Assembly: GCA_014801865.1 (NCBI GenBank) | Contig: JAAVDH010000039.1 | Location: forward strand, 3,657 to 67,656 | DNA: 64,000 nucleotides | Origin: Bacteroides sp. | GTDB lineage: Bacteria; Bacteroidota; Bacteroidia; Bacteroidales; Muribaculaceae | Reading direction: 5' to 3' | Part shown: positions 1 through 64,000 of the stretch, in pieces | How the letters are laid out: every line of letters begins with the position of its first letter | How positions within the stretch are numbered: the first letter of the stretch is position 1 | The notes under the pieces: generated by a model | The model's database searches: none | Seen by the model: the letters and a program-made list of their open reading frames with translations, nothing else | What the model was told of the DNA's origin: nothing | Made by a program: the position numbers and the translations under genes

Positions 1-290
1 CCTTCCGGTGTAGTGAAAGTGTATTTTATGCCTCCGAAATCTGAACCGCCTACTGAGTATATGGGTAGTGCCGAAGCCTGTATCTGTGCGGCGTCCTGCT
101 CGAGATAGTGCTTCGTTTCGTCCTGTTCGAGATTAGTGCTTACGGCGTAGAGACTACGTTGCACACCTTCTACGAACTGGTCGTCGCGCATCCTGACCAT
201 GTTCTTCATGTACATTATCTGTACATAAAGCAGTCCGGCAAATGTCAGAGCCATTATGATGGTAAGAAACCAAATGATAGACTTTTTCAT
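1..290 (-). CDS. rprX: Sensor histidine kinase RprX-like, N-terminal part (runs off the window start)
   Basis: Not in the ORF track. Manual translation from ATG at 290 gives MKKSIIWFLTIIMALTFAGLLYVQIMYMKNMVRMRDDQFVEGVQRSLYAVS..., open to base 1. The N-terminal TM helix and sequence resemble Bacteroides RprX as I recall it. Confidence 0.75.
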   Translation of the reverse strand, partial: MKKSIIWFLTIIMALTFAGLLYVQIMYMKNMVRMRDDQFVEGVQRSLYAVSTNLEQDETKHYLEQDAAQIQASALPIYSVGGSDFGGIKYTFTTPE

Positions 291-513
291 TTCTTATATC
301 GTGTCTCCGCCGAGGCGGTAGGTGATTTAGGGAAAATTATAATTTATTATGTTAACACCCGATCCCTGCCTATTGTTTTGACTGAACCATACGTATTGTT
401 GAGCCGTGAGTTTTGATACTCGAGAGGAGGAGATTGCCTCGTTAACATTTGGCGTCAAAATTAACAAATAAATGTGAAACGACCAACCCGTTGTATGGTT
501 GTTTCATTATTCT

Positions 514-521
514 TAACTTTG
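514..521 (+). promoter_or_regulatory. Bacteroidota sigma-A -7 element (TAACTTTG) for the helicase gene
   Basis: Exact TAnnTTTG match 27 nt upstream of ATG 548. Confidence 0.65.
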
Positions 522-547
522 CATATACTACAAATCTTTTTTTTACG

Positions 548-1972
548 ATGGATACCCGTGAATTTGCCGAAAGAATTCTGCTGAATCTGCCTTATGACCC
601 TAATCATCAGCAGATAGAGCTTATCGCTGCGCTTGCACGATTTTGCTCGGCCGATACGCCTGACGACAGTGTGTTTCTGTTGGCAGGCTATGCCGGTACG
701 GGTAAGACATCGCTTATCGGGGCGCTTGTCAAGGCTCTGCGTGAGGCGCAGATTCAGTCCGTGCTGTTGGCGCCCACGGGGCGTGCGGCCAAGGTGTTCT
801 CCTCTTTCGCTTCTCAGGCCGCGTCTACGATTCACCGCCGTATCTATCATTCTTCCGAGCCGGGGGTGATGAACTATGCGGGCGATGTGAGCGACAATCC
901 GTTTCGCAATGCGGTGTTTATCGTTGACGAGGCATCTATGATTGGCGACACCCCTTCGGGCGATAATTCTTCTGGGCTGCTTGAAGACCTTATACAATAT
1001 GTATATTCGGGCGAACGCTGCCGGCTGATACTTCTGGGCGATATAGCGCAGCTTCCCCCCGTGGGATCACAGGAGAGTCCGGCCATGATGGTCAGTCGCC
1101 TTAAGGCCATGGGGCTGCGTGTAACCCGTGCCATCATTACCGAGACTGTGAGGCAAGCGCGCGACTCGGGCATACTCTTTAATGCCACATGGCTACGTCA
1201 GGCCATGCGTAAATCTCCGTTGCCCGAGCCTGAGATTACGGTGAAGGGATTTGATGACGTGTGTGTCATTGACGGGGAGGAGCTGGCCGATTGTATCGCC
1301 GACTCATATCGCGAGGCGGGGATTGACAATACCATCGTGGTCACCCGATCCAATCTGCGTGCCAAACTGTTCAACCTTGCCATACGCACTAATATACTTG
1401 ACCGTGAGGAGGAGCTTACCCGCGATGAGCGTATACTCATTGCTAAGAACAACTACCTGTGGTCATCCAAAGTCAAGGGGCTTGACTTCATAGCCAACGG
1501 TGATATGGCCACCGTAGACCAGATATTCTCCACGGAAGAGCGCTACGGATTTCGTTTTGCCAACGTAAGATTGATATTTCCCTATCGCGACGTTTCGGTA
1601 GAGTGCAAGATAATCCTTGACACCCTTGTGTCCGACTCCCATGCGCTTGACAATGACTCCCTCAATCGTCTGGCCATGTCCTGCCTTCAGGACAACGAGA
1701 AGTTCACCCCCGACATGCCGATGCGACAGCGTATAAAGATGCTCAAATCCGACCCCTATTTTAATGCCCTGCAGGTGAAGTATGCCTATGCCGTAACATG
1801 TCATAAGGCTCAGGGTGGCCAGTGGAGCGACGTGTATGTCGACATGGCCTACATACCCCCCGAGGCACAGGGTCTTGACTTTTATCGTTGGTTATACACC
1901 GCCACTACGCGAGCCACCAAGCGACTTTTTTATGTCAATCCCACAATCAAGGTGATTGGCTCTGACGATTGA
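548..1972 (+). CDS. RecD-like superfamily 1 ATP-dependent helicase (AAA_30/UvrD_C_2 type)
   Basis: Walker A GYAGTGKT, LAPTGRAA, DEASM, GDIAQLPPV, YAVTCHKAQG and YTATTRA motifs. ATG 548 preferred over TTG 449 because the -7 element lies at 514. Confidence 0.85.
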   Translation: MDTREFAERILLNLPYDPNHQQIELIAALARFCSADTPDDSVFLLAGYAGTGKTSLIGALVKALREAQIQSVLLAPTGRAAKVFSSFASQAASTIHRRIYHSSEPGVMNYAGDVSDNPFRNAVFIVDEASMIGDTPSGDNSSGLLEDLIQYVYSGERCRLILLGDIAQLPPVGSQESPAMMVSRLKAMGLRVTRAIITETVRQARDSGILFNATWLRQAMRKSPLPEPEITVKGFDDVCVIDGEELADCIADSYREAGIDNTIVVTRSNLRAKLFNLAIRTNILDREEELTRDERILIAKNNYLWSSKVKGLDFIANGDMATVDQIFSTEERYGFRFANVRLIFPYRDVSVECKIILDTLVSDSHALDNDSLNRLAMSCLQDNEKFTPDMPMRQRIKMLKSDPYFNALQVKYAYAVTCHKAQGGQWSDVYVDMAYIPPEAQGLDFYRWLYTATTRATKRLFYVNPTIKVIGSDD

Positions 1973-2083
1973 CTCGAGGCTATTGGTGTGAGTAGCCGCA
2001 CGTTACGCTTCGTGATGTATATCGCCACTAAAATTATCGTAAAAAATATTGCTCTGAGACTTGCATAATCCAAAAATACCACG

Positions 2084-2091
2084 TAACTTTG
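2084..2091 (+). promoter_or_regulatory. -7 promoter element of tRNA-His
   Basis: TAACTTTG, with TTG at 2061-2063 as a possible -33 element. Confidence 0.7.
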
Positions 2092-2121
2092 CACCGTCAA
2101 TTCAGAGGAACTGACACAAAT

Positions 2122-2196
<75 letters not shown>

Positions 2197-2204
2197 CTCC
2201 GCCA

Positions 2205-2249
2205 AATAGGCTGTGAATCAAAAATGATTCGCAGCCTATTCTTTTTTTC
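2205..2249 (+). terminator. Intrinsic terminator after tRNA-His
   Basis: AATAGGCTGTGAATCA-AAAA-TGATTCGCAGCCTATT followed by CTTTTTTTC. Confidence 0.85.
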
Positions 2250-2513
2250 TTGAGCACACACTATAATATATCCAATCCCCATTGATATCGATTACAGTCA
2301 AATCCATCTCACTCCAATAACAATAGTATGGTTATACTATAAAAGGCTGTTGAGTTTCAATGAATTATTAGCCTTAATTTCAACTGCATCCATCCAAGTC
2401 ATCACACCTGGATTTATAACGCTTGATAACTTTGATGCTCTAATATTTTTCTCCAATTACATCTTTTTCCATTTTTTCTCGTCTCTATAATGTAATCAGA
2501 CTTCATAGATAAT

Positions 2514-3017
2514 ATGGCAAAAACAACTAAGTTCATATTGGAGACACTGAATGCTGAAAAAGAACGACTTTTTCAGTATGCAAGTTATCGCCTGCATGAT
2601 ATCAGAGATGTAGAAGATGTGCTCCAAAACATATATGTTAAGATTCTTGATAATCCATTAAGGTTCAATAGAGTAGATAATAAGCGTGCTTATTTGTACA
2701 GGATTCTGTCCAATGAGTGTACAGATTATTTAAGAAACAATGGTAAAACGGAATTCTTGTATGATCAATCATTAGATACTTTTAGTCTTGATACTCTACA
2801 ACCTGAGAATTTCGAGGAAGAGTTTGCTATGATAAATCGTATTCTTGCGATCTTGCCGCCGGAACAGTCAGAAGTCATCCGGCTTAGACATCATAGTAAT
2901 CTTTCTTTCCAAGAAATTGCAGTAGTGATGGAAATACCTTTATCAACTGCTAAAGCGAGGTATCGCTACGGATTAGAGAAAATACGCGACGGATTAAAAA
3001 AATTGAATCTATTATAA
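2514..3017 (+). CDS. ECF-type RNA polymerase sigma-70 factor
   Basis: 167 aa. Region 2 (EDVLQNIYVKI...AYLYRILSNECTD) and region 4 (LPPEQSEVIRLRH...SFQEIA...STAKARYRYG). Confidence 0.92.
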   Translation: MAKTTKFILETLNAEKERLFQYASYRLHDIRDVEDVLQNIYVKILDNPLRFNRVDNKRAYLYRILSNECTDYLRNNGKTEFLYDQSLDTFSLDTLQPENFEEEFAMINRILAILPPEQSEVIRLRHHSNLSFQEIAVVMEIPLSTAKARYRYGLEKIRDGLKKLNLL

Positions 3018-3026
3018 TTTAAGAAT

Positions 3027-3776
3027 ATGCAATACAACACAAACGACAATCACGATTATGATAAGGTGGCGTCTCTACTTACGCCAAGACATCCGAGAAG
3101 GTGTGAGTTCGCATTCTACGTACCATCCAAAAAAAGAGTGACAGGTAAAATCTTTGCAATCAGCAGTGTCGCGGCTATGATAGCTGTAGTTGTGACAATC
3201 GCAATCAAATCAGTAATGCCTGTCTCAGCTGCTGAAGTGATTAACTCTGCAATTACGGGTCTCACTGATGCGGAGAACATTAGGGTAGAATTTGAATGGC
3301 GTGGTACGAAAAACAACTCAGAAGAAATCTATACTCCTGACTCATTGGGAAACATCGTTAATGGAACTCTTTACATTTTGCGCAAGAATGGCAAAGTAAA
3401 TACACGAATAGACTGGCACGATGTCGAAAATAATTCAATTATATTTAATGGTAGAGATTATATCCATCTAAGAAACAATGAGATAATTGATAAACATCCA
3501 TCATCTTTTGGTGAAGAGCTGATAGATCTTTTCAGTCAGAATTCGCTGTCGAAGAACATAAAAGACAACTCTGTTTTTTCAACAGAAGGGGATTTTATAA
3601 TTGCTGAAAGTCATAAAGGCGACATAACCTTTCATGGGGAGTTCAGGAAGGATAGTAAACGACTGACAAAAGCATCGGTGAGTGTTTCATTGCAGAATGG
3701 GCAGGATTTAAAAATGATGGAGACTACGTCAATCGCAACTAACATAAGTATTACTGAATTGATGTTTATTGAATAA
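3027..3776 (+). CDS. Putative anti-sigma factor (single TM helix plus periplasmic beta-rich, possibly LolA-like domain)
   Basis: Starts 10 nt after the ECF sigma; hydrophobic IFAISSVAAMIAVVVTIAI near the N-terminus. Confidence 0.65.
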   Translation: MQYNTNDNHDYDKVASLLTPRHPRRCEFAFYVPSKKRVTGKIFAISSVAAMIAVVVTIAIKSVMPVSAAEVINSAITGLTDAENIRVEFEWRGTKNNSEEIYTPDSLGNIVNGTLYILRKNGKVNTRIDWHDVENNSIIFNGRDYIHLRNNEIIDKHPSSFGEELIDLFSQNSLSKNIKDNSVFSTEGDFIIAESHKGDITFHGEFRKDSKRLTKASVSVSLQNGQDLKMMETTSIATNISITELMFIE

Positions 3777-3846
3777 ATCTTCTCATAAAAAACCACTCTC
3801 TTAATTATGTAATATTTCGCGTAATTGAATACATAAACCAATTATT

Positions 3847-6750
3847 ATGATTAAACTGACAATTATTAGGCTGGTGTTTATATTCACATCAGTCTTGATA
3901 GCTCACACCGCTTTTTCTGCTCAATCAGCCTCAGACACTAATAAAAAGGTTTTTGATATCGGTGTAAGAGGTGTACTCGATAAAGCAATCGGCACCGAGT
4001 TGTATGGAGCTGATTATAAGCTTGTTGATGCTTTAACAGATTCTGTCATCAAGAGTGGTAAAGCATCTCGTGAGTGGGAAGATCAGGGCCGCATTGTCAA
4101 AACTTCCTCTTTCAAGATTAAGAATATACCATTTCAGGGACATTATAAGTTGATATTATCATCTCCCGGCTATGAAGATAGCTATACCGACATTGACGGG
4201 GCTTCTCTTGATCCCAAGCAATTCGTATTAATTCTTGAAAATATTATCCTTGAAAGGAGGGCTCGTGAGTTGAAAGAAGTTACAGTACAAGCAACCAGAG
4301 TTAAATTCTATAATCGAGGTGACACGTTGGTTTATAATGCCGATGCTTTTGTAATGGCTGAAGGAAGTATGCTTGATGATATCATACGCCAGTTGCCGGG
4401 TGTGGAGCTCAAAGAGAATGGACAGATTCTTGTCAATGGAGAATTTGTTGAGAGCCTTCTCCTTAATGGCAAGGACTTCTTTAAGGGTAAGCACGATTTA
4501 ATGCTAAAAAACCTTGCGGCATATACCGTAAAAAACATAGAGGTCTACGAAAGACAGAAAGACATTGACAAACTGTTTGGCGAAGATTACGGCAAGAAAA
4601 TCCTGACAATGGATGTGAAACTCAAAAAAGAGTACCACCACAATTACATGGGTAATATGGAAGTCGGATATGGCACACAAGACCGTTATCTCGGAAGATT
4701 ATTTGCAATGTGGAATTCCGATCATGCGAGATTGTCGCTGATAGGTAATGTCAACAATATGAACGAGACCAGAAAACCTGGCATGGAACAGACTTTCACT
4801 CCCGACGGCATACCCTCCGGGACTCAAAAGACATATATGGGAGGAGTGGAGTATAATGTCGAAAATAAAAGGTCAGGTTGGCAGATTAATGGGGATGCTG
4901 TTGTGAACCGCACTGTCCTTGACGATGGTTCTCGCACCTATACTACCAATTTCCTTCCTTCGGGAAACACATTTGGACGAGAATTCTCTTCAAAGTTAAA
5001 CAAGGATTTAAGAATCTCAACGAATCATCGGTTAAAAAACATGGGCAAATGGCACTATATTGAGATTAATCCTTCTTTCGATTATGCAAAAGCCGATTAT
5101 TCGAGTGCGCTTGAAAAAGTTGTATTCAACACTGAACTTCAGAACGTGACATCTGAAATGATTCGGAATATTTTCGACGGCTCCCATATATCTGCAGTTG
5201 AGTCAATGTTGAATAGAGAACTTCGGGAACAACTGTATAAAGGCCATAATTCAAACGCCAAATTATGGTCTAATGGTCGTTTCCGACTTAAATCAGGTTT
5301 GATGCAAAGTATCTCGTACCAGGTGTCCGGTAATTATACACGCAGCAGGTATGACGGATTCAACAGTTTCGGCATCAATTTAGGAAACAATGCTGAGTTC
5401 ACACATGTATCCAACAGATATCTGAAAAACCATCCTGACTATAGTTATAATATCAAAGCGGCTGCCGGTTATCAGGTGTATCCTACAAGAAATGTAGCCC
5501 TTGACATATATTATGAATATTCTCACAACGTAAGAAAAGCTACCTCCGATCTCTATAGCCTTGACCAACCAAATGGCGATATAGACAAAAATGAAGTCGG
5601 ATTTCTCCCATCTTATAATGAATACCTTTATACATTTGACTCATCATTAAGTTATATAGACAACCAGACAAACGACTTGCACACATTGTCTCCTAATTTA
5701 CAATGGAGATTCGGAAAGATGGCCATGCGAATAAAAGCTGATGTAAGTGTTGAGCGTCAACGTATAGATTATTTGAGAGACGACAAACACCACATACTCA
5801 GTCGAACAAGTCCGTACCCCGGAAATATGGAATTTGAATTAAGATATCCAATCGGCAAATCGGGAAATTACAAAAGTAATTTTGAATATTCACTCACCCC
5901 AAAATCTCCGAATCTGATGAATATGATTGATATCGTAGATCAACGCGATCCAATGAACATTTTTATTGGTAATTCGGATTTGAAAAATTCAATTGTTCAC
6001 AAATTCAAGTGGAGAATGTATGGACGTAATAATAAAGGAAACATCGAACAGACCTATATGTTGAGTTCAAATATCTATAGGAATCTTCTTTCTGTCGGAT
6101 ATGATTATAACTCAGAAAACGGTATAAAGACTTCATGGATGCAAAACGTAAATGGCAACTGGGATCTTAATGCCATGCAACAATTTCATCTGGATTTCGG
6201 AAACATGAGAAGGTTTTTCTGGGAAAACTCAACATGGCTAACCTATGTATCTTCAGTAGATTTCTTTAGTGAGAATAAGGATAGTTCTTTTAGGAACAAG
6301 GTTAATATTTATGGAGTTGGAGAAGATCTTAAAATTGGCTACAATAACTCCGGAAATAAAGCCGAGGCATTTTTCAAAGGCAACCTTCATCATTACAGTA
6401 GTGATATGTCCGGATTCCACAACTTCAATGCCGGTGACTTCAATTATGGGTTACGGGGAATAGTGAAATTGCCGGCCAATCTACAGATTGCTACTGATTT
6501 CACCATCTATTCGCGAAGAGGATACTCCGATAACCAACTCAATACCAATAATTTTGTGTGGAATGCAAGAATAAGCTATTCTATCCCCAGGGCAGGAATT
6601 ACCCTTATGGCGGATGGCTTCGATATATTGCATAATCTCAGCGATGTATCTTACGGAATCAATGCTCAGGCAAGAACGGAAACTTATTATACCGTCCTAC
6701 CGCGTTACGTCCTGTTTCATATCCGGTGGATATTCAATAAAAAACCCTGA
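3847..6750 (+). CDS. TonB-dependent receptor-like outer-membrane beta-barrel protein
   Basis: Signal peptide, plug-like GDTLVYNADAF...LPGVE...VNG...LLLNGKDFF segment, aromatic-rich C-terminal strand (YVLFHIRWIF). Confidence 0.85.
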   Translation: MIKLTIIRLVFIFTSVLIAHTAFSAQSASDTNKKVFDIGVRGVLDKAIGTELYGADYKLVDALTDSVIKSGKASREWEDQGRIVKTSSFKIKNIPFQGHYKLILSSPGYEDSYTDIDGASLDPKQFVLILENIILERRARELKEVTVQATRVKFYNRGDTLVYNADAFVMAEGSMLDDIIRQLPGVELKENGQILVNGEFVESLLLNGKDFFKGKHDLMLKNLAAYTVKNIEVYERQKDIDKLFGEDYGKKILTMDVKLKKEYHHNYMGNMEVGYGTQDRYLGRLFAMWNSDHARLSLIGNVNNMNETRKPGMEQTFTPDGIPSGTQKTYMGGVEYNVENKRSGWQINGDAVVNRTVLDDGSRTYTTNFLPSGNTFGREFSSKLNKDLRISTNHRLKNMGKWHYIEINPSFDYAKADYSSALEKVVFNTELQNVTSEMIRNIFDGSHISAVESMLNRELREQLYKGHNSNAKLWSNGRFRLKSGLMQSISYQVSGNYTRSRYDGFNSFGINLGNNAEFTHVSNRYLKNHPDYSYNIKAAAGYQVYPTRNVALDIYYEYSHNVRKATSDLYSLDQPNGDIDKNEVGFLPSYNEYLYTFDSSLSYIDNQTNDLHTLSPNLQWRFGKMAMRIKADVSVERQRIDYLRDDKHHILSRTSPYPGNMEFELRYPIGKSGNYKSNFEYSLTPKSPNLMNMIDIVDQRDPMNIFIGNSDLKNSIVHKFKWRMYGRNNKGNIEQTYMLSSNIYRNLLSVGYDYNSENGIKTSWMQNVNGNWDLNAMQQFHLDFGNMRRFFWENSTWLTYVSSVDFFSENKDSSFRNKVNIYGVGEDLKIGYNNSGNKAEAFFKGNLHHYSSDMSGFHNFNAGDFNYGLRGIVKLPANLQIATDFTIYSRRGYSDNQLNTNNFVWNARISYSIPRAGITLMADGFDILHNLSDVSYGINAQARTETYYTVLPRYVLFHIRWIFNKKP

Positions 6751-6763
6751 TATAGCTTGAATG

Positions 6764-6807
6764 TGAATGCCATCGATGAATGCTGATGCTTCTTTCGGTG
6801 GCATTCA
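6764..6807. terminator. Hairpin between the convergent OM-barrel and AlkD genes
   Basis: TGAATGCCATCGA...TCGGTGGCATTCA inverted repeat. Confidence 0.55.
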
Positions 6808-6836
6808 GTTAGTGCGATTGAGTGTTTATAAGTGTG

Positions 6837-7565
6837 TTAGCGGAGAGTGAGGTAGTGGTGGCGGAGGGGGTCGGGGAATTTTTCGATGGCGTAGCGGAGC
6901 ATTGTGCGCGGCATAGTTGTGGCGTAGCGGTCGAGGAAGTCGAGGAGCTGCGTCATACCGCCACGTTTGCCTACTTCGCGGAGCATCCAGCCTGTGGCTT
7001 TGTGGATGAGGTCGTGGGGATGGTGTAGCATCATCTCAGCTATGCGAAAGGTATCGGCGTATATGCCATCGCGAATCAGCATCCAGTTAGTGACTACAGC
7101 CACGCGCTGATGCCACAGCGAGTCATCCATTGCGGCGAATCGGTCAAGGAGTTCTCTCTCTTCGGGATGGTCTATCAGCCACACGCCAAGGATTTTTGGT
7201 GCTACCATGTCAACGAGGTCCCAGTTGTTGCCTCGCGGTATGGATTCAATATAGCAGGCCACGGTGGTATGCATACCCTCCTCGTCTTTCTTTTTCCTGT
7301 AGCGATTGAAGATTTCAATCATAAGAAGGAATCCGGCCAGACGTATCTCATGCCACGGCGATTCGACAAGACGCAGTGTGTCGGCCAGTTCGGCCTCGTG
7401 CCTGTAGCGCTTCACTATTTCCCGTGTCTGCGGGCAGCGAATACCGAGAAAGCGGTCGCCCTCGCCATATTCTCCCGGGCCGCACTTGAAGAAACGCATA
7501 AGATGACGCGCCTGAGCTTCGTCGTCCAGTTCGCGCATCAGTCTCTCTATCTCGTTGTAAATCAT
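6837..7565 (-). CDS. DNA alkylation repair protein (AlkD-like HEAT-repeat glycosylase)
   Basis: RFFKCGPGEYGEGDRFLGI, NNWDLVD, IHKATGWMLREVGK and MPRTMLRYAIEK motifs. Confidence 0.9.
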   Translation of the reverse strand: MIYNEIERLMRELDDEAQARHLMRFFKCGPGEYGEGDRFLGIRCPQTREIVKRYRHEAELADTLRLVESPWHEIRLAGFLLMIEIFNRYRKKKDEEGMHTTVACYIESIPRGNNWDLVDMVAPKILGVWLIDHPEERELLDRFAAMDDSLWHQRVAVVTNWMLIRDGIYADTFRIAEMMLHHPHDLIHKATGWMLREVGKRGGMTQLLDFLDRYATTMPRTMLRYAIEKFPDPLRHHYLTLR

Positions 7566-8077
7566 TGAGCAGCCTTAACAGTGTCTATCAGATTGTTGAT
7601 GGCATCGTCAAGCAGGTCAAGCACAAGCTCGAACCCTTCTGCACCTTCATAATATGGGTCGGGCACATAGTCCACTCTCTTGGGCGTAGAGAAGAAGTCG
7701 GCCATGGCCATCACCTTCAGTTCATGCTCCGGAGTCGGGGCAAGTTGTCGAAGGTCGGCGACATTATTGCCATCCATACCTATTATCAGGTCGAAATCGT
7801 CAAAGTCGGCCTCCGTTACCTTTCGCGCACGGTGGGTCAGGTCATAGCCGCGACGTCGCGCATGGGTAATCATTCTACGGTCAGAGCGTTCACCGGTGTG
7901 ATACCCTATGGTTCCGGCTGAGTCTATCACCCAGTCGGCCGATTCTCCACGCTCTTCGACGGCATACTTCATTATGGCCTCAGCCGCCGGACTGCGGCAT
8001 ATATTGCCGAGGCATACGAAGAGCACCTTTACGGGTTTGGAGGGGAGTGGCGGTAACTTTGCAGTGGAGATTATCAT
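7562..8077 (-). CDS. Low-molecular-weight protein-tyrosine phosphatase
   Basis: P-loop VCLGNICRS and DPYY motif. Confidence 0.95.
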   Translation of the reverse strand: MIISTAKLPPLPSKPVKVLFVCLGNICRSPAAEAIMKYAVEERGESADWVIDSAGTIGYHTGERSDRRMITHARRRGYDLTHRARKVTEADFDDFDLIIGMDGNNVADLRQLAPTPEHELKVMAMADFFSTPKRVDYVPDPYYEGAEGFELVLDLLDDAINNLIDTVKAAQ

Positions 8078-8089
8078 TTGTTCTTACGA

Positions 8090-9670
8090 CTATCTTAAGA
8101 TTTTGTGATACGAACCGTCATTGAGGGTCTCGAGCCCTTTGACATAGATTGGGTTGAGGGAGTTAGCCACACGGAAGTAGGTCGACTGAGTGAAGAGGTC
8201 ACGTCCTATGATAGCCTTGAGAATGGTAGCTATCATGTTGTAGCTCTGCTGATACTCCTCTTCGTTGAACTCCACACCCTCAGAAGTGGCGAAATCCACA
8301 AGCCCCTGCATCATCGGTTCAGTCACCTCAAAGCGATCGATAAACCGGTCTTCGGTCTTATACTCGCTTTTCAGTTCCTTGCGGCGGTCCACTATATAAT
8401 TGTCGGCATATCGGGTCATTATGCCCTTGGCCACGAGACTGTGGTAGTAGGGAGTATACTGCGTGGTGTCAAGTGCAACGAAGCGGTCGGGCATGATACC
8501 ACCACCGCCGTAGACAGGACGCTTAAGGCGCAGGGTGTGGTACAGCAGCGAGTCGGCAAACTGTATGCTGTCGGCATTCATCAGTTCGCCCGACTTGAAG
8601 CGGTCAAGTATATCTTCGCGATAGCTGTCGGGGTCGCCTGAGGTGTATGGCTTCTGTATTGATCGTCCCGAGGGTGTGTAATAGCGCATGGTCGTGAGAC
8701 GTATCATTGATCCGTCGGGCAGAGGGAATGGACGCTGCACGAGGCCTTTGCCGAAAGTGCGACGTCCTACGATGACTCCGCGATCATTATCCTGCAGCGC
8801 ACCCGAGAGAATTTCGCTGGCGGAGGCGGAATACTGGTTGACGAGCACTACCACAGGGATATTGCGCAGCGGGCCATCGGTCTCCGACAGATAATGTTTG
8901 GCAGGCATTCTGACCCCTTCGGTATATACTATCGGGGCACCGTTTTCAAGAAACAGCTCCGAGAGCTGATAGGCGGCTCCGAGGTATCCGCCGCCATTAT
9001 CCTGAAGGTCAAGAATAAGGTCAGTCATACCGGCTTTCACAAGCTTCTGAAGAGCTTCGGCCACCTCTTTGGGTGTGGTCTCGGCAAAGCGCGACACGCG
9101 TATGTAGCCCGTATTGTCATCGGCCATGTATGAGGCATCGACACTATAGATAGGTATATCGTCGCGCACCACGCGAAATTCGAGTGTATCCTTCACGCCC
9201 TTTCTCAGCACCTTGAGATTGGCCACCGAGTTCTTCGGGCCTCTGAGATGGCGTCGTATATCGCTTTGTGTCATCTTCACTCCGGATAGTATCGTGTCAT
9301 TTGACGAGATGATACGGTCACTGGCTACGATACCGCACTTTTCGGACGGGCCGCCGGCAATAGTCTGTATTACGTAGATAGTGTCCTGAAGCTGATTGAA
9401 CTGTATGCCTATGCCGCTGAAGTTGCCGGCCAGGGGTTCGGTAAGCTCCTTGGTTTCAGCGGCATTGGTGTAGGTCGAGTGTGGGTCAAGGGTCTTGAGC
9501 ATGGCGATGATGCCTTCCTCTACCACGTGGTTCATGTCAAGAGTGTCTACATAGTAGTTCTCAATTATCTGTTCGGCAAAACGGATTTTGCGCTGAGGGT
9601 CAAATTGCTGTCCCCAGACGGTGGGGAATACTGAAAGCAGTGTGGCTATAATGCAGTATATTTTCTTCAT
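8090..9670 (-). CDS. S41 family C-terminal processing peptidase with PDZ domain
   Basis: LDPHS, FSGIGI, DLQDNGGGYL, SASASEI and TFGKGLVQ motifs; signal peptide. Confidence 0.93.
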   Translation of the reverse strand: MKKIYCIIATLLSVFPTVWGQQFDPQRKIRFAEQIIENYYVDTLDMNHVVEEGIIAMLKTLDPHSTYTNAAETKELTEPLAGNFSGIGIQFNQLQDTIYVIQTIAGGPSEKCGIVASDRIISSNDTILSGVKMTQSDIRRHLRGPKNSVANLKVLRKGVKDTLEFRVVRDDIPIYSVDASYMADDNTGYIRVSRFAETTPKEVAEALQKLVKAGMTDLILDLQDNGGGYLGAAYQLSELFLENGAPIVYTEGVRMPAKHYLSETDGPLRNIPVVVLVNQYSASASEILSGALQDNDRGVIVGRRTFGKGLVQRPFPLPDGSMIRLTTMRYYTPSGRSIQKPYTSGDPDSYREDILDRFKSGELMNADSIQFADSLLYHTLRLKRPVYGGGGIMPDRFVALDTTQYTPYYHSLVAKGIMTRYADNYIVDRRKELKSEYKTEDRFIDRFEVTEPMMQGLVDFATSEGVEFNEEEYQQSYNMIATILKAIIGRDLFTQSTYFRVANSLNPIYVKGLETLNDGSYHKILR

Positions 9671-9773
9671 ACTACAAAGTTATTACCTTTTGGCGTAATT
9701 AATGGAGCGCAGGATGTGAAAAATGAGTAATTTTGTGCTTTAATCTATCACGTTTCTGATCAGAAGAGAGAAT

Positions 9774-10778
9774 ATGAGATCTTCTTACGCAATGTTTACA
9801 GCCCTGTTGGGGGCTATGATGCTGTGTCCCTCAAAGGCTGAGGGTGTGGAGTTTAATAACGAATGGATGCCTGAAATTAACGGCACACTGCGCCCGCGCT
9901 ACGAGTGGTCGACCTCTACGGGCGACATGAGATTTCAGGTGCGTAATGCGCGTGTAAGCCTCAATGGTAAAATCGCCCCTATTATAACTTATCGTGCCGA
10001 AGTAGACCTCTGTCAGCTCGGAGCTGTAAGATGTCTTGATGTATGGGGACGTATAGATCTGTCGCGCACCGTGGCCGTGCAGGTGGGTCAGATGCGTATG
10101 CCGTTTACCTTAGGCTCATATCGTCCGCCTCATGTATATCTGTTTGCCAACCGCCCCTTTACAGACAAGCAGGTAGGTAGTCCCCGTCAGGTAGGTGCAA
10201 AGGGTATATTTCAGTTACCCAAGGTGCCGTTCAGCGTAGAGGCGGGTGTGTTCAACACTTCGGCTATCACCAATCACTCTGTATGGCAGGAGCATCTCGG
10301 CTATGCCGGAAAGGTGCGCTATATCCTTGACCGCAAGCTGACATTCCTTGCAGGCGCGCAGTCGCTATGTCCGCTTGATACCCGCGTCAATGACTTTTCG
10401 GGAGCCGTGTCATGGGACGACGGACGTTTCCTTCTCGAGGGTGAATATGTATATCGCCATCCTACTAACGACACATATTCTCCGGGCCATGCGTTCAACA
10501 TCATGGGAGACTATAAGATGAATGTCAAGGTAGGATATTTCAACCGTCTGTCATTTCAGGCCCGTTGGGACGGCATGACCGATATGTGGGACGGTACCTC
10601 TGATGCCATGCTTCCGGCCCGCAACCGCGTGACTCTCGGTACCACTCTGTCATACGTCTCCGGAGGTCTGCGCACCGATCTGCGTCTCAACTTCGAGCAG
10701 TGTTTCTATCACCACGGCGTAACCCCCACGGCCTCCGAGGGCAATAAACTCGTGGCCGAGATGGTAATACGCTTCTAA
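9774..10778 (+). CDS. Outer-membrane porin (OprO/P-like)
   Basis: Signal peptide, FQVRNARVSLNG and GQMRMPF motifs, C-terminal Phe; -7 element TAATTTTG at 9728. Confidence 0.8.
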   Translation: MRSSYAMFTALLGAMMLCPSKAEGVEFNNEWMPEINGTLRPRYEWSTSTGDMRFQVRNARVSLNGKIAPIITYRAEVDLCQLGAVRCLDVWGRIDLSRTVAVQVGQMRMPFTLGSYRPPHVYLFANRPFTDKQVGSPRQVGAKGIFQLPKVPFSVEAGVFNTSAITNHSVWQEHLGYAGKVRYILDRKLTFLAGAQSLCPLDTRVNDFSGAVSWDDGRFLLEGEYVYRHPTNDTYSPGHAFNIMGDYKMNVKVGYFNRLSFQARWDGMTDMWDGTSDAMLPARNRVTLGTTLSYVSGGLRTDLRLNFEQCFYHHGVTPTASEGNKLVAEMVIRF

Positions 10779-10817
10779 TCCCTACTCCTACAATTTAGAT
10801 AAGACCCCTGACCTCAT

Positions 10818-11594
10818 TTATTTGCGGGATGGGGTCTTACTGTATAACCATGTGTTGAGCATACCGACAAAGAGGGTTCCTCCTACGATATTGCCTATCG
10901 TCACGGGGATGAGGTTATGCATCAATGCTGTGAGGTCTATGCCTCCGTCGCTAAGCAACATCCCTGCGGGTATGAAAAACATATTGGCTACACAGTGCTC
11001 GAAGCCGAGTATCACGAATGCTCCTACGGGAATCCAGCATCCGAGGGCTTTGGCCGGAAGGGTATCGCCACACATAGCGAGCCAAACACCGAGACATACA
11101 AGCCAGTTGCAGCCTATGGCGCGCCAGAAGGCCGGTGAGGGGGCGAGCGATGACTTCGCGGCGGCTATCTTGGTGATGGCAGATGCAAATGGTTCGTTAT
11201 CGAGTGTGCCGCTCCCGATAACCATAATGCCTACTATTATCAAGGCGCCGATGAAGTTGCCGAGCCATACGAGCGTCCAGTTCGTGAATAGGCTCTTGTA
11301 GCTCACTCTACGGCTTGCCACGCCAGGCACGAGTACGGCACAGTTGCCCGTAAAGAGTTCGGATCCAAAGATTACCGTGAGTAACAGGCCTATGGGGAAG
11401 GTAAGCCCCGACACTATTTTCTGCAGTGAGGCATTGTCGGCAAATCCGGCCGAGGCGACTACGGACAGCAGTCCCCCCAAGGCTATGAACGCTCCCGCCA
11501 TTGCGGCTCTTACGATTAACTGAGTGAACGGATAGGTAGTCTTTACTACGCCGGCTGACGTGAATGAGTCGATAATGTCGGTCTGCGATTTCAT
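10818..11594 (-). CDS. Formate/nitrite transporter (FNT) family channel
   Basis: MAGAFIALG, FPIGL, ELFTGN, CNWLVCL and GFEHCVANM motifs. Confidence 0.93.
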   Translation of the reverse strand: MKSQTDIIDSFTSAGVVKTTYPFTQLIVRAAMAGAFIALGGLLSVVASAGFADNASLQKIVSGLTFPIGLLLTVIFGSELFTGNCAVLVPGVASRRVSYKSLFTNWTLVWLGNFIGALIIVGIMVIGSGTLDNEPFASAITKIAAAKSSLAPSPAFWRAIGCNWLVCLGVWLAMCGDTLPAKALGCWIPVGAFVILGFEHCVANMFFIPAGMLLSDGGIDLTALMHNLIPVTIGNIVGGTLFVGMLNTWLYSKTPSRK

Positions 11595-11816
11595 TGCCTA
11601 TGGGTTTAGTTGGTTGATTATTAATGAGCTGTATCGAGCGGTGGCTGAGTGCCACAGTCGTTTCAGACTGCAAAAGTAGCACTATTTTTTAAAAGCTCTT
11701 TAGCGCAGGTATGTCAAACCGGTTACGCCTCGGGCCATCACACGTGAATGATATATAATTTTGCAGCCATCATCATAAGTCAAGTGTAATCATATCCGTA
11801 TCCTCTCATATATGTC

Positions 11817-12203
11817 ATGATACTCCAATTATTTATAATATTCGCCTGCCTGGCAGTAGGAGAACTGGTGGTTTATCTCACCGGAGTGAAATTGCCGTCG
11901 AGTATTATCGGTATGGTATTGCTCACGCTGTTGCTCCAACTTAAGGTAGTGAAACTCGAGTGGGTAAAGGCGGCCAGCGACTTCCTGGTGGCTAATCTCG
12001 GATTCTTTTTCATACCCCCGGGAGTGGCATTGATGTGTTATTTCGATCTCGTGAAGGCCGAGTGGGTGCCTATCGTGGTAGCTACCGGAGTGAGCACCGT
12101 TATAGTGCTTCTCGTCACAGGCCATGCCCATCAGTGGTCGCGTCCTCATCATCATCACTCTCACCACCATAATACACAGAATTTCTCCGACTCACAATCG
12201 TAA
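11817..12203 (+). CDS. lrgA: CidA/LrgA family membrane protein with His-rich tail
   Basis: PSSIIGM and FFFIPPGV motifs; adjacent to LrgB. Confidence 0.9.
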   Translation: MILQLFIIFACLAVGELVVYLTGVKLPSSIIGMVLLTLLLQLKVVKLEWVKAASDFLVANLGFFFIPPGVALMCYFDLVKAEWVPIVVATGVSTVIVLLVTGHAHQWSRPHHHHSHHHNTQNFSDSQS

Positions 12204-12230
12204 CTGCGTATGCTCACCTCCTTCGTTGCT

Positions 12231-12929
12231 ATGGATATACTGTCCAATCAGTTTGTGTTGCTTGCCCTGACCTTTGGGGTGTATTTTGTCGCGTGTCGAT
12301 GCAGACAACGCATGGGGCAGACATGGCTCAATCCCATACTGTTGACTATCATAGTGCTTATCGTAGTGCTTAAGGCCATGGACGTCCCCTTTGAGACCTA
12401 TCAGCGCAGCGGTTCGCTCATCGAATTCTGGCTCAAACCGGCCGTTGTGGCTCTCGGGGTGCCGCTCTATCTGCAGTTGAAGTCCATACGTCGGCAGTTG
12501 TGGCCCATAATAGCATCGCAACTTGCAGGATGCGTAGCCGGTATAATCAGTGTGGTACTCATTGCCGACCTTCTCGGTGCATCGCGCGAAGTCATACTGT
12601 CGCTTGCCTCCAAATCGGTCACCACTCCTATTGCCATAGAAATTACCTCGACCGTAGGAGGCATACCATCGCTCACGGCTGCCGTGGTGGTGAGTGTGGG
12701 CATATTCGGGGCTATGTTTGGTTTTCAGGTACTCAACCTGGGCCATGTAGGCAGTCCCATAGCCCAGGGCCTGTCATTAGGCACAGCTTCACACGCCGTA
12801 GGCACTTCGGCCGCTCTCGAGAGGGGTCAACGCTATGGTGCTTTCGCGAGCCTCGGCCTCACCATCAATGGTATACTTACCGCCATACTCACTCCCACGA
12901 TTCTGGAGCTGATGGGGTACATGGATTGA
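12231..12929 (+). CDS. lrgB: LrgB family membrane protein
   Basis: LNPILL, PAVVALGVPLY, SKSVTTPIA and GTASHAVGT motifs. Start could be 12210 or 12231. Confidence 0.92.
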   Translation: MDILSNQFVLLALTFGVYFVACRCRQRMGQTWLNPILLTIIVLIVVLKAMDVPFETYQRSGSLIEFWLKPAVVALGVPLYLQLKSIRRQLWPIIASQLAGCVAGIISVVLIADLLGASREVILSLASKSVTTPIAIEITSTVGGIPSLTAAVVVSVGIFGAMFGFQVLNLGHVGSPIAQGLSLGTASHAVGTSAALERGQRYGAFASLGLTINGILTAILTPTILELMGYMD

Positions 12930-13088
12930 GGTATGACGGATGGGTGTACATGCACAAAAAAGAGAGGGGGCCTCACGGCTGCCTCTCTCTCCATTCATCA
13001 CATTATGCTTATTAGTGCTATTCGCTTTATGAAATATCTGTTACTAATCTAAATTCTTTTTTTTTGGGGCGGGGGAGATACCGGTAGA

Positions 13089-13664
13089 TTAATATCGGCT
13101 CTCGACTACTGACCAGTCAACTATCTCCCACAGGCGATGCAGTTGCTCAGCACGGCGGTTCTGATAGTCAAGATAGTAGGCATGTTCCCATACATCAAAT
13201 ACGAGCAGGGGCTGCAGACCGTCGGTCAGAGGGTTTCCGGCATTGGAGGTCTGGGTGATAAACAGTTTCCCGTCATTGTCCTTTGAGAGCCACACCCATC
13301 CGGAGCCGAAGATTTTAGTTCCGGCTTCCTCAAATTCCTTTTTAAAATCGTCAAACGATCCGAACTGTTCGTCAATAGCCTTGCGCAACTCGCCTTCAGG
13401 CTCGCCGCCTCCCTCGGGAGAAAAGGCAAAGAAGTAGAAGATGTGGTTCCATGCCTGTGAGGCATTGTTGAAAAGAGGGCCATCGGCAGTGCGGATAATA
13501 TCCTCAAGCGGCATATCGGCATAAATGGTGCCATCGATGAGCTTGTTGAGATTGTCTATATAGGCCTTCTCATGCTTGCCATAGTGGTAATCGACTGTTT
13601 CCTGTGAAATTACCGGTGCAAGAGCATCAGGAGCATAGGGGAGTTTGGGAAGTGTATAGACCAT
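13089..13664 (-). CDS. sodB: Fe/Mn superoxide dismutase
   Basis: HYGKHEKAY, NNASQAWNH and DVWEHAYY metal ligands; Gln in the Fe-type position. Confidence 0.96.
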   Translation of the reverse strand: MVYTLPKLPYAPDALAPVISQETVDYHYGKHEKAYIDNLNKLIDGTIYADMPLEDIIRTADGPLFNNASQAWNHIFYFFAFSPEGGGEPEGELRKAIDEQFGSFDDFKKEFEEAGTKIFGSGWVWLSKDNDGKLFITQTSNAGNPLTDGLQPLLVFDVWEHAYYLDYQNRRAEQLHRLWEIVDWSVVESRY

Positions 13665-13828
13665 AGTTGTTATGCGGATATTAAGTTATTAGAAATCTGT
13701 ATCTGTTAGTAATTCATAAGCTGCGTTTTTATCGTAGCTTGTATTAGCATAACGGTTGAGACCGTGATTGGTTCGCACATATCCTCACTTTGACATTTTT
13801 TTAGCAATAGCACCCGGAGGGCGAGGGG

Positions 13829-13885
13829 ATATGAGTAACCCCGATCATCTCCCGGGAGGGGGGCGATGGTCGGGGTTACTCATAT
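13829..13885. terminator. Long hairpin downstream of cydB
   Basis: ATATGAGTAACCCCGATCATC / GATGGTCGGGGTTACTCATAT, 21-bp stem with one wobble. Confidence 0.6.
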
Positions 13886-13962
13886 TTCTGCGCCTGACAG
13901 TGTCGTGAGAGCGCGTAGGTTTGCTATATCATTGGGATAGATCCGTCACAAGGAATAAAATA

Positions 13963-15123
13963 TCAGTATTTTTCTTCGCCGGGGGTCTCCATCTCCTTGG
14001 GAGTAATGGGTTTGCGGAGGGCATACCACACGTAGATGATGTAGCCGAGTACGAAGGGAATGATGACTGATACCCAACTCATCACCTCGAGGGTGAAGTG
14101 GCTTGATGAGGAGTTACGTATGCTCAGCGAGCAGTTGGGGTCAAGCAGTGAAGGGAAGTAGGGGGTGTCGTTGAATCCGGCTACCCAGAATAGGCTGATG
14201 ACAACCAGTGTGGCTCCGAGGCCGGTAAACCAGAGGCCATTCTTGAAGTGCTTGCACAGGGCGCCGGCTCCAATACCGTAGAGTACTGCCACCACGCCGA
14301 GAAGCAGCATGATAAGACACCACCAGAGGGTAATGTAGTTGTGGAAATACTTGTAGTCGACCCATTCAAAGGAGTGGAGCAGGGTGGGGATGCCTCCTTG
14401 TGAAGTGGCCTGAAGTCCGCGTGAGGTGAGTAGCACTCCCATGAAGGCGAGGAAGAAGACCACGAATATCACACCGTTGACGAGCACGCGGCGTTTGTTG
14501 GCTTTGAAGAGAGCATCATCACCGTCGATATTAAGCTGGAAGTAGAGCGCGGCCTGGGTGCGTGCGAGGAAGAGCACGGCAAAGCCGAGCAGGAGATTCT
14601 TCCAGTTGAAGATGGCCTCGATACCGTGGGAGGGTGCCCATACCGAAATGACGGGTGCCGAGGTGTCGAGCACGTTGGTCATGGTAACGGTAAATTCACC
14701 GCCGAAGAACATCATGGCTACGGCAACCCCGAGAAGTATGCAGCCCACACATCCGTTGAAGAACAGGAATATGTCGTAGGTGCGGGTGCCGTAGAGGTTG
14801 CCCGGTTCACGACGATATTTGTAGCTGACAGCCTGGAGTACGAAGCTTATGAGGATAAGCATCCACAGCCAGTATGCACCACCGAATGATGTAGAGTAGA
14901 ATAGAGGGAATGAAGCGAAGAAGGCACCGCCGAACACGACGAGAGTGGTAAACGTAAGTTCCCATTTGCGGCCAAGCGAGTTAACCATCATGGTTCGCTG
15001 AAGTTTTGTTTCGGCACCCCAAAGAAGGGTCTGACCTCCCTGTACGAACAGCAGGAACACCAGTGCGGCTCCGAGGACTGATATCAGAATCCACCAATAA
15101 GCCTGAAGATAAAAAAGTTCCAT
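13963..15123 (-). CDS. cydB: Cytochrome bd ubiquinol oxidase subunit II
   Basis: Polytopic membrane protein with GRKWELTFTTLV...FPLFYSTSF; follows cydA. Confidence 0.93.
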   Translation of the reverse strand: MELFYLQAYWWILISVLGAALVFLLFVQGGQTLLWGAETKLQRTMMVNSLGRKWELTFTTLVVFGGAFFASFPLFYSTSFGGAYWLWMLILISFVLQAVSYKYRREPGNLYGTRTYDIFLFFNGCVGCILLGVAVAMMFFGGEFTVTMTNVLDTSAPVISVWAPSHGIEAIFNWKNLLLGFAVLFLARTQAALYFQLNIDGDDALFKANKRRVLVNGVIFVVFFLAFMGVLLTSRGLQATSQGGIPTLLHSFEWVDYKYFHNYITLWWCLIMLLLGVVAVLYGIGAGALCKHFKNGLWFTGLGATLVVISLFWVAGFNDTPYFPSLLDPNCSLSIRNSSSSHFTLEVMSWVSVIIPFVLGYIIYVWYALRKPITPKEMETPGEEKY

Positions 15124-15131
15124 ATTAAGCG

Positions 15132-16700
15132 TTAGTCTTTAAGAGATTCGTAATCGAGTTTTGAGCCTTTCTTGATTTGATTAAGCATGATGCATACTTC
15201 GGCAGCCAGTAGCATGGTAAATACTACGGCAAACATCCAGAAAGTGACTATCACGGCGTTTTCTCCCGCAGCTGAAATGGCGGCGCGTGTAGGCATGATA
15301 CTTTCGATAATCCACGGCTGACGGCCTACCTCGGCTGTGATCCATCCGCACTCTGAACATACCCATACGACACAGATGGTAAGCATTCCTGCCCACTGCA
15401 CTATCTTGTTGCTCCAGAAACGGGGCTGACGATAGGTAAACCACAGTACGAGTACGAAGAATAGCAGCAGGTATCCGCCGCAAATCACCATGATATGGAA
15501 AGCGTAGAAGGTGAGTGCTACCGGGGGGACGGCTTCATAGGGGCTATCAAGATAGCCGTAGCCGAAGTATTTGTAGTTTTCTTTGAGCTGAGCCTGTGCG
15601 GCGGCCATACCCTCGCTGTCGCTCTGGGCCATGGCGGTATCGTAGGCACGGAGAGCTTCATGAGCTTTCTTACCTATGGCTATGCGGTCGGCGTATGAGT
15701 CTACGTGGAATGTATCGCCCTCCTCGGTCATTCTCACACCGTCGATAAGATCGTTGATACCGGGCACAAAGGCGTGAGGATTGTGTGTGGCGAGGAATGA
15801 CAGGCCGTAAGGAATCTGAATGTCAAGAATGAAGGGGTCTTCGTCATTGTCGGCCTCTTTCGAGGGATTGAGTATGCCGAAGGCGGTGATGGGCTGGGCG
15901 GGGCGTCCGTTGTACAGACCTTCCATAGCGGCGAGCTTCATGGGCTGTACGCGGGCTACGTCAACGGCCGAACCGTCGCCGGTCCAGAGGGTGATGAGGA
16001 TACCGAAGAGACCGGTCCATCCGGCCACTTTTATTGAGCGCAGGGCCATGTCGCGGTTGCGTCCCTTGAAGAGGAACCAGCAGCTTACGCCTACCACGAA
16101 GCAGCTTCCAACCACCCAACCGTTGAGCACGGTGTGGAAGAACTTATGGATAGCCACGGGTGATAATACCACGTCGGCGAAAGAGTCCATGACATTACGC
16201 ATCTGAGCCGGGTCAAACTCCATGCCTACAGGATATTGCATCCAGGCGTTAGCTATCAGAATCCACATCGATGACAGCACTACACCCAGGGCTGTGAGCC
16301 ACGATGAGGCAAGGTGAAATGCCGGACTAACTTTCTTCCATCCGAAGAACATTACGGCAATAAACGTAGACTCCATAAAGAACGCCAGCAGGCCTTCAAT
16401 GGCAAGCGGGGCTCCGAAGATGTCGCCTACAAACCAACTGTAGTTCGACCAGTTAGTACCGAATTCAAATTCCAGAATGATACCGGTGGCCACACCGATG
16501 GCGAAGTTGATGCCGAAGAGCATCATCCAGAATTTAGTTATGGCAAGCCATTTTTCACTTTTCGTACGGTAATAGATGGTCTCCATAATGGCCACTATCA
16601 CCGAGAGTCCGATTGTAAGCGGTACAAACAGCCAATGATACATCGCTGTCAGCGCAAACTGTCCGCGCGACCAGTCGACAACGCTCATTAAGTCATCCAT
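15132..16700 (-). CDS. cydA: Cytochrome bd ubiquinol oxidase subunit I
   Basis: YHWLFVP, EFEFGTNW, QPMKLAAMEG and EVGRQPW motifs. Confidence 0.97.
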   Translation of the reverse strand: MDDLMSVVDWSRGQFALTAMYHWLFVPLTIGLSVIVAIMETIYYRTKSEKWLAITKFWMMLFGINFAIGVATGIILEFEFGTNWSNYSWFVGDIFGAPLAIEGLLAFFMESTFIAVMFFGWKKVSPAFHLASSWLTALGVVLSSMWILIANAWMQYPVGMEFDPAQMRNVMDSFADVVLSPVAIHKFFHTVLNGWVVGSCFVVGVSCWFLFKGRNRDMALRSIKVAGWTGLFGILITLWTGDGSAVDVARVQPMKLAAMEGLYNGRPAQPITAFGILNPSKEADNDEDPFILDIQIPYGLSFLATHNPHAFVPGINDLIDGVRMTEEGDTFHVDSYADRIAIGKKAHEALRAYDTAMAQSDSEGMAAAQAQLKENYKYFGYGYLDSPYEAVPPVALTFYAFHIMVICGGYLLLFFVLVLWFTYRQPRFWSNKIVQWAGMLTICVVWVCSECGWITAEVGRQPWIIESIMPTRAAISAAGENAVIVTFWMFAVVFTMLLAAEVCIMLNQIKKGSKLDYESLKD

Positions 16701-16756
16701 AATACTTAAAAAGGTAGTAAGGGTTTAGAAATTGAATTTTGGTATTGAATTAATTT

Positions 16757-17077
16757 TTATTCAGCGGATGATGAGGAGGTGGAAGATGATGATGGCGAGG
16801 AGGAATATTCGGGTGAGGATGAAGAGGGAGCGATTCTTTCGGGAGCAAGCATGGAGCGGCGCACAGCATCGGCGCGGTCGCCGTCATTGTCGTAGTCACG
16901 TTTAAGTATGTCGGGAAAGAAGAATAGCTTGAATACAAAAAATATGATAAACAGCTTTATGAGTATCATGATCCAAAGCGTGCGACCTACGGTCATCTGG
17001 CGGAATCCGTCAACGTAAAATGACAGAATCCGTGCCGGGAGCGAACGTTTGCGGGGCGTTGGGGCTTCGTTGTTCAT
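16757..17077 (-). CDS. DUF4492 family small membrane protein (cydA-associated) with Ser-rich tail
   Basis: FYVDGFRQMTVGRTLWIMILIKLFIIFFVFKLFFFP; usual position upstream of Bacteroidota cydA. Confidence 0.85.
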   Translation of the reverse strand: MNNEAPTPRKRSLPARILSFYVDGFRQMTVGRTLWIMILIKLFIIFFVFKLFFFPDILKRDYDNDGDRADAVRRSMLAPERIAPSSSSPEYSSSPSSSSTSSSSAE

Positions 17078-17216
17078 GATAGGCTATAAAACAAGTAACT
17101 TTTATTTATTACAGTCGCAATGGTTAAAGTGTTCGCCACTGAAGTGAAAGTTTTTGCAAATCTACAAAAAAAGATATTTTATACAATGAGGGTAAGTAAG
17201 AAATGACGTACACTCA

Positions 17217-20200
17217 TCAGTTTTCGGGTTGTGCGGGTGCCAGGTCGATTTTGTATCGCGACGGTTCAGTGGCATGCTCCTTGTGGGGGAGCACGGTGGG
17301 AATGGAGTCAGATGTGTCTGAGGAGCCGGCGTTCTTCCATGGCCACCATTTGCGCAGGGGACGCAGGAATGATGTGAAACTGTCGAAATCGCGACGTATC
17401 TCCAGACCTACTCCCTGGGTTGTGAGTGCGCTTCGCAGGTAGTAGTTCTGGTCGTTGTAGCGGTTATAGGCCTTTAGGCGGAATGTGCCGGCACGGTTAA
17501 GCAGATATTCAATATCGAAGTCGCCGATAAAAGTATTGGTATTTAGCGACTTGTCACGATAGCCGAAGTTGCCGTTGAGCAGCAGGCGATTGTTGAGCAG
17601 ATGACTTGACAGGGCCAGGTCGACTTCTACATCGGAGAAGTCGCCGCGGTCAGACCTCACGTTGGGGGCTATGCTCCATTTGTCACTGAGTTGGCCAAGG
17701 ATATTGCCGAGCTGCGACGATAGTGTTGATGAAGCCACACTTACCAACTCATTGCCGCGCGTGGCCGCCATATAGTCGGGGGTATAGAAGCGGTTGAGAG
17801 CCAGTAGATAGATTATCTGACGGTTCATCATCTCTTCGGTGCTCACAATGGAGCGCACCTTGCGGTAAGTGTCTTGCGTAAGGGTGGGGAACTCTATGTC
17901 GAAGTCTATATCTGGCTGAGCCATGTCACCCTTCACTATCATTACGGCGTGGACAGGTACGTTCGTGCGGTTCAGCTCCTTGTCCTGGAGGAATGATTCG
18001 TCGAGGTCCGACAGATTGGCATTAAGAGCATAGTAGGCCCTCAGGTCGAGCTGGGCATTGTAGGGATCGCCCTGGAATGATATCGATGAACCGTCCTGAA
18101 TGGTGAAGTCCTTGATGATAATGTCCTGAAGAGTGAAGTTGTAGCTGCCCTGAGTGAGGGTATAGGTGCCGAACATGCGCACATCCTCATTGGCTGAGTC
18201 ATAGGTGAGTCGCAGTATGCCACTGCCGCGTGAGGTGATTCTGTCGCCTCCTACCGGATCCATTACGAGCGTTACGAGAGCCTGCGGATTGACCTCTACC
18301 TGAAAGTCCATCTTATATACCGAGGGTTTGTCGGTGTTCATATTGGCTATGCGGTCGCGCAGACGGCGCACAATCTCCGGCGTCGGGTCGGCCATGCGTA
18401 TGGAGTCTTTCCTGGCCTTGTCGCGGTCGCGGAAGGTTATGAAGGTGTAGTCATTGGCCTGCTCCGTATCGCTGAGCACGAAGGCAAAAGTGGTGTTGGG
18501 AGCGGTAGAGACATTCACCCCTATGTCTATCAATCCGGGTATACCGTTGACATTCACACTACCGTTGGCGAATACCCTGCCATACCATGGATGCTCGATA
18601 TTCTCCTTGATGTCGTATGCAAGTACCTCGTGGAGATCGGTGATGGCGAAGTGAAAGGCCGGTTCCTTGAAACACTTGTGGGTGACCCATCCGTTGAGTA
18701 TTCCCGTGTGGCCATAGCGGTCTTTCAGTGTGATGTTCTCGAGATTTATACGTCCGGGAGTGAGGTGGATGGAGTCTGTGGCCCAGTAGGTAGTACCTGT
18801 AAATCCGAGTTTCAGACTCACATCTTCGGCGTATATGTTGCCCACCATATCTATAAACTTGAAGCTGCCCCACAGTCGTGCATTACCTGAAGCATAGCCA
18901 TCAATATCATCGGCAAAGGCGGCCATAAACGGACGCAGGAATCCTACCTGTATGCGGTCAGCGTCGAAATGGAAGTCAAGCGAGTCGGCCATCGGCATTA
19001 TACGCCCGTCGATGTACGAGTGACGGCCGTTGGGTTGTGATACGTCGGCCTTTATTGCTACGGCCTTGCGCACAGCGTCCCAGTTTGATTGTATATCGGC
19101 ATTGCCCATCAGCGACTGATTGTATTTCAGGCCGTCGACATGGAGCAGGGGAGTATAGAGATGAGGTTGGGGCGAGAGTACCGATGAGGCGTAGAATGTG
19201 CCGGTGGCAACTCCGCCGAACTGCACATTGTTTATATCGAGAGTCTCGAAAATATAGTCGAGATTCACATTGCTCAGTCGTAGCGTAAGGCTGTCGTCAG
19301 GGGCTGCGGAAACCGTACCGTCAATGGTGATGAACTGATTGTCATGGCCCACATTGAATCCGTCGACCCTGATATGTCCGGGCATAAAGTCAATAGCGGC
19401 AGACGAGATATTCCACACCGTATCGTTAAACACCAGTTCGCCGGGATTGAGGCGAATACCGGCCGACACTTGTTCCAAATTCTCGGGACGCTCAAAGTCG
19501 GCACTCACGCTTATCTGTCCGTTAAACTCTCTTTCGCGGTCTACTACGAAGTCTATGCCCGTGTCGAGATGATTATTTGTGCCGAAAGCCTTTATGCCGA
19601 GGGTCATTTTTCCCTTTTTGGTAGGTAGGACGGTGGAGAGGGTCAAGGACGCGCGGCGATCGACCGACAGATTGAGTCGGGTATCCTCGATGAGTTTATC
19701 CTTTTGCTTAAGATATGGAGCATCGAGAGTCAGGAGTGCGCGTCCGGTATTCTGATCGAGTATACCGGTGATATCCACATTATAGATGACCTCCACGGGG
19801 AGCTTGACCAGCGGAGCGAGCGGCGATGTATCCTTGACGGTGATACCGAAATGTATGTTGTTGATATCCTCATCATCCTTCACCGTTATATCCTTAGGGC
19901 TTATGAGCGCCGGCATGACTCCTGCGGCTATGTTCCTTACAAACGTCGGTAGAGTCTGCCAATGGAAGTTGCCCGACATCCATGCGTCGGCTATATCTGA
20001 CGAGAGCATCAGTTCTGCCGGACTGTCATGTGCATCGGCATGTATGGATATATCCTTGATGTTCAGACCTTCTCCGTCGGGGTTGGTGTAGTTTACGTTA
20101 TGGAATGTAACCTGTCCGGTCAGATGATTGATATCTCGGCCGCTTATCTGTCCGTCGCCGTTAAGCGACAGGCTGTAATCGGGGTGCGACGATGTGAGGT

Positions 20201-21905
20201 TGAGAGTGTTGAGGTTGACATTGCGGGCGTCTACCACGAAATTGAGCTGCGGGGAGCTCTCCGAAAGATTGGCCTGACCTGACACCATGAGTGTCACCGC
20301 AGGATTATCGAGCACTATATGCCCGTCAATCATCTCACCCTCCATGTTAAGGCCGGCTGATAGGTCGGTATATGTGTGTCCCTTATATTCCAGCGAGGGT
20401 ACGACAAGCGAGGCCGAGATAAGTTCCGGACGTTTTCCGTGTTTAAACTCCACCTCTCCACGCGCCGTCAGCGAAGTACGGCCGAATTGAGCGAGTCCCT
20501 TGTTGTTCATGTGCTTATCCCCGTGGCCTTGTCCATGATACTTGTCCTTATTCCTGAACAGCTCTCCGAGGTTAAAATCCTCCGTCACCACTTCGGAGTA
20601 AAGGCTATATCCCGCTCCGCTTCCGGTATATCTGGCAGTTACGTCCAGGTCACCCTCGGCTACCGATAGCGTAGCCTGTAGATTGCCTTTTGACGGAGTA
20701 GCATCTACGGAGGCTCTCAGGGCTATGTTTCCGGCATTCTCAATGATATTTGTTAAAGCGGGAGAAATTCCGTCGGCCTTCCCTGAGATAAGTGATGGCA
20801 TATAGGTGGCAAACTCATGTGAGCATCCGATGTCAATTTTATCCGAACTTACGCTCATATCGCTGCGGTTAGTAATAAGTCCGCAGACAGAGCTGTCCTC
20901 TATCGTCATCCACCAGTCATCGTTCTGTTCGGCAAGTCCTATGTAGCCTACGGTCAACATATCGGGTGTTCCCGACAGATCAATCGCAATATCGGCCGGA
21001 GTATCAAACCTCTCTAAAAGAGGCATGAACGCCCTGAAATCAGCAGGGGTCACATAGCTGCCGTCACGCATTGTGACCTTAAGCTGTGTCCGTTCTGGAT
21101 GCTTCGTGAGCACTTCCGGTTCATCATACTTAATCCACAGATTATCAAAGGTAAGTGAGGTCTCGGGAAGTTCTATCTTAAGTCCGTCGAGCGCACATCG
21201 CGATGAGGTATATAAGGCACCGGCTGACAAATCCTCAAGTACAAATCCCGACGACTCTCTGAATGCCAGTCGGCGCAGGTCAACCCGTATATCCTCATTG
21301 CTCAGGCGCGGTATTCTGAGGTCGGCCCTGAGTGAAGAGACACTTATGTGCGACGGGTCGAATCGATCGGCTACGTGAGGCCGGTCATTGACGTCGTATG
21401 TAAACGATGACTTGCGTATGACCACCGTATTGATTTCCAGATCAAATTTCGTGGGCGGCTTATTCTTATCCTTCGGCTGCAGGGCATCGATGATGGGCTG
21501 AATATTTAGTGGTGCGTTGGCACTGTCGCGCCACAGATGCGCTTCCAGACCTATGATTTCCGTATAGTCGATGACTATGCGCGAGCGAAACATCAGATTG
21601 CTAAGGCTTATACCCGCTCCGAGACGCTGAATGGTAGCCGCCGTATCGCCCGGATGAGTTACAAGGCTCACTCTCTTGAGCGTCACTCGATTAAACGGAC
21701 TCAGTAACACCTCGTCAATACCTACCTCCGCGCCAAGAAGTTTTGAAAGTTCCTGGCTTGCGATATCTCTCACCTTATTCTGCACTGACGGTAGAGTGAA
21801 GCCCACATACGCCACCGCGGTAAGCAGTATGGCCACAAGTATCGCAGTCACGATTATGAGTCGCAACGACTTGTAGATCCATTTTATCGGTGTGTATATT
21901 GTCAT
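17217..21905 (-). CDS. tamB: Translocation/assembly module TamB domain protein
   Basis: 1562 aa, N-terminal TM anchor, beta-rich repeats, C-terminal DUF490-like region (GSSISFQGDPYNAQLD...LNGNFGY...TQGVG). Confidence 0.85.
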   Translation of the reverse strand: MTIYTPIKWIYKSLRLIIVTAILVAILLTAVAYVGFTLPSVQNKVRDIASQELSKLLGAEVGIDEVLLSPFNRVTLKRVSLVTHPGDTAATIQRLGAGISLSNLMFRSRIVIDYTEIIGLEAHLWRDSANAPLNIQPIIDALQPKDKNKPPTKFDLEINTVVIRKSSFTYDVNDRPHVADRFDPSHISVSSLRADLRIPRLSNEDIRVDLRRLAFRESSGFVLEDLSAGALYTSSRCALDGLKIELPETSLTFDNLWIKYDEPEVLTKHPERTQLKVTMRDGSYVTPADFRAFMPLLERFDTPADIAIDLSGTPDMLTVGYIGLAEQNDDWWMTIEDSSVCGLITNRSDMSVSSDKIDIGCSHEFATYMPSLISGKADGISPALTNIIENAGNIALRASVDATPSKGNLQATLSVAEGDLDVTARYTGSGAGYSLYSEVVTEDFNLGELFRNKDKYHGQGHGDKHMNNKGLAQFGRTSLTARGEVEFKHGKRPELISASLVVPSLEYKGHTYTDLSAGLNMEGEMIDGHIVLDNPAVTLMVSGQANLSESSPQLNFVVDARNVNLNTLNLTSSHPDYSLSLNGDGQISGRDINHLTGQVTFHNVNYTNPDGEGLNIKDISIHADAHDSPAELMLSSDIADAWMSGNFHWQTLPTFVRNIAAGVMPALISPKDITVKDDEDINNIHFGITVKDTSPLAPLVKLPVEVIYNVDITGILDQNTGRALLTLDAPYLKQKDKLIEDTRLNLSVDRRASLTLSTVLPTKKGKMTLGIKAFGTNNHLDTGIDFVVDREREFNGQISVSADFERPENLEQVSAGIRLNPGELVFNDTVWNISSAAIDFMPGHIRVDGFNVGHDNQFITIDGTVSAAPDDSLTLRLSNVNLDYIFETLDINNVQFGGVATGTFYASSVLSPQPHLYTPLLHVDGLKYNQSLMGNADIQSNWDAVRKAVAIKADVSQPNGRHSYIDGRIMPMADSLDFHFDADRIQVGFLRPFMAAFADDIDGYASGNARLWGSFKFIDMVGNIYAEDVSLKLGFTGTTYWATDSIHLTPGRINLENITLKDRYGHTGILNGWVTHKCFKEPAFHFAITDLHEVLAYDIKENIEHPWYGRVFANGSVNVNGIPGLIDIGVNVSTAPNTTFAFVLSDTEQANDYTFITFRDRDKARKDSIRMADPTPEIVRRLRDRIANMNTDKPSVYKMDFQVEVNPQALVTLVMDPVGGDRITSRGSGILRLTYDSANEDVRMFGTYTLTQGSYNFTLQDIIIKDFTIQDGSSISFQGDPYNAQLDLRAYYALNANLSDLDESFLQDKELNRTNVPVHAVMIVKGDMAQPDIDFDIEFPTLTQDTYRKVRSIVSTEEMMNRQIIYLLALNRFYTPDYMAATRGNELVSVASSTLSSQLGNILGQLSDKWSIAPNVRSDRGDFSDVEVDLALSSHLLNNRLLLNGNFGYRDKSLNTNTFIGDFDIEYLLNRAGTFRLKAYNRYNDQNYYLRSALTTQGVGLEIRRDFDSFTSFLRPLRKWWPWKNAGSSDTSDSIPTVLPHKEHATEPSRYKIDLAPAQPEN

Positions 21906-21935
21906 CGTAAGCAGGGTGATTCTTTTTTACAGTGG

Positions 21936-24410
21936 TTATACGGGGTCTACATCGTAGTATATCACGGCCCCTTTTGCTCCCGGATGGGATGAGGTGTGAA
22001 GCTCCTCAAATACCGATCGAAGTATCTCCTTGACCTTCATCATCGAAGCGTTGAGCTCCACTTTCAGCATTATCTTGCGGATATACAGCGACTGCACCCG
22101 GCTCACGGTCGGCTCCTCAGGGCCATATACGCGGTTGCCGAACAGTTCTCTCAATCGTCGCCCGTAGAGCAGGGCGATATCATTTACCAGATTTACATCG
22201 CGATGCTTGAGATATATGTTTATGATTCTTGTAAACGGCGGATAGCTGTACCTGCGGCGTTCCTCGAGTTCCGACTGATAATATCCCTCGTAATCGTGAG
22301 CTGCGGCAAACTGATAGATACGCTCCTCAGGCTGGCGAGTCTGTATGATGACGTGGCCCGGCGTATCGCGGCGTCCGGCTCTGCCGGCCACTTGTTCTAT
22401 CATATTGAAAGTGCGCTCAGCCGAGCGGAAGTCGGGCTGATTGAGCATGGCATCGGCATTGATAATCCCCACCATAGTAACTCCTTCGAAGTCAAGTCCT
22501 TTGGTTACCATCTGTGTGCCGACGAGTATCTGCGACTTGCGGTTAGAAAAATCATTGATGAGGTTCTGATAGCCATCCTTATTGCGGGTGGTGTCGAGGT
22601 CCATGCGCGATACTGCAATATTGGGAAATGCAGTCTCCACTTCCTGTTCTATACGCTCCGTGCCGAAGCCTACCACCTCCACTTCGGGCTGTTTGCAAGC
22701 CGGACAAATCGTAGGCAGAGGGTAGGGTGTGCCGCAGTAATGACATACGAGGCGGTTGATACGCTTATGATAAGTCAGAGCCACGTCGCAATAGTTGCAC
22801 TTCGGTATCCATGCACACTGTTTGCAGGTCACCATCGGGGCATATCCTCTGCGGTTGAGAAATAGAATGGCCTGCTTCCCGTCGGCCACGGCATCTCTTA
22901 CCGACTGCGCCGTGCGTGTCGCAAAGGGTCCCTCCAACTGCTTCTTTTTGCGGGCAAGCGTCATATCCACTATCTCCATTTCAGGCAACAGTGAGCCGGC
23001 GTAACGCTCCATAAGCGACACGTGACCATACTTTCCCTCACGGGCTTTAAATGAGGTCTCTATCGATGGAGTGGCGCTTCCGAGCAGGGTTTTGGCGCCG
23101 TGCATCTTGGCCAGTACTATAGCCACATCGCGTCCGTTGTAGCGCGGAGCCGGATCTGCCTGCTTGTAGCTCGACTCATGCTCTTCGTCGACTATCACCA
23201 GCCCAAGGGTGGCAAACGGCAGGAATACGGCCGAACGTGGGCCTATGATTACCTTCGGCTCCGACGATCTGAGCATTGATTTCCAGATATCTACCCTTTC
23301 GTTGTCGGAGAATTTTGAGTGGTAAACCACCACCTTGTCGCCGAATACCTGATAAAGTCTGTCGGTCAGTTGAGTGGTAAGTGCTATTTCAGGTACGAGC
23401 AAAAGAGCTTGCTTGCCTTTCGACAGCACATAGTCCATCAGATGGATATATAGTTCGGTCTTGCCGCTTGAGGTTACTCCGTGGAGAAGGGTCACATCCT
23501 TATCGATCCACGAGCGGTGTATCTCGTCAAGCGCCTTTCGCTGAGCAGGGGAGAGGGTAGGCAACGTGCCCTTGTAAAGTCCTGTGGGCTTGAAACGGTT
23601 TATCTCGCGGGTCACGATTTTGACCAATCCCTTCTGTTGCAGCTGAGAAATGATGGGTGCGCTCACACCGCTACGCTCCATAAGAGCCTTACGGGTCACA
23701 TCGGTCGGGAACGTCCCCTTTCTCATGGCCCCTGACATTTCTATCAGCGCCAGATATGCCTGCTCCTGCTTGGGAGCGCCTTTAAGCATGGCGAAAGCCG
23801 CGCTGACAGCACCCTCGGCAAGATAATCGGGATTGAGCTGTACGTACACTTCCTTCCGGGGGGTATATTTTTCAACCAATCGTTCCGAGATCATTACCGC
23901 ACCGCGCTCGAGTAGCACAGAGGCCGTCACACCTACATTCTTAAGTCCGGTGGCCTTCTCGATATCAGCCACGGTCATACGTCCTCCCTTGTGTATAAGT
24001 GTCTGGTACACCATTATCTCGCGGTCCGTTAGGCGATGATACGTTTCTTCTTCGAAATCAACAAGGGCCTCGATGTAGGTCTCGCTCTCTATTTTCAAGC
24101 CGGTAGGTAGAGCTGCCTTGTAAACTTCTCCTACGGAACACAGATAGTATTCTGCTATCCACTCCCACAGATTCATCTGCGGACGTCGCACTATAGGCTC
24201 CGGGTCAAGCACCTGCGAAAGGGGCTTGACTTCGTATGCTTTGGGCGGGTCTGAGGGGTAGACTACCTGAACAATGCCGGTATAGTATTTCTTGCGGCCA
24301 AACTGTACGATGACTCTGCTTCCTGCCTTTACAGCATGAAGAAGCTCGTCCGGTACGGTATATGTAAACGTTCCGGGCAGAGGCAGAGGCAGAATTACAT
24401 CAGCGTACAT
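21936..24410 (-). CDS. priA: Primosomal protein N' (replication restart helicase)
   Basis: GVTSSGKT, DEEHESSYKQ, Cys-rich zinc region, QVAGRAGR. Start MYADVILP at 24410 overlaps the Nudix stop (TGATG). Confidence 0.96.
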   Translation of the reverse strand: MYADVILPLPLPGTFTYTVPDELLHAVKAGSRVIVQFGRKKYYTGIVQVVYPSDPPKAYEVKPLSQVLDPEPIVRRPQMNLWEWIAEYYLCSVGEVYKAALPTGLKIESETYIEALVDFEEETYHRLTDREIMVYQTLIHKGGRMTVADIEKATGLKNVGVTASVLLERGAVMISERLVEKYTPRKEVYVQLNPDYLAEGAVSAAFAMLKGAPKQEQAYLALIEMSGAMRKGTFPTDVTRKALMERSGVSAPIISQLQQKGLVKIVTREINRFKPTGLYKGTLPTLSPAQRKALDEIHRSWIDKDVTLLHGVTSSGKTELYIHLMDYVLSKGKQALLLVPEIALTTQLTDRLYQVFGDKVVVYHSKFSDNERVDIWKSMLRSSEPKVIIGPRSAVFLPFATLGLVIVDEEHESSYKQADPAPRYNGRDVAIVLAKMHGAKTLLGSATPSIETSFKAREGKYGHVSLMERYAGSLLPEMEIVDMTLARKKKQLEGPFATRTAQSVRDAVADGKQAILFLNRRGYAPMVTCKQCAWIPKCNYCDVALTYHKRINRLVCHYCGTPYPLPTICPACKQPEVEVVGFGTERIEQEVETAFPNIAVSRMDLDTTRNKDGYQNLINDFSNRKSQILVGTQMVTKGLDFEGVTMVGIINADAMLNQPDFRSAERTFNMIEQVAGRAGRRDTPGHVIIQTRQPEERIYQFAAAHDYEGYYQSELEERRRYSYPPFTRIINIYLKHRDVNLVNDIALLYGRRLRELFGNRVYGPEEPTVSRVQSLYIRKIMLKVELNASMMKVKEILRSVFEELHTSSHPGAKGAVIYYDVDPV

Positions 24411-24976
24411 CAGAGCAGGTTCCTTTCTTTCAGTGAGAAATACTTCCACAGTGGAGCGGCCATTAGCGCTTGTTTAATCTCGTCATCGAGCAGCATCTGC
24501 CACACTTCTTCTTTGGAAAAGAGGCGCACGGCTATATCCTCCGTGGCATCCAGGTGGCGTGATCCGGACTGTTCTACCCCGACGGCAAGATAGCAGTGAG
24601 TGAGATTATTCGTCACGCTGGGGTTACCCGATATGACACACAGTTCGGTCCATTCGCCTCCGATATATCCGGTCTCTTCGTAGAGTTCGCGGCGAGCAGC
24701 CTCCAAAGGCTCTTCACCCTCTTCCACCACCCCGGCGCAGATTTCTGTGCCTACCTCACCAAGCCCATGGCGATACTGGCGTTCCATTACGAACTGCCCG
24801 TCTTTGGTGATGGCTATGACATTGACCCAAGTGGGGTACTCCAGAACATAAAATTCGGGATTAATGGCACCGTCAGGCAGCTTCACTGTGTCGCGACGGG
24901 CTGTAAGCCAAGGTCGGCGAAAGAGATATTCGCTGCTTACGGTTTCCCATTTTTCGGGGTCAGAATTATGTGACAT
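24410..24976 (-). CDS. Nudix hydrolase (ADP-ribose pyrophosphatase-like)
   Basis: Nudix box GVVEEGEEPLEAARRELYEETGY. Confidence 0.93.
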   Translation of the reverse strand: MSHNSDPEKWETVSSEYLFRRPWLTARRDTVKLPDGAINPEFYVLEYPTWVNVIAITKDGQFVMERQYRHGLGEVGTEICAGVVEEGEEPLEAARRELYEETGYIGGEWTELCVISGNPSVTNNLTHCYLAVGVEQSGSRHLDATEDIAVRLFSKEEVWQMLLDDEIKQALMAAPLWKYFSLKERNLL

Positions 24977-25159
24977 AGCTTCGGGGTGTTTCTTGTCTAT
25001 ACGGGATGGATATATATATTAATATGCAAAATTACCACTTTCTCGCGACATGGCAGAAACACCCCGTATATTTTATGAGAACAAAAAATGGCTTTGCTGA
25101 CTTATAATAATAAGATAATAATATGACTTACCGAAGTGAATATTTCTGAAGACTCACTT

Positions 25160-25969
25160 ATGACTTCTACATTATGCGATAGCAAGGGATGTGAACATCT
25201 TCACTCTCATCTTAAGGCTGTGTGCGTGTTTATCACTCACTACACTACGGCACTCGTAGCCTGTGGCGCTACTACCAAACGCGTCACAGCCAATGTGTTG
25301 CGTATGGCGCATAACTTCGATACGGAGGTGGACGTCACTATCCTTACGGGGCATGTGATGATAACGGTGCGTGATTGTGATGACAGTCACTCATATACTC
25401 TCACGCGCCGTATTCCCGCAGCTCCTATTGACTTTGCCCTCAATGCCATGCTCAGCCGACTTAGCTGGCGTATAGCCGATAAGCATCTGAGCCTGAGCGA
25501 CGCATGTAAACTGCTTGACTGTATTCTTCATCGCAAGCGTCTTGACATACGGTGGGTAACTTTTCTCGCTTCCGTAGCCAATGCCTCGTTCTGCCGTCTG
25601 TTCGGTGGTGACTGGCAATCGATGTTGGTCGTGTTTCTGTCCACTGCCATAGCCTTCAAACTCAAGCTTTTGCTGACCTCACATTGTAAAGTGAATATTT
25701 ATGCAGCTACATTTGTAAGCGCTACGATAGCGGCGCTTCTGTCATGCTCGGCGTTGCTGTTCGGGTGGGGCGATACGGGTCAGACCGCCCTGGCCACGAG
25801 TGTTCTGTTTCTCGTGCCCGGGGTGCCGTTTATCAATGGCCTTAGCGACATGATGACAGGTCACTACACCTGCGGACTCGGACGCCTGACGCGAGCGGTG
25901 ATGCTCACCGTATGTCTCACCGGAGGTCTTATGGTAGCTATGCTGTGTATGAATATAGATATGCTTTAA
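25160..25969 (+). CDS. Threonine/serine exporter family protein (ThrE N-part)
   Basis: CGATTKRV, SFCRLFGGD and LVPGVPFING motifs; several TM helices. Start could be GTG 25136. Confidence 0.85.
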   Translation: MTSTLCDSKGCEHLHSHLKAVCVFITHYTTALVACGATTKRVTANVLRMAHNFDTEVDVTILTGHVMITVRDCDDSHSYTLTRRIPAAPIDFALNAMLSRLSWRIADKHLSLSDACKLLDCILHRKRLDIRWVTFLASVANASFCRLFGGDWQSMLVVFLSTAIAFKLKLLLTSHCKVNIYAATFVSATIAALLSCSALLFGWGDTGQTALATSVLFLVPGVPFINGLSDMMTGHYTCGLGRLTRAVMLTVCLTGGLMVAMLCMNIDML

Positions 25970-26031
25970 TTAGTAAGTCTTTATATATTAAAAATAATTT
26001 TGTAGACTTACTTAATAATGAAGACTTACTT

Positions 26032-26523
26032 ATGATTATAGTAGATATTCTTCTTGACGGATTGTTTGCCGCCGTGGCCTCTATAGGTTTCGGGGCCATA
26101 AGTAATGTGCCTGTAAGGAGCTTTACCGGATGTGCCATACCGGCTGCCGTAGGTCACATGTCGCGTTATATGTTGATGAATCTGTTGTCTTGCAATATCA
26201 TATTGGCTTCGTTTTGCGGTGCTTTTGCCGCCGGTATGATAGCTGTGTGGTTGTCAAAGTATTACAAGTGTCCGGCAGAGACGCTGTCTATCCCTGCCAT
26301 GCTTCCCATGATACCGGGTATGTATGCCTACCATGCTGTTCAGGCACTTGTGTTGACTTTTACTCAGCCCCCTGGTGATTCTTTTAACCATTATTTCACA
26401 CTGTTTAACTATAATGCGGGAGTATGTACGCTCGTCATGCTTGGACTTGTGGGCGGAGTGCTCTTCCCGATTTTCATATTCAACCGCCGTGCCTTCACCG
26501 CTACCCGCATACTTGATGACTGA
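26032..26523 (+). CDS. Threonine/serine exporter family protein (ThrE_2)
   Basis: DGLFAAVASIGF and PAMLPMIPGMYAY motifs. ATG 26032 preferred over 25912. Confidence 0.85.
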   Translation: MIIVDILLDGLFAAVASIGFGAISNVPVRSFTGCAIPAAVGHMSRYMLMNLLSCNIILASFCGAFAAGMIAVWLSKYYKCPAETLSIPAMLPMIPGMYAYHAVQALVLTFTQPPGDSFNHYFTLFNYNAGVCTLVMLGLVGGVLFPIFIFNRRAFTATRILDD

Positions 26524-26650
26524 GTGTGTACAATGATTCGGTAATTTTTACTGAATCATCGATACTTATTATCTCCACGATATACAATATATCGGATAAG
26601 AGGGATAAAACTTTTAGACCAAATCCTTTGTTGTATCAATAAAAAGAAGT

Positions 26651-26927
26651 AATTTTGTGCCGTTATTATCAACGGGAACAATACTTTTTATTAGTCTATC
26701 TCCTCTTTTTTTAGCCGATCTCCTCTTTAGAGTATTAATTCTCAGTCCTTATAGTGTTAATTCTCATCCTCTTAGGCCATTTGGCTTCGCCTTTTCCGGG
26801 CATTTCACTCCCTCTCCCCATTTAAACATTTTCCAATCTTTTTGTGTATTACGCTAAAGCGGTAGCTTAATAATTTATTCATTACCGTTTTATTACAAGA
26901 TAAAATTCTTTCCCCTATACCTTAATT
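26651..26927 (+). promoter_or_regulatory. rho promoter (-7 TAATTTTG) and long pyrimidine-rich 5' leader (putative rut/autoregulation)
   Basis: -7 element at 26651-26658, then ~265 nt of C/T-rich, G-poor leader with repeated TCTCCTCTT-like units. Confidence 0.6.
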
Positions 26928-29114
26928 ATGTATAATCTTTCCGAGCTACGGGCTATGGATGCAGAGCAACTCCGCAGCATAGCCGAAAACATGGGAATGA
27001 AAAAAATAGATACTTCTGATCCTGAGAATCTCGCGTTCAGAATCCTTGATGAGCAGGCCGAACAGTTTGCTGCTACGGAGACCGAACGTCGTCGCAATCA
27101 GAAGGATTCGCAGCCAGCACGCGAACCTAAAAAGCGTGGCCGTAAGCCTAAGCAGAAGCCCGAGGCCACTACTGCGCAGGATGCTCCTGCCGCCGAAGCA
27201 TCTACAATAGACCCTGTTATGGATCCCGACAGCATCGTGGAGATGTCTGAATCAAAGACATCTTCCGAAACTGTGCCTGAGCTTCCCCTGCCTAAACGTA
27301 GGGGACGTAAGTCAAAGGCTCAGAAAATGCTCGAAGCACGTCTGGCCGCGGAGGCCGCCGCTGCTAATGGAGGCGACGTGACAGATGTCGAGGCTACTGA
27401 TGCTCCTGTAGATACAGCGCAGACTCCGGCTCCCGAGCGCCGTCGTGGACGCAAACCTAAGCAGGCTAAGGAGCAATCGGCTGCCGAACCTGAAATGCTT
27501 GCACTTCCTTTGGGAGAGATGGCTGAAATACCCTTGCTCCCTGCCGATACTACTCCGGTCAATGACACTCAGCGTACCGACGCCGAAAATCCCGGTGAGC
27601 AGAGTAGCGATGTATCGGCTGCGGCCGAATCGGACGGACAGCCTCGTCGTAACGATGGTGAACAGATGGCCGGCAATGGTAATAATGTCGGCAACAACGG
27701 TAATGGTCCCCGTGTGTTCCGCCCCCGTAATCAGCAGGGCAACGACCAGGGGCAGCGACGTGACGACGGATTCGGAGCATTTTTCCCCCGTTCGGAGGGT
27801 CGCCGCTTCACACCCCGCTCACAGCGTGAGAAGGAGGAAGCAGCTGCAGCGGCAGCTGTTGCCGCCGCTACCGCTCCTATAGTAATCAGCGAGCCCTGGC
27901 AGGATAACAAGCCCAATAATCAGCAGAATAAAAAGAACAAGAAAAACCGCCAGCAGAACAATCGCAACATGCAGCCTCAGATGCCTATATATAATTTTGA
28001 TGGCATCATCGAGACTGAAGGTTTGCTTGAGATTGTGCCTGAAGGTGTCGGATTCCTTCGTTCGAGCGACTATAACTACCTCGCTTCTCCCGACGATGTA
28101 CTCGTGACTCAGAAGCAACTCAAGAACTATGGTCTGAAGACCGGTGACGTTGTACAGTGTACTGTCCGTCCCCCTCTGGAAGGCGAGAAGTACTTCACTA
28201 TGTGTTCGGTAATCAGTGTCAACGGACGTTCGCCCGAATTTATTCGTGACCGTGTGCCGTTTGAACATCTTACACCTTTGTTCCCAGACGAAAAGTTTGA
28301 TCTTACGGGTGGCACGACATGTAATCTCTCTACGCGTGTAGTCGACATGTTCTCACCTATCGGTAAGGGTCAGCGCGGACTTATCGTGGCTCCTCCCAAA
28401 ACGGGTAAGACTATACTTCTGAAGGATATTGCCAACGCAATTGCCGAGAATCACCCCGAGACTTACATCATGATTCTTCTCATTGACGAACGTCCCGAGG
28501 AGGTGACCGACATGAGTCGCAGTGTACGCGCCGAGGTAATAGCGTCAACCTTTGACGAGCCTGCCGACCGCCACGTGAAGATAGCCGGACTGGTTCTTGA
28601 GAAGGCCAAGCGTCTTGTAGAATGTGGCCATGACGTAGTGATACTTCTCGACTCTATCACACGCCTTGCACGCGCTTATAATACTGCTGCTCCCGCATCG
28701 GGCAAGATACTTTCCGGTGGTGTAGACGCCAACGCTCTCCAGCGTCCCAAGCGATTCTTCGGCGCGGCCCGAAATATCGAAAACGGAGGCTCACTTACCA
28801 TCATAGCAACTGCGCTTACAGAGACAAGCTCGAAGATGGATGAAGTAATCTTTGAAGAATTTAAGGGTACGGGCAACATGGAGCTGCAACTTGACCGCAA
28901 ACTCAGCAACAAGCGTATATTCCCGGCTGTGGATATCACTCAGTCGAGCACACGCCGTGACGACCTTCTGCTGCGCAACGAGACCCTCAACCGTATGTGG
29001 ATTCTTCGTCGCTTCCTCTCTGATCGCAACAGTATCGAGGCCATGGAGTTTATCAAGGATCGCATGGAGCGTACCCGCGACAACGAAGAACTGCTCCGCA
29101 CCATGGGCGACTAA
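26928..29114 (+). CDS. rho: Transcription termination factor Rho with long N-terminal disordered insertion
   Basis: [10 protein letters not shown], Walker [31 protein letters not shown] and FKGTGNME motifs. Confidence 0.98.
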
Positions 29115-29132
29115 TCCTACAATCCCATAAAG

Positions 29133-29191
29133 ACAACAATAATCACGAACGAGCACACCATCATGGTGTGCTCGTTCGTGATTATTGTTGT
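29133..29191. repeat. 59-bp palindrome / bidirectional terminator between rho and the CMD gene
   Basis: Perfect 29-bp arms ACAACAATAATCACGAACGAGCACACCAT-C-ATGGTGTGCTCGTTCGTGATTATTGTTGT. Confidence 0.85.
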
Positions 29192-29255
29192 TGTTGAGTG
29201 TCGTAGATTAGCGAATCCGGAAGAGTATTCTGGTTTCTGATTCGACTGGGTACGG

Positions 29256-30080
29256 TTATTTCAGGCGGTCGTATTCTTCGTCGGTGACGGGTTCGAGCCA
29301 GATGTTTTCGGTGTTTTCGCCGGGAACGCTGAAGGCAAGGTGGGCAAACCATGAGTCGGAGGCAGCTCCGTGCCAGTGCTTGACGTTGGCGGGGATATTG
29401 ATGACGGTACCGGGCAGTATCTCTACGGCGGGTTTACCCTCTTCCTGATACCATCCGCGTCCGGCAACACCTACGAGCATCTGTCCCCCTCCTTTGTCGG
29501 CTTTGTGGATATGCCAGTTGTTGCGGCATCGAGGCTCAAAGGTGACGTTGGCAAACGGTATCTGGCTTGATGAGATGGGAGCAAGATAGCTGTTGCCGAT
29601 GAAGTATTGGGCATACGCAGTGTTCGGCTCGCCGATGGGGAATATCATCTGTTGCTGAAAAGCTTCTTTGGCATCGGCAGGGGAGGGTGCATCCTCATTC
29701 CATACATCCTTGGCCAGACGGAATGCTCCCCATGCTTTGGGCCATCCGGCATAGAAGGCGATGTGTGTTATTATTTCGGCCGCTTCCGTGCGTGTAATAC
29801 CGTTTTTCTTCGCTTCCTGAAGATGATAGGTCAGTGAGCTGTCAGTAATGCCCTGCGAAATAAGTGAAGTGATGGTGACGAGGCTACGGTCGCGAAGCGA
29901 TAGCAGGTCGTTGCGGCTCCATACCTCTCCGAAGAGTATATCGTCATTAAGATGGGCAAATTCGGGTGCGAATTCTCCGAGCGCGTCACGTCCGGCGGTC
30001 TGTATGATTTTCTTTTGTGCCATAAGGCTTGATGAATTAATTGATAATATGGTCAATACCAATAAAACTTTCTTAAGCAT
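29256..30080 (-). CDS. Carboxymuconolactone decarboxylase family protein fused to a cupin domain
   Basis: NDDILFGEVWSR...LSLRDRSLVT...AFYAGWPKA (CMD), NVTFEP...NNWHIH...KHWHGA (cupin). Confidence 0.9.
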   Translation of the reverse strand: MLKKVLLVLTILSINSSSLMAQKKIIQTAGRDALGEFAPEFAHLNDDILFGEVWSRNDLLSLRDRSLVTITSLISQGITDSSLTYHLQEAKKNGITRTEAAEIITHIAFYAGWPKAWGAFRLAKDVWNEDAPSPADAKEAFQQQMIFPIGEPNTAYAQYFIGNSYLAPISSSQIPFANVTFEPRCRNNWHIHKADKGGGQMLVGVAGRGWYQEEGKPAVEILPGTVINIPANVKHWHGAASDSWFAHLAFSVPGENTENIWLEPVTDEEYDRLK

Positions 30081-30143
30081 AGGTCTAAAGTGATTGATTT
30101 CCGGCTATAAAGTTAGTCATTTTTACGTTTGCTTAAGAAAAAT

Positions 30144-30183
30144 CGCCCGACAGAATTCCGATAGAGTATCGGACTGTCGGGCG
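30144..30183 (-). terminator. Terminator after rubredoxin
   Basis: CGCCCGACAG...CTGTCGGGCG hairpin; the A-run on the left reads as a U tract on the minus strand. Confidence 0.7.
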
Positions 30184-30202
30184 TTAGGATTGAAATTATC
30201 TG

Positions 30203-30370
30203 TTATTCGACGGGTGAGAACTGGTCTTTGCCTACTCCACACAGGGGGCATACCCAGTCTTCAGGTAGGTCTTCAAAAGTAGTACCGGGAGCGATACCGT
30301 TTTCGGGGTCACCTACTTCGGGGTCATATACCCAGTCGCATACATCACAAACGTATTTCTGATTTTCCAT
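30203..30370 (-). CDS. Rubredoxin (55 aa)
   Basis: Not in the ORF track. [55 protein letters not shown], with two CxxC motifs. Confidence 0.97.
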
Positions 30371-30451
30371 AGTCGTATTTTATTATTTTGAGGGTTAAGT
30401 AATGATAATTCAGTTTCAATCGGTATACCGTTGTCATTCGTATTCCTATGA

Positions 30452-31498
30452 TTAGTACATCGGAGTGAAGGGAGCTGACGTGCGGAGGTGAGAGTTGGCT
30501 TCGCCTACGGTGTCAAGATTCTTGGCTGTTTCGAGTTTCTTGACGGGAGCACCGGGACGCAGGTCACACTTGGTGAGGTCTATGTAATAGAGGCCGTGGG
30601 CGGTTACCATCTCGAAGTAGTAGCGCTTGTCGCGGAGGTTGGAGTATGAGCGCCACTGCGTTGACGATACGTTTGGTTCACCCTCTATAACATAGGTGTA
30701 TGGTACTGATACATTTGCCATGATTGAGCGGGTGATACTCATGCCTAAGTCGGCATCGTCAGTCTTCGCTACGTGGGTGGTGAAGAAGGTGCCTCGGGTC
30801 ATGCGGTCGGGACTTGACACTGTGCCGGGAAGCATGTGAGTGCCGCCCACCTGTTCCCAATACCAGCGTATGGCCTGCATTTCGGGCCACTGGGGATTGT
30901 TGGTCATTGTGGGGATATCCTGTCCGCGGTATATCTTCATGTCGCCTTTATTAAACTCCACGATAGCGCAATCGCCGGTAGGGTCGGTTATACCGAAGTG
31001 GAGCAGGGCAGCCGTGCCTCCGTCAAACTTAGAGCCGCCTAAGGCAAACGGAGTGCTGTTGAGCAGGTCGACGGCCTCCTGAGTTGTGGCGCTGAGATCA
31101 AGAACCCAGCCGATAAACATGGCCAACGACATAGGTGCGTTATTCTCATTAGTCTCATTGGTATACTGACTGTCCTTACAGAAGAGACCGTTCATAGACA
31201 GACCCTTTTCGTTCATGCCTTCGGTGATACCTCCGTCATAGCTTACGGCGTAGACTGAACCGTATTTAGAGGTCCATTTTATGGCATTGGGCTGGTCAAA
31301 GCTCTGCTTCTGCATTCCACGTGGATACACGTAGAGATTGGTGGGGATAGGGGTCTTCCAGTCAAGTGAGCGGCCTACGATGCGCAGCGTAGAATCGCCG
31401 GCATAAACCACGCGTGTACAAGCCCGGGCACTGTTGCCCATATCCATAAATGCCGCTGCTGACAGCAATATAGCGCTGATAAGTGTTGAGAATTTCAT
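30452..31498 (-). CDS. Choloylglycine hydrolase family (bile salt hydrolase / penicillin V acylase) with signal peptide
   Basis: Signal peptide ARA|CTRVVY exposes the Ntn Cys; GRSLDW, EGMNEKGL and MTNNP motifs. Start MKFSTL at 31498. Confidence 0.9.
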   Translation of the reverse strand: MKFSTLISAILLSAAAFMDMGNSARACTRVVYAGDSTLRIVGRSLDWKTPIPTNLYVYPRGMQKQSFDQPNAIKWTSKYGSVYAVSYDGGITEGMNEKGLSMNGLFCKDSQYTNETNENNAPMSLAMFIGWVLDLSATTQEAVDLLNSTPFALGGSKFDGGTAALLHFGITDPTGDCAIVEFNKGDMKIYRGQDIPTMTNNPQWPEMQAIRWYWEQVGGTHMLPGTVSSPDRMTRGTFFTTHVAKTDDADLGMSITRSIMANVSVPYTYVIEGEPNVSSTQWRSYSNLRDKRYYFEMVTAHGLYYIDLTKCDLRPGAPVKKLETAKNLDTVGEANSHLRTSAPFTPMY

Positions 31499-31616
31499 AA
31501 TTGGATGGATGTATTTTATTACACTGTAAGTAGTATTTACCATTACAACCTCTGAGTGCCCGAAAAAGTTTTCGTAACTTTGCGATTACTTTATAAAACT
31601 GCTCAGAATTTATAAT

Positions 31617-32981
31617 ATGGCTCAGAAACCCTCAATACCCAAAGGTACGCGCGACTTCACCCCGCAGGAGATGGCGCGTCGCAATTATATATTCGATACA
31701 ATCCGTAGTGTGTTTAAGCTCTTCGGCTTCCAGCCTATCGAGACTCCTGCTATGGAAACCCTCTCGACCCTTATGGGTAAATATGGTGAGGAGGGCGATA
31801 AGCTGCTCTTCAAGATACTTAACAGCGGCAATTTCTTCAACGGTGTTGACCGTGAGGCTGCTTTGGAGGATGACCCCGCACGTGTGGCCGCAAAGATTTG
31901 TGAAAAGGGTCTTCGCTACGACCTCACCGTGCCATTCGCACGTTTCGTGGTGATGCATCGCAATGAACTCCAGATGCCCTTCAAGCGCTATCAGATACAG
32001 CCCGTGTGGCGTGCCGACCGTCCTCAGAAGGGACGTTACCGCGAGTTTTATCAGTGTGATGCCGACGTAGTAGGCAGCGATTCGCTCCTCAATGAGATTG
32101 AGCTGATACAACTCATCGATGAGGTTTTTGCACGTCTTAAGGTAAATATTGCCATTAAGCTTAATAATCGTAAGGTGCTTGCCGGTATTGCTGAAATAAT
32201 CGGTGCTCCCGACAAGCTGATTGACATCACCGTAGCCATTGACAAGCTCGATAAGATCGGTCTTGATGCTGTGCGTGATGAGTTGCTTTCACGCGGTCTT
32301 TCGGCTGAGAGCATCGAACGTCTCATACCCATAATCTCTATTGACGGCACTATCGAAGAGCGTCTCGAGCGTCTCGGCGCTGAACTGAGTGCCTCAGAGG
32401 TAGGTACACTTGGTGTAAATGAACTTCGCGAGGTAGTCCGCGGCACACAGCATCTCGGACTCCGTGCGCTGCTTGACCTCGATGTATCCCTTGCCCGCGG
32501 CCTCAACTACTATACCGGCACTATTATCGAAGTCAAGGCTTGCGATGTAGCTATAGGCAGCATCACAGGTGGCGGCCGTTACGACAATCTCACCGGTGTG
32601 TTCGGTATGCCCGGTGTGTCAGGCGTAGGTATCTCATTCGGTGCAGACCGTATCTACGATGTGCTCAATACTCTCAATCTCTATCCCGAGAATCTTACAG
32701 CCTCAACCAAGGTAATGTTTGTCAACTTCGGTGAGGCCGAATCCGCAGCCGCTCTCAAAATCATGAAGCAGATGCGCGAAGCCGGTATTTCATGTGAGAT
32801 TTATCCCGAAGCTTCCAAGATGAAGAAGCAGATGGGTCGTGCCGACGCACTCAATATACCTTACGTGGCTATTATCGGCGAAACCGAACTTGCCGACTCT
32901 ACCGTCACTCTCAAGGATATGGCCACCGGTACCCAGCAGTCGCTCTCCATTCCCGAAGCCATAGCTCACCTCCGCTCCTGA
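31617..32981 (+). CDS. hisS: Histidine--tRNA ligase
   Basis: [40 protein letters not shown] and GGGRYD motifs; -7 element TAACTTTG at 31575. Confidence 0.98.
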
Positions 32982-33026
32982 TTCCAGAGGAATTATCCTA
33001 CGAAATAGATCCATCCGGAAACCTGT

Positions 33027-33075
33027 ATAACTCCCCGCTTTCTTCGGCTGTGAAAACCGAAAGGCGGGGAGTTAT
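33027..33075 (+). terminator. Terminator after hisS
   Basis: ATAACTCCCCGC...GCGGGGAGTTAT hairpin. Confidence 0.75.
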
Positions 33076-33132
33076 GTTTATAAGTACGACATCACGTTTT
33101 TTCTCACATTATGTATATATAAAGAAATTCCT

Positions 33133-34851
33133 ATGGACATACTTACTGACCTTGCCGGATGGTTCGTGGAACTATTACAGCAGAATCCGGTTATTCCTAT
33201 TTTTCTGACCTTGGGCATAGGCTTCTGGCTTGGTGGTCTGAGGTATAAATCGTTTTCACTTGGTCCTGTGACGGCTACACTTATTGTCGGTGTGGTTATT
33301 GGGCAGCTGAATATCCCTATGTCTGATACGCTAAAGACGGTATCACTCATGCTGTTTCTGTTTGCATGCGGATATAGCGTAGGGCCTCAGTTTTTCCGTT
33401 CGCTCAGAGGCGACGGCCTGAAACAGATAGGATTTGCCTTAGTGGAGTTTGTAGTGATTCTGGCAGTAATGTACCTTGTATGCAAAATGATGGGTTATGA
33501 CAAAGGTATGGCCGTAGGATTATTTGCCGGATCGCAGACCGTGTCGGCGGTAATAGGTTCTGGTAGTGACACTATTCGTGCCCTTGGCTTGCCCGAGTCA
33601 CAGACAAAAGCCTTGATTGATATCATTCCTGCCTGTTATGCCGTGACATATATTTTCGGCACTATCGGGTCGGCATGGATAATAGCCAACTTCGGCCCTA
33701 TGCTTCTCGGGGGTCTTTCAAAGGCCAAAGCCGAGACGCAGCGGCTCGAAGAGGAGCTTGACAACGGTGATTTTACCCCTGAACCGGGTATGGTGAACGC
33801 TAACCGCCCAATATCGTTCCGTGCCTACAGAGTTGAGTCAGACTTCTTTAATAAGCCGCGTACTATCCGTGAGATTGAGGCCAAGCATAAGGACATGGAT
33901 TTGCGTCATTTCGTAGAACGTGCCAGAATCAATGGTGAGATCGTAGACCCCGACCCCGATGTACGAGTGCGCAAAGGCGATGTGTTGGTCATCAGCGGTC
34001 GTCGCGAGAGCGTTGTGGATAAGGGAGGTTGGATTGGTCCGGAGGTGACAGACCATGAGCTGCTGACGTTCGGCACTGAAAATCTTCCCGTTGTTGTGTC
34101 AAAGAAGGGTGCCGACGGAGTTACCATTGGAGCACTGCGCAACAGTCCGGCCATGCACGGAGTCACCATACATAAAGTATTGCGTAATGATATACCTATG
34201 CCGCTCAAGCGAGGTTTACGCCTTGAACGTGGCGATACGGTGACCCTTGTGGGACTGCCCGAAGATGTGGCCGCCGCAGCCGATGAGATAGGCTACAGTG
34301 ACCGTGCCACCCATATCTCTGACGTTTCGTTCATCTCGTTAGGTATCGCCATAGGCTGTATTATCGGTTCCATAGTGGTGATGTGCGACGGTGTACCTCT
34401 GTCATTGAGCACCAGTGGAGGCACTATACTTGCAGGTCTTATCATGGGATGGATGCGTTCACGGCGTCCGTCGGTGGGCCACATACCACGCTCCGTAGTA
34501 TGGTTCATGGACCAGGTGGGGCTTAATCTCTTTATCGCCGTGGTAGGATTAGCCTCAGGACCATCCTTCATAGCCGGATTGCAGCAAGTGGGGGTAGAGC
34601 TATTCTTCGTGGGCATCGCGGTCACGGCGATTCCGCTCATAATCTGTATGTTTATTGCCAATAAGATATTCAAGTTCCCCGTGGCAGTCACTCTCGGCTG
34701 TGTGGCAGGCAGCCGCAATGCCGTTGCCGCCTTAGGTGCCATCCAGGATAGTCTTGACAGCACCATACCGGTCATGAGCTACACCGTCACCTATGCAGTA
34801 AGCAGCATACTGCTTATTTTTGCCGGCCTAATCCTCCCCCTGATTCTCTAA
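33133..34851 (+). CDS. aspT: Aspartate:alanine antiporter (AAE family, two TrkA-C domains)
   Basis: GYSVGPQFF, AGSQTVSAVIG, central TrkA_C repeats, C-terminal membrane repeat. Confidence 0.85.
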   Translation: MDILTDLAGWFVELLQQNPVIPIFLTLGIGFWLGGLRYKSFSLGPVTATLIVGVVIGQLNIPMSDTLKTVSLMLFLFACGYSVGPQFFRSLRGDGLKQIGFALVEFVVILAVMYLVCKMMGYDKGMAVGLFAGSQTVSAVIGSGSDTIRALGLPESQTKALIDIIPACYAVTYIFGTIGSAWIIANFGPMLLGGLSKAKAETQRLEEELDNGDFTPEPGMVNANRPISFRAYRVESDFFNKPRTIREIEAKHKDMDLRHFVERARINGEIVDPDPDVRVRKGDVLVISGRRESVVDKGGWIGPEVTDHELLTFGTENLPVVVSKKGADGVTIGALRNSPAMHGVTIHKVLRNDIPMPLKRGLRLERGDTVTLVGLPEDVAAAADEIGYSDRATHISDVSFISLGIAIGCIIGSIVVMCDGVPLSLSTSGGTILAGLIMGWMRSRRPSVGHIPRSVVWFMDQVGLNLFIAVVGLASGPSFIAGLQQVGVELFFVGIAVTAIPLIICMFIANKIFKFPVAVTLGCVAGSRNAVAALGAIQDSLDSTIPVMSYTVTYAVSSILLIFAGLILPLIL

Positions 34852-34872
34852 ACTGTCGCGGCTGCGTCAGAA

Positions 34873-34920
34873 TGTACTGCACCCCAAAAGTTAGACAAAG
34901 AACTTTTGGGGTGCAGTACA
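34873..34920. mobile_element. Fused IS3-family (IS150-like) terminal inverted repeats, 48-bp MITE-like remnant
   Basis: TGTACTGCACCCCAAAAGTT-AGACAAAG-AACTTTTGGGGTGCAGTACA: perfect 20-bp IR with TG...CA ends, resembling IS150 ends as I recall them. Confidence 0.7.
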
Positions 34921-35069
34921 ATTATTACACAGCCTCCTATATGTCGTCAATAGTATTGGAGCAATGCGGATAATTTTTTAACTTTGCCGGAAACATATCA
35001 ATCCGGCCTACCTTCAGGCTTTTATCACATTAACCACCTTGAGTCACGTTTAACCTTGGATCAGATGCA

Positions 35070-38000
35070 ATGAAGAGAGTGCGAATTCGTGTTATCTTTC
35101 TTGTACAGTTAGTATTGTTGGCTGCCATTTGCCTTGCTCTGCCGACGTATCTTTCGGCGGAGGGAATCCGTCATATCACTATGAAAGACGGACTGTCGAG
35201 CCGTCAGGTGTATGAACTTGAGGAAGATGCCGACGGATTTATATGGATGTACACCAATTCCGGACTTGAACGTTACGACGGTTATCGCTTCCGACATTAC
35301 TCCCTTGACGACAGCGAAGAGTCAAATGATCATTTGGCGTCGGCAACTACGATGCAGCTCGGAAATGACAGTTTGGTATGGGTTGCAATCAAATCGGGTG
35401 TGATTTATCGCTACGATAAGACTCTTGACCGATTTATTAAACAAATTGAGTTTGACGATAAGTCCATCGGTGTGTATCATTTCGCTATTTTGGACGATGA
35501 TGTGGTAGTTATCGGCACAAATAAGGGGGTATATATATGTGCTCCAGGAGAGACTCCGCGACGCATTGCGCTCGATGGCGCACTTGTGTCGGCAGTGGTG
35601 GCTGATGATGACGGAATCATATATGCAGGTACAGATAAAGGGGTCTACAGCATAGTATTAGGAGAGGGGAGTACCTCGAATAACAGAAGTGGAGGAGTCA
35701 CTTCACCGGGTAAAGCAACCAAACTAAAAGGCACGGAGGGGATATATGTCAAGTCGCTCGCCATTGCTTCGGGCCGACTGTACGTAGGTCCGTTTGCCGA
35801 TAATGTGTTTGCTATAGACCTGCGGAGCGGACGTAAGTGTATGTTGCCTTTCCGTACGCCTCCGATACCTGTAAATGCCATGACGGTGTATGAAGATGAC
35901 GGGCTGCTGATAGGTGTTGACGGTGCGGGAGTGTATATGATAGACTCGCGCGACGGACGTCTGATAAGGCATTACCGCGACGGAGACAACACCCGATATG
36001 AATTGTCGGGTAGCACCGTATCGGATATTCTTGTGGACCGTGACGGCGGAATATGGATTTCTACAAGCCACAGCGGAGTGAATTATCTCCCGTCGCATGA
36101 AAGCTCGCTGACGGTGCTTCGCCCCGAGCGTGGCAACAGTAACTCCATATTATCAAGCCACGTGAATGCTGTGTATGAGGATTCGTACGGTGAACGGTGG
36201 TTCGGTACAGACAAGGGCGTCAGCCGATATAATCCGTCCACGGGGCGCTGGAGACACTATCTGGAGAATCATGAGTATAGTGCCAATGTGGTGCTGACTA
36301 TCGGTGAGGATGCCTACGGCAATATCTGGGTAGGTTCTTACGGCGAGGGCGCTGCATGTATTGACCGTAACACTCATGATGTAAAGCATCTGCCCGAACT
36401 GTCAGCCGACGGCAAGAACGGCACGGGTACGCGCTATATATTCACCAGTTACTGCGACCGAGAGGGTAACGTGTGGCTCGGGGGTATCAACGGCCTTACT
36501 ACCAAGTATAATATCAAGGACAATACTTATAGGTATTATGACGAAGACTGTATAGCCCTCGCATGTCCGGGAAGAAACAATCATGTGATTCTTGGCGGGA
36601 ACAGGGGTATAGGAATATATGATCCGGCGGTGGATTCCGTGAGATGGAAGATGCAGTTTGACAGCATAGCCATACGCTATCCGGTAAGAAGCCTGCTGAT
36701 GGACACTATTAACGCGGAAGCGTGGATAGGCACTATGGGTGAGGGGCTGATACAGTATGATTATAAGACTGATAAGGTGCGTCGGTTTACAACCGCCGAC
36801 GGACTCAACTCAAATACCATATATTCGATACTGCGCGATAATATAGGTGGCACATGGATATGTACCGAGAGCGATATATACCGTTATAATCCCAAGACCG
36901 AGAGCCTGGCCCGATTTACCAACTTTGCCTCAGGCAAGAGAGACATAGATCAGCTGGCTTTCAATCCGGGAGGGTTTGTGGCCCGTAACGGAGATGTGCT
37001 TCTTGCCTCTCCCGAGGGGTGTATAGTTTTCAATCCCGAGAGTGACGCTATCAAACTGCCATTATCGCCGCTGATGTTTACCAATCTCATACTCAACGAT
37101 GAGGTAATGACTCCCGGAGTGAATGGGTCGCCGCTGTCAAAGAATATCAACCTGGTGGAGAGTCTGGAACTTGACCATAAATACAATAATATAGCCATTG
37201 ACTTTGCCGTAATCAATCTGCAGTCGCCTAACAGAGTCGACTACGAGTATATGCTCGAAGGCTACGACACGGAGTTTAAGAAGTCGGACGCTTCGCGACG
37301 AGCAAAATACTCGGCTCTTGACCCCGGCAAATACAAACTGATAGTCAGGGCGATAGACCTATACAGCAGCACTTGTATCGAGGAGCGTGAGCTTCCTGTC
37401 GTGATACGCAGTCCGTGGTGGCAGTCATGGTGGGCCAAACTCTCATACGTGGTGATAATACTCACTCTGATAGTACTCTGCATAGGGTATCTCCGCAATC
37501 GCCGCAGGGAGAAGAGAGTGGAGAACCAGATACGTACCTTTGCCAATATAGCCCACGACATACGTACCCCCATGTCTATGATCAAGGCTCCTCTTATCAA
37601 CGTGGAGCAGGAGCAGGGACTCTCCGAACAGGGCCGACGCAATCTCACCATAGCCCGTGCCGGCATAGAGAAAACCCTTAATATGCTCACGGCCATGCTG
37701 GAGTTGCCCGGTGGCAAAGTAGGCCGTGATAGTCTACAGATAGAGGTGTGTGATATAAGGAAATTCATCCGCAGTAAATATCATGAATTCATGTCGCTTG
37801 CCATGCTTAAGAATCTCGAACTGACCTCAGACATCGGTGACGACATGCCTGTGATGATAATGACAGATATTGACAAGCTCAATCATGTGGTAGACAATCT
37901 ACTGTCAAATGCCATAAAGTATACTTTTGCCGGGAAGATAGAAATCATAGTACGCAAGGTGACTGACAAGCGATGGAGTCTGTCAGTAAAGGACACCGGT

Positions 38001-39038
38001 ATAGGTATACCGAAAGTCGAAATCAAGCGAATATTCAATTATCGCCATCGCGGCAGTGAGGCCATAAGCAAGAATATACCCGGCACAGGTATGGGACTCC
38101 TGATTACCCGCCGCATAGTTCACGTCATGAGAGGTAAAATCATGTTTACGAGTCAGTCGGGTAAGGGTACCGAGTTTATGGTGGAGCTACCGCTGAATTA
38201 CGGTAAGAAATATCCCATGCCAGTATCTGAACCAATTGTCGAAGAGAATACAAGCGCTGAGGATGTGCGTGAGGAGGAGATGAATGACGGTCGTAATAGA
38301 ATATTCATCATAGATGATGACGCGGATATGCGCAGCTTCCTGCACACTACTCTCGGAGCGGAGTATGATGTAGTAGTGTTCAGTGACCCGGCGGAGTTGC
38401 TTGAACGTATACGCAAGGAGAGTCCCGACATGGTCATAGCCGATGTAATGATGCCCAAGCTCAGAGGCGATGAGATATGTCGTATAATCAAGACCGACAT
38501 GGCTACCAGTCATATCCCCGTGATACTGCTCTCGGGACTTACGGCGCGGCGTGACGTTGTGAGCGGTCTGGAGGCACACGCCGATGATTATATAGTGAAG
38601 CCTTTCGACCTGATACTGCTTAAAGCCCGCATACGCAATATCATAGAAAACCGCCGTAGTCTGAGCCGTCAGGTGCTTGCCGAGGATAGTAAGCCGGAGG
38701 AAGCTGAATTCTCCAGTGAGCTTGACCGCCAGTTTATGGTGACTCTCATGGAGAAACTCAACGAAAGGCTTGCCGACTCTGATTTCTCTGTGACAGACCT
38801 ATGCGCGGAGATGGGTATGAGCCGTACTTCGGTGTACAATAAGATACGTTCCATAACCGGTCAGTCGGTGAACGAATTTATAAGAATCGTAAGGCTCAAC
38901 AAAGCCAAGGAACTGCTCTCGTCAGGTCTGCATAACGTAAGCGAAGTGGCCTATATGGTCGGATTCGCAGACCCGAAATATTTCAGCACCTGCTTTAAGA
39001 AACAGTTTGGCGTCAGCCCCAGTAAATTCGGCAGTTAG
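35070..39038 (+). CDS. Hybrid two-component system (beta-propeller sensor, Y_Y_Y, HisKA, HATPase, REC, AraC HTH)
   Basis: Reg_prop repeats, TM helix, FANIAHDIRTP, NLLSNAIKYT, GTGMGL, ADVMMP and VGFADPKYFSTCFKKQFG; -7 element TAACTTTG at 34979. Confidence 0.96.
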   Translation: MKRVRIRVIFLVQLVLLAAICLALPTYLSAEGIRHITMKDGLSSRQVYELEEDADGFIWMYTNSGLERYDGYRFRHYSLDDSEESNDHLASATTMQLGNDSLVWVAIKSGVIYRYDKTLDRFIKQIEFDDKSIGVYHFAILDDDVVVIGTNKGVYICAPGETPRRIALDGALVSAVVADDDGIIYAGTDKGVYSIVLGEGSTSNNRSGGVTSPGKATKLKGTEGIYVKSLAIASGRLYVGPFADNVFAIDLRSGRKCMLPFRTPPIPVNAMTVYEDDGLLIGVDGAGVYMIDSRDGRLIRHYRDGDNTRYELSGSTVSDILVDRDGGIWISTSHSGVNYLPSHESSLTVLRPERGNSNSILSSHVNAVYEDSYGERWFGTDKGVSRYNPSTGRWRHYLENHEYSANVVLTIGEDAYGNIWVGSYGEGAACIDRNTHDVKHLPELSADGKNGTGTRYIFTSYCDREGNVWLGGINGLTTKYNIKDNTYRYYDEDCIALACPGRNNHVILGGNRGIGIYDPAVDSVRWKMQFDSIAIRYPVRSLLMDTINAEAWIGTMGEGLIQYDYKTDKVRRFTTADGLNSNTIYSILRDNIGGTWICTESDIYRYNPKTESLARFTNFASGKRDIDQLAFNPGGFVARNGDVLLASPEGCIVFNPESDAIKLPLSPLMFTNLILNDEVMTPGVNGSPLSKNINLVESLELDHKYNNIAIDFAVINLQSPNRVDYEYMLEGYDTEFKKSDASRRAKYSALDPGKYKLIVRAIDLYSSTCIEERELPVVIRSPWWQSWWAKLSYVVIILTLIVLCIGYLRNRRREKRVENQIRTFANIAHDIRTPMSMIKAPLINVEQEQGLSEQGRRNLTIARAGIEKTLNMLTAMLELPGGKVGRDSLQIEVCDIRKFIRSKYHEFMSLAMLKNLELTSDIGDDMPVMIMTDIDKLNHVVDNLLSNAIKYTFAGKIEIIVRKVTDKRWSLSVKDTGIGIPKVEIKRIFNYRHRGSEAISKNIPGTGMGLLITRRIVHVMRGKIMFTSQSGKGTEFMVELPLNYGKKYPMPVSEPIVEENTSAEDVREEEMNDGRNRIFIIDDDADMRSFLHTTLGAEYDVVVFSDPAELLERIRKESPDMVIADVMMPKLRGDEICRIIKTDMATSHIPVILLSGLTARRDVVSGLEAHADDYIVKPFDLILLKARIRNIIENRRSLSRQVLAEDSKPEEAEFSSELDRQFMVTLMEKLNERLADSDFSVTDLCAEMGMSRTSVYNKIRSITGQSVNEFIRIVRLNKAKELLSSGLHNVSEVAYMVGFADPKYFSTCFKKQFGVSPSKFGS

Positions 39039-39077
39039 AAACCCGGTGAAGAGGTTTAAAATAGGGTTGACACACGA

Positions 39078-39136
39078 TTTTTCGACTATTTTTGACATTA
39101 TTTCGACCCTAAAGAGGGTGTGTGACCGTAATTTCG
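39078..39136 (+). promoter_or_regulatory. Putative HTCS operator plus -7 element of the ROK-nagB-MFS-GH18 operon
   Basis: TTTTTCGAC-N6-TGAC-N4-TTTCGACCC (21-bp period), then TAATTTCG at 39129. The same motif lies upstream of susC. Confidence 0.8.
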
Positions 39137-39181
39137 CAAAAGAATCAGAAGATGATTCGATAATGAACCAATCAAGAAATT

Positions 39182-40156
39182 ATGGACACGTATATTGGAA
39201 TTGATTTCGGCGGTACCAAACTCCTGATAGGGGAGGTGGACAACTGCGGACAGATTCTCGGACAGAAGATATATAGGACAGGGTATGTCAACCAGCAGGC
39301 TGCCGTAGAACTTATCAAGGAGTCTCTGACCGACTATCTCGCTACCGTAGGCACCGAAGGTCGTCAGCCCGTGGCTGTCGGCATCGGTATGATAGGTCGC
39401 GTAGACACTGCGGTCGGTAAGTGGATGCAGATAGACACCAACCGTAATTGCAGTATCAATCTTGCCCAAGAGATAAGCGATACCTTCGGTATGGACTGCT
39501 TCATCGCCAATGACGTGAAGAGCGCTACGGTGGCCGAACAGTGCTGGGGCAACGGGCTGAAGTCTGACAATTTCATATATATCAATATAGGTACGGGCAT
39601 AGCTGCCGGATGTGTGGTTGGTGGCCGGGTGATACTCGGTTCGCACTGCAACGCCGGTGAGGTGGGACATACCCAGGTTGGTGTGCACACGGGCGTGAGA
39701 TGCTGTTGCGGTCGCGAGGATTGTGTGGAGGCCATAGCTGCCGGTGTGGGTTTCGACAGTTGTGCTCGTCTGTTAGCTCCGGCTTATCCCGACTCTGCCC
39801 TTAAGATACCTACTGACGGCACCCGCGTAGATGTGCGTGTGGTATATGATCTCTACCGTAAGGGCGACGCGCTGTGCAGTGTGCTTGTGGAGAATGCAGC
39901 TACGGCTATCGCCAATCTGATAATGAATCTCGTGAGAGTGACTGACCCCGACACGGTTGTGCTCGGCGGCGGTATAGTCAGCGACCCCATGATGTATGAT
40001 ATGATTATGGAGCGTCTTCACGCCGGCACGATGCGTTTCGTGACCAATGGTGTGGTGCTTACCCACCTCAATCCCGCTCACATCGGGCTTCTCGGAGCGG
40101 CCGCTGTGGCTATGACGGAGTCAAAGAAGGTGATGGAAGAGGCCCTGGATTATTAA
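39182..40156 (+). CDS. ROK family sugar kinase
   Basis: GIDFGGTK, ANDV, GTGIAAG, AGEVGH and the zinc motif CCCGREDC; no HTH domain. Confidence 0.92.
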   Translation: MDTYIGIDFGGTKLLIGEVDNCGQILGQKIYRTGYVNQQAAVELIKESLTDYLATVGTEGRQPVAVGIGMIGRVDTAVGKWMQIDTNRNCSINLAQEISDTFGMDCFIANDVKSATVAEQCWGNGLKSDNFIYINIGTGIAAGCVVGGRVILGSHCNAGEVGHTQVGVHTGVRCCCGREDCVEAIAAGVGFDSCARLLAPAYPDSALKIPTDGTRVDVRVVYDLYRKGDALCSVLVENAATAIANLIMNLVRVTDPDTVVLGGGIVSDPMMYDMIMERLHAGTMRFVTNGVVLTHLNPAHIGLLGAAAVAMTESKKVMEEALDY

Positions 40157-40177
40157 TGCGTTAGATCTTAATTACTT

Positions 40178-40924
40178 ATGAAGATTACTGTAACGAACGA
40201 CGAAAGCGTATTTGACTGCACAGCGGCATCGCGCATAGTCAATCAGATTTGTGCTAAACCCTCGAGTGTTATCGGTCTGTCGACCGGACGCACTACGGGC
40301 AATATACATCGCCTTGTGTGCAAAATGCATGAAGAGGCGGACTTTGATGTGACCGATGTGACTTTCTTCGGTCTTGATGAGGTGACCAACGTAGATAGGG
40401 AATATAGCGGAGCTTGCTACAAAATGCTGCGCACAGAGATAATCGAGTCGCTCGGAGTGGATGAAGACCACTTCCTGATGCTCCCCACAAAGTCGGATGA
40501 TTTCGAGCGTGAATGCAGAGAATTTCGCTCGGAACTCAGCCGCAGAGGTGGTATAGACCTTCTTATATTGGGTCTTGGAGAGAATGGTCATCTTGGATTC
40601 AATCAGCCCGGTTCGCCTCTGAACGGCACGGCGTGGGTGGCTTCGATGGATGAGCGCCTTGAGGAGCGTATACGCCGTGAGACGGGTACTCCCGCTGAAA
40701 CGGATTTAGGCGGCGTGACTCTCGGTATCAGAGATATAATGCATGCCCGCAGGATAGTGCTCGTGGCCAAGGGTGAGAATAAGCGTGAGATTGTGAAGCG
40801 TATGCTCACCGGAGAGATAAGCAGTGAGTGCCCAGCTTCGGTGCTTCAGCTTCATCCCGACTGTGAGTTTCTGTTAGACGCCGCCGCGGCAGCAGACATC
40901 AATGTATGTACATTAAGAAATTAA
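40178..40924 (+). CDS. nagB: Glucosamine-6-phosphate deaminase-like protein
   Basis: GLSTGRT, GLDE, GLGENGHLGFNQPG, TLGI and PASVLQLH motifs. Confidence 0.88.
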   Translation: MKITVTNDESVFDCTAASRIVNQICAKPSSVIGLSTGRTTGNIHRLVCKMHEEADFDVTDVTFFGLDEVTNVDREYSGACYKMLRTEIIESLGVDEDHFLMLPTKSDDFERECREFRSELSRRGGIDLLILGLGENGHLGFNQPGSPLNGTAWVASMDERLEERIRRETGTPAETDLGGVTLGIRDIMHARRIVLVAKGENKREIVKRMLTGEISSECPASVLQLHPDCEFLLDAAAAADINVCTLRN

Positions 40925-40942
40925 CGGACAGTAACTGAAGCC

Positions 40943-42238
40943 ATGGAAAATGAAGCAAAAGCGAAGAGCGCGATAGCTATGCCTGATGAGGGCAAGAGTT
41001 ATGTGAGTGCTTTTCTTACAATGGTATTCCTGTTCTTTATCGTAGGGTTTCTTACGACAGTGAACACTCAGTTTCAGGCGCCGCTCAAGGCCGCTTTTCT
41101 CGGCGAAACCGGAGCGATGCAAAATACATTCGCCACGTTGATTACCTTCTCGTGGTTCTTGGCATATCCGGTATGTGGTTCGTTGGGCTCGCGATGGATC
41201 AATGCCGGGGGGTATAGATCAACTCTGGTGAAGGGATTAGGCATGATGGCCGCGGGGCTTATACTGTTTCTCCTGTCGGCGCAGAGCGCGGTGTCTATGC
41301 CCGGAGCGGGTATCTCCGTAGGCAGTTTCTTTGTGCCTCTGGGCTTCATGATCTTCCTCTTAGGGTCGTTTGTCACCGGAGGTAGCGTGACAGTGCTCCA
41401 GGTGGTTATCAATCCTTATCTGACGGCATGTCATGTCAAGGGCACTCAGGGGGTGCAGCGCATGGCTATCGGCGGCTCGGCCAATTCGATAGGTACGGCG
41501 ATAGCTCCTTACTTCGTCACGGGTGTAATATTCGGAGGCATGGCGCTTGACAGCGTATCGCTGGATGCCCTTATAGTACCTTTCGCGGTGCTGGCTTGCA
41601 GCATCATAGCTCTCGGAATATGGCTGCGCACAATCAATCTGCCCGACCTCAACGCCACCCGTAGCGAGAGTGACGAGAAACTGCCCCGCAGCGTATGGTC
41701 GTTCCGCCACCTGACTTTAGGTGTAGTGGCTATTTTCTTCTATGTCGGAGCCGAGGTATGTATAGGGGCCAATATCACTATGTATGCCCTTGAGCTGTCG
41801 CTTGAGTCTGTGGCTGTAATCACCACACTCTATTGGGTCGGTATTCTTGCCGGGCGTCTTGTAGGAAGCAGTCTCAGTACCGTGTCACCACGTATACAGC
41901 TTACAGTCACCACTGTAGGTGCTACTGTACTGACTATAGCCGCTATCGTTGCCGACAGTCCCTGGCTGCTTGCTTCGGTAGGTCTGTGCCACTCGATAAT
42001 GTGGGGTTGTATCTTCACTCTTGCGGTGAAGGGCTTGGGACGCTACACTACCGTGGCCTCGGGTGTGTTCATGATAGGTGTGGTAGGCGGTGCTGTCCTG
42101 CCCTTGCTTCAGGGTGTGTGGGCCGATATGGCCGGCAGCTGGCGCACCACATGGTGGATAGTAGTGGCGAGCGAACTGATAATGTTGTATTATGCCCTGA
42201 TAGGCAGTAAGATAAAAGACAATGAAATTACGAAATAA
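40943..42238 (+). CDS. MFS sugar:H+ symporter (FucP/GluP/NagP family)
   Basis: About 12 TM helices; LQVVINPY, IFFYVGAEV and GVVGGAVLP motifs. Confidence 0.9.
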   Translation: MENEAKAKSAIAMPDEGKSYVSAFLTMVFLFFIVGFLTTVNTQFQAPLKAAFLGETGAMQNTFATLITFSWFLAYPVCGSLGSRWINAGGYRSTLVKGLGMMAAGLILFLLSAQSAVSMPGAGISVGSFFVPLGFMIFLLGSFVTGGSVTVLQVVINPYLTACHVKGTQGVQRMAIGGSANSIGTAIAPYFVTGVIFGGMALDSVSLDALIVPFAVLACSIIALGIWLRTINLPDLNATRSESDEKLPRSVWSFRHLTLGVVAIFFYVGAEVCIGANITMYALELSLESVAVITTLYWVGILAGRLVGSSLSTVSPRIQLTVTTVGATVLTIAAIVADSPWLLASVGLCHSIMWGCIFTLAVKGLGRYTTVASGVFMIGVVGGAVLPLLQGVWADMAGSWRTTWWIVVASELIMLYYALIGSKIKDNEITK

Positions 42239-43937
42239 ATTATTCGCGGCGGCTTGCATAATGGCGAGTCTCGTAGGTTGTAAGAGTGCGGCAGACGCAC
42301 AGAATGATTATATAAAGGAAGATAAGGTCGTGGCGGCGTACGTGACCTCATGGTCAGACGTAATGCCTGATCCCGCGCTGCTGACGCATGTCAACTATGC
42401 TTTCGGGGGTGTGAACGAGACATTTGACGGTGTAAGCATAGCCAATGAGCCCCGCTTCGCTCAGATAGTGAACATCAAGAAGACCAAGCCCGAATTGAAG
42501 GTGCTCCTGTCAATAGGAGGGTGGGGCAGTGGCCGGTTCAGCGAAATGGCCGCAAACGACAGTCTGCGCAATTCATTTGCCAAGGACTGCGCACGTATAG
42601 TGAATGACTACGGTATAGACGGAATAGACATCGACTGGGAATATCCCGGAAGCAGTGCGGCGGGCATATCTTCGTCGGAGAATGATAAGGAGAACTTTAC
42701 CCTGCTCATGAGGGATATCCGCAGCGCTATAGGTGATGATAAGTTGCTGACACTGGCGAGTGCCTGTACCCCGGAGTATATTGATTTTCGTGCGGTAATG
42801 CCTTACGTGGACTTCGTGAATCTGATGACATACGACATGGGCAACGCCCCTCTGCACCATGCAGCGCTGTATCAGTCGGAGAATACTCCCGAAATGACTT
42901 GCGAGAGCTCGGTGAAGGCGCATATCGCAGCCGGTGTGCCGGCCGGAAGACTGGTGCTCGGTCTTCCTTTCTACGGCAAGGGCGCCGTGGGCGAGCATGG
43001 CGCTGACTATAGAAATATCACTGTGCCGGAGGGCGGGTCGATAGTATTCGACTCTGTAGCGATGGTGCCTTATGTAGCCGATGCTACAGGCAAGATGGTT
43101 CTTGGATTTGACAATGCAGAGTCGATTGCCGCCAAGTGTCGTTTTGTAGATGAGAATGGGCTGCTCGGTGCGATGTACTGGGATTATGCCGGAGATAATA
43201 ACGAGAAGGAATTGGCTACTACGGTGTATAATGCCATAAGTGGTCAGGAGGTATTGCCTCATATTCTGGTGCTGAATGAGGGAGGCGGTCAGCATGGTCC
43301 CTTCACGAAGGTGGCTATGGAGTGGCTTCGCGCTCAGGCTACGCAAAAGGGTTACCGCATCACGGAGCTGCGTAATGCCGGCCCTATCACGCGTGAGTAT
43401 CTCAAGGATTATCCTTTGGTGATACAGCTTGATTTCCCTCCTTACACATGGCCAGAAGAGGCTCAGGAGGCGTTTACAGATTATATCGATAATGGTAAGG
43501 GCTCGTGGATAGGTTTTCACCACGCGACGTTGCTCGGCGAGTTTGACGGATATCCGATGTGGGACTGGTTCTCGGATTTCATGGGCGGTGTACGTTTCCA
43601 AAACTATGTGGCGGCTCTGGCCGACGGCACAGTATGTGTGGAGGACTCGATTCATCCTGTGATGAAGGGGGTAGACCCGAAGTTTGTGCTTCGCGATGAT
43701 GAGTGGTATACCTATAATGTCTCGCCTCGTCAGAATGTGAAAGTGCTGGCCTCGGTAGATGAATCGACGTATACTCCCGATTCGGAAGTCAAAATGGGTG
43801 ATCATCCTGTGATATGGACTAATCCTGAGAAGAAAGCGCGCAATGTGTACTTCCAGTTTGGACATAGTCCGAAGCTGTTTGAGAGCGAAAACTTCACCCG
43901 ACTTTTCTCTAATGCTATAGATTGGGCAATCGAATAA
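42222..43937 (+). CDS. Lipoprotein GH18 chitinase-like enzyme fused to a C-terminal ThuA-like (class I GATase-fold) domain
   Basis: Lipobox LVGC; SIGGW, intact DGIDIDWEYP, MTYD; C-domain GFHHA...DEWY...DHPVIW...FGH. Confidence 0.92.
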   Translation: MKLRNKLFAAACIMASLVGCKSAADAQNDYIKEDKVVAAYVTSWSDVMPDPALLTHVNYAFGGVNETFDGVSIANEPRFAQIVNIKKTKPELKVLLSIGGWGSGRFSEMAANDSLRNSFAKDCARIVNDYGIDGIDIDWEYPGSSAAGISSSENDKENFTLLMRDIRSAIGDDKLLTLASACTPEYIDFRAVMPYVDFVNLMTYDMGNAPLHHAALYQSENTPEMTCESSVKAHIAAGVPAGRLVLGLPFYGKGAVGEHGADYRNITVPEGGSIVFDSVAMVPYVADATGKMVLGFDNAESIAAKCRFVDENGLLGAMYWDYAGDNNEKELATTVYNAISGQEVLPHILVLNEGGGQHGPFTKVAMEWLRAQATQKGYRITELRNAGPITREYLKDYPLVIQLDFPPYTWPEEAQEAFTDYIDNGKGSWIGFHHATLLGEFDGYPMWDWFSDFMGGVRFQNYVAALADGTVCVEDSIHPVMKGVDPKFVLRDDEWYTYNVSPRQNVKVLASVDESTYTPDSEVKMGDHPVIWTNPEKKARNVYFQFGHSPKLFESENFTRLFSNAIDWAIE

Positions 43938-44004
43938 GAAATACACAATTAATACATATATAAATTAGATTAGCGTTTAAATACTGAAACGATTGGTTAG
44001 TGAA

Positions 44005-44040
44005 AGCGCTGTGCAGTGATAGGCACAGCGCTATTTTTTT
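44005..44040 (+). terminator. Terminator after GH18-ThuA
   Basis: AGCGCTGTGC-AGTGATAG-GCACAGCGCT followed by ATTTTTTT. Confidence 0.85.
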
Positions 44041-44214
44041 GCTTTAATCCGCAAGCGTATTATGCGGGGGACGAAGCTGATTGGGAAGAGGAGAGAGGGA
44101 ATGGAGCAATAGGACGGGAGATGGGTGAAGGGAAATGACGCAATAGGGAGGGAGATGGAAGGGAAAGAAGGGGGTAACGGGTTATTTTGCTGGTAGAGAG
44201 GCGGGGAATGATGC

Positions 44215-44274
44215 TTTTTCGACCTTTAATGACGGTTTTTCGACCCCGGCAGGGAGCTTGGAGGGCTAAATTTG
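44215..44274 (+). promoter_or_regulatory. Putative HTCS operator plus -7 element of the susC operon
   Basis: TTTTTCGAC-CTTTAA-TGAC-GGTT-TTTCGACCC, then TAAATTTG at 44267. Confidence 0.8.
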
Positions 44275-44311
44275 CGATATCAATCATTAATCACCATTAA
44301 AATCTTAACAC

Positions 44312-47300
44312 ATGAAACTCAGATTCATCATGCTGATTTTCGCGCTATGCAGCATCCTCGGGATGACAGCCCAGCAACTTTCGATAAGTGGCGTGGTTGT
44401 AGACCCCGAAGGTGAACCTCTGCCCGGCGTAAGCGTCATTGTTCAGGGTACGTCCAACGGTACGGCTACGAATATCGACGGTAAATTTAATATCAAGGCC
44501 GCCACAGGTGAGCATCTCCTTTTCTCGTATATAGGATATGATACGGAGAAAGTAGCAGTAAAGGCGGGTAACACTAATCTTAAAGTGGTACTTAACGAGA
44601 GCAGTGAGGTGCTTGACGAAGTAGTGGTAATCGGCTACGGCGTGCAGAAGAAGAAACTCGTCACCGGTGCTACGGTACAGGTAAAGGGCGATGAGATCGC
44701 AGCCCGCAACACTGTGAGCCCCATAGGCGCTCTTCAGGGTCAGACTCCGGGTGTGAACATCATGTCTATGGGCGGTAAACCCAACTCAGGCTTTAAGGTG
44801 AATATCCGCGGTGTCGGAACCAACGGCGACTCAGACCCCATCGTGGTAGTTGACGGTCTTGTAGGTACCCTCAGCAATCTCAATGAGCTGAACCCCGGCG
44901 ATATCGAGTCGATAGATATCCTCAAGGACGCTGCCTCAACGGCTATTTACGGTGCCCGCGCCGCTAACGGTGTGATTCTCGTCACCACCAAGCATGGCTC
45001 GGAGGGCAAGACCAATATCACATTCGATGCATACGTGGGCTGGCAGAACATAGCCAAGCGTCCTCAGATGCTAAACGCTCAGGAGTATATGTATATATAT
45101 GACGTGGCCAGAATGTATGAGGGCAATGCTCCCGTAGACTGGGCGTCACTCATACCCGAACGCTATTACAATATGCTTCAGGAGGGTTGGACCGGAACAG
45201 ACTGGCTTGATCTGATGATAGGTAAGGACGCTCCTCAGCAGAGCTACAACCTCGGTGTGTCAGGCGGCAGCCAGATGGGTAGCTACGCCATCGGCCTCGG
45301 CTATACCTCACAGGAGGGTGTGATGCTCCGCGACTATATCAACTCAAAGTTTGAGCGCGTGACAGCACGTATCAATTCAGACTGGAACGTAGTCAAGCAC
45401 GGCAAGCGCAATGTGCTTAAGTTTGGCGAAAATCTCATGCTGTCGTTCAACAACTCTAACGGCATGGACGCCGTGAGCACCGGTGGCGCATGGAGCAATA
45501 CCGTACGTCAGGCCCTCAAGGCATCGCCTCTCTTTACCTGCTATGATGAAAACGGCGACATCGTGAAGGGTGCCAGCTGGCTCAATGACTCTCAGATGAA
45601 CCCCGTGAGAGGTGCTACCCGCGGCGGTATCGACAACTGCAACAGCAAGTATTATTCAGCCCGCGGTAACTTCTATCTCCAGTTAGAGCCGATAGATAAC
45701 CTCGTGCTCCGTTCAAATCTCGGATTCGGCTATAGCGGCAACACTTCGCGCAGCTACAGCACACCTTATAATGACGCTCCCTTCGGTTCTGCTACAGTGG
45801 ACCGCATCAGCCAGAGCTCAGGCAACTACTATTCATGGAGCTGGGAAAACACCCTCTCATACAGCTTTGACGTAAACCTCAACCATATCACAGCCCTCAT
45901 CGGTACATCAGCCGAGAAGTGGGGTTACGGCGAGGGCCTGTCAGCATCGCGTGTAGGCAACACCTTCGGCGACTGGCTCCACGCATATATCAGCAACGGC
46001 ACATCGCTGGCTACCGATCCCGGAGCATGGGATATGAGCGGATGGCCCAGCAGCCCCGGAGCCATCAACTCATACTTCGGACGTCTGACCTATGACTACG
46101 ACTCACGCTATATGGCTACCGCCACTCTCCGTGCCGACGGTTCGTCAAACTTCGCAAGAGGTCACCGCTGGGGTTACTTCCCCTCATTCAGCGCCGGCTG
46201 GAATATCTCGCAGGAATCATTCATGGAATCGACCCACGACTGGCTCAATCAGCTTAAGCTCCGCGCAAGCTGGGGTCAGAACGGTAATGCCAACATCGCC
46301 AACTTCCAGTATCTCGCCACGGTATATGTAGGTGGCGCCGACTATTTCTTCGGTGACGATAAGGTAAATAAGGTAATCGGTTCGTACCCCAACAAGATTG
46401 CCAACCCCGACCTTTCTTGGGAACGCTCAGACCAGTGGAATGCCGGTATCGACATGAGCATGTTCAACTCTAAGCTGACCCTTAACCTCGACTGGTATCG
46501 CAAGACCACCAAGGACTGGCTCGTAAACGCTCCTATCCTCGCTTCATACGGTACGGGTGCTCCCGTCATCAACGGTGGCGATGTGCGTAACCAGGGTCTG
46601 GAATTTGCCGCCAACTGGCGTTCTAATATCGGTGAGTTCAGCTACTCTGTAGGCGCCAACGTAGCCTGGAACAGAAACAAAGTGACCCGTCTGGCCAATG
46701 ACCAGGGCGTAATCAACGGTCCCGGTGATGCAGTGCTTCAGAACTCTACCTACATATCACGTATCGAGGTAGGCCATCCTATCGGCTTCTTCTATGGCTA
46801 CAAGACCCTCGGTGTATTCCAGAACAAGGAGCAGATCAACAACTACCGTAATGCTGACGGCAACATGATTATGCCCACAGCCGTGCCCGGTGACCTTATC
46901 TTCTTTGACCGCGACGGTGACGGACAGATATCTGACAACGATAAGATGGAAATCGGTGATCCTCATCCCGACGTGACCCTCGGCATCAACATCCAGCTCT
47001 TCTACAAGGGCTTCGACCTCGGAGCCAACGGTTATGGCGCATTCGGCCAGCAGATAGCCAACAACTATCGTGATCACACTTCATCGGGCTATGATAACTG
47101 GACTTACAACCTTGCTTCACAGGTATGGCACGGTGAAGGCACCTCAAACCGCTATCCCCGTCCCTCGACCTCAAGCCATCAGAACTGGGCGTACATCTCT
47201 GACATTTATGTAGACAATTCAGACTACTTCCGTCTTCAGAGCCTGACTCTCGGCTACGACTTCAAGGCCCTCTGTAAGAAGATGCCCCTGTCACAGTGTC

Positions 47301-47470
47301 GTCTCTACGTGAGCGCAACCAATCTGTTTACAATCACCAAGTACAAAGGCTTCGATCCCGAAATCGGTACTGACGGCAACTGGGGCGGTACACCCTGGGT
47401 GCAGGGCGTTGACCAGGGCTTCTATCCCGGCAACCGTACATTCCTCATTGGTGTAAACATTAAATACTAA
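44312..47470 (+). CDS. susC: SusC/RagA TonB-dependent transporter
   Basis: CarboxypepD_reg-like N-domain, DEVVVIGYG, LKDAASTAIYGARAANGVILVTTK, RADGSSNF and LSWE motifs. Confidence 0.97.
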   Translation: MKLRFIMLIFALCSILGMTAQQLSISGVVVDPEGEPLPGVSVIVQGTSNGTATNIDGKFNIKAATGEHLLFSYIGYDTEKVAVKAGNTNLKVVLNESSEVLDEVVVIGYGVQKKKLVTGATVQVKGDEIAARNTVSPIGALQGQTPGVNIMSMGGKPNSGFKVNIRGVGTNGDSDPIVVVDGLVGTLSNLNELNPGDIESIDILKDAASTAIYGARAANGVILVTTKHGSEGKTNITFDAYVGWQNIAKRPQMLNAQEYMYIYDVARMYEGNAPVDWASLIPERYYNMLQEGWTGTDWLDLMIGKDAPQQSYNLGVSGGSQMGSYAIGLGYTSQEGVMLRDYINSKFERVTARINSDWNVVKHGKRNVLKFGENLMLSFNNSNGMDAVSTGGAWSNTVRQALKASPLFTCYDENGDIVKGASWLNDSQMNPVRGATRGGIDNCNSKYYSARGNFYLQLEPIDNLVLRSNLGFGYSGNTSRSYSTPYNDAPFGSATVDRISQSSGNYYSWSWENTLSYSFDVNLNHITALIGTSAEKWGYGEGLSASRVGNTFGDWLHAYISNGTSLATDPGAWDMSGWPSSPGAINSYFGRLTYDYDSRYMATATLRADGSSNFARGHRWGYFPSFSAGWNISQESFMESTHDWLNQLKLRASWGQNGNANIANFQYLATVYVGGADYFFGDDKVNKVIGSYPNKIANPDLSWERSDQWNAGIDMSMFNSKLTLNLDWYRKTTKDWLVNAPILASYGTGAPVINGGDVRNQGLEFAANWRSNIGEFSYSVGANVAWNRNKVTRLANDQGVINGPGDAVLQNSTYISRIEVGHPIGFFYGYKTLGVFQNKEQINNYRNADGNMIMPTAVPGDLIFFDRDGDGQISDNDKMEIGDPHPDVTLGINIQLFYKGFDLGANGYGAFGQQIANNYRDHTSSGYDNWTYNLASQVWHGEGTSNRYPRPSTSSHQNWAYISDIYVDNSDYFRLQSLTLGYDFKALCKKMPLSQCRLYVSATNLFTITKYKGFDPEIGTDGNWGGTPWVQGVDQGFYPGNRTFLIGVNIKY

Positions 47471-47478
47471 TATCCGCA

Positions 47479-49260
47479 ATGAAACTCAATAAAATAATAA
47501 GCAGCCTCGCTATAGCCGCGCTGCTTACAGGTTGCTCGGAGAGCTTTCTGGATACCGACAACCTTACCTCAAAAGACTCAAGCAACTTCCCGGCGAACAT
47601 TACCGACGCCGAGGAGATAGTGACCGGTATCTATCGCCCCGTGATGGGTGATGCCGATAATCCTGCCAATAATGTGATGTTCGTAGCCGAGCTTATGAGC
47701 GACGAACGCTTCGGTGGCGGCGGTAAGGATGACGGCGCCGTGCAGTCAGTGGCATACTACAAGAAGATGAGCGACAATCAGTACTCAGGCCTCTGGAGCC
47801 GCTGCTACGAAGGTATCTACCGTTGTAATTACCTCCTCTCCGTGGAGGGTCAGATAGACTGGGCCGGCGATGAAGAGACCCGTGGCAGAGTCATGGGCGA
47901 AGGTTACTTCATGCGTGCATATTACTACTTCGACCTGCTGCGTCTGTTCGGCAATGTGCCCATGCCTCTTACTCCCGAACCTGCCAATCTGCCTCAAGCT
48001 ACTCCCGAGGATGCTTTCGGTCAGGTAGCATCAGACCTTCTGAACGCTATCAACCTGCTCCCCGAAAAGAAACATGCCGGAGTCAATGGCGTAGGCACTG
48101 ACGGCCACGCTACCCGCTGGGCTGCCGAGGCTCTTCTGGCGCGTGTGTTCCTGTTCTACACCGGTGTATACGAGAAGGAATCGATTACTCTGGCCGAAGA
48201 TGGCGGCACTCTGACCAAGCAGGATGTAATCCGTCATCTCGAAGACTGTATCGAAAATTCCGGCCACGACCTTGCCGCAAAGTTCGGCGACCTATGGGCC
48301 TACTCAGCCGCAGGTGACTACTGGATCAATGAGAAGTATGGCTATAGCTGGCTGGGCGACTGTGCCGGATGGCAGGGCTGGGAAGGCCAGACCGCCGGTT
48401 ACCGCGACAATCCCGAGACGGTGTTTGCCATCAAGCATGCCTATGGCTCGCAGTACTACGGACGTAACCTCACCGTGCTGTTCTTCAGCCCCCGTTATCA
48501 GGATGCCGACAACCCCAATAGCGACGGCGACGGCTGGGGTGGTGTCTACCCCTTCGGTACAGGCTGGGGCGGTGGTACAATCACTCCCAATATCTACAAC
48601 ACATGGCCTTCTGACGACCCTCGCCGCAAATCGTCAATCCTCAATATGGATGATCCCGAAGAGGGTATGACATATCATGACAATGGCGGCCACCAGGTAG
48701 AAGATACCCACATGTTTAACAAGAAGTATATCGCTATCAACGTTCACACCGAAAAGATGGTGTCAAAGGATTCTCAGAACGGTCCCGGCGCAGTGGCTCT
48801 CTACTGGTATTGCTACCCTGAAATCATGGATACCGACAATGACTACATGTCATGTAACTTCATGGACGAGATTGCTATACGTTTCGCCGACGTGCTTCTG
48901 ATGCACTCCGAACTGACCGCTACCGCCGAGGGTATCAACCGAGTGCGCAGCCGTGTAGGTCTTGATGCTGTGGCATACTCTGATGAGAATCTCCGCAACG
49001 AACGTCGTTGGGAGCTGGCCTTCGAGGGCATACGCTTCTTTGACCTCAAGCGCTGGCATCTGCTCAACCTCGTTGACGAACACCGTACCGGTATAGAAGC
49101 CATGTGTGACGGTAACATGCGCACCGTTTCTGTGCCTCACCGTCCTGAGACCAAGGGCCTTCTGCCTATCCCCGACGATGAAATCAAGAAGTCAAACGGT
49201 GTACTCGTACAGAACGCCGGTTGGAGTTCCTCTGAGGGTAACTTTACAAGTCCCTACTAA
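47479..49260 (+). CDS. susD: SusD/RagB glycan-binding lipoprotein
   Basis: Lipobox LTGC; GEGYFMRAYYYFDL, IRFADVLL and NERRWELAFEGIRFFDLKRW motifs. Confidence 0.96.
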   Translation: MKLNKIISSLAIAALLTGCSESFLDTDNLTSKDSSNFPANITDAEEIVTGIYRPVMGDADNPANNVMFVAELMSDERFGGGGKDDGAVQSVAYYKKMSDNQYSGLWSRCYEGIYRCNYLLSVEGQIDWAGDEETRGRVMGEGYFMRAYYYFDLLRLFGNVPMPLTPEPANLPQATPEDAFGQVASDLLNAINLLPEKKHAGVNGVGTDGHATRWAAEALLARVFLFYTGVYEKESITLAEDGGTLTKQDVIRHLEDCIENSGHDLAAKFGDLWAYSAAGDYWINEKYGYSWLGDCAGWQGWEGQTAGYRDNPETVFAIKHAYGSQYYGRNLTVLFFSPRYQDADNPNSDGDGWGGVYPFGTGWGGGTITPNIYNTWPSDDPRRKSSILNMDDPEEGMTYHDNGGHQVEDTHMFNKKYIAINVHTEKMVSKDSQNGPGAVALYWYCYPEIMDTDNDYMSCNFMDEIAIRFADVLLMHSELTATAEGINRVRSRVGLDAVAYSDENLRNERRWELAFEGIRFFDLKRWHLLNLVDEHRTGIEAMCDGNMRTVSVPHRPETKGLLPIPDDEIKKSNGVLVQNAGWSSSEGNFTSPY

Positions 49261-49285
49261 TTAAAATCCTTAAAAAGTCGAAACA

Positions 49286-50245
49286 ATGAAAATCCAATCA
49301 ATCATAAGCCTTGGCGTCGCTCTGGGTATAGGACTGTCATCATGTATCCATACTCAGGTAGATGACAATCATGAAGCCTTTAAGAATCAGATGCTATCTG
49401 ATAGCCAGAAAGAGGCTCTTTCACAGCAGTTTGCCGCTGCTTTCAGATATGAGAACGGCGAGAACCATTCAAATAAGGTGACTGTAATAAACAACAGCGG
49501 ATATGACTGCCGCCTTGACTACATGGTGGGCACATTGATGCTCGGCAGTGGCAAAGACAATACGGTAGACGTCGTGGTGCCCTTTGCCGGCGACCTCACA
49601 TTCACTGCTACAGTGCTTTACGACGGTGCATATATCGATGTTGCAATCCCTGTCCATGTAGATGATCTTGACAATGACCTTGACCCGCTTTTCGTGGCTC
49701 TTACCGATGGCACAGCCGAAGGCAAGACCTGGGAATGGTGGGTAGGCTACGACTACGAGAACGGTAACTACTCCTACGTCGACGGCTCATGGGGCTGCGT
49801 AGGTGGCGGCGGTTACGGATGGTCTGCAACCGGTCCTAACTGGGTCTGCTATGAAGTAGGTCAGGAAGATGAGTGGACAGGCCAGAAGGTGACCATGGAT
49901 GAATGGGTGAAATTTGACCTTGACGGTGGTCCTAATGTAACAGTCCACTACAGCGACGGCACTGAGAAGAAGGGAACCTTCGCTCTCACCTCGGGCACGA
50001 CTCCCGAAAAGGCAGCGCTTGGCTGGACCGGTACAATGAAGCTTACCGTAGACCTTCCCCACCAGATTAACAACAGCCAGTATAGTTGGTATCTTGACCT
50101 TCCCGCGGTATTTGACGTGGTACTTACCTCTGATGATCCCGACCATCTGATTCTGATAGCTCCCGGTGGTGGTGGCGCACACACTATCTGTGACGATAGC
50201 TGGGGTATCAGTTCTACCCACTGGACTTTCCAGGTTAAAAAGTAA
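49286..50245 (+). CDS. Surface lipoprotein, putative SGBP-B (SusE-positioned glycan-binding protein)
   Basis: Lipobox LSSC, Trp/Tyr/Gly-rich, directly after susD. Confidence 0.75.
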   Translation: MKIQSIISLGVALGIGLSSCIHTQVDDNHEAFKNQMLSDSQKEALSQQFAAAFRYENGENHSNKVTVINNSGYDCRLDYMVGTLMLGSGKDNTVDVVVPFAGDLTFTATVLYDGAYIDVAIPVHVDDLDNDLDPLFVALTDGTAEGKTWEWWVGYDYENGNYSYVDGSWGCVGGGGYGWSATGPNWVCYEVGQEDEWTGQKVTMDEWVKFDLDGGPNVTVHYSDGTEKKGTFALTSGTTPEKAALGWTGTMKLTVDLPHQINNSQYSWYLDLPAVFDVVLTSDDPDHLILIAPGGGGAHTICDDSWGISSTHWTFQVKK

Positions 50246-50402
50246 ACAAGAGTTTCTGAGTCAGTCAACAAAATTTGACGATCAGTCATAATGGTGTTCG
50301 TCACTGCAGTCACTTATGACCTCCGGGCTCATTATGACGACTACTTCTTTCAACTTCAAAACACTCCGAAAATTTTGTTGGCTGACTTAGTTTATGTTTA
50401 CT
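50241..50402 (+). ncRNA. Putative structured intergenic RNA (3' UTR element of the susCD operon)
   Basis: Nested stems 50241-48/50395-402, 50256-76/50370-90 (both mismatches are G-U on the + strand) and 50285-93/50330-38. Confidence 0.5.
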
Positions 50403-50462
50403 CAAAACCAAATTTACTTAGGAGTATATCAGGTAAAAAGATAGATTGTTAGATTGCTCTAC

Positions 50463-50514
50463 GAACGCCGCCTGAATCTATCGCTGATAGTATTCAGTTG
50501 GCGTTTCTTTTTTC
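50463..50514 (+). terminator. Intrinsic terminator between the SGBP and GH9 genes
   Basis: GAACGCC-GCCTGAATCTATC-GCT-GATAGTATTCAG-TTGGCGTTTC followed by TTTTTTC. Confidence 0.75.
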
Positions 50515-50568
50515 AGGAGTATATTATACTCTAACATAAGATATCTCTTAGGATATCGCCATTTGCTT

Positions 50569-52929
50569 ATGTTACTATCATCACTTTTGCTATTGCTCGG
50601 ATGTATGCTTTCGTTGCCGGGAACAGTAGATACCGCCCGTTCGCTCGAGGCGGAGGCCGCTGTGAAACCGGTGCTGGAGGAGTGTGTGCTCCACGCGGGC
50701 GACAGCATTATTTCATTTGATGTAGACCCACGGGGAGGACGTGCCAAGGGACATCCCTCTGATCCGGATTATGCGGTCTACGGTCACAAGTCGGTATATT
50801 TCGACTTGGGTGGCCGCTCTATCGAGGATTACAACCGTCTCGAATTCATCATCACTCCCGAATGTCCCGGCCTCAGGGTGATTAATCTCACCGTGGGCTT
50901 TGAAAATGCCTCGGCTGTGGGCAAAGGGTATAACGCTCCGGTAGGGGAGCATCTTATTCACCTCGACAACGGCAGGGAGAACCACTGTTACCTTGAGGTG
51001 GCCGATCTTCGGCGCGACAATATGAGCGGACTCCGCTTTACGGTGACTCTTAAGGGCGCCGACCTAAATGTCAAAGGGGAGTCGAAGATTCATATCAAAA
51101 GAATAGCGGCACAGCGTGTGCCATATACAGAGCAGATAAGCGGTTGGGCTCCTCAGTCTGACCGTATCATCTACTCTATGAGCGGCTATGCGGCCGACGG
51201 AAAAAAGACGGCAATAGTAAGTTGCGACCGTCTGAAGAAGGATAAGGAGTTTATTCTGCGTGATGCCGATACGCGACGTGTGGTTCTTGAAGGTAAATCC
51301 GAAGTGCAGTCTACCACAACAGGACGCTATGGCGTGATAGATTTCAGCAGCGTTGACCGCCCGGGCCGTTATCTGCTTGAAGCTGGCGGACTGACCACAG
51401 ATACGTTTACTATAGGTTGTGACAGTCAGCTTTGGGATGAGTCGTGTGGCAAAGTTCTCAATTTTATCTACAGTATGCGATGCGGATACCCGGTGTTTGG
51501 CGTCCACTCTATGTGCCATACCGACCTGTTCAGTGTACATAATGGGGTGAGTCGCTCTTACGCGGGTGGTTGGCACGATGCCGGTGACCTCTCGCAGCAG
51601 ACTCTCCAGACTGCCGATGTCGTTTACTCTCTGCTTGAACTCTATGACCGGAAGCGCGACTCAGATCCCGCCTTCGCTTCGCGTCTCAGAGAGGAGGCCT
51701 TGTGGGGACTCGACTTCATATTACGTACACGATATGGCGACGGTTACCACGCCAGTAGTATGGGACTGCTGATATGGACCGACGGGGTCATGGGTAGCCA
51801 TGACGATATAACCACCGTAAGAGTGCAGAACGCTTCGTTTGACAACTATCTCTACGCGGCCTATGAGGCTTATGCGGCCAAGATACTTGCCGATGACAGT
51901 GCTTTCGCCACTTACCTTACCCAGGTAGCTCAGGAAGATTATGACTTCGCTTGCGAGAAGTTCAGGGAAAGCGGGTTCGGAGGATGGATTTCGCCCTACG
52001 AGCATACTTACTGCACAAGCGAGAGTCAGCACATGGCCTCGGCAAGCTGGGCGGCTTCGATGCTTTATGATCTTACAGGCAATCCTGACTATGCCGGTGA
52101 TGCTGTCAATTATGCACGCTACGTTCTCGACTGCCGATGCACGGTGCCGGTGGGCAAAGAGGAACTTAGCGGATTCTTCTACCGCACACCGGAGAAAAAA
52201 TCGGTGGTACACTTCATTCACCAGTCGCGCGAGCAGGTCTACATGCAGGCTTTTGAGGCCTTGTGCCGTACCCAACCTACGCATAGCGACAAGCCACAGT
52301 GGTATGACGCTATCTGCGATTACGGCCGGTATCTTAAGGCCATTATGAAGTATACCGCTCCCTACGGTATGTTGCCGAGCGGCATATACCATGAGGATGA
52401 GCCCTCCGATACTGATGCATTCTTCGCGCTCCATCTGTTTCCGCCGTCTGACGCCAAGGAGCGTTTTGCCACGCAGCGCAAGCATGGAGTAGATGTAGGC
52501 GACGGCTATTTCGTGAAGCGTTTCCCAGTGTGGTTCAATATCTATAACGGCAATCTTGCCGTGCACACCTCTATGGGTAAGTCAGCGGCAATATGTGCCA
52601 AGTGTATGCAGGATGATACACTTATGGATATAGCCCGCGAACAGCTCTACTGGATTGTGGGTAAGAATCCTTTCGCTCAGTCATTGATTTATGGCGAGGG
52701 TCATCGCTATCCTGACCTGAACAATTTCTCTTCAGGACGTATTACAGGGGCAATGCCTGTAGGTATCCGTAGTCTTGACGACAGTGACGAGCCATACTGG
52801 CCCCAGTTTAATTGTGCTTGCTACAAGGAGGTCTGGGTCACCTCTGCCGGAAAATGGCTATCTTTAGTAGCCGAAACTGACGGGTTTGCTGAAAACGGCT
52901 CTCAGCCGCTATACTCTAAGGCTGAGTAA
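50569..52929 (+). CDS. Glycoside hydrolase family 9 (exo-beta-glucosaminidase-like candidate)
   Basis: Signal peptide, Ig-like domain (SGYAADGKKTA), GGWHDAGD, WIVGKNP, C-terminal YKEVW acid. Confidence 0.85.
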   Translation: MLLSSLLLLLGCMLSLPGTVDTARSLEAEAAVKPVLEECVLHAGDSIISFDVDPRGGRAKGHPSDPDYAVYGHKSVYFDLGGRSIEDYNRLEFIITPECPGLRVINLTVGFENASAVGKGYNAPVGEHLIHLDNGRENHCYLEVADLRRDNMSGLRFTVTLKGADLNVKGESKIHIKRIAAQRVPYTEQISGWAPQSDRIIYSMSGYAADGKKTAIVSCDRLKKDKEFILRDADTRRVVLEGKSEVQSTTTGRYGVIDFSSVDRPGRYLLEAGGLTTDTFTIGCDSQLWDESCGKVLNFIYSMRCGYPVFGVHSMCHTDLFSVHNGVSRSYAGGWHDAGDLSQQTLQTADVVYSLLELYDRKRDSDPAFASRLREEALWGLDFILRTRYGDGYHASSMGLLIWTDGVMGSHDDITTVRVQNASFDNYLYAAYEAYAAKILADDSAFATYLTQVAQEDYDFACEKFRESGFGGWISPYEHTYCTSESQHMASASWAASMLYDLTGNPDYAGDAVNYARYVLDCRCTVPVGKEELSGFFYRTPEKKSVVHFIHQSREQVYMQAFEALCRTQPTHSDKPQWYDAICDYGRYLKAIMKYTAPYGMLPSGIYHEDEPSDTDAFFALHLFPPSDAKERFATQRKHGVDVGDGYFVKRFPVWFNIYNGNLAVHTSMGKSAAICAKCMQDDTLMDIAREQLYWIVGKNPFAQSLIYGEGHRYPDLNNFSSGRITGAMPVGIRSLDDSDEPYWPQFNCACYKEVWVTSAGKWLSLVAETDGFAENGSQPLYSKAE

Positions 52930-52964
52930 AAACGAAAAAAACAAACAATATTTAAGCAATAGAT

Positions 52965-53774
52965 ATGAAAATTTTAAAAAACATACTGGCATTATTTGCC
53001 ATCGCAATATCTCTTTGTGCTTCTGCTCAGGGCAGTGACTACCCTGCAAATTATGCCCGCGCCCCTCGTTTTAAGGCGCTCCTGGTTTATTCTGACACGG
53101 CAGAGCCGGCTCATGTAGACTTCGCTAATGATGCCGTTGACTTTTTCAAGCGTCTCACAGTAGGCGACGGGTGGATTCTCGATACTTCAACCACTTTCGC
53201 AGGCTACAGCTACGAACGTCTCAAGGAGTATAACATGCTCATTGTAATCAATATCTCTCCGGCCCCCGGCGCAGAGCGTGAAGCCTTTGAGAAGTATATG
53301 GAGAATGGCGGAGGCTGGCTCGGTTTTCATGCCGCCGGTTACACTGACCGTTCGACCGATTGGGCGTGGTTCAACCGATTCCTCGGTTGCGGTAATTTCT
53401 ATTGCAACAACTGGCCTCCGCAGCCCGTACTGCTGACTCTCGACAATACAACGTGTGATATCACACGCAATCTGCCCGCAGAGTTCGTTGCTCCCGAGAG
53501 TGAGTGGTATCAGTTCAATCCTTCACCTCGTGAGAACGCTGATGTGGAGATACTTGCTTCGATATCTCCCAAGAATTATCCGCTGGGCATCAAGGATGTG
53601 ATAAGCTTCGGTGACTTCCCTATAGCGTGGCGCAACAAGAATTACCGAATGGTATATCTTAACTACGGTCACGGCGACAAGGAGTTTACTGACGCTACGC
53701 AGAATCTCATGACCGTAAATGCTTTCCGCTACGTGGCAAGTCATGCTCCCGAAGGTAATCCTTTTAATAAGTAA
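52965..53774 (+). CDS. Stand-alone secreted ThuA-like domain protein
   Basis: Signal peptide ASA|Q; GGGWLGFHAA, SEWY, DFPIAW and YGH, parallel to the GH18 C-domain. Confidence 0.85.
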   Translation: MKILKNILALFAIAISLCASAQGSDYPANYARAPRFKALLVYSDTAEPAHVDFANDAVDFFKRLTVGDGWILDTSTTFAGYSYERLKEYNMLIVINISPAPGAEREAFEKYMENGGGWLGFHAAGYTDRSTDWAWFNRFLGCGNFYCNNWPPQPVLLTLDNTTCDITRNLPAEFVAPESEWYQFNPSPRENADVEILASISPKNYPLGIKDVISFGDFPIAWRNKNYRMVYLNYGHGDKEFTDATQNLMTVNAFRYVASHAPEGNPFNK

Positions 53775-53779
53775 GAGAA

Positions 53780-55039
53780 ATGAATAAGGGAATTTCAGTT
53801 TTTACTATGGTCATATCACTCGCTACTGTCGCCTGCACCGGGGGCAGTGGCGAGTACGCCTCTTCGGAAAAGAACTTTCTGCATGTCGACGGGCATAATA
53901 TCGTAGACTCAAAGGGTGACACGTTCTATATCAAAGGTACCAATCTCGGCAATTGGCTCAACCCCGAGGGATATATGTTTGGCTTTGCCAAGATTAATTC
54001 TGCCCGCAAAATCAATGAGGCGCTGTGTGAACTCGTAGGACCTACCGAGGCAGCACGCTTCTGGCAGGAGTTTAAGGATAATTATATCACGTCAGCCGAC
54101 TTTGAGTTTATATCCTCGACAGGAGCCAACACGGTCAGAGTACCGTTTCACTACAAGCTCTTCACTAATGAGGACTACATGGGGCTTAATGATGCTGAAG
54201 AAGGTTTCCGCCGCCTTGACAGTTGCGTGGTGTGGGCGCGCAATAATAATCTGCGCCTTATACTGGATATGCACGACTGCCCCGGCGGTCAGACCGGCGA
54301 TAATATTGACGATAGCTATGGTTATCCATGGCTCATGACTGACACTGTGGCTCAGGAGCAGTTTATAGACATCTGGGCAAAGATAGCCGATTATTACGCC
54401 GACGAGGATGTGATACTCGGTTATGAGCTTGCCAACGAACCTGTGGCTACTTACTGGGAAGGTGCCGAACGCGACTCGCTCAATGCCGCCCTTGAACCAT
54501 TGTATAAGCGTGCTGTGGCTGAAATCCGTAAGCACGACGCCAATCATATAGTATTGTTAGGCGGTCCGCAGTGGAACAGCTATTTCGGTAATTTTACCGA
54601 CTGGACCTTTGATGATAACATCATGTATACCTGCCACAGATATGGCGGCGACGCAACACGTGAGGCCATCGACGAGTACATATCATTCCGTGATAAAACC
54701 AACCTACCTATGTATATGGGTGAGATCGGCCATAATACGGATGAATGGATGAGTAACTTTGTCGATGTAATGCGACAGAATAATATCGGTTACACTTTCT
54801 GGCCTTACAAGAAGATTGGCGACAGCTCCATGACCGGGGTACAGGCTCCTGAGGAATGGGGCAGTCTGGTGGAGTATGTAGAGGCTCCACGAACTTCTTA
54901 CGGAGAAATCCGTGAGGCCAGAAAACTTTGTTCTCAGCAGCAGGGCAGGGCATTGCTGAATGAATTTATAGAAAATGCCAAAGCCGAAAAAATGCTCAGA
55001 CACGATAACTACATATCGGCTATCCAACTCAATAAGTAA
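53780..55039 (+). CDS. Glycoside hydrolase family 5 lipoprotein
   Basis: Lipobox TVAC; GTNLGNWLNPEGYM, LDMH, NEP acid/base, GEIG nucleophile, WPYK. Confidence 0.92.
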   Translation: MNKGISVFTMVISLATVACTGGSGEYASSEKNFLHVDGHNIVDSKGDTFYIKGTNLGNWLNPEGYMFGFAKINSARKINEALCELVGPTEAARFWQEFKDNYITSADFEFISSTGANTVRVPFHYKLFTNEDYMGLNDAEEGFRRLDSCVVWARNNNLRLILDMHDCPGGQTGDNIDDSYGYPWLMTDTVAQEQFIDIWAKIADYYADEDVILGYELANEPVATYWEGAERDSLNAALEPLYKRAVAEIRKHDANHIVLLGGPQWNSYFGNFTDWTFDDNIMYTCHRYGGDATREAIDEYISFRDKTNLPMYMGEIGHNTDEWMSNFVDVMRQNNIGYTFWPYKKIGDSSMTGVQAPEEWGSLVEYVEAPRTSYGEIREARKLCSQQQGRALLNEFIENAKAEKMLRHDNYISAIQLNK

Positions 55040-55050
55040 GTTATTAGAAC

Positions 55051-57309
55051 ATGAAAACCAATCTTATCACTGCGGCACTCGTGGCGGCTATGTTTACGGC
55101 CACAGCATCTTTTGCCGATGTGCCTGCATATCTTGATGACTCTCTGCCGATAGAGGAGAGGGTGAATGACGCTTTGTCGAAAATGACGGTAGCTGAGAAG
55201 GTGGCTATCATCCATGCTCAGAGCAAATTCAGTTCTCCCGGTGTGCAACGTCTCGGCATACCAGGCGTATGGTGTACGGACGGCCCTCACGGTATTCGCC
55301 CCGATGTACTGTGGGACGAATGGGATCAGGCCGGCGCTACAAACGATTCGTGTGTGGCATTTCCAGCGCTGACCTGTCTCGCCGCCACATGGAATCCCGA
55401 GATGTCGTATCTCTATGGAAAGTCTATCGGTGAGGAAGCACGCTACAGAAACAAGAATGTGCTCCTCGGGCCGGGCGTTAATATCAACCGCACTCCTCTC
55501 AACGGACGTAATTTCGAGTACATGGGTGAGGACCCCTACCTGTCATCGCGTATAGTGGTGCCCTATATCAAGGGTGTGCAGGAGAATGGTGTCGCAGCGT
55601 GTGTCAAGCACTATGCTCTCAATAATCAGGAGGTGGATCGTGCGTTTGTCAATGTACTGGTCGATGACCGCACTCTTCACGAAATATATCTTCCTGCCTT
55701 TAAGGCGGCGGTGACCGAGGGCGAAGCCTGGGCCATCATGCCCGGATATAATAAGTATAATGGTGAACATGCGTGTGAAAATCCGGTGCTTCTGCTTGAC
55801 ATTCTTAAGGGAGACTGGGGATTTGACGGAGTAGCCATAAGTGACTGGGGAGCTGTGCATAACACAGATAAAGTGGCGCAGAGCGGACTGGATATGGAGT
55901 TCGGTTCGTGGACCAACGGTCTCAACTGGGGTGCGAGCAACGCTTATGACAATTACTATCTGGCCAAACCCTATGAGAAGATGATACTTGACGGCACACT
56001 CCCGATGGATGGCCTTGACGACAAGGCCCGCAGAGTGCTGAGACTGATAATGCGCACTGAGATGAACCGCCATCGTCCTTACGGCTCGCTCAATAGCGAT
56101 GAGCATTATGCCGCCGCACGTAAGATAGGCGGTGAGGGTATAGTGTTGTTGAAAAACCAGAACGACCTTCTGCCCGTCAGCTCCGAAGTCAGAAAGATAC
56201 TTGTAGTAGGGGAGAACGCCATAAAAATGATGACCGTAGGCGGAGGTTCTTCGTCGCTGAAAGTACAGCGTGAGATGCTTCCTCTTGACGGGATAAAGGC
56301 CAAGGCGGCCGACTGCGGTATAGAGGTGGCCTATGAGCGCGGCTATGTGGGTGATGTCACCGGAGAGTACAACGGCGTGACCACAGGTCAGAATCTCAAT
56401 GATGACCGTTCGGCCGAGCAGCTGATCGCCGATGCCGTTAAGGCAGCCAAGGAGGCTGATATGGTGATTTTTATCGGTGGACTTAATAAGGCTGATCATC
56501 AGAATGCAGAAGCAACCGACCGCGAGAGTTTCGCTCTACCCTACAATCAGGATCGTGTGATCGAGGCTCTTTACGAGGCCAATCCCCGTCTGGTGGTGAT
56601 GAATCTTACCGGCAACGCTTATTCGATGCCCTGGGTTAATAAGGTTCCGGCAATAGTTCAGGGATGGTATATCGGCTCTGAGGCGGGCAATGCCATTGCC
56701 GATGTGCTGTTTGGCGACGTGAATCCTTCCGGCAAACTTCCTATGACGTTTGCTAAGGAACTTAAGGATTATGCCGCTCATGCTGAGGCTGATTCAACGA
56801 TGTATCCCGGTGTAGGGGGCGATGTGATATATAAGGAGGGGTTGAACGTCGGCTACCGGTATACGGACCGCCTTAAGCCCTCGCGTATCAACTATGCTTT
56901 TGGCCACGGACTGAGTTATACCGACTTTAAGCTCGGTAAGCCGGAGTTGTCCGTCGCCGGAGATGAGAGTGACGTGAGATATACCGTGACTGTTCCCGTA
57001 ACGAATATCGGTGGCGTAGATGGCGCGGAGGTCGTTCAGGCGTATGTGCGCGATGTCAAGAGTAGCGTTGCCCGACCGGAGAAAGAGCTTAGGGCTTTTG
57101 CTAAGGTAAAGGTGGCTCCCGGACAGACCGAAGAGGCTGTTCTGACATTCGACCGCAACGCTTTTGCATACTATGACCCGGACGATGCGAAGTGGACTCT
57201 TGAAGCCGGCAAGTTTGAGATACTTATAGGTACGTCATCTGACAACATTGTGGCTAAAGTGCCGGTTACCGTCGGCAAGTCGCAGAAGTGGGCCGACTCT
57301 GAGCGCTAA
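55051..57309 (+). CDS. Glycoside hydrolase family 3 beta-glucosidase-like (with Fn3 domain)
   Basis: DGPHG, GRNFEYMGEDP, KHY, ISDWG nucleophile, PSGKLPMTF and FGHGLSYT motifs. Confidence 0.95.
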   Translation: MKTNLITAALVAAMFTATASFADVPAYLDDSLPIEERVNDALSKMTVAEKVAIIHAQSKFSSPGVQRLGIPGVWCTDGPHGIRPDVLWDEWDQAGATNDSCVAFPALTCLAATWNPEMSYLYGKSIGEEARYRNKNVLLGPGVNINRTPLNGRNFEYMGEDPYLSSRIVVPYIKGVQENGVAACVKHYALNNQEVDRAFVNVLVDDRTLHEIYLPAFKAAVTEGEAWAIMPGYNKYNGEHACENPVLLLDILKGDWGFDGVAISDWGAVHNTDKVAQSGLDMEFGSWTNGLNWGASNAYDNYYLAKPYEKMILDGTLPMDGLDDKARRVLRLIMRTEMNRHRPYGSLNSDEHYAAARKIGGEGIVLLKNQNDLLPVSSEVRKILVVGENAIKMMTVGGGSSSLKVQREMLPLDGIKAKAADCGIEVAYERGYVGDVTGEYNGVTTGQNLNDDRSAEQLIADAVKAAKEADMVIFIGGLNKADHQNAEATDRESFALPYNQDRVIEALYEANPRLVVMNLTGNAYSMPWVNKVPAIVQGWYIGSEAGNAIADVLFGDVNPSGKLPMTFAKELKDYAAHAEADSTMYPGVGGDVIYKEGLNVGYRYTDRLKPSRINYAFGHGLSYTDFKLGKPELSVAGDESDVRYTVTVPVTNIGGVDGAEVVQAYVRDVKSSVARPEKELRAFAKVKVAPGQTEEAVLTFDRNAFAYYDPDDAKWTLEAGKFEILIGTSSDNIVAKVPVTVGKSQKWADSER

Positions 57310-57390
57310 CTTACTTATTTGAAAGTAAACAATGAGTTAGTGAGGTTCAAACGATATTTTGTATTATCTTTGAGTGACTTTTTCGAGTGA

Positions 57391-57448
57391 TTTTTGCTCT
57401 ATGTATCAAGAGTGTGTTAAGTTATATAACTGATACATAGAGCAAAAA
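57391..57448. repeat. Perfect 18-bp inverted repeat upstream of the NagX-like gene
   Basis: TTTTTGCTCTATGTATCA-N22-TGATACATAGAGCAAAAA, preceded by TATCTTTG (-7-like) at 57365. Confidence 0.75.
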
Positions 57449-57574
57449 CCGCCTTAAATGAGATAACTGCCTTAAATAAATAAGTAAGTGAGAAAAATAA
57501 ATGAATATATAAAACGAAGTCATTTTATTGTTCAAGTATTTTTATTCACCTATAACTCTTAGAACTTACTTAGT

Positions 57575-58714
57575 ATGATACCCGATAAGAAGAAGAAAAG
57601 CAGATTGCTCTCGCTTGATGTCATGCGTGGCATCACGATAGCTGGAATGATATTGGTTAATAACCCCGGCACTTGGAGCGATATCTACGCCCCTCTACGT
57701 CATGCCGAGTGGCATGGCCTGACACCGACTGACCTCGTGTTTCCGTTCTTTATGTTCATCATGGGCGTGTCGACTTACATGTCGCTGCGCAAGTATGATT
57801 TCCGTTTGTCATGGGCTGCTGTGTCGAAGATAACGAGACGCACAGCGGTGATATTTCTCATCGGCCTTATTCTGGCATGGATAGGATTGCTTGTGGGAGG
57901 CATAGCTTCGGGAGCAGCGCTGATTGACGCAGCGCTGTCGTTTGACCATATAAGGATTCTCGGCGTGTTGCCCCGACTGGCGCTTGCCTATGGAGTGGCT
58001 TCACTGGTAGCATTGGCGTGTCGCAACAGGTATTTGCCTGTCGTGGCTGTAGGGCTGCTTGTTGTCTATAGTGTGATACTGATTTTTGGTAATGGATTCG
58101 CCTTCTCTGAGGACAATGTTATAGCTGTAGTCGATCGTTGTGTGCTGGGCGAAAACCACATGTATACCGACTGGGTAGGGGGTGTGCGACTTCATTTTGA
58201 CCCTGAGGGTCTGTTGGGTATCATTCCCTCTGTGGCTCATGTGCTGATAGGTTTCATGGTAGGAGAGATGCTTATGAGCGATGGTGACAACAGTCGCCGT
58301 GCGCTGAAGGTGCTTATACTCGGCACAAGCCTTACCTTCGCGGGACTTCTGCTGAGTTACGGTATTCCCGTAAATAAAAAGATATGGTCGCCTACGTTTG
58401 TGCTGACCACCTGTGGACTGGCTTCGTCGTTGCTCGGTCTGCTTATCTATGTGATAGATGTAAGGAAGCATGCCGGGTGGTGTCGGTTCTTCGAGGTGTT
58501 TGGCGTTAATCCGTTGGCGCTGTATGTGCTGGCCACGGTGCTGAGTATTTATCCCGGGTGGATGGTGCAGGGTCCGATTATGGAGTCATGTATCATACCT
58601 CTCTGCTGCGGAAATATGAAGCTCGCCTCGCTGGTATTTGCCCTCCTGTTTGTCGGTATAATATGGCTTGCAGGTCTGCCGCTCTATAAGCGTAGAATCT
58701 ATATAAAAATCTAA
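57575..58714 (+). CDS. nagX: Heparan-alpha-glucosaminide N-acetyltransferase-like membrane protein (NagX / DUF5009 type)
   Basis: RLLSLDVMRG, MILVNNPG, LRHAEWHG (conserved His), DLVFPFF, DPEGLL and NKKIWSP motifs. Confidence 0.88.
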   Translation: MIPDKKKKSRLLSLDVMRGITIAGMILVNNPGTWSDIYAPLRHAEWHGLTPTDLVFPFFMFIMGVSTYMSLRKYDFRLSWAAVSKITRRTAVIFLIGLILAWIGLLVGGIASGAALIDAALSFDHIRILGVLPRLALAYGVASLVALACRNRYLPVVAVGLLVVYSVILIFGNGFAFSEDNVIAVVDRCVLGENHMYTDWVGGVRLHFDPEGLLGIIPSVAHVLIGFMVGEMLMSDGDNSRRALKVLILGTSLTFAGLLLSYGIPVNKKIWSPTFVLTTCGLASSLLGLLIYVIDVRKHAGWCRFFEVFGVNPLALYVLATVLSIYPGWMVQGPIMESCIIPLCCGNMKLASLVFALLFVGIIWLAGLPLYKRRIYIKI

Positions 58715-58747
58715 TAACCAATTTTCTGATAACCAATCTTTGCAGTG

Positions 58748-60967
58748 ATGAAAAGTAACATGAAACATCTGGGCGTGGCTTTCATGATGGCTACGGCCGT
58801 AGGTGCTTCGGCCGAGACTGTGGTGACCTGGAGCACTTTGGGCAACTCTGTGACGGCTGATGGAAAGCCTGTGTATACTCAGCGCTTTACTATCAATAGT
58901 GACAAGAATTTTGCACGTCTTGCGTTTAATCAGTTTGAGACTGATAAACAGCCTGTAGATGCCTCCGATTCTATAATAGAGATAGTACCGAGCTATTATG
59001 CCATAAAGTCACCTAAGTTTGCCGATGCCAAGGGCAAGACCGTGGTGGTCGATATAGTTACATCCGGTACATTCTCAAATATCTGCTTCGCCCCCGACGG
59101 AGTTCATCTGGTGAACAATGACGGCACGACCTCACCGGTGGAAATGAAGTGGGATAATATCATCGAGTCGCCTGAAATGTATTCCAACGGCAACTTTAAC
59201 CGCATGCCTTACGGCGACGCTTTATTTCTTCTGAATGAGCAGCGCAATCGTGGCGAGCAATTGGGTGCATACGATATAATACCTTCTTTTAAGGAGGTAA
59301 GCTTGACCGATGGCGCACCTACGGATGCTTCGGCATGTGAGGTGACAATTGTTGAGACAGAGAATCCTCAGCCCGACTGGATGCAGATAACCGTTGAAGG
59401 CGGACGCATCACCGCTAAGACCAACAATAAGGCATTGGCCCGTACGCGTATCAACAACCTTCTCAGCAGGGGAGGCATGCTCCCTGCGGCTGTAATCACC
59501 GATTATCCCGACTTCGGCTACCGCGGACTGATGATAGACATAGCCCGTAATTATCAGTCGCCTGAGGAGATGGAGCGCATACTGCAACTGATGAGCCGTT
59601 ATGGTTTTAATGTGCTCCACTTCCATATTGCCGACGATGAGGCGTGGCGCCTTGAAATACCCGGCCTCCCTGAACTGACTGACGTAGGAGGACGCCGCGG
59701 ATATACGCTCGACGGTAAGGACTTCCTGCCACAGATTTATTCAGGCGACGGAAACCCCGCTACGACAGGCAACAGCTCAAATGGATATTTCACCCGCACC
59801 GACTTTATCAATCTTCTTAAGAAGGCCGATGAATTGGGGATAAGAGTGATACCCGAAATAGAATCGCCGGGCCACGCGAGAGCCGCTATCGTGGCTATGG
59901 AAAATCGCCTCAGAAACACCGGTGATGACACCTATCGCCTGATGGATCCCGATGACAAATCGGTATACTCTTCGGCGCAGGACTATCACGACAACGTTAT
60001 GAATCTGGCCATGCCCGGTCCGATGCTCTTCATGACCAAGGTAGGCGAGGAGATAAAGCGTATGTACAGTGATGCCGGAGTTGAACTTCCCGCAATTCAT
60101 ATCGGTGGCGATGAGGTGGCTATGGGCGCATGGAAAGGCTCACCTATAGCTCAGGCGTATATGGCCGACCACGGTATTACCAATGAGCGCGACCTCCATC
60201 TTATATACGTGCGTGATATCGTTAAGGCCTATGACAAGCTCGGCATACCCGTATCGGGATGGCAGGAGATAGCCGTGGGCCACGATGAAGAGTTTAACAA
60301 CGAAGTGCGCCCCTACATCTATAGCGTGAATTGCTGGAGCACCTTAGGTGGCGAAAGTTCAGTGCCGGCACAGTCTGCCACAGCAGGTTATCCCACGGTA
60401 TTGAGCAACGTAGACCGCTTCTACATGGACTTGGTATATAACTTCCATCCTCAGGAAAGAGGCCTTACATGGGGTGGCGCCGTTGATGAATTTAAGTCAC
60501 TCGGAGGTTATCCCAAAGAACTCTGTCAGGTTGACGAAAATAGCTTCAAGAATGTCATAGGACTGTCAGGTCAGTTATTCAGCGAAACCGTCCGTTCGCC
60601 TCAGATGCTTGAGTCTTACCTGCTGCCCAAGATGCTTGGTCTTGCTGAAAGAGCATGGAACATGGATACTACCTACACCGAACCACGCTTCAATGCTGCC
60701 GTCAACCGCGAGATGCCCGTATGGAATCGTGAGGGCTATAACTTCCACGTAGGCCTGCCGGGAATCACTGTCAGGGATGGCTACATCATAATGAACGCCC
60801 CCTATCCTGATGTCGAGATACGCTACACTCTCGACGGATCCGAACCCACAGCCGAATCGCCCCTCTATACCGATCCGATTCGCTACTACGGTCAGGACGT
60901 ACGAGCCCGTGCTTTCCTCCCCCAATACGGCAAACACTCCCTCACCACCATCTACCTTCCCAAATAA
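58748..60967 (+). CDS. GH20 beta-N-acetylhexosaminidase with C-terminal Fn3-associated/chitobiase domain
   Basis: YRGLMIDIAR, HIADDEAWR, PEIESPGH, HIGGDE catalytic pair, RYTLDGSEP. Confidence 0.95.
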   Translation: MKSNMKHLGVAFMMATAVGASAETVVTWSTLGNSVTADGKPVYTQRFTINSDKNFARLAFNQFETDKQPVDASDSIIEIVPSYYAIKSPKFADAKGKTVVVDIVTSGTFSNICFAPDGVHLVNNDGTTSPVEMKWDNIIESPEMYSNGNFNRMPYGDALFLLNEQRNRGEQLGAYDIIPSFKEVSLTDGAPTDASACEVTIVETENPQPDWMQITVEGGRITAKTNNKALARTRINNLLSRGGMLPAAVITDYPDFGYRGLMIDIARNYQSPEEMERILQLMSRYGFNVLHFHIADDEAWRLEIPGLPELTDVGGRRGYTLDGKDFLPQIYSGDGNPATTGNSSNGYFTRTDFINLLKKADELGIRVIPEIESPGHARAAIVAMENRLRNTGDDTYRLMDPDDKSVYSSAQDYHDNVMNLAMPGPMLFMTKVGEEIKRMYSDAGVELPAIHIGGDEVAMGAWKGSPIAQAYMADHGITNERDLHLIYVRDIVKAYDKLGIPVSGWQEIAVGHDEEFNNEVRPYIYSVNCWSTLGGESSVPAQSATAGYPTVLSNVDRFYMDLVYNFHPQERGLTWGGAVDEFKSLGGYPKELCQVDENSFKNVIGLSGQLFSETVRSPQMLESYLLPKMLGLAERAWNMDTTYTEPRFNAAVNREMPVWNREGYNFHVGLPGITVRDGYIIMNAPYPDVEIRYTLDGSEPTAESPLYTDPIRYYGQDVRARAFLPQYGKHSLTTIYLPK

Positions 60968-61058
60968 TCCACTCTCTTAGAAAAAAGACTTGAGTTTGGG
61001 ATAGATCTTGATTCAGTATAATAGATATCAGGTAACCAATCTCTGTTAAGAGACATCA

Positions 61059-61104
61059 ATAGAATTAGCACTGTGTTATCCTTCTGACACAGCGCTAATT
61101 CTAT
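61059..61104 (+). terminator. Hairpin ending the PUL
   Basis: ATAGAATTAGCACTGTGTTA-TCCTTC-TGACACAGCGCTAATTCTAT. Confidence 0.7.
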
Positions 61105-61323
61105 ATGTTTGGGGTAGAGATATGTAGGAAGAATATAGGATGTATACTCTTATATGCGTCTCTGGACAAGGTTATAGAACTCGTCGCGGTTTTCTTGCGG
61201 GTCGTGGGCGGTTTGTGTGCCTACTGTAGGGACTTGCGGGATATCCTACTCCCATCTACGGCAATGGTCTGGCCGTATATGATATTATTCTATTAAGTAA
61301 GAGAGTGTTAGAATTTAAATGAT

Positions 61324-61734
61324 ATGATACAACAGATTGAATTCCGCCTTGCAGCTAAAAGGCGTGGGTGCCATTTGATTACAGGTGATATTATGCGTCA
61401 GCTGCCACAATTGCCTGCCACCGGCTTGCTCAATGTCTTTGTAAAACATACGTCGTGCGGATTGACTATAAACGAAAATGCTGATCCTGACGTAAGAACT
61501 GATCTTGACAACATATTGGATCATCTCGTGCCGGAACGTCAACCTTACTATGAGCATGTAATGGAAGGTGACGATGATATGCCGGCACACGCGAAGTCAT
61601 CTCTAATGAGTGTTTCACTCACAATCCCTATCACAAATCATCGTCTCAACCTCGGCATGTGGCAGGGAATCTATCTTTGTGAGTTTCGAGATTATGGCGG
61701 TGAGCGGACAATGGTGCTGACCATATATTCTTGA
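61324..61734 (+). CDS. yjbQ: YjbQ / UPF0047 family protein
   Basis: HTSCGLTINENADPDV, DDMPAHAKS and LGMWQGIYLCEFR motifs. Confidence 0.93.
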   Translation: MIQQIEFRLAAKRRGCHLITGDIMRQLPQLPATGLLNVFVKHTSCGLTINENADPDVRTDLDNILDHLVPERQPYYEHVMEGDDDMPAHAKSSLMSVSLTIPITNHRLNLGMWQGIYLCEFRDYGGERTMVLTIYS

Positions 61735-61751
61735 TTTATGGAACCAGCCGT

Positions 61752-61827
61752 AATTCTTCAATCGCTCAAAAAAGTTTAGCGACAGTAATAAAAAACATGT
61801 ATAAACTTGCAGGGACAATAGTTGTGT
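61752..61827 (+). repeat. Direct repeat copy 1 (76 bp)
   Basis: Matches 62636-62710 with 3 substitutions and one A indel. Confidence 0.92.
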
Positions 61828-61842
61828 TATGTACTTGTGGCT

Positions 61843-62115
61843 CTAACTGAACAGTTCCGAATGGGAGCCTAAACGAACAAGGCTGATTTCGTCAGTGTCG
61901 GGATCAAACCATATTAGCAGAAAATCACCTTCGATATGACATTCCATGTGCCCGGCGTAATCTCCCGTCAATGGATGCGGACGATTTTCTTCGGGTATCG
62001 GCAATTCGTTTTGCAGTAATTCCAAGATCTTGAAGAGCTTTTCAACTTTCTTGGGAGTATTACGAAAGCGTTTATAGTCTTTCTTATATTGCCTTGTAGG
62101 TTTGAGCTTTTTCAT
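61843..62115 (-). CDS. yafQ: Type II TA toxin, YafQ-family mRNA interferase
   Basis: HPLTGDY, ECHIEGDFLLIW and RLGSHSELF motifs. Confidence 0.93.
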   Translation of the reverse strand: MKKLKPTRQYKKDYKRFRNTPKKVEKLFKILELLQNELPIPEENRPHPLTGDYAGHMECHIEGDFLLIWFDPDTDEISLVRLGSHSELFS

Positions 62116-62366
62116 AAGCCCATGGATTTTTCCATCGCTTGAATAGATGTCAGGTCAAGAGCGGGTTCATTACGAAGAGCTCCACTTTCAGCTTCCCGCA
62201 TTGCAGCAAGGGTAGTGGCATTTGGTTCGTGGTATGCTGCATCAAGAAGCAAAGTCTCAACATAGTTGTTAAGGCTTCGGTTCTGACGCTTAGCAAGTTG
62301 CTTGAGACGGTCTATGAGGTCTACCGGCAGACGGAAGCTCTGGTTCTTTTTTAATGCTATGTCCAT
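62112..62366 (-). CDS. Antitoxin: N-terminal ribbon-helix-helix plus DinJ/RelB-like PNxxTxxAM tail
   Basis: SFRLPVDLIDRLKQLAKRQNRSLNNYVE (RHH) and PNATTLAAMREAE; ATGA overlap with the toxin. Confidence 0.88.
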   Translation of the reverse strand: MDIALKKNQSFRLPVDLIDRLKQLAKRQNRSLNNYVETLLLDAAYHEPNATTLAAMREAESGALRNEPALDLTSIQAMEKSMGL

Positions 62367-62379
62367 GGCTATATTATTT

Positions 62380-62427
62380 TATAATGCAAAGTTAATATAA
62401 ATGTATTACAATAACAACAGTATTGCA
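62380..62427 (-). promoter_or_regulatory. TA promoter (-7 TAACTTTG at 62394-62387) with palindromic operator candidates
   Basis: TGTATTACA at 62402-62410, variants TATAATGCA (62380) and AGTATTGCA (62419). Confidence 0.6.
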
Positions 62428-62635
62428 CTATATGTTTATGTGCTATGGAAAAACACTCTCTTACAGTAATGACCGTTGATGCAGCACTTTACCATGGGAA
62501 TCGACTCAGTCGAAATACTCTACTAATCAGCTTGGGAAGTTCGCTGCCTACGGCCGCTCTGACAACCTTCTCATAGAGGAGACAGGAGGGCTGTTATGAT
62601 CTCAAAGTTTTGCACTTCGATTTTCAAACTCCTCC

Positions 62636-62720
62636 AATTCTTCAATTGCTCAAAAAGTTTAGCGACAGTAATAAAAAACATGTATAAACTTGTAGGGGCA
62701 ATAGTTGTGTATTACTTTTG
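62636..62720 (+). repeat. Direct repeat copy 2, continuing into an intact -7 element (TACTTTTG 62713-62720)
   Basis: Matches copy 1; contains TTG at the -33 position and precedes the small ORF at 62808. Confidence 0.9.
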
Positions 62721-62807
62721 TGTGGTAGTCAGTAATAATATTCTTGTATGGGATATTCATTGGTGATTGTCTAATTCTTTTCATAACCAAATAAAATACC
62801 AATTCTA

Positions 62808-62942
62808 ATGCCTGAAGAGTATGTAGCGCCTGTGCTTGAAGAAATGGAACTTATAATTGAGGGTAGTTTCCTTTTAGCAACTTCGGGTAAACCCACTAAC
62901 GGAGGTGAGATTGAATTCATGGGTTGGGAGGATGAGGACTAA
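62808..62942 (+). CDS. 44-aa acidic peptide with YxxPxxE...EG..L..S motif (Bacteroidales small-protein type, function unknown)
   Basis: Not in the ORF track. MPEEYVAPVLEEMELIIEGSFLLATSGKPTNGGEIEFMGWEDED; own promoter, A-rich initiation region, hairpin at 62985-63017. Confidence 0.75.
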   Translation: MPEEYVAPVLEEMELIIEGSFLLATSGKPTNGGEIEFMGWEDED

Positions 62943-63131
62943 CTCCTCGAACTCCCGCCGTCATTCATTTCAGCCGTCATTCAATTAGGCGATAATATCA
63001 TCTATGTTATCTCCTAAAACGTGAATGTGACTTATCGGGTCGCATAGTAATCGTGTGTCTATTAAATTCTAATTCCTTTGCAATAACAGCTCTATAGAAC
63101 AATTTTTACGAAGAGTTGTCTCGCTTGTTTT

Positions 63132-63153
63132 GTGTCCAGAACAGGAGCACGAA
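63132..63153 (-). mobile_element. Putative att site: degenerate copy of a tRNA-Leu 3' end
   Basis: Minus strand TTCGTGCTCCTGTTCTGGACAC resembles a tRNA-Leu 3' end (GGTTCGAGTCCTGTTCTGGGCAC, from memory). It is followed on that strand by a terminator-like hairpin and lies 225 bp from the integrase. Confidence 0.55.
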
Positions 63154-63295
63154 TATTGAATTATATTGGACTGTGCTTAAAGTTTGCTGATTTTGCATTT
63201 ACTTGTTAATTATCTAACAATAAACTATTTACAACTACGATAAATCCAATTGAATTTTACTGAAATTCATCTCGATTTAGTTAAATTCAATCTTG

Positions 63296-63352
63296 GTTGA
63301 CACGGCGTTGACACGAAACCATTGCCCATGTCAACGGTTTTGATTAACTTTG
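63296..63352 (+). promoter_or_regulatory. Integrase arm-type site candidates and -7 promoter
   Basis: GTTGACACG x2 in tandem (63296-63304, 63307-63315), inverted CATGTCAAC (63327-63335), TAACTTTG at 63345. Confidence 0.6.
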
Positions 63353-63377
63353 CGTTATAAATTAAAACTGCTCTCCT

Positions 63378-64000
63378 ATGGCAACTCTTACACGCAATAT
63401 TACCAAAGGTACTAACCCGATGGGCAACGCGGAGATTCTTCTTCGCCTGTCCGTGTCGCGCAATCTTGTTGTGCGACTGAAGACCGGGCTGTGGATTGAC
63501 CCATCCAGATTTGACAAGGGTACATTCTCCCTTCCTAAAGACGCGACGGCAAGAGCCGAGATTCGCGCTATTGAGGATAAACTCATCGACATCGAAAGAT
63601 TTTTAATCAATCTTTGTGAAAAGATTGCACCGGATATTCTTTCGAAAGATTTTCTATTGGCACAATATGACCTGTTTCTTCATCCGGTTCCGGAAAAGAA
63701 GAAACGCACTCCCCGAGAGCCAAATTTTTTTGATACGTTTGAAGATTACATTGAAAAGAAGAATATATCAGAATGGCGCATAAAGCATCTGCGGGTATTG
63801 AAACGTGCGCTTATGCGATACGAATTGTACGTCCGCGCCAATGGTCGCTCTCGTTATAAAATCAAGCTCGACGAATTTACGGTTGAAGATGTCAACGGCT
63901 TTGAGAAATTTCTCAGGTCTGAACATAAGATAAGCGAGAAATATCCCGAGATATATCAGGTCGTTCCGGCTGACACGCATACCTCACGTAAGAAGCCGAA
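63378..64000 (+). CDS. Tyrosine recombinase/integrase of an integrative element, N-terminal part (arm-binding plus SAM-like domain)
   Basis: Not in the track (open to the window end). MATLTRNITKGTNPMGNAEILLRLSVSRNLVVRLKTGLWIDPSRF...FFDTFEDYIEKKNISEWRIKH...LDEFTVEDVNGFEKFLRSE resembles Bacteroidales integrase N-termini. The catalytic domain lies outside the window. Confidence 0.8.
   Translation, partial: MATLTRNITKGTNPMGNAEILLRLSVSRNLVVRLKTGLWIDPSRFDKGTFSLPKDATARAEIRAIEDKLIDIERFLINLCEKIAPDILSKDFLLAQYDLFLHPVPEKKKRTPREPNFFDTFEDYIEKKNISEWRIKHLRVLKRALMRYELYVRANGRSRYKIKLDEFTVEDVNGFEKFLRSEHKISEKYPEIYQVVPADTHTSRKKP

Follow-up and report, generated by a model that had tools for sequence, protein, structure and literature searches.

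A probable chitin and fungal-wall beta-glucan utilization locus of a gut Bacteroidales bacterium and its ThuA-like paralogues

The locus described here lies in a 64,000-nucleotide stretch of a Bacteroides sp. (Muribaculaceae) contig, referred to below as the window. It raises the question of which polysaccharide is served by a cluster that joins amino-sugar, chitinase-type and beta-glucan-type genes.

Gene content and conservation

Families were called with Pfam and NCBIfam over the 14 products of the locus, whose ORFs all lie on the forward strand, the first starting at 35070 and the last ending at 60967. The calls bear out the preliminary description as to the 14 co-oriented genes and their families and as to the intact catalytic motifs, which were all found in GH18, GH20, GH9, GH5 and GH3. 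The GH5 gene, listed there beside the GH18 gene, actually lies 3' of the stand-alone ThuA gene. The first gene (35070..39038) encodes a hybrid two-component sensor/regulator (HTCS) of 1322 aa with Pfam Reg_prop, Y_Y_Y, HisKA, HATPase_c, Response_reg and HTH_18 domains. Read by eye, the N-termini of GH18~ThuA, SusD, GH5 and the SGBP-like protein carry lipoprotein-type Cys signals, and those of GH3, GH20 and ThuA_B carry signal-peptidase-I-like ones.

The cluster may be divided into four modules. The ROK kinase, NagB-like deaminase, MFS transporter and GH9 would form a catabolic unit for glucosamine oligomers. In a second module the GH18 chitinase would be joined by two paralogues, ThuA_A, which is part of the same protein here, and ThuA_B; a third would comprise the glucan-type SusC/SusD/SGBP-B set, the GH5 lipoprotein and the GH3 beta-glucosidase. 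The putative fourth, a NagX-like protein and GH20, is adjacent here only.

Seven loci are colinear with this one from the HTCS to ThuA_B at 46–79% identity. They keep the order HTCS-ROK-NagB-MFS-GH18~ThuA-SusC-SusD-SGBP-GH9-ThuA, with the HTCS likewise placed at 46–50% identity. Two Dysgonomonas genomes have the order GH5-GH3-ROK-NagB-MFS-GH18-GH9-ThuA_A-ThuA_B, without SusC/D. The enzyme set, earlier called unusual, is a widespread conserved module and not a unique one.

Chitin-related and glucan-related components

The GH18~ThuA_A lipoprotein (42222..43937; Pfam GH18 6e-67, ThuA 2e-41) carries its GH18 domain at about residues 37–345, with the motif DGIDIDWE at 42618–42641. In the PDB it is most similar to chitinases (5GZU first at 4e-79, among 140 matches at E <= 1e-5), and NCBIfam ChiD scores 168 bits vs 30 bits for Endo H; judged from these similarities, the domain is chitinase-type. 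GH20, a predicted beta-N-acetylhexosaminidase that has a CHB_HEX_C tail as well as a signal peptide (58745..60967; Pfam GH20 3e-71; HIGGDE at 60098–60115), matches 9JOQ at 9e-79 and the chitobiase 1QBA at 9e-59, and is by sequence nearest to chitobiases. The gene before it (57575..58714) encodes a NagX/HGSNAT-like membrane protein of an acetyltransferase family (Pfam HGSNAT_cat 32 bits vs cut-off 22), on which NCBIfam NagX scores 132 bits, below its cut-off of 480. Both had been counted as members of the locus; they are adjacent and co-oriented, yet not conserved in this locus type. Within 7 kb of the best 80 NagX loci, GH20 occurred in two, a distant GH18-like match (35–36%) in two, and close relatives of the locus genes in none.

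GH9 (50563..52929) consists, by Pfam, of about 200 unassigned residues, a CelD_N Ig-like domain and the GH9 domain, with the motif GGWHDAGD (DAGD at 51577–51588) and a C-terminal YKEV (52822–52833). Its N-terminus in the window is short and atypical, while homologues have ordinary signal peptides. Two Vibrionaceae exo-GH9s are among its three best PDB sequence matches and the third of that group ranks fourth, at a weak likeness of about 44 bits. The available part of PMC6096475 reports that this group far prefers (GlcN)2 over cellobiose and is inactive on (GlcNAc)2, and that characterised exo-GH9s also hydrolyse beta-glucosides, including cello-oligosaccharides.

Genomic company was counted within 10 kb of GH9 in 66 loci picked by GH9 alone. 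A NagB-like gene was present in 15 of 21 loci at a GH9 identity of at least 50%, in 4 of 9 at 40–49% and in 0 of 35 below 40%, that is, in 19 of 30 at 40% or more, across phyla; ROK stood beside GH9 in 14 of the 21 loci at 50% or more. Among the 40–49% loci are some from Bacillota, Clostridiales and Ruminococcus MAGs lacking GH18. ROK and a NagB-like gene are likewise present, without GH18, in a Treponema locus (GH9 at 50%), and a Listeria riparia locus runs ROK, GH9, PTS EIIC, SIS-domain protein. This linkage of the GH9 clade to a NagB-like gene across phyla argues for glucosamine release by GH9, a proposed exo-beta-glucosaminidase, and therefore for a deacetylated-chitin component in the target. 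Since the likeness is weak and exo-glucosaminidases also cut beta-glucosides, GH9 could sit on the glucan side.

The ROK-family product (39182..40156; Pfam ROK 2e-50), without a signal peptide and under every NCBIfam equivalog cut-off, is a candidate glucosamine, GlcNAc or glucose kinase. The NagB/AgaI-like sugar-phosphate deaminase or isomerase (40178..40924; 248 aa; Pfam Glucosamine_iso) has the motif GLGENGH and scores 177.6 bits with NCBIfam NF001684, below the cut-off of 326. The MFS sugar transporter (40943..42238) belongs to the GluP/NagP/FucP group, with TIGR01272 (gluP) at 154 bits and NF046060 (NagP) at 132 bits, both under cut-off. As noted before, none of the 14 products matches NagA or CE4 in Pfam or NCBIfam, and no PIG-L domain was found among them. 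However, the missing NagA carries no weight as evidence, because the assembly is 70.8% complete and another contig of the genome encodes a NagB-like protein of 662 aa that also matches a PIG-L domain. Moreover, only 9 of 24 same-genus genomes have NagA above cut-off.

The components of the third module are of glucan type. The SusC-type TonB-dependent transporter (44312..47470; TIGR04056 903 bits vs cut-off 368) is followed by a SusD-like lipoprotein (47479..49260; Pfam SusD-like_3, SusD_RagB) whose nearest PDB sequences are 9SJE (2.8e-31), 7KV4 (BfSGBP-A, 2e-28) and 6GCZ (2.8e-25); the best match is a dextran (alpha-glucan) SusD, and a ligand is not readable from such a match. The next lipoprotein (49286..50245; 319 aa) has no family match in Pfam or NCBIfam. 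Its model (pLDDT 72) comprises an N-terminal Ig-like and a C-terminal beta-rich domain, and Foldseek gives four matches at E <= 0.001, every one of them to B. fluxus SGBP-B (7KV5-7), so the earlier call of a surface glycan-binding protein is borne out by fold; the identity to BfSGBP-B is only 17–18%, from which the ligand is again not readable. The GH5 lipoprotein (53780..55039; Pfam Cellulase 1e-35; motifs NEP and GEIG), of beta-glucanase or beta-glycosidase type, is nearest to 9KU5, CelC and the Candida exo-beta-1,3-glucanase. Some GH5 enzymes had been cited earlier as chitosanases or glucanases; for this one, exo-beta-1,3-glucanase/beta-glycosidase-type structures are nearest, and a chitosanase is named in 0 of its 58 PDB matches. 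The GH3 beta-glucosidase (55051..57309; signal peptide; motif SDW) matches 8VA7, from a beta-glucan locus, at 5.9e-287 and 957 bits, and the paper depositing 8VA7 reports that CapGH3a prefers beta-1,6 linkages.

By these similarities GH3, GH5, SusD and the SGBP-like protein all suggest beta-glucan, which together with the chitin parts agrees with a target of chitin plus glucan, as in fungal walls. In all relatives examined the GH5 and GH3 genes are neighbours, with a GH30 next to the pair in B. stercorirosoris. A clear GH5-GH3 orthologue lies near only one of 65 GH9-selected loci (L233, 54% GH5), so the glucan module is an addition present in some genomes only. No GH16, GH158 or GH17-type endo-beta-1,3-glucanase was found in the locus by Pfam.

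The ThuA-like paralogues

ThuA_A forms residues 346–571 of the GH18 fusion (43257–43934), and ThuA_B (52965..53774; Pfam ThuA 2e-30) is a stand-alone protein of 269 aa with a signal peptide, matching the B. uniformis ThuA-like protein 4JQS at 7e-118. Among 80 related loci, a biased sample picked by likeness to the GH18~ThuA fusion protein, we counted GH18~A in 40, GH18~A~B in 3, A~B alone in 7 and GH18~B in 5. Of the 21 loci holding both GH9 and ThuA_B, 16 have ThuA_B directly 3' of GH9. ThuA_A is also fused to GH9, in P0004, P0006 and P0117, and over 744 aa the GH9 of the window shares 47% identity with the corresponding part of P0004. The full fusion was present in only 1 of 24 same-genus genomes. 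The novel element of the locus is this ThuA-like paralogue pair, whose members recur in every combination of fusions with GH18, with GH9 and with one another; our literature search found no description of it.

ThuA_A and ThuA_B have certain invariant residues in common (His, Asp, Glu and Tyr), counted in families whose mean column identity is 67–70%, a level at which many columns are invariant by descent alone. In a model of pLDDT 94 the invariant GFH His is placed at a strand-helix junction, where class I amidotransferases have their nucleophile, and the ThuA fold class includes amidotransferases. In the available part of PMC7686228, a metal-dependent formamidase domain is said to have a ThuA-like core. 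The fold also serves as a glycan-binding domain in levan SGBP and Agd3, distant relatives occur as fusions with PQQ sugar dehydrogenases and CBMs, and the literature found names no ThuA family member with demonstrated amidase activity. We lean, at a little under even confidence, towards an accessory enzyme; a glycan-binding module is a somewhat weaker candidate, and some other role is rather unlikely.

Substrate and alternative readings

From these families, motifs, synteny, fusions and fold similarities we infer the specificities, localisations and regulation assumed below. We favour, with somewhat better than even confidence, a polysaccharide utilization locus of SusC/SusD type under HTCS control, by which a gut Bacteroidales bacterium would use chitin or partly deacetylated chitin together with fungal-wall beta-1,3/1,6-glucan. 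The chitin/chitosan-glucan reading proposed earlier is partly supported, through GH18, GH20, the company of GH9 and the glucan-type parts, and loses the NagA argument, the conserved membership of NagX and GH20 and the chitosanase option for GH5. A fungal and an insect source of the substrate are not distinguishable from sequence. The polymers would be cut by the lipoproteins GH18~ThuA_A and GH5, and the oligosaccharides held by SusD and the SGBP-like protein and imported through SusC. In the periplasm GH9 would remove non-reducing-end GlcN, GH20 GlcNAc and GH3 glucose, and GlcN may be N-acetylated by NagX. Monomers would enter via the MFS transporter, GlcN would be converted to fructose-6-P via the ROK kinase and the NagB-like enzyme, and the HTCS would sense a released oligosaccharide.

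The pairing of GH18 with GH20 is common in Bacteroides N-glycan loci, and GH18 has a weak Pfam match to the EndoS TIM barrel (26.4 bits, just below the cut-off of 27). A locus for host or dietary N-glycans, with GH18 as an endo-beta-N-acetylglucosaminidase and GH20 and GH3 as trimmers, is nevertheless very improbable, given the chitinase matches of GH18 and the absence of mannosidase, sialidase, fucosidase and galactosidase families from the locus (Pfam), and it leaves the GH9-ROK-NagB linkage unexplained. It is less improbable, though still unlikely, that this is mainly a beta-glucan locus of 1,3GUL-like descent with laminarin- or pustulan-type import, in which GH5, GH3 and GH9 act on beta-glucosides and the amino-sugar operon was joined by chance. 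B. fluxus 1,3GUL proteins are the nearest counterparts of SusD and the SGBP-like protein, GH3 is very near a characterised beta-glucosidase, and the cello-oligosaccharide activity of exo-GH9s would suit this reading. So would a terminator-like hairpin (44005..44032, forward strand; 10-bp stem, 7 G-C pairs, T run) in the GH18~ThuA_A/SusC gap, which parts ROK-NagB-MFS-GH18 from SusC onward and is the strongest among 15 such sites in 42000–61800, a total not above that of shuffles (mean 14.1). In C. pinensis, according to the available part of PMC10449523, beta-1,3-glucan is bound by a SusD whose locus is mostly chitinolytic. Against this reading stand the gene order preserved in seven loci, the company that GH9 keeps with NagB and ROK across phyla, and also with GH18 and ThuA, without any SusC/D, and the absence of the endo-beta-1,3-glucanase families typical of 1,3GULs.

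The last alternative concerns the chitin pathway itself. GH18 chemistry requires GlcNAc at the -1 subsite and the characterised exo-GH9s leave (GlcNAc)2 uncut, so a step is missing between GH18 and GH9 unless the substrate is pre-deacetylated. ThuA_A and ThuA_B might supply it as a new chito-oligosaccharide N-deacetylase or amidase, turning the GlcNAc ends of GH18 products into GlcN ends for GH9. An analogous archaeal route employs a chitinase, a deacetylase and an exo-glucosaminidase. The fusions to GH18 and GH9, the usual place of ThuA_B next after GH9, the absence of NagA, CE4 and PIG-L from the locus, the shared invariant residues, the modelled position of the GFH His and the amidotransferase and formamidase relatives would all agree with such a role, and a stand-alone secreted ThuA_B would be odd for a pure binding module. 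The absence of a reported ThuA-family amidase, the glycan-binding uses of the fold and the descent-related invariance speak against it. Likewise, the fusions of distant relatives fit binding or redox better, partly deacetylated chitin would require no deacetylase, and the GH20 and NagX of the window point the opposite way, to GlcNAc. We hold it to be improbable, at a low though appreciable level. If it were true, the conserved ROK-NagB-MFS-GH18-GH9-ThuA-ThuA core would lead all the way from chitin to fructose-6-P without NagA.

Composition, limits and occurrence of the locus

The locus comprises 14 ORFs, all on the + strand, and spans 35070-60967 of the window, exactly the start and end given in the preliminary description. 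Its gene order is HTCS regulator, ROK kinase, NagB-like protein, MFS transporter of the GluP/NagP group, a lipoprotein in which GH18 is fused to a ThuA-like domain (42222..43937; domain referred to as ThuA_A), SusC, SusD, a 319-aa lipoprotein without family match, CelD_N+GH9 protein, a stand-alone ThuA-like protein (52965..53774; ThuA_B), GH5, BglX-type GH3, an HGSNAT/NagX-like membrane protein (57575..58714; NagX) and GH20 with a chitobiase-type tail. Every family named earlier was recovered with Pfam and NCBIfam, so the inventory stands; the described order contained a sole slip, in that GH5 sits 3' of the stand-alone ThuA gene. The catalytic motifs are intact, with signatures seen in GH18, GH20, GH9, GH5 and GH3. 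SusC scores 903 bits against TIGR04056 and the gene 8 bp downstream carries SusD Pfam domains, so that the two form a susC/susD pair, and six glycoside hydrolase genes are co-oriented with HTCS, as in a polysaccharide utilization locus. The limits are correct, because Pfam places a histidyl-tRNA synthetase and an Asp-Al_Ex permease in the upstream flank and a UPF0047 protein in the downstream one.

A strong terminator-like hairpin lies at 44005-44032, between the ROK-NagB-MFS-GH18-ThuA_A genes and SusC, and the total of terminator-like sites is no greater than in shuffled sequence (15 vs a mean of 14.1). Upstream of the locus, a choloylglycine hydrolase-family (CBAH) gene at 30452-31543 on the - strand is consistent with a gut habitat. 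The G+C content is 0.37-0.40 at 2001-6000 and 62001-64000 as against about 0.50 elsewhere in the window, and these stretches may be foreign or mobile DNA.

The scan for conservation, with the GH18-ThuA_A protein as query, yielded 101 relatives, and 80 loci were retained. Colinearity with the window extends from HTCS through ThuA_B in seven loci, at 46-79% identity, and in two of these genomes GH5-GH3 comes directly after, following one extra GH3. The closest loci elsewhere belong to MAGs labelled Muribaculaceae or Bacteroidales from rodents, deer and other animals, and the locus type as a whole is present in Muribaculaceae-labelled MAGs, cultured Bacteroides, Alistipes, rumen Prevotellaceae and Dysgonomonas. 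Two Dysgonomonas genomes have the order GH5-GH3-ROK-NagB-MFS-GH18-GH9-ThuA_A-ThuA_B without SusC/D. The cultured Bacteroides (stercorirosoris, oleiciplenus and cutis) carry HTCS-ROK-NagB-MFS-GH18-ThuA_A, beside which B. rodentium additionally has GH9 and ThuA_B. Since the full GH18-ThuA fusion is present in just one of 24 other species of the same genus (63% identity; a GH18-only homologue occurs in 11 others), the locus is an accessory trait.

Chitin-type enzymes and the putative glucosamine module

The GH18 motif DGIDIDWE at residues 133-140 fits DxxDxDxE, and the top PDB sequence matches are all chitinases or chitinase-like proteins (5GZU at 4e-79; 140 matches at E <= 1e-5). In NCBIfam, the Serratia ChiD model reaches 168 bits and Endo H 30 bits, and by these similarities GH18 is predicted to be of the chitinase type. 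Two strong matches labelled 'Peroxiredoxin', 6TSB and 6T9M, were considered as domains of F. johnsoniae ChiA and set aside, as the consulted text of PMC7426924 makes no mention of them. GH20 holds HIGGDE at residues 452-457, in line with the H-x-G-G-D-E definition found in a section of PMC7426924, and is closest in the PDB to 9JOQ and the Serratia chitobiase 1QBA.

The last two genes appear to be set apart from the conserved part of the locus. NagX scores 132.1 bits against NF046061, below the equivalog cut-off of 480, and passes Pfam HGSNAT_cat (32.1 vs 22). Among the best 80 NagX loci, GH20 is found within 7 kb in two and a distant GH18-like match (35-36%) in two, and in none do close relatives of the window's locus genes surround NagX. 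Its flanks in 80 other genomes have nothing in common with those in the window, which gives no sign for or against an insertion edge at NagX. In a same-genus relative the locus stops at GH3, before the NagX/GH20 position, and four relatives carry GH20 (44-45% identity) upstream of HTCS instead.

The preliminary description had noted that the locus lacks NagA and a CE4 deacetylase. None of the 14 products matches either in Pfam or NCBIfam, and this absence is true but says little. NagA was also not found in the assembly (1.88 Mb, 46 contigs), which is 70.8% complete, and one weak CE4 match is present there. Among 24 same-genus genomes, nine have NagA above the cut-off, and several of those without it are 98-99% complete. 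Moreover, a 662-aa protein at 12096-14084 of another contig of the assembly, C27 (L215:597-2585), scores 914 bits against NF002557, a model named 'glucosamine-6-phosphate deaminase-like protein', and also matches a PIG-L domain; judged by these matches, it might replace NagA. The argument that no NagA means a GlcN-only route was rejected on these three grounds, namely the incomplete assembly, the patchy same-genus NagA and the 662-aa protein.

GH9 has the signatures GGWHDAGD, with its Asp pair, and a C-terminal YKEV, both invariant in 17 clade members; the Glu of YKEV is presumably the GH9 catalytic acid. The protein is distant in sequence from solved GH9s. The exo-acting Vibrionaceae group (3H7L, 6GDT and 5DGQ) matches at E 7e-11 to 6e-8, two of them among the best three PDB matches and one ranked fourth, over partial ranges and at about 44 bits, and the central region does not align to solved enzymes. 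According to the part of PMC6096475 consulted, this group cuts (GlcN)2 far faster than cellobiose and leaves (GlcNAc)2 uncut.

A search for related loci with the single GH9 sequence returned none, and we then selected loci by GH9 only, with an alignment of the 17 clade members as query, and obtained 503 relatives that gave 66 distinct loci, in which neighbours within 10 kb were recorded. At GH9 identities of at least 50% to the window (21 loci), a NagB-like gene is nearby in 15, ROK in 14, any ThuA in 15 and GH18 in nine. At 40-49% (nine loci), four have NagB-like and two ROK, with neither ThuA nor GH18 in any; this group takes in Bacillota, Clostridiales and Ruminococcus MAGs without GH18. 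Below 40% (35 loci), neither NagB-like nor ThuA genes were found. Taken together, 19 of the 30 loci at 40% or more have NagB-like nearby and 16 have ROK. A Treponema locus (GH9 50%) has, in this order, ROK, NagB-like, GH9, an unknown protein and a weak ThuA. The gene order of the Listeria riparia FSL S10-1204 locus L244 (GH9 39% identity) is ROK, GH9, PTS EIIC and a SIS-domain protein, and the locus resembles a Firmicute version of the Vibrio chitobiose-type system. A LacI regulator and GH3 are also close by in L244.

Because GH9 occurs across phyla beside genes for a sugar kinase and an enzyme of the GlcN-6-P deaminase type, without NagA, it is best explained as releasing glucosamine; the context data set off a distinct GH9 clade with this probable activity. 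The earlier idea of deacetylated chitin draws stronger support from the gene context of GH9 than from PDB similarity. As for the deaminase-type protein of the window, it belongs to its Pfam family, while its best NCBIfam score is 177.6 bits against 326 and its AgaI-type score 160 against 271, both below the cut-off.

Residues 1-200 of GH9 (50563-51160), before CelD_N, have no Pfam match, and this stretch is kept in a ThuA-GH9 fusion protein, P0004, whose alignment begins at residue 33. Homologues have a longer N-terminus than the protein in the window, with an ordinary signal peptide followed by a conserved SGY(I/L)HxPL. In three loci from outside Bacteroidota, on a metagenome chromosome (L242:11781-12692), a Treponema MAG (L232:5041-6036) and a Clostridiales MAG (L243:11691-12563, - strand), GH9 is adjoined by a protein of about 300 aa without Pfam match. 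These proteins are 41-60% identical mutually, and their GKPVYxDK stretch, by eye, recalls Gfo/Idh/MocA oxidoreductases. No such protein was found in the window or in any Bacteroidales locus examined, and hhalign detected no relation between the ThuA_B profile and the unknown GH9-neighbour proteins of two non-Bacteroidota loci.

ThuA-like proteins

ThuA_A and ThuA_B are paralogues of about 30% identity and the sole ThuA genes of the assembly. Both pass the PF06283 gathering score of 33.4 (143.1 and 107.2 bits, respectively), and ThuA_B matches 4JQS of B. uniformis at 7e-118. ThuA is otherwise part of the rhizobial thuEFGKAB trehalose operon. The window's pair shares with rhizobial ThuA the membership of PF06283, and it has the class I amidotransferase-like fold known from solved ThuA-like proteins; unlike rhizobial thuAB, the pair is predicted to be secreted and is fused to GH18 or GH9, and Pfam finds no ThuB-type Gfo/Idh/MocA partner gene in the locus.

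Among the 80 loci, which were picked by likeness to the fusion protein and are hence biased, GH18 is fused to ThuA_A in 40, to both ThuA domains in three and to ThuA_B in five, and ThuA_A is fused to ThuA_B in an ORF that lacks GH18 in seven. ThuA_B is immediately 3' of GH9 in 16 of the 21 loci holding both. In the Alistipes MAG loci L019, L020, L023 and L053, proteins of about 800 aa hold GH18, ThuA_A and ThuA_B in one frame. When 1.84 billion representative proteins were searched with a profile, 127 clusters matched at E <= 1e-30, which makes this a small subfamily. We scanned 21 chosen matches, mostly the longest, with Pfam for fusion partners: CelD_N+GH9 in three, GH18 in one, a PQQ-type glucose/sorbosone dehydrogenase in eight (five of these also with CBM6, PKD or malectin), other beta-propellers in two and an FGE-sulfatase-type domain in one. 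Over 744 aa, the GH9 part of the fusion protein P0004 shares 47% identity with GH9 of the window. P0042, P0044, P0060, P0079, P0144 and P0150 are giant secreted proteins of 1656-2456 aa with one or two ThuA domains and a PQQ-type glucose/sorbosone dehydrogenase propeller, most of them also with CBM6, PKD, malectin or DUF1349, and this is a ThuA context separate from the GH18 and GH9 fusions.

The ThuA_A model (pLDDT 94) superposes on 4JQS with a TM of 0.86; the next structural matches are other ThuA-like proteins, glutamine amidotransferases and the GH42 middle domain. Both 4JQS and 4E5V are ThuA-like structural-genomics structures with no function assigned. Invariant His, Asp, Glu, Tyr and Trp are common to both paralogues, and ThuA_A has additional invariant His residues, absent from ThuA_B. 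In the model, the invariant GFH His of ThuA_A lies at a strand-helix junction, where class I amidotransferases have their nucleophilic Cys. In hhalign, the ThuA_A profile was compared with the CTP synthase encoded in this genome, whose amidotransferase domain gave no meaningful alignment (probability 0.2). The position assigned to this His is therefore read from the secondary structure of the model and general knowledge of the fold.

In the parts of the literature consulted, the glycan-binding domain of the levan SGBP (bioRxiv 10.1101/2022.08.15.503959) has the ThuA fold as its closest structural relative, as does the N-terminal domain of Agd3, titled a unique carbohydrate-binding module (PMC7229062), and a metal-dependent formamidase domain has a core that is called ThuA-like (PMC7686228). 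We found no paper on a biochemical activity of ThuA, and the candidates for its role therefore include an accessory enzyme, a binding module or another role. The fusions to GH18 and GH9 suggest that ThuA-like proteins act on or bind chitin-derived glycans.

Glucan-like parts, probable substrate and known systems

GH3 matches 8VA7 at 957 bits, which from its neighbours 7MS2 and 5WAB in the match list would be CapGH3a. The paper citing 8VA7, in the text seen, concerns two GH3s from a capybara-gut Alloprevotella beta-glucan locus, of which CapGH3a acts preferentially on disaccharides with a beta-1,6 linkage and cleaves beta-1,3 and beta-1,4 linkages as well (PMC11471779). For GH5, the closest PDB entries are, in rank order, 9KU5 ('putative beta-xylosidase GE32'; no relevant paper found), CelC and a Candida exo-beta-1,3-glucanase, and no entry named as a chitosanase is among its 58 PDB matches. 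GH5 and GH3 adjoin each other in every relative examined. In B. stercorirosoris (L090:11461-18291), GH5-GH3 stands behind a DUF6377 protein and GH30, apart from the GH18-ThuA_A cluster and without a SusC related to the window's, and may be a small beta-1,6-glucan-type unit.

SusD is most similar to 9SJE (2.8e-31), a SusD of the B. thetaiotaomicron dextran utilisome, then to 7KV4 (2e-28), which is BfSGBP-A from the beta(1,3)-glucan locus of B. fluxus, and 6GCZ. Its 26 PDB matches at E <= 0.001 do not include 5J90 and 5J5U, the accessions that the consulted text of PMC7426924 gives for CusDI and CusDII, which bind chitin in F. johnsoniae. For the model of the 319-aa lipoprotein (pLDDT 72), all four Foldseek matches at E <= 0.001 are BfSGBP-B (7KV5-7; best 5e-8), with a TM of 0.39-0.45 and 17-18% identity. 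BfSGBP-B is described, in the portion of PMC7974029 consulted, as of PKD::beta-barrel architecture and binding laminari- and mixed-linkage oligosaccharides. These likenesses show that the uptake parts descend from glucan systems, and it is descent, not ligands, that can be read from them.

We consider it somewhat more likely than not that the locus is composite and serves the use of chitin or its partly deacetylated form, probably as it accompanies beta-glucan in fungal walls. GH18 would produce oligomers with GlcN or GlcNAc at non-reducing ends, from which GH9 would remove GlcN and GH20 GlcNAc. That it is mainly a beta-glucan locus seems improbable to us. An N-glycan locus is highly improbable, and we rejected it, since GH18 scores far higher as chitinase than as Endo H and its top PDB matches are chitinases. 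It is also rather doubtful that deacetylation comes first in the pathway, with ThuA as the missing deacetylase, as partly deacetylated chitin as substrate requires no deacetylase. Equally speculative is the proposal that ThuA_A and ThuA_B found a new carbohydrate-active enzyme family, with a class I amidotransferase-like fold and His replacing the nucleophilic Cys, whose secreted chito-oligosaccharide N-deacetylase or other amide- or sugar-modifying activity would couple the GH18 chitinase to the GH9 exo-glucosaminidase. If this were true, gut and rumen Bacteroidota would have a NagA-independent, deacetylation-first chitin pathway resembling the archaeal one.

Both a chitin locus, the ChiUL of F. 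johnsoniae, and a chitin-plus-glucan locus, the FCWUL of C. pinensis, are already known. In the texts seen, ChiUL resembles the composite chitin system favoured here in its Bacteroidota SusC/SusD, GH18 chitinase(s) and periplasmic GH20 chitobiase, and in its logic of surface cleavage, import and periplasmic trimming, and differs in its two SusC/D pairs, the 158-kDa two-domain ChiA and ChiB (PMC5127042, PMC7426924); the consulted text of PMC7426924 mentions no GH9, ThuA-like, GH5 or BglX-type GH3 protein, and the window's SusD has neither CusDI nor CusDII among its PDB matches. FCWUL, which combines chitinases, beta-glucan degradation and a glucan-type SusD in one locus, is in concept the best precedent for a target of chitin plus glucan; its beta-1,3-glucanase with appended CBMs, a family not represented in the locus, and its soil habitat are different (PMC10449523, as far as consulted), and so are the GH9-ROK-NagB glucosamine module and the ThuA-like proteins on the side of the window. 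The 1,3GUL of B. fluxus shares BfSGBP-A likeness in SusD, the two-domain BfSGBP-B fold of the lipoprotein, at that low identity, and a putatively periplasmic GH3 (PMC7974029, in part). In contrast to it, Pfam finds no GH16 or GH158 endo-beta-1,3-glucanase among the 14 products, and chitin and amino-sugar genes are present; GH5 might fill the surface endo-glucanase role. The exo-GH9s of the Vibrionaceae chitin catabolic cascade (VC0615, PBPRA0520 and VP2484), the nearest solved relatives at that modest score, share the N-terminal Ig/Fn3-like domain and the linkage to amino-sugar catabolism (PMC6096475, in part), whereas GH9 of the window is extended by about 200 aa at its N-terminus and reads DAGD where VC0615 has DASGD.

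From ChiUL and FCWUL, the locus is distinguished by the GH9-ROK-NagB module and the ThuA-like pair. In a full-text search that covered few subscription journals, neither GH18-ThuA fusions nor a chitin locus so composed in gut Bacteroidales were the subject of any paper, and the searched literature contained no chitin-utilization locus of gut Bacteroidales described in mechanistic terms. In rodents, ruminants and people, fungal and insect chitin arrives in the gut. With the distribution given above, the locus type offers a route, open to test, by which chitin, chitosan and fungal walls could be used there, and it provides the first strong lead from genomes to what ThuA-like proteins do.

Follow-up and report, generated by a model that had tools for sequence, protein, structure and literature searches.

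The ThuA protein of the rhizobial and Agrobacterium trehalose operon thuEFGKAB, the founding member of Pfam family PF06283, is cytoplasmic, has disaccharide substrates, and is partnered by the Gfo/Idh/MocA protein ThuB. In the GATase1/DJ-1/S51/HTS fold, the active members use a nucleophile elbow to cleave or transfer acyl groups; histidine is an unusual nucleophile for acyl hydrolysis. De-acylases are often found joined to GH and PL domains of many families, and they bear CBMs. A chitin pathway without NagA is found in Thermococcus kodakarensis, where it consists of a chitinase, the deacetylase Dac, the exo-glucosaminidase GlmA, a glucosamine kinase, and a deaminase. PF06283 itself comprises 3,653 clusters at 50% identity that are detectable with this one profile, and several crystal structures exist; our literature search found no member with a defined reaction and nothing on ThuA biochemistry, on GH18-ThuA proteins, or on BACUNI_0159x-0161x. 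In the levan utilisome of Bacteroides thetaiotaomicron, the C-terminal domain of the surface glycan-binding protein is ThuA-like and binds levan (PMC7618045).

Here, we analyzed a window of 64,000 nucleotides of contig JAAVDH010000039.1 (C39) from a Muribaculaceae genome that is 71% complete. The window holds the following genes, with a GH18-ThuA fusion and a stand-alone ThuA protein among them:

35070..39038, +, HTCS hybrid two-component sensor/regulator heading the locus (Pfam Reg_prop, Y_Y_Y, HisKA, HATPase_c, Response_reg, HTH_18)
39182..40156, +, ROK-family sugar kinase (Pfam ROK, E 2.3e-50; no NCBIfam equivalog at cut-off)
40178..40924, +, NagB-like glucosamine-6-phosphate deaminase (Pfam Glucosamine_iso; NCBIfam NagB, E 3e-52, below cut-offs)
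40943..42238, +, GluP/NagP-like MFS sugar transporter (Pfam MFS_1; NCBIfam gluP, E 4.7e-45, and NagP, E 1.9e-38, both below cut-off)
42222..43937, +, GH18-ThuA lipoprotein, f-type (Pfam; lipobox LVGC)
44312..47470, +, SusC-like TonB-dependent transporter (Pfam CarbopepD_reg_2, Plug, TonB_dep_Rec_b-barrel)
47479..49260, +, SusD-like lipoprotein (Pfam SusD-like_3, SusD_RagB)
49286..50245, +, lipoprotein in the position of a surface glycan-binding protein (lipobox LSSC)
50563..52929, +, GH9 enzyme with CelD_N (Pfam GH9, E 1.4e-21; TTG start uncertain; lipobox-like LLGC)
52965..53774, +, secreted stand-alone ThuA, s-type (Pfam ThuA, E 1.8e-30; signal peptide)
53780..55039, +, GH5 lipoprotein (Pfam Cellulase, E 1e-35; lipobox VAC)
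55051..57309, +, GH3 exo-glycosidase with signal peptide (Pfam GH3 N- and C-terminal domains and Fn3-like)
57575..58714, +, NagX/HGSNAT-like membrane acetyltransferase (Pfam HGSNAT_cat, E 1.1e-7; NCBIfam NagX_SO_3504, E 2.6e-38, full-length, below cut-off)
58745..60967, +, GH20 beta-hexosaminidase with signal peptide (Pfam Glyco_hydro_20, E 2.8e-71, and CHB_HEX_C)

Adjacent SusC and SusD genes, an HTCS regulator, and GH18, GH9, GH5, GH3, and GH20 enzymes thus all lie on one strand, and the locus is a Bacteroidota polysaccharide utilisation locus (PUL) for chitin or chitosan. The GH18 catalytic motif DxxDxDxE reads DGIDIDWE (residues 133 to 140; nucleotides 42618-42641), the GH18 part has chitinases as its nearest solved relatives (5GZU, E 4.5e-81), and the Endo H and EndoS models match it weakly; judged by its sequence, the domain is chitinase-type. 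The GH9 enzyme has an HDAGD motif at about 51574, and the solved relatives of the GH5 protein are GH5 glucanases and exo-glucanases. The lipoprotein at 49286..50245 gave no match in Pfam or NCBIfam; it has a syntenic homologue with 72% identity in two other loci (L008/L012).

An earlier note on this DNA had described two ThuA-like domains with four shared motifs, one carried on a lipoprotein and the other on a secreted soluble protein, with no Gfo/Idh/MocA or DUF1080 partner, and all of this was borne out. The 571-aa fusion protein consists of a GH18 domain (residues 37 to 325, E 5.7e-67) and a PF06283 domain (residues 348 to 569, E 1.8e-41, nucleotides ∼43263-43928), and the ThuA domain of the 269-aa stand-alone protein spans residues 39 to 257. 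Scores of 143.1 and 107.2 bits, respectively, compare with a gathering cut-off of 33.4, and profile positions 2 to 209 of 209 are covered in both proteins. The two domains are 30% identical to each other over 221 residues (E 4e-25). Below, we call the domain of the GH18 fusion f-type and the secreted stand-alone protein s-type. In f-type and s-type order, the shared motifs are GFHHA (43512-43526) and GFHAA (53322-53336), DEWY (43698-43709) and SEWY (53499-53510), DHPVIW (43800-43817) and DFPIAW (53613-53630), and FGH (43857-43865) and YGH (53664-53672). The fusion has a lipobox with Cys20, and the stand-alone protein starts with a signal peptide cleavable at ASA/QG. Just these two ThuA genes were found in the 71%-complete genome. 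On the window's contig, Gfo/Idh/MocA (PF01408) and DUF1080 (PF06439) had zero matches; the three PF01408 matches in the genome are all on other contigs.

Unlike the thuEFGKAB protein, the window's ThuA proteins carry export signals, lack an oxidoreductase partner, and keep company with GH18, GH9, and NagB; they are not the trehalose/3-keto-sugar type of ThuA. They also differ from the levan-binding domain, which sits on a surface lipoprotein and binds a fructan, in being periplasmic and either soluble or fused to an enzyme. The closest structure to the stand-alone protein is that of BACUNI_01602 (PDB 4JQS/4PXY; E 6.8e-118, ∼67% identity), from a corresponding locus of Bacteroides uniformis; the structure is unannotated and was solved at 1.5 Å in the case of 4PXY. 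In B. uniformis ATCC 8492, the genes of this locus are divided between the two strands, and the GH5, GH3, NagX-like, and GH20 genes of the window have no counterpart there within 10-kb flanks. BACUNI_01602 (“putative ThuA-like protein”) has no assigned function, and therefore there is no functional difference to name.

The exported ThuA proteins score 107 to 146 bits on the Pfam model, versus 220 to 256 for the top-scoring ThuA matches in our sample of the order, and they constitute a distinct subfamily within PF06283. The earlier note's phrase, a candidate new family, therefore needs dividing: the domains already belong to a Pfam family, and the structure of an orthologue has been solved, whereas their context is new and their activity may be.

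To follow the locus beyond this genome, we used 29 related loci that encode a ThuA orthologous to the window's stand-alone protein (57 to 74% identity), drawn from several families of Bacteroidales. In 24 of them, the stand-alone ThuA lies no more than 10 kb from an f-type ThuA (19 loci), a GH9 gene (17 loci), or a GH18 gene (15 loci), and GH9 is directly followed by the stand-alone ThuA in the window and in 17 of the 29. The remaining five have unrelated neighbors and no oxidoreductase. The ROK kinase is kept in related loci at 51 to 70% identity and the NagB-like deaminase in nine of the 29 (median identity, 66%). Median identities over the 29 loci are higher for the ThuA domains (60% and 57%) than for GH18 (52%) and GH9 (48%). 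Of 250 other genomes sampled from the order, just one was found to have the window's GH9 subfamily. The co-occurrence of ThuA with GH18, GH9, and NagB that the earlier note had asked about is thus strong and recurrent, and the absence of such a signal, which would have counted against a carbohydrate-active role, was not what we found. We conclude that the two exported ThuA domains are a conserved part of a chitin/chitosan locus of gut Bacteroidales.

In a genome of another class (L080), a two-gene operon consists of an exported GH9 enzyme and, 25 nt downstream, an exported f-type ThuA; none of the other genes of the locus lies nearby. A SusC/SusD locus (L085) holds a ROK kinase, NagB, and three ThuA domains with no recognizable glycoside hydrolase. 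Small open reading frames precede the ThuA genes in L085 and in another locus, L004; no homology was found between them. In a complete genome of the same family as the window's (G149), the order is GH5-GH3-[GH18-ThuA], and NagB, NagA, and PIG-L are all missing, so the ThuA module is not bound to glucosamine catabolism everywhere.

AlphaFold2 gives the stand-alone protein a GATase1-like fold nearest to solved ThuA-like proteins (pLDDT 93.5). The model places the GFH histidine in the turn from strand 95-99 to helix 100-103, which is the nucleophile-elbow position, as the earlier note had anticipated. The elbow histidine, the Glu-x-Tyr, and the Gly-His are present in both window domains and invariant in 20 of 20 diverse PF06283 members that we aligned. 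In the numbering of the 269-aa protein, His50, His122, Glu180, Arg189, and His236 are invariant across all three ThuA subtypes, and Asp128, Glu180, and Asp217 are invariant within the gut clade. The Cys-His-Glu triad of class I glutamine amidotransferases is absent, as the elbow residue is histidine and the alignments have no cysteine there. From its secondary-structure position, His236 may be equivalent to the catalytic histidine of amidotransferases; when the s-type alignment was compared, as a profile, with the amidotransferase domain of the genome's own CTP synthase, nothing usable was obtained. Neither protein matches the CE4, CE9 NagA, or CE14 PIG-L models, Pfam and NCBIfam scans return GH18 and ThuA only, an ESM Atlas look-up returned ThuA clusters only, and no match of the ThuA domains to known esterase or deacetylase families was found.

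Independent fusions join ThuA to GH18 and GH20. GH18-ThuA proteins come in three arrangements: orthologous GH18-f-type fusions (79 to 83% identity to that of the window), GH18 joined to an s-type ThuA in more than 35 clusters (L075, for example), and the reversed order, ThuA-GH18. A GH20-ThuA fusion was also found. In other relatives (E 1e-59 to 1e-73), ThuA is the sole non-CBM module, accompanied by CBM6/35, CBM32, or ricin-type CBM13, and some of these proteins end in a type IX secretion (T9SS) sorting tail; secreted carbohydrate-active enzymes are built in this way. The CBM-bearing relatives retain His50, His122, Glu180, and His236, and all but one retain Arg189. Signal peptides were present in all ThuA relatives inspected. 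Together, the CBM/T9SS layout and the invariant histidines, glutamate, and arginine favor a catalytic module. The partners of distant relatives are varied (alginate lyase, sulfatase, a GH13-like enzyme, GH97), as expected of an enzyme that removes decorations. Some proteins fuse f- and s-type domains, which suggested an f-s heterodimer. The AlphaFold2 model of such a protein has good domains joined by a low-confidence linker (pTM 0.55) and gives no support for a fixed interface; we dropped the heterodimer and kept the functional link. The prediction of a complex between the f-type domain and the s-type protein scored 0.00 and has no bearing either way.

The earlier note had reasoned that the domains could supply a missing de-N-acetylase or amidase activity, or bind chito-oligosaccharides. 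A carbohydrate-active role stands, and the CBM- and T9SS-bearing relatives make it a probably catalytic one; the argument from a missing enzyme is weak and finds no support. NagA was not found in the window's genome, but a fusion of a NagB-like protein with PIG-L is encoded on another contig (C27; NF002557, 914 bits), and the locus itself has the NagX-like acetyltransferase. A fusion of this kind is common in the order, where 59 of the 251 sampled genomes have one; that of the window's genome is a plausible substitute for NagA and could explain the use of GlcNAc without it. The genome's CE4 and PIG-L matches are all on contigs other than the window's. NagA is present in 12 of the 29 ThuA-bearing genomes versus 14 of the 251 sampled from the order. 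ThuA and NagA are thus not anticorrelated, and we rejected the idea that ThuA accompanies NagA loss. As a glucosamine N-acetyltransferase, the NagX-like protein would also oppose a broad periplasmic deacetylase.

Taken as a whole, these observations suggest that the ThuA domains are probably exported catalytic modules of an unassigned carbohydrate-active enzyme family rather than binding modules. The bond that they cut is a matter for a first guess, and the N-acetyl amide is our tentative candidate. In the full scheme, which we put forward as possible and favor among the explanations considered, ThuA modules that remove N-acetyl groups from chito-oligosaccharides would sit in the periplasm beside the GH18 chitinase and the GH9 enzyme. 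GH18 would yield chito-oligosaccharides, from which ThuA would hydrolytically strip acyl decorations, here N-acetyl groups; cellulase-type enzymes (GH9 and perhaps GH5 and GH3) would then trim the oligomers, which now end in glucosamine, and free glucosamine would pass through the MFS transporter to the ROK kinase and then NagB. The active site would be the old glutamine-amidotransferase pocket with histidine replacing the nucleophilic cysteine, together with a second histidine at the catalytic-histidine position and the invariant glutamate, arginine, and N-terminal histidine. These invariant residues may form a metal site; we infer both the metal and the order of the steps.

The logic of this proposal (chitinase, de-N-acetylation, exo-glucosaminidase, phosphorylation, deamination) is shared with the T. 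kodakarensis pathway. There, however, Dac is a PIG-L/LmbE protein (CE14) and GlmA belongs to GH35, whereas the candidates in the window would be ThuA and GH9, and the PIG-L of the window's genome is fused to the NagB-like protein on a different contig. The GH9 step may be compared with the exo-beta-D-glucosaminidase group of Vibrionaceae (5DGQ/5DGR, 3H7L, and 6GDT). The GH9 enzyme of L080 is a full-length close relative of this group (E 1e-130 to 1e-135; 1e-133 to 1e-135 against 5DGQ/3H7L). The window's GH9 also has its best solved relatives there, but they are distant (E 7e-11 to 5e-8), so we infer its substrate; the two GH9 enzymes share 25% local identity, and that of the window has a 190-residue N-terminal extension.

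The alternative that fares best is that the ThuA domains are noncatalytic accessory modules, which would bind chito- or chitosan-oligosaccharides or act as scaffolds near GH18 and GH9, like a CBM or a periplasmic glycan-binding protein. Their placement C-terminal to GH18 or GH20 is CBM-like, flexible linkers connect the domains of tandem x-f-s arrays (per-domain pLDDT of the f-s model is high at its pTM of 0.55), and the levan-binding domain of B. thetaiotaomicron shows the same fold in a binding role. GATase-like domains are structural, noncatalytic, or without known role in GH42, GH151, and GH164 enzymes, PelA, Agd3, and NDST1. The invariant Asp and Glu residues and the many Trp and Tyr residues would suit a cationic amino sugar, and one reversed ThuA-GH18 fusion persists despite having lost its histidines. 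On the other hand, the His, Glu, and His are invariant family-wide in very different contexts, which argues for shared chemistry and not a shared ligand; relatives with CBM6/35/32/13 and T9SS tails contain no other candidate catalytic module; and the L085 locus would hold no enzyme. ThuA is, moreover, more conserved than its catalytic GH partners, and the ThuA proteins have signal peptides and are soluble rather than surface lipoproteins. We consider this explanation unlikely.

An improbable second alternative is a new glycosidase, with ThuA as an exo-beta-N-acetylglucosaminidase or glucosaminidase that trims GH18 products to monomers beside GH9. The genes kept as the core of the locus (ROK, NagB, MFS, GH18-ThuA, GH9, and ThuA) include neither GH20 nor any other hexosaminidase, the 29 related loci showed none, and L085 has no glycoside hydrolase unless the ThuA domains are one. 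The gut clade does not vary at Asp128, Glu180, and Asp217, yet Asp128 and Asp217 are replaced (Thr/Gln and Tyr, respectively) in the CBM6-linked relatives. The CBM and T9SS layout suits a glycosidase as well as an esterase; however, none of the fold relatives of ThuA is a glycosidase catalytic domain, and the window's locus already has GH20, GH3, GH5, and GH9 and therefore misses no glycosidic step.

It is also quite unlikely that the domains act, as a clean-up or follow-up step and not on chitin, on oxidized or reactive sugar derivatives (keto-sugars, lactones, or glucosamine-derived dicarbonyls), although this would extend the family's association with sugar dehydrogenases. In its favor, a canonical ThuA adjoins a Gfo/Idh/MocA oxidoreductase in another genome (L089), and some relatives are fused to a PQQ glucose/sorbosone dehydrogenase, others to propellers of the lactonase-like or SGL kind or to an FGE-sulfatase domain. 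A triple ThuA lies near a copper amine oxidase and a GH9 fused to AhpC/redoxin domains (L051), and a fused ThuA pair is flanked by a MarR regulator and a glutathione synthesis gene (L003). Against it, no oxidoreductase is present on the window's contig or, as far as annotated, in the 29 related loci, the periplasm is without NAD(P), and the coupling to GH18 by fusion is hard to square with a clean-up role.

Returning to the catalytic reading, the f/s clade might be, in its most specific and more doubtful form, the catalytic module of a new CAZyme family, possibly a metal-dependent de-N-acetylase or de-acylase with a GATase fold and histidine for cysteine. It would take periplasmic chitin to glucosamine while bypassing NagA in gut Bacteroidales, including the abundant B. 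uniformis, and would act in CBM-bearing secreted enzymes elsewhere. For PF06283, the locus supplies candidate substrates, chitin- or chitosan-derived oligosaccharides, and the partners GH18 and GH9, and it is present in a culturable, abundant human gut species with a protein that has already been crystallized. If the domains are enzymes, they would constitute a new carbohydrate-active family, and chitin/chitosan loci of gut, rumen, and insect-associated Bacteroidales would need reannotation; if they are binding modules, they would constitute a new CBM-like family with a fold so far not classed as a CBM. Either reading has a bearing on the use of fungal and insect chitin by gut bacteria.

The window holds one polysaccharide utilization locus with all genes co-oriented on the + strand, in the order HTCS regulator, ROK kinase, NagB-like deaminase, MFS transporter, GH18-ThuA lipoprotein, SusC, SusD, unassigned lipoprotein, GH9, stand-alone ThuA, GH5, GH3, NagX/HGSNAT-like membrane acetyltransferase, and GH20. 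Coordinates of three of these genes:

42222-43937, + strand, GH18-ThuA lipoprotein (ThuA of the f type)
52965-53774, + strand, stand-alone ThuA protein, 269 aa (s type)
57575-58714, + strand, NagX/HGSNAT-like membrane acetyltransferase (NCBIfam NagX_SO_3504, E = 2.6e-38, full length, below cut-off)

Within the fusion, the GH18 part contains the DxxDxDxE motif; among solved structures it is closest to chitinases rather than to endo-N-acetylglucosaminidases. The GH9 has an HDAGD motif, and its best (weak) solved relatives are a Vibrionaceae GH9 group including 5DGQ/5DGR; the sole in-frame start of its open frame is a TTG (50563) followed by a lipobox-like LLGC, and the gene is preceded by 317 nt without coding sequence (50246-50562). 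G+C is 0.37-0.40 at 2001-6000 and 62001-64000 versus ∼0.50 in the rest of the window; these stretches may be foreign or mobile DNA.

Both ThuA domains match Pfam PF06283 (E = 1.8e-41, fused; 1.8e-30, stand-alone), and they share 30% identity (E = 4e-25). The four motifs that an earlier note described as shared are present in both proteins where it placed them, and a lipobox in the fusion and a signal peptide in the stand-alone protein bear out its description of one as a lipoprotein and the other as secreted. Its placement of a His at the nucleophile elbow agrees with the structure model, in which the GFH His is predicted at the strand-to-helix turn where amidotransferases hold their nucleophilic Cys; the C-terminal Gly-His of stand-alone ThuA is likewise modeled after a strand, as is the amidotransferase catalytic His. 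Lacking the Cys, the domains are not amidotransferases. In our alignment, His50, His122, Glu180, Arg189, Asn224, His236, and several Trp/Tyr residues (stand-alone ThuA numbering) are invariant in all three ThuA subtypes, Asp128 and Asp217 within the gut clade, and the elbow His, Glu-x-Tyr, and Gly-His in 20 diverse members across the whole of PF06283. By score, fold, and invariant residues, both domains belong to the Pfam ThuA family. Neither protein matched known esterase families. The window's genome, a 71%-complete gut metagenome-assembled genome, yielded only these two ThuA genes, and its contig has no Gfo/Idh/MocA or DUF1080 partner, as claimed earlier; unlike the ThuA/ThuB trehalose system, these ThuA proteins lack an oxidoreductase partner and are exported.

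Scanning one genome per species, we found 29 loci with a stand-alone ThuA orthologue (57-74% identity) in Bacteroidaceae, Prevotellaceae, Muribaculaceae, Tannerella, Proteiniphilum, and others. Within 10 kb of this gene lie an f-type ThuA (19/29 loci), GH9 (17/29), and GH18 (15/29); NagB, ROK, and MFS genes are also frequent, and only five loci have unrelated neighbors. The commonest order is ROK, NagB, MFS, [GH18-ThuA_f], GH9, ThuA_s. Otherwise the window's GH9 subfamily is rare: of 250 other genomes in an order sample, 1 was found to have it. When window proteins were mapped onto the 29 loci, the NagX-like gene and GH20 were not detected in them and are add-ons of the window locus. A ThuA protein identical to 4JQS, a solved structure of the Bacteroides uniformis orthologue BACUNI_01602, is present on >10,000 metagenome blocks; therefore, B. 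uniformis has the same arrangement.

In the window, GH18 is joined to an f-type ThuA; fusions of GH18 to the s type are seen in >35 other clusters, among them one from G149, a complete genome belonging to the same family as the window's. Reversed-order ThuA-GH18 and GH20-ThuA fusions exist, and Muribaculaceae and Proteiniphilum have GH18 and ThuA as separate neighboring genes. Another class provides a genome in which an exported f-type ThuA comes 25 nt after an exported GH9 that is closely related over its full length to 5DGQ/3H7L (E = 1e-133 to 1e-135); no other locus genes lie nearby. Given these varied fusions, separate adjacent genes, and the pair in another class, the ThuA-GH18/GH9 link is more than one inherited accident. 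The observation of the ThuA pair is confirmed, and the co-occurrence with GH18, GH9, and NagB that the earlier note put forward as a check is strong and repeated.

The f and s types form a single polypeptide of ∼500 aa in many Bacteroidota; in Chitinophagaceae, a third, more divergent x type precedes them (∼870-950 aa). All f-s and x-f-s proteins have signal peptides. The paralogues are functionally linked; since the predicted model of a fused f-s protein resembles beads on a string (pTM 0.55), we do not claim physical contact. Other relatives join ThuA to an alginate lyase domain (PF05426; P0309 and P0317), in P0309 a weakly scoring alpha/alpha-toroid-like region by Pfam followed by two ThuA stretches; to an FGE-sulfatase-like domain (P0361); or, as two ThuA domains, to a PQQ glucose/sorbosone dehydrogenase, CBM6, and PKD repeats (P0413, P0428, and P0410). 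In the reversed fusion P0374, positions 50, 122, and 236 align as Gln, Gly, and a gap; the conserved histidines are apparently lost, and its ThuA part may be a degenerate copy.

We consider it fairly likely that the ThuA module is catalytic. That these residues stay fixed in such different contexts points to a common chemistry rather than a common ligand. Over the 29 loci, median identity is 60% and 57% for the ThuA domains, 52% for GH18, 48% for GH9, and 66% for NagB; we count this conservation, above GH18 and GH9 and almost equal to NagB, in favor of an enzyme. Also in favor is a SusC/SusD locus on a JGI metagenome contig (L085:6707-17264), in which no glycoside hydrolase was recognizable: besides an AraC-type response regulator, ROK, NagB, and a 147-aa ORF, it has three ThuA domains (a 4E5V-like ThuA and a fused f-s ThuA), and an SGSH-like sulfatase is transcribed divergently. 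Carbohydrate-binding modules are normally attached to catalytic modules, and the strongest point for an enzyme is the set of secreted relatives in which ThuA is the sole non-CBM module (full-library profile search, E = 1e-59 to 1e-73). Such proteins bear CBM6/35, CBM32, or ricin-type CBM13, and a type IX secretion tail is present in several; the His/Glu/His residues are retained, as is Arg189 in all but one. A noncatalytic module is unlikely: GATase-like domains are noncatalytic in GH42-type enzymes and have an undefined role in PelA, Agd3, and NDST1, a ThuA-like fold binds levan in a Bacteroides thetaiotaomicron surface protein (PMC7618045), and one reversed fusion lacks the histidines, but His/Glu/His constancy, high conservation, the hydrolase-free locus, and the CBM architectures favor an enzyme.

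The earlier proposal that ThuA supplies a missing de-N-acetylase starts from a weak premise, given a NagB-like/PIG-L fusion in the genome and the NagX-like acetyltransferase in the locus. NagA was found neither in the window's genome (71% complete) nor in two complete genomes from the same family. The fusion (664 aa; NF002557, 914 bits), on another contig of the same genome (L011; C27:12123-14066), is a plausible NagA substitute; exceeding the cut-off in 59 of 251 order-sample genomes, it is far commoner than NagA (14) and may serve these bacteria as their standard GlcNAc-6-phosphate deacetylase. The NagX-like protein, whose gene adjoins GH20, suggests periplasmic acetylation of glucosamine residues; glucosamine-ended material would then be present and acetylated, the opposite of deacetylation. 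The anticipated association of ThuA with NagA absence failed: NagA occurs in 12 of 29 ThuA-bearing genomes versus only 14 of 251 in the order sample. G149 groups GH5, GH3, and GH18-ThuA (s type) together (L075:6332-11635), and NagA, PIG-L, NagB, and window-type GH9 were not found in this complete genome; its chitin cleavage may serve glucan access rather than amino-sugar catabolism.

Our first choice of reaction, held tentatively, is de-acylation: ThuA would remove acyl decorations, preparing substrate for GH9/GH5/GH3 beside the chitinase. We prefer it because it would explain cellulase-type GH9/GH5/GH3 beside a chitinase and a glucosamine catabolic cassette, is compatible with the GH18 fusion and coupling to glucosaminidase-type GH9, matches the acyl hydrolysis performed by active members of the fold, and fits the expectation that a decoration-removing enzyme pairs with varied enzymes and carries CBMs. 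Neighbors of distant f-s pairs are alginate lyase, SGSH-like sulfatases, a GH13-like enzyme, and GH97. The closest characterized logic for such a route is the archaeal chitin pathway of chitinase, deacetylase, exo-glucosaminidase, and deaminase.

An enzyme for oxidized or reactive sugars appears improbable, even with relatives fused to PQQ sugar dehydrogenase and lactonase-like propellers, the Gfo/Idh/MocA neighbors of canonical ThuA, and redox genes recurring around these loci. A redox or stress thread does run around these enzymes: on a Chitinophagaceae-like contig (L051:111-10847), a GH9 fused to two AhpC/redoxin domains is neighbored by a copper amine oxidase and by a triple ThuA protein; the GH18 structures 6T9M/6TSB bear the title "Peroxiredoxin"; and at locus L003 a fused f-s ThuA lies next to a MarR regulator and a gene for glutathione synthesis. 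That ThuA is a new exo-glycosidase we hold to be a poor prospect.

Our literature search found no paper covering either this locus or the B. uniformis genes, and 4JQS came up only as a fold neighbor of PelA. The ThuA domain is probably catalytic, and the pair offers a lead, well posed and cheap to test, on a large family without an assigned function; the bacterium concerned, B. uniformis, is prevalent in the human gut, and a structure is solved.

Follow-up and report, generated by a model that had tools for sequence, protein, structure and literature searches.

Proteins of the widespread HGSNAT family go by conflicting names: one line of work describes a MurNAc transporter, and another a transmembrane acetyltransferase. 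From fitness data for five bacteria, one of them a member of the Bacteroidota, NagX was proposed to acetylate periplasmic GlcN; growth on GlcN, though not growth on GlcNAc, required it along with NagA and a separate transporter (Price et al. 2022, PMC9007349). Transmembrane acetylation of GlcN by NagX is thus already a published proposal which the NCBIfam name follows, and an earlier sequence-only reading of the DNA studied here, which called the function of NagX unsettled, is out of date on this point. In human HGSNAT, structural work with MU-beta-GlcN as acceptor gave H297 and D307 the role of a His-Asp dyad, N286 that of an oxyanion Asn, and an Arg and a Glu that of binding GlcN (PMC11199644). 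The residues conserved among TmAT proteins are a DxxR in TMH1, FxxxxG in TMH2, an Arg in TMH3, a Gly in TMH6 and a Tyr in TMH9 (PMC12423673). MurNAc uptake by T. forsythia MurT (TfMurT) is known from E. coli complementation only, a result that points to uptake, not acetylation (PMC5790795).

The locus and its GH20

The window analysed is a 64,000-nucleotide stretch from the metagenome-assembled genome (MAG), 70.8% complete, of a gut Bacteroidales bacterium. It holds an adjacent SusC/SusD pair, a hybrid two-component regulator (HTCS) and glycoside hydrolases, all on one strand (Table 1), and by this gene content the cluster is a PUL of the chitin/chitosan type. P0001, which lies between the GH3 and GH20 genes, and the GH20 itself, P0002, make up its far end. 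The best solved relatives of the GH18 domain are chitinases (5gzu, E 4e-79). Those of the GH9 are exo-acting Vibrio GH9 enzymes (3h7l, 6gdt), weak matches at E 1e-8 to 1e-11 that lie close to those with endoglucanases, so that the protein is not established as an exo-glucosaminidase. The GH5 resembles beta-glucanases, and the ROK kinase most closely resembles glucokinases. Orthologues of the catabolic arm (66-83% identity) occur in two further genomes, L135 and L187. In L187 the core chitin cluster is present without P0001. P0001 is therefore accessory to this core, which brings an MFS importer of its own and would have no need of another.

Table 1. Features of the PUL and its P0001-P0002 end (positions in the window)
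Feature	Position	Strand	Basis or remark
HTCS (hybrid two-component regulator) of PUL	35070-39038	+	Reg_prop, Y_Y_Y, HisKA, HATPase, Response_reg, AraC HTH domains
Catabolic arm overall	39182-42238	+	Pfam matches
ROK kinase	39182-40156	+	Pfam match
NagB-like GlcN-6-P deaminase	40178-40924	+	Pfam match
MFS transporter	40943-42238	+	Pfam match
GH18 chitinase fused to ThuA-like domain	42222-43937	+	Pfam matches
SusC / SusD / 319-aa protein overall	44312-50245	+	Pfam searches
SusC	44312-47470	+	Pfam
SusD	47479-49260	+	Pfam
319-aa protein, no family match in Pfam searches	49286-50245	+	
Hydrolase arm overall	50563-57309	+	Pfam matches
GH9	50563-52929	+	Pfam match
ThuA-like	52965-53774	+	Pfam match
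GH5	53780-55039	+	Pfam match
GH3	55051-57309	+	Pfam match; BglX-like
AT-rich spacer GH3/P0001	57310-57574	+	27% GC, 265 bp
P0001, HGSNAT-fold (DUF5009/TmAT) membrane protein, 379 aa	57575-58714	+	PF07786, HGSNAT phmmer, AF2/Foldseek, tree
Codon of P0001 Asn29	57659-57661	+	partner of His43
Codon of P0001 His43 (counterpart of HGSNAT His297)	57701-57703	+	alignment
Codon of P0001 Asp53	57731-57733	+	partner of His43
P0002, chitobiase-type GH20 beta-N-acetylhexosaminidase with signal peptide	58745-60967	+	PF00728, CHB_HEX_C, HIGGDE

The sequence-only reading had placed a periplasmic hexosaminidase 33 bp after the membrane protein, and this is borne out. The P0002 reading frame begins with GTG, and its probable ATG start at 58748 lies 33 bp past the P0001 stop; the two genes share a strand, the gap of 30-33 bp holds no terminator-like site, and they are probably co-transcribed. 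P0002 scores 241 bits against PF00728 (Glyco_hydro_20) and carries chitobiase C-terminal domains (CHB_HEX_C). Its N-terminus is signal-peptide-like (...AVGASA followed by ET) without a lipobox Cys, its catalytic pair D456/E457 lies within HIGGDE and fits the GH20 motif H-x-G-G-D-E, and among solved structures it is closest to 9joq, Serratia chitobiase (1qba) and Vibrio Nag2 (6ezr). Because GH20 catalysis is substrate-assisted and requires the 2-acetamido group, such an enzyme can remove GlcNAc units only.

Upstream of P0001, the GH3 spacer contains a perfect 18-bp inverted repeat (57391-57408 / 57431-57448), with a predicted RNA fold of -61.7 kcal/mol (z -4.2), that occurs once in the genome. 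Both PUL promoters have an HTCS-operator-like pair of TTTCGAC direct repeats; since no such pair is found upstream of P0001, co-regulation of this gene with the PUL is not shown. A sigma-70 promoter scan, whose model does not cover Bacteroidota promoters, returned no more sites than in shuffled sequence. We rejected a recent foreign origin of P0001: its GC (0.504) and GC3 (0.563) agree with those of neighbouring genes, and the hairpin occurs nowhere else in the genome.

Fold and functional residues of P0001

P0001 is a polytopic protein of 379 residues whose sequence includes PLRHAEWHGLTPTDLVFPFFMF. The motifs that the sequence-only reading had picked out as those of HGSNAT hold up under searching: P0001 matches PF07786 (HGSNAT_cat, clan CL0316) at 32.1 bits with a cut-off of 22, phmmer aligns it to human HGSNAT chains at E 1.3e-23, and His43 of LRHAEWHG falls opposite the catalytic His297. 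Its AF2 model (pLDDT 87.8, pTM 0.89) retrieved HGSNAT for all of the top 15 Foldseek matches (TMq 0.74-0.79, best E 3e-14), followed by the acyltransferase GWT1, with transporter folds at TM 0.23 or less. As modelled, P0001 has the TmAT fold, a 10-TM core with a central pore. Every HGSNAT residue given a role by Zhao et al. 2024 (PMC11199644) is identical in P0001. The identical pairs (HGSNAT/P0001) are R275/R18, M282/M25, N286/N29, H297/H43, D307/D53, F310/F56, F313/F59, R345/R89, R372/R127, E499/E211 and G514/G226. The TmAT set is likewise kept as D15/R18, F59/G64, R89, G226 and Y317, the last being the counterpart of HGSNAT Tyr611, the TMH9 Tyr (PMC12423673). N29, H43, D53, R18, R89 and R127 are present in all 65 of 65 full-length Bacteroidales homologues, among which pairwise identity falls to about 30%. 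Judged by its sequence, P0001 is a real member of the HGSNAT/TmAT superfamily. It aligns to HGSNAT residues 266-619 only and has neither the N-terminal luminal domain nor the extra TM1; because these parts are restricted to higher metazoans (PMC11199644), their lack does not exclude membership in the catalytic family.

Within this superfamily, P0001 matches NCBIfam NF046061 (NagX) over its full length at 132.1 bits, where the equivalog cut-off is 480, and so by this profile it is not a NagX equivalog; a group of Bacteroidales relatives that we call clade A scores 201-218 bits. We left the remaining TmAT genes of the genome out of account, since they are of different families or do not have the GlcN-site residues: an AT3 gene on contig C44, a DUF418 gene on contig C18 and a divergent DUF5009 gene on contig C20.

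From these features we take P0001 to be a putative amino-sugar N-acetyltransferase in the inner membrane, of the HGSNAT/NagX (TmAT) type and facing the periplasm, and give this assignment even chances. Cytoplasmic acetyl-CoA would enter the pore of P0001 from inside, held by Asp15/Arg18, Arg89, Met25 and Tyr317. On the periplasmic side, the dyad of His43 and Asp53 together with Asn29 would pass the acetyl group to an amino sugar of gluco configuration, gripped by Arg127 and Glu211, at its free 2-amino group, turning GlcN into GlcNAc units. The acceptor, which we infer along with the activity itself, could be free GlcN, released for example by the GH9, or the GlcN with which partly deacetylated chito-oligosaccharides end on their non-reducing side; the resulting GlcNAc units could then be removed by the adjacent GH20. 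We regard the second version alone, acetylation of oligomer ends ahead of the GH20, as doubtful, and the GH9, which may remove terminal GlcN directly, would then make such capping unnecessary.

Relatives, neighbourhoods and rival readings

The 80 closest relatives of P0001 in genomes (55-64% identity) are set in murT-murK-murQ/NamZ peptidoglycan-salvage operons; of 77 close relatives with scorable surroundings, at least 66 have the operon's flanking genes. These flanks are NamZ, a MurQ-like SIS protein and a kinase whose match to 8ow9, the structure of the MurNAc kinase of T. forsythia, has E 5e-90. P0001 nests within this MurT-syntenic clade (SH-aLRT 96-100), whose gene order is ampG-namZ-(D-LDH)-X-murK-murQ, and a single clade-specific substitution, the conservative V220/I, separates its subclade from the MurT-syntenic proteins; P0001 therefore probably does whatever 'MurT' does. 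P0001 itself lies outside any mur operon, in the chitin PUL, and homologues of MurK and MurQ were not found in the source MAG at 70.8% completeness. The members of its subclade (66-75% identity) stand alone in unrelated contexts, next to UvrC, following a LAM55-like gene, next to a DEAD helicase and a Na/H antiporter, or next to MetRS. The closest relative of P0002 (73% identity) follows a GH3 directly with no P0001-like gene between. The P0001-GH20 pairing was not found in close relatives of either gene and is unique to the source genome among all those sampled.

In the wider family, a GH20 gene lies within about 6 kb of 9 of 45 HGSNAT-family homologues in 37 sampled Bacteroidales genomes, where GH20 density (161 matches in about 149 Mb) predicts about 0.7 of 45; by this rough estimate, in which some of the nine are kin, several lineages of the family adjoin GH20 far more often than chance predicts. 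The gene order is SusC-SusD-x-x-GH20-HGSNAT-like at L136 and NagB-GH20-HGSNAT-like at L169, with no other transporter nearby at the latter; at L174, L175 and L180 the GH20 is on the divergent strand. At L157 a NAGLU/GH89 gene and an HGSNAT-like gene are adjacent, 18 bp apart. In L135, another species of the same genus, a family member 40% identical to P0001 is divergent from the orthologous HTCS-ROK-NagB-MFS-GH18ThuA cluster. Adjacency to GH20, and once to NAGLU/GH89, thus recurs across other lineages, and it cannot tell acetylation before GH20 from import of the GlcNAc that GH20 releases.

That second possibility, in which P0001 would be a MurT-type permease carrying GlcNAc from the adjacent GH20, or MurNAc, across the inner membrane for phosphorylation by a cytoplasmic kinase and without acetyl transfer, is the chief alternative, and we hold it possible rather than probable. 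It draws on the nesting of P0001 in the MurT-syntenic clade, among relatives flanked by NamZ, the MurK-like kinase and the MurQ-like protein, with no clade-specific changes at conserved sites, and on reports that TfMurT with MurK restores growth on MurNAc to an E. coli murP mutant (PMC5790795, PMC7670621). A position beside an exo-hexosaminidase is just as well explained by import of the sugar that the enzyme sets free, and the gene at L169 has no other transporter near its NagB-GH20 pair. However, a pure permease would gain nothing by retaining a His-Asp dyad, an oxyanion Asn, the Arg pair for the CoA diphosphate and the GlcN-binding Arg and Glu; the fold of P0001 matches acyltransferases only, transport of the substrate is not part of what HGSNAT does (PMC11199644), and the PUL already has an MFS importer beside its kinase and deaminase. 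The apparent lack of MurK and MurQ in the 70.8%-complete MAG argues in the same direction, and TfMurT is placed in the clade only by synteny and a statement in PMC9007349.

The sequence-only reading had gone further and proposed a lysosome-style step in which GlcN ends are acetylated and then cleaved. Its foundations stand, namely the HGSNAT family, fold and residues, the chitin PUL and the recurrent adjacency, while the pairing it started from is unique among the genomes sampled, the relatives of P0001 are of the MurT type and the nearest GH20 locus is without the gene. 'Acetylate then cleave' thus remains an idea, because the nearest relatives of P0001 are 'MurT' genes for uptake of cell-wall sugars and the pairing is not conserved. 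Besides the reported uptake by TfMurT, points of sequence count against the acetyltransferase reading as a whole: P0001 sits inside the MurT clade, one conservative substitution from MurT-syntenic proteins; its GH20 pairing is absent from close relatives and the NagX cut-off is not reached; and NagA was not found in the 70.8%-complete MAG and is patchy in the genus. NagA, which is needed for GlcNAc as a carbon source, exceeds its cut-off in only 11 of 33 genomes of the genus with completeness of 90% or more and contamination of 5% or less. We discarded it as a discriminator between the main readings, since the MAG is incomplete, NagA is patchy in the genus and both readings need it equally.

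It is improbable that the neighbourhood is incidental and that P0001 is a displaced peptidoglycan-salvage copy acting on cell-wall amino sugars with no link to chitin or chitosan: its solitary subclade members, the closest GH20 locus without such a gene, and the 265-bp AT-rich spacer that splits it from GH3 with a strong hairpin and no HTCS operator-like repeats would fit, but P0001 and the GH20 are just 30-33 bp apart on one strand with no terminator-like site between, its GC and GC3 are like those of neighbouring genes, a different family lineage adjoins the orthologous chitin cluster in L135, and other lineages adjoin GH20 far above chance expectation.

A broader and still tentative proposal, to which we would give less than even weight, is that Bacteroidales HGSNAT-fold proteins, including 'MurT', are periplasm-facing 'repair' N-acetyltransferases, independently recruited into several PULs as a counterpart of lysosomal SGSH-HGSNAT-NAGLU. 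Cytoplasmic acetyl-CoA would be spent on amino sugars that have lost an N-acetyl or N-sulfate group, and exo-glycosidases that require the N-acetyl group would finish the work, GH20 here, GH89/NAGLU in L157 and NamZ in mur operons. PULs are usually pictured as binding proteins, transporters and hydrolases, and a membrane enzyme that re-acetylates a substrate in the periplasm, at the expense of cytoplasmic acetyl-CoA, would add an accessory step of another kind. Such a step would account for the way in which gut Bacteroidales deal with partly deacetylated chitin from fungi or insects, de-N-acetylated peptidoglycan and de-N-sulfated host glycans, and the 'transporter' assignment of MurT would need revision. 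If P0001 is instead a permease, it is an ordinary relocated transporter gene.

Comparison with known systems

The T. forsythia MurT gene (Tanf_08375), in an ampG-ybbC/namZ-murT-murK-murQ operon, occupies the position held by relatives of P0001 in Muribaculaceae and other Bacteroidales; P0001 nests among the occupants of that position, no conserved site sets it apart, and it differs in having no mur operon around it. T. forsythia MurT is described as an importer of MurNAc, but in P0001 and in every MurT-syntenic protein examined the catalytic set of HGSNAT is complete. NagX (Shewanella SO_3504 type, NF046061) is a full-length homologue of P0001 of similar size (about 370 aa) in an amino-sugar/chitin neighbourhood, and the chemistry proposed for it, conversion of periplasmic GlcN to GlcNAc by cytoplasmic acetyl-CoA (PMC9007349), is the one we favour for P0001. 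The acceptor proposed for NagX is the free monomer, and its function is assigned from genetics only (PMC9007349); the GH20-adjacent clade A is closer to the NagX profile (201-218 bits) than P0001 (132 bits), which belongs to the other, MurT-like clade.

Human HGSNAT (PDB 8jkv, 8vkj, 8vlg) has its fold in common with P0001 (TMq 0.79), and the catalytic, acetyl-CoA-binding and GlcN-binding residues are the same in both, at about 24% identity and with P0001 lacking the luminal domain and extra TM1. In both settings an exo-N-acetylglucosaminidase may follow: it is the next step after HGSNAT, and the L157 relative of P0001 adjoins a NAGLU/GH89 gene. The setting is the lysosome for HGSNAT and the periplasm for P0001, and the likely substrates differ, being alpha-GlcN of heparan sulfate for the former and, for the predicted activity of the latter, beta-linked GlcN derived from chitin or chitosan.

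At the level of the locus, the Flavobacterium johnsoniae ChiUL presumably has in common with this PUL the SusC/SusD pair, GH18, GH20, a GlcN-6-P deaminase, a sugar kinase and an MFS transporter. The Vibrio chitobiose operon has a GH9 (VC0615, PMC6096475), and a GH9 of the type that lies beside GlcN-handling genes is likewise part of the present PUL. To what these chitin loci contain, the present one adds ThuA-like domains, GH5, GH3 and the HGSNAT-like gene.

Layout and content of the locus

A single polysaccharide utilisation locus (PUL) occupies the plus strand of the window, from an HTCS regulator through a GH20 gene, P0002, that follows the HGSNAT-like membrane protein gene P0001 (Table). 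Its GH18 is a chitinase-type enzyme, matching 5gzu (E 4e-79), rather than an ENGase. P0002 is of the chitobiase type, with solved relatives 9joq, 1qba and 6ezr and a HIGGDE motif. The closest group to the GH9 is the exo-acting GH9 of Vibrio, weakly matched, and the GH5 and GH3 resemble beta-glucan enzymes. Given these enzyme types, the PUL is a chitin/chitosan locus, and possibly a fungal-wall locus. The source MAG (1.88 Mb, 70.8% complete; the window is its contig C39) gave no hit to NagA (TIGR00221); in the genus NagA passes the cut-off in only 11 of the 33 genomes that are ≥90% complete and ≤5% contaminated, although many species have GH20 and NagB. Close homologues are labelled Muribaculaceae at NCBI.

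Features of the PUL on the window
Feature	Position	Strand	Remark
HTCS regulator	35070-39038	+	
ROK kinase, NagB-like deaminase, MFS transporter	39182-42238	+	
GH18 fused to ThuA-like domain	42222-43937	+	chitinase type
SusC, SusD	44312-49260	+	
319-aa protein		+	after SusD; without family match
GH9, ThuA-like, GH5, GH3	50563-57309	+	
AT-rich spacer, 265 bp			between GH3 and P0001
P0001 (HGSNAT-like)	57575-58714	+	
P0002 (GH20)	58745-60967	+	30-33 bp beyond P0001

The GH18-ThuA fusion is kept at 60-62% identity in related chitin clusters (L187:2933-4654 and L135:1066-2763), and the second ThuA-like gene of the window (52965-53774) stands alone. The spacer before P0001 (27% GC; RNA fold z -4.2) holds a perfect 18-bp inverted repeat, with arms at 57391-57408 and 57431-57448 and a 22-nt loop; there is no other copy across the source genome, and no T run follows it. 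The window contains 18 copies of TTTCGAC (7.8 expected), some of them arranged as direct-repeat pairs 21 bp apart before the ROK gene (39080-39107) and before SusC (44217-44244); the region upstream of P0001 has no such arrangement.

Residues and fold of P0001

The sequence-only reading had described P0001 as a membrane protein with HGSNAT motifs and a periplasmic hexosaminidase close behind it, and both points are borne out: LRHAEWHG is present, with His43 opposite His297 of human HGSNAT (His269 in short numbering; phmmer, E 1.3e-23), and the N-terminus of the closely spaced P0002 is signal-peptide-like. P0001 also scores above the cut-off for Pfam HGSNAT_cat. For HGSNAT, Zhao et al. 2024 (PMC11199644) describe H297 and D307 as the catalytic dyad, N286 as the residue that holds the oxyanion, R275 and R345 as ligands of the CoA diphosphate, M282, F310 and F313 as the pore gate, and R372 and E499 as contacts to the GlcN 6-OH and 3-OH. 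The phmmer alignment gives R18, M25, N29, H43, D53, F56, F59, R89, R127 and E211 as the P0001 counterparts of the functional residues, and the DxxR, FxxxxG, TMH6 Gly and TMH9 Tyr found across the TmAT family (PMC12423673) are all there. N29, H43, D53, R18, R89 and R127 are invariant in 65 of 65 full-length Bacteroidales homologues, some pairs of which are only ~30% identical; E211 is altered in one of the 65.

An AF2 model of P0001 (32-sequence alignment; pLDDT 87.8, pTM 0.89) finds human HGSNAT as its best 15 Foldseek matches (TMq up to 0.79), then the acyltransferase GWT1; transporter folds all score TM ≤ 0.23.

The MAG has a second DUF5009 gene (C20:4205-5119; L106:1357-2466, minus strand), which shares 27-31% identity with P0001. 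It is a solitary gene flanked by an ABC-F ATPase gene and rpoZ, and several species of the genus have comparable genes. In its product the His and Asp are retained, but Gln replaces Asn29, and neither Arg127 nor Glu211 has a counterpart; its acceptor probably differs from that of P0001.

Neighbours and relatives in other genomes

The pairing of P0001 with GH20 is not conserved when relatives of either gene are compared. Members of the P0001 subclade adjoin UvrC, a LAM55-like gene, a DEAD helicase or MetRS (in one contig, L184, an 82-aa ThuA fragment lies immediately upstream). Few species of the same genus have a close P0001 homologue, none above 60% identity; relatives of P0002 in the genus reach at most 50% identity, and in the cases checked none has an HGSNAT-like gene beside it. 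The closest GH20 (73%) lies on a human-gut contig in the order GH18 - GH18ThuA - ROK - NagB - MFS - GH3 - GH20, with ROK, NagB and MFS 76-83% identical to their window counterparts, a distinct GH3 (just 27% identity with that of the window), and nothing between GH3 and GH20. Because the pair is unconserved and the closest GH20 locus lacks P0001, P0001 is an accessory gene, positioned between GH3 and GH20 in the source lineage. Its base composition is in line with that of neighbouring genes.

The family nevertheless recurs near GH20, which lies within 6 kb of the HGSNAT-like gene in 9 of 45 homologues against ~0.7 expected, a rough estimate from 161 GH20 matches in ~149 Mb of 37 sampled genomes, with hits partly non-independent. 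L135, from a different species of the genus, has a family member with 40% identity that is divergent from the orthologous HTCS-ROK-NagB-MFS-GH18ThuA cluster. Elsewhere a PUL ends in GH20 and then an HGSNAT-like gene (L136), NagB, GH20 and an HGSNAT-like gene lie near a ROK regulator and SusC/SusD (L169), or GH20 is divergent from the HGSNAT-like gene (L174, L175, L180). Two related clade A loci (L176:4820-16394 and L179:5049-13960) combine the gene with GH20, a DegT-type aminotransferase and a ceramidase-like protein, joined in L176 by a GFO/IDH/MocA oxidoreductase and GH30 and in L179 by GH92. In genome G008, of the same genus (L134:3639-11174), an SGSH_C (N-sulphoglucosamine sulphohydrolase) sulfatase and a 1603-aa GH2 precede the HGSNAT-like gene by 8 bp; a similar sulfatase lies three genes from such a gene in L133.

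Among species-representative genomes, the best 80 matches of P0001 have 55-64% identity and come almost entirely from Muribaculaceae MAGs; they adjoin GH20 in only two cases and no other gene of the window PUL. At least 66 of 77 scorable close relatives are flanked by genes of one common operon, DUF4922 - SpoIID - AmpG-like MFS - NamZ exo-muramidase - FAD/Fe-S oxidase - HGSNAT-like gene - BadF-type kinase - SIS/MurQ-like - GDSL, whose kinase matches the solved MurNAc kinase of Tannerella forsythia (E 5e-90). The published order of the T. forsythia ampG-ybbC-murT-murK-murQ operon is the same (PMC5388701, PMC7670621). MurK, MurQ, AmpG-like and SpoIID homologues were not found in the 70.8%-complete source MAG. 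Between namZ and the murT-like gene, the Muribaculaceae operons (L004-L083; annotated on L013:1655-13638) carry the FAD/4Fe-4S oxidase, which is D-lactate-dehydrogenase-like and could oxidise D-lactate released by MurQ.

A maximum-likelihood tree of 66 homologues has two clades. Clade B contains the mur-operon genes, and nested among them (SH-aLRT 96) is a well-supported subclade (100) that unites P0001 with seven metagenomic relatives (66-75% identity). Clade A includes a subclade with GH20 nearby in 6 of 9 members. Two clade A proteins near GH20 (L169, L174) score 201 and 218 bits with the NagX model, against 132 for P0001, all under the cut-off of 480. At the conserved sites the P0001 subclade differs from MurT-syntenic proteins by a single conservative substitution, and by this comparison the chemistry of P0001 is most likely that of "MurT", whichever that is. 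No MurT-syntenic protein examined has lost any of the HGSNAT catalytic residues, an odd fit for a pure transporter role.

Acetyltransferase, importer or neighbour

Gene adjacency fits "acetylate, then cleave" and "cleave, then import" alike. We give about even chances to P0001 being a periplasm-facing N-acetyltransferase (this and the other readings partly overlap), leaning that way because the catalytic, CoA-binding and GlcN-binding residue set is complete and invariant, because the modelled fold matches only acyltransferases, because of NagX genetics (PMC9007349), and because the core chitin cluster has its own MFS importer and occurs without P0001. The same residues, fold matches and MFS importer speak against P0001 being a permease, which we consider possible though doubtful. 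In its favour, T. forsythia MurT is described as importing MurNAc, on the grounds that an E. coli murP mutant is rescued on MurNAc only when MurT and MurK are both supplied (PMC5790795), and P0001 sits in the MurT clade. That complementation and placement restrain the acetyltransferase reading, as do the unconserved GH20 pairing and the GH9, which might take off terminal GlcN directly. The specific proposal of the sequence-only reading, re-acetylation of GlcN-capped oligomers so that GH20 can proceed, is a narrower version of the acetyltransferase reading; the relatives of P0001 weaken it, and we give it about the same odds as the permease. That P0001 is an incidental neighbour in the PUL, the unconserved pair set beside the family's recurrence near GH20, is improbable.

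The earlier statement that NagX function is unsettled is outdated, since a transmembrane GlcN acetyltransferase role was proposed in print in 2022 and the name adopted by NCBIfam. A 2025 publication reports the kinship of DUF5009 and HGSNAT and notes that none of the DUF5009 proteins had been tested; our literature search found no paper tying HGSNAT-like genes to PULs or GH20. In genome G195 (contig C2; L157:6654-10048), a NAGLU/GH89 alpha-N-acetylglucosaminidase gene is followed after 18 bp by an HGSNAT-like gene and then SusC/SusD, with GH92 and GH28 nearby. The two genes correspond to the enzyme pair of the lysosomal HGSNAT-NAGLU step.
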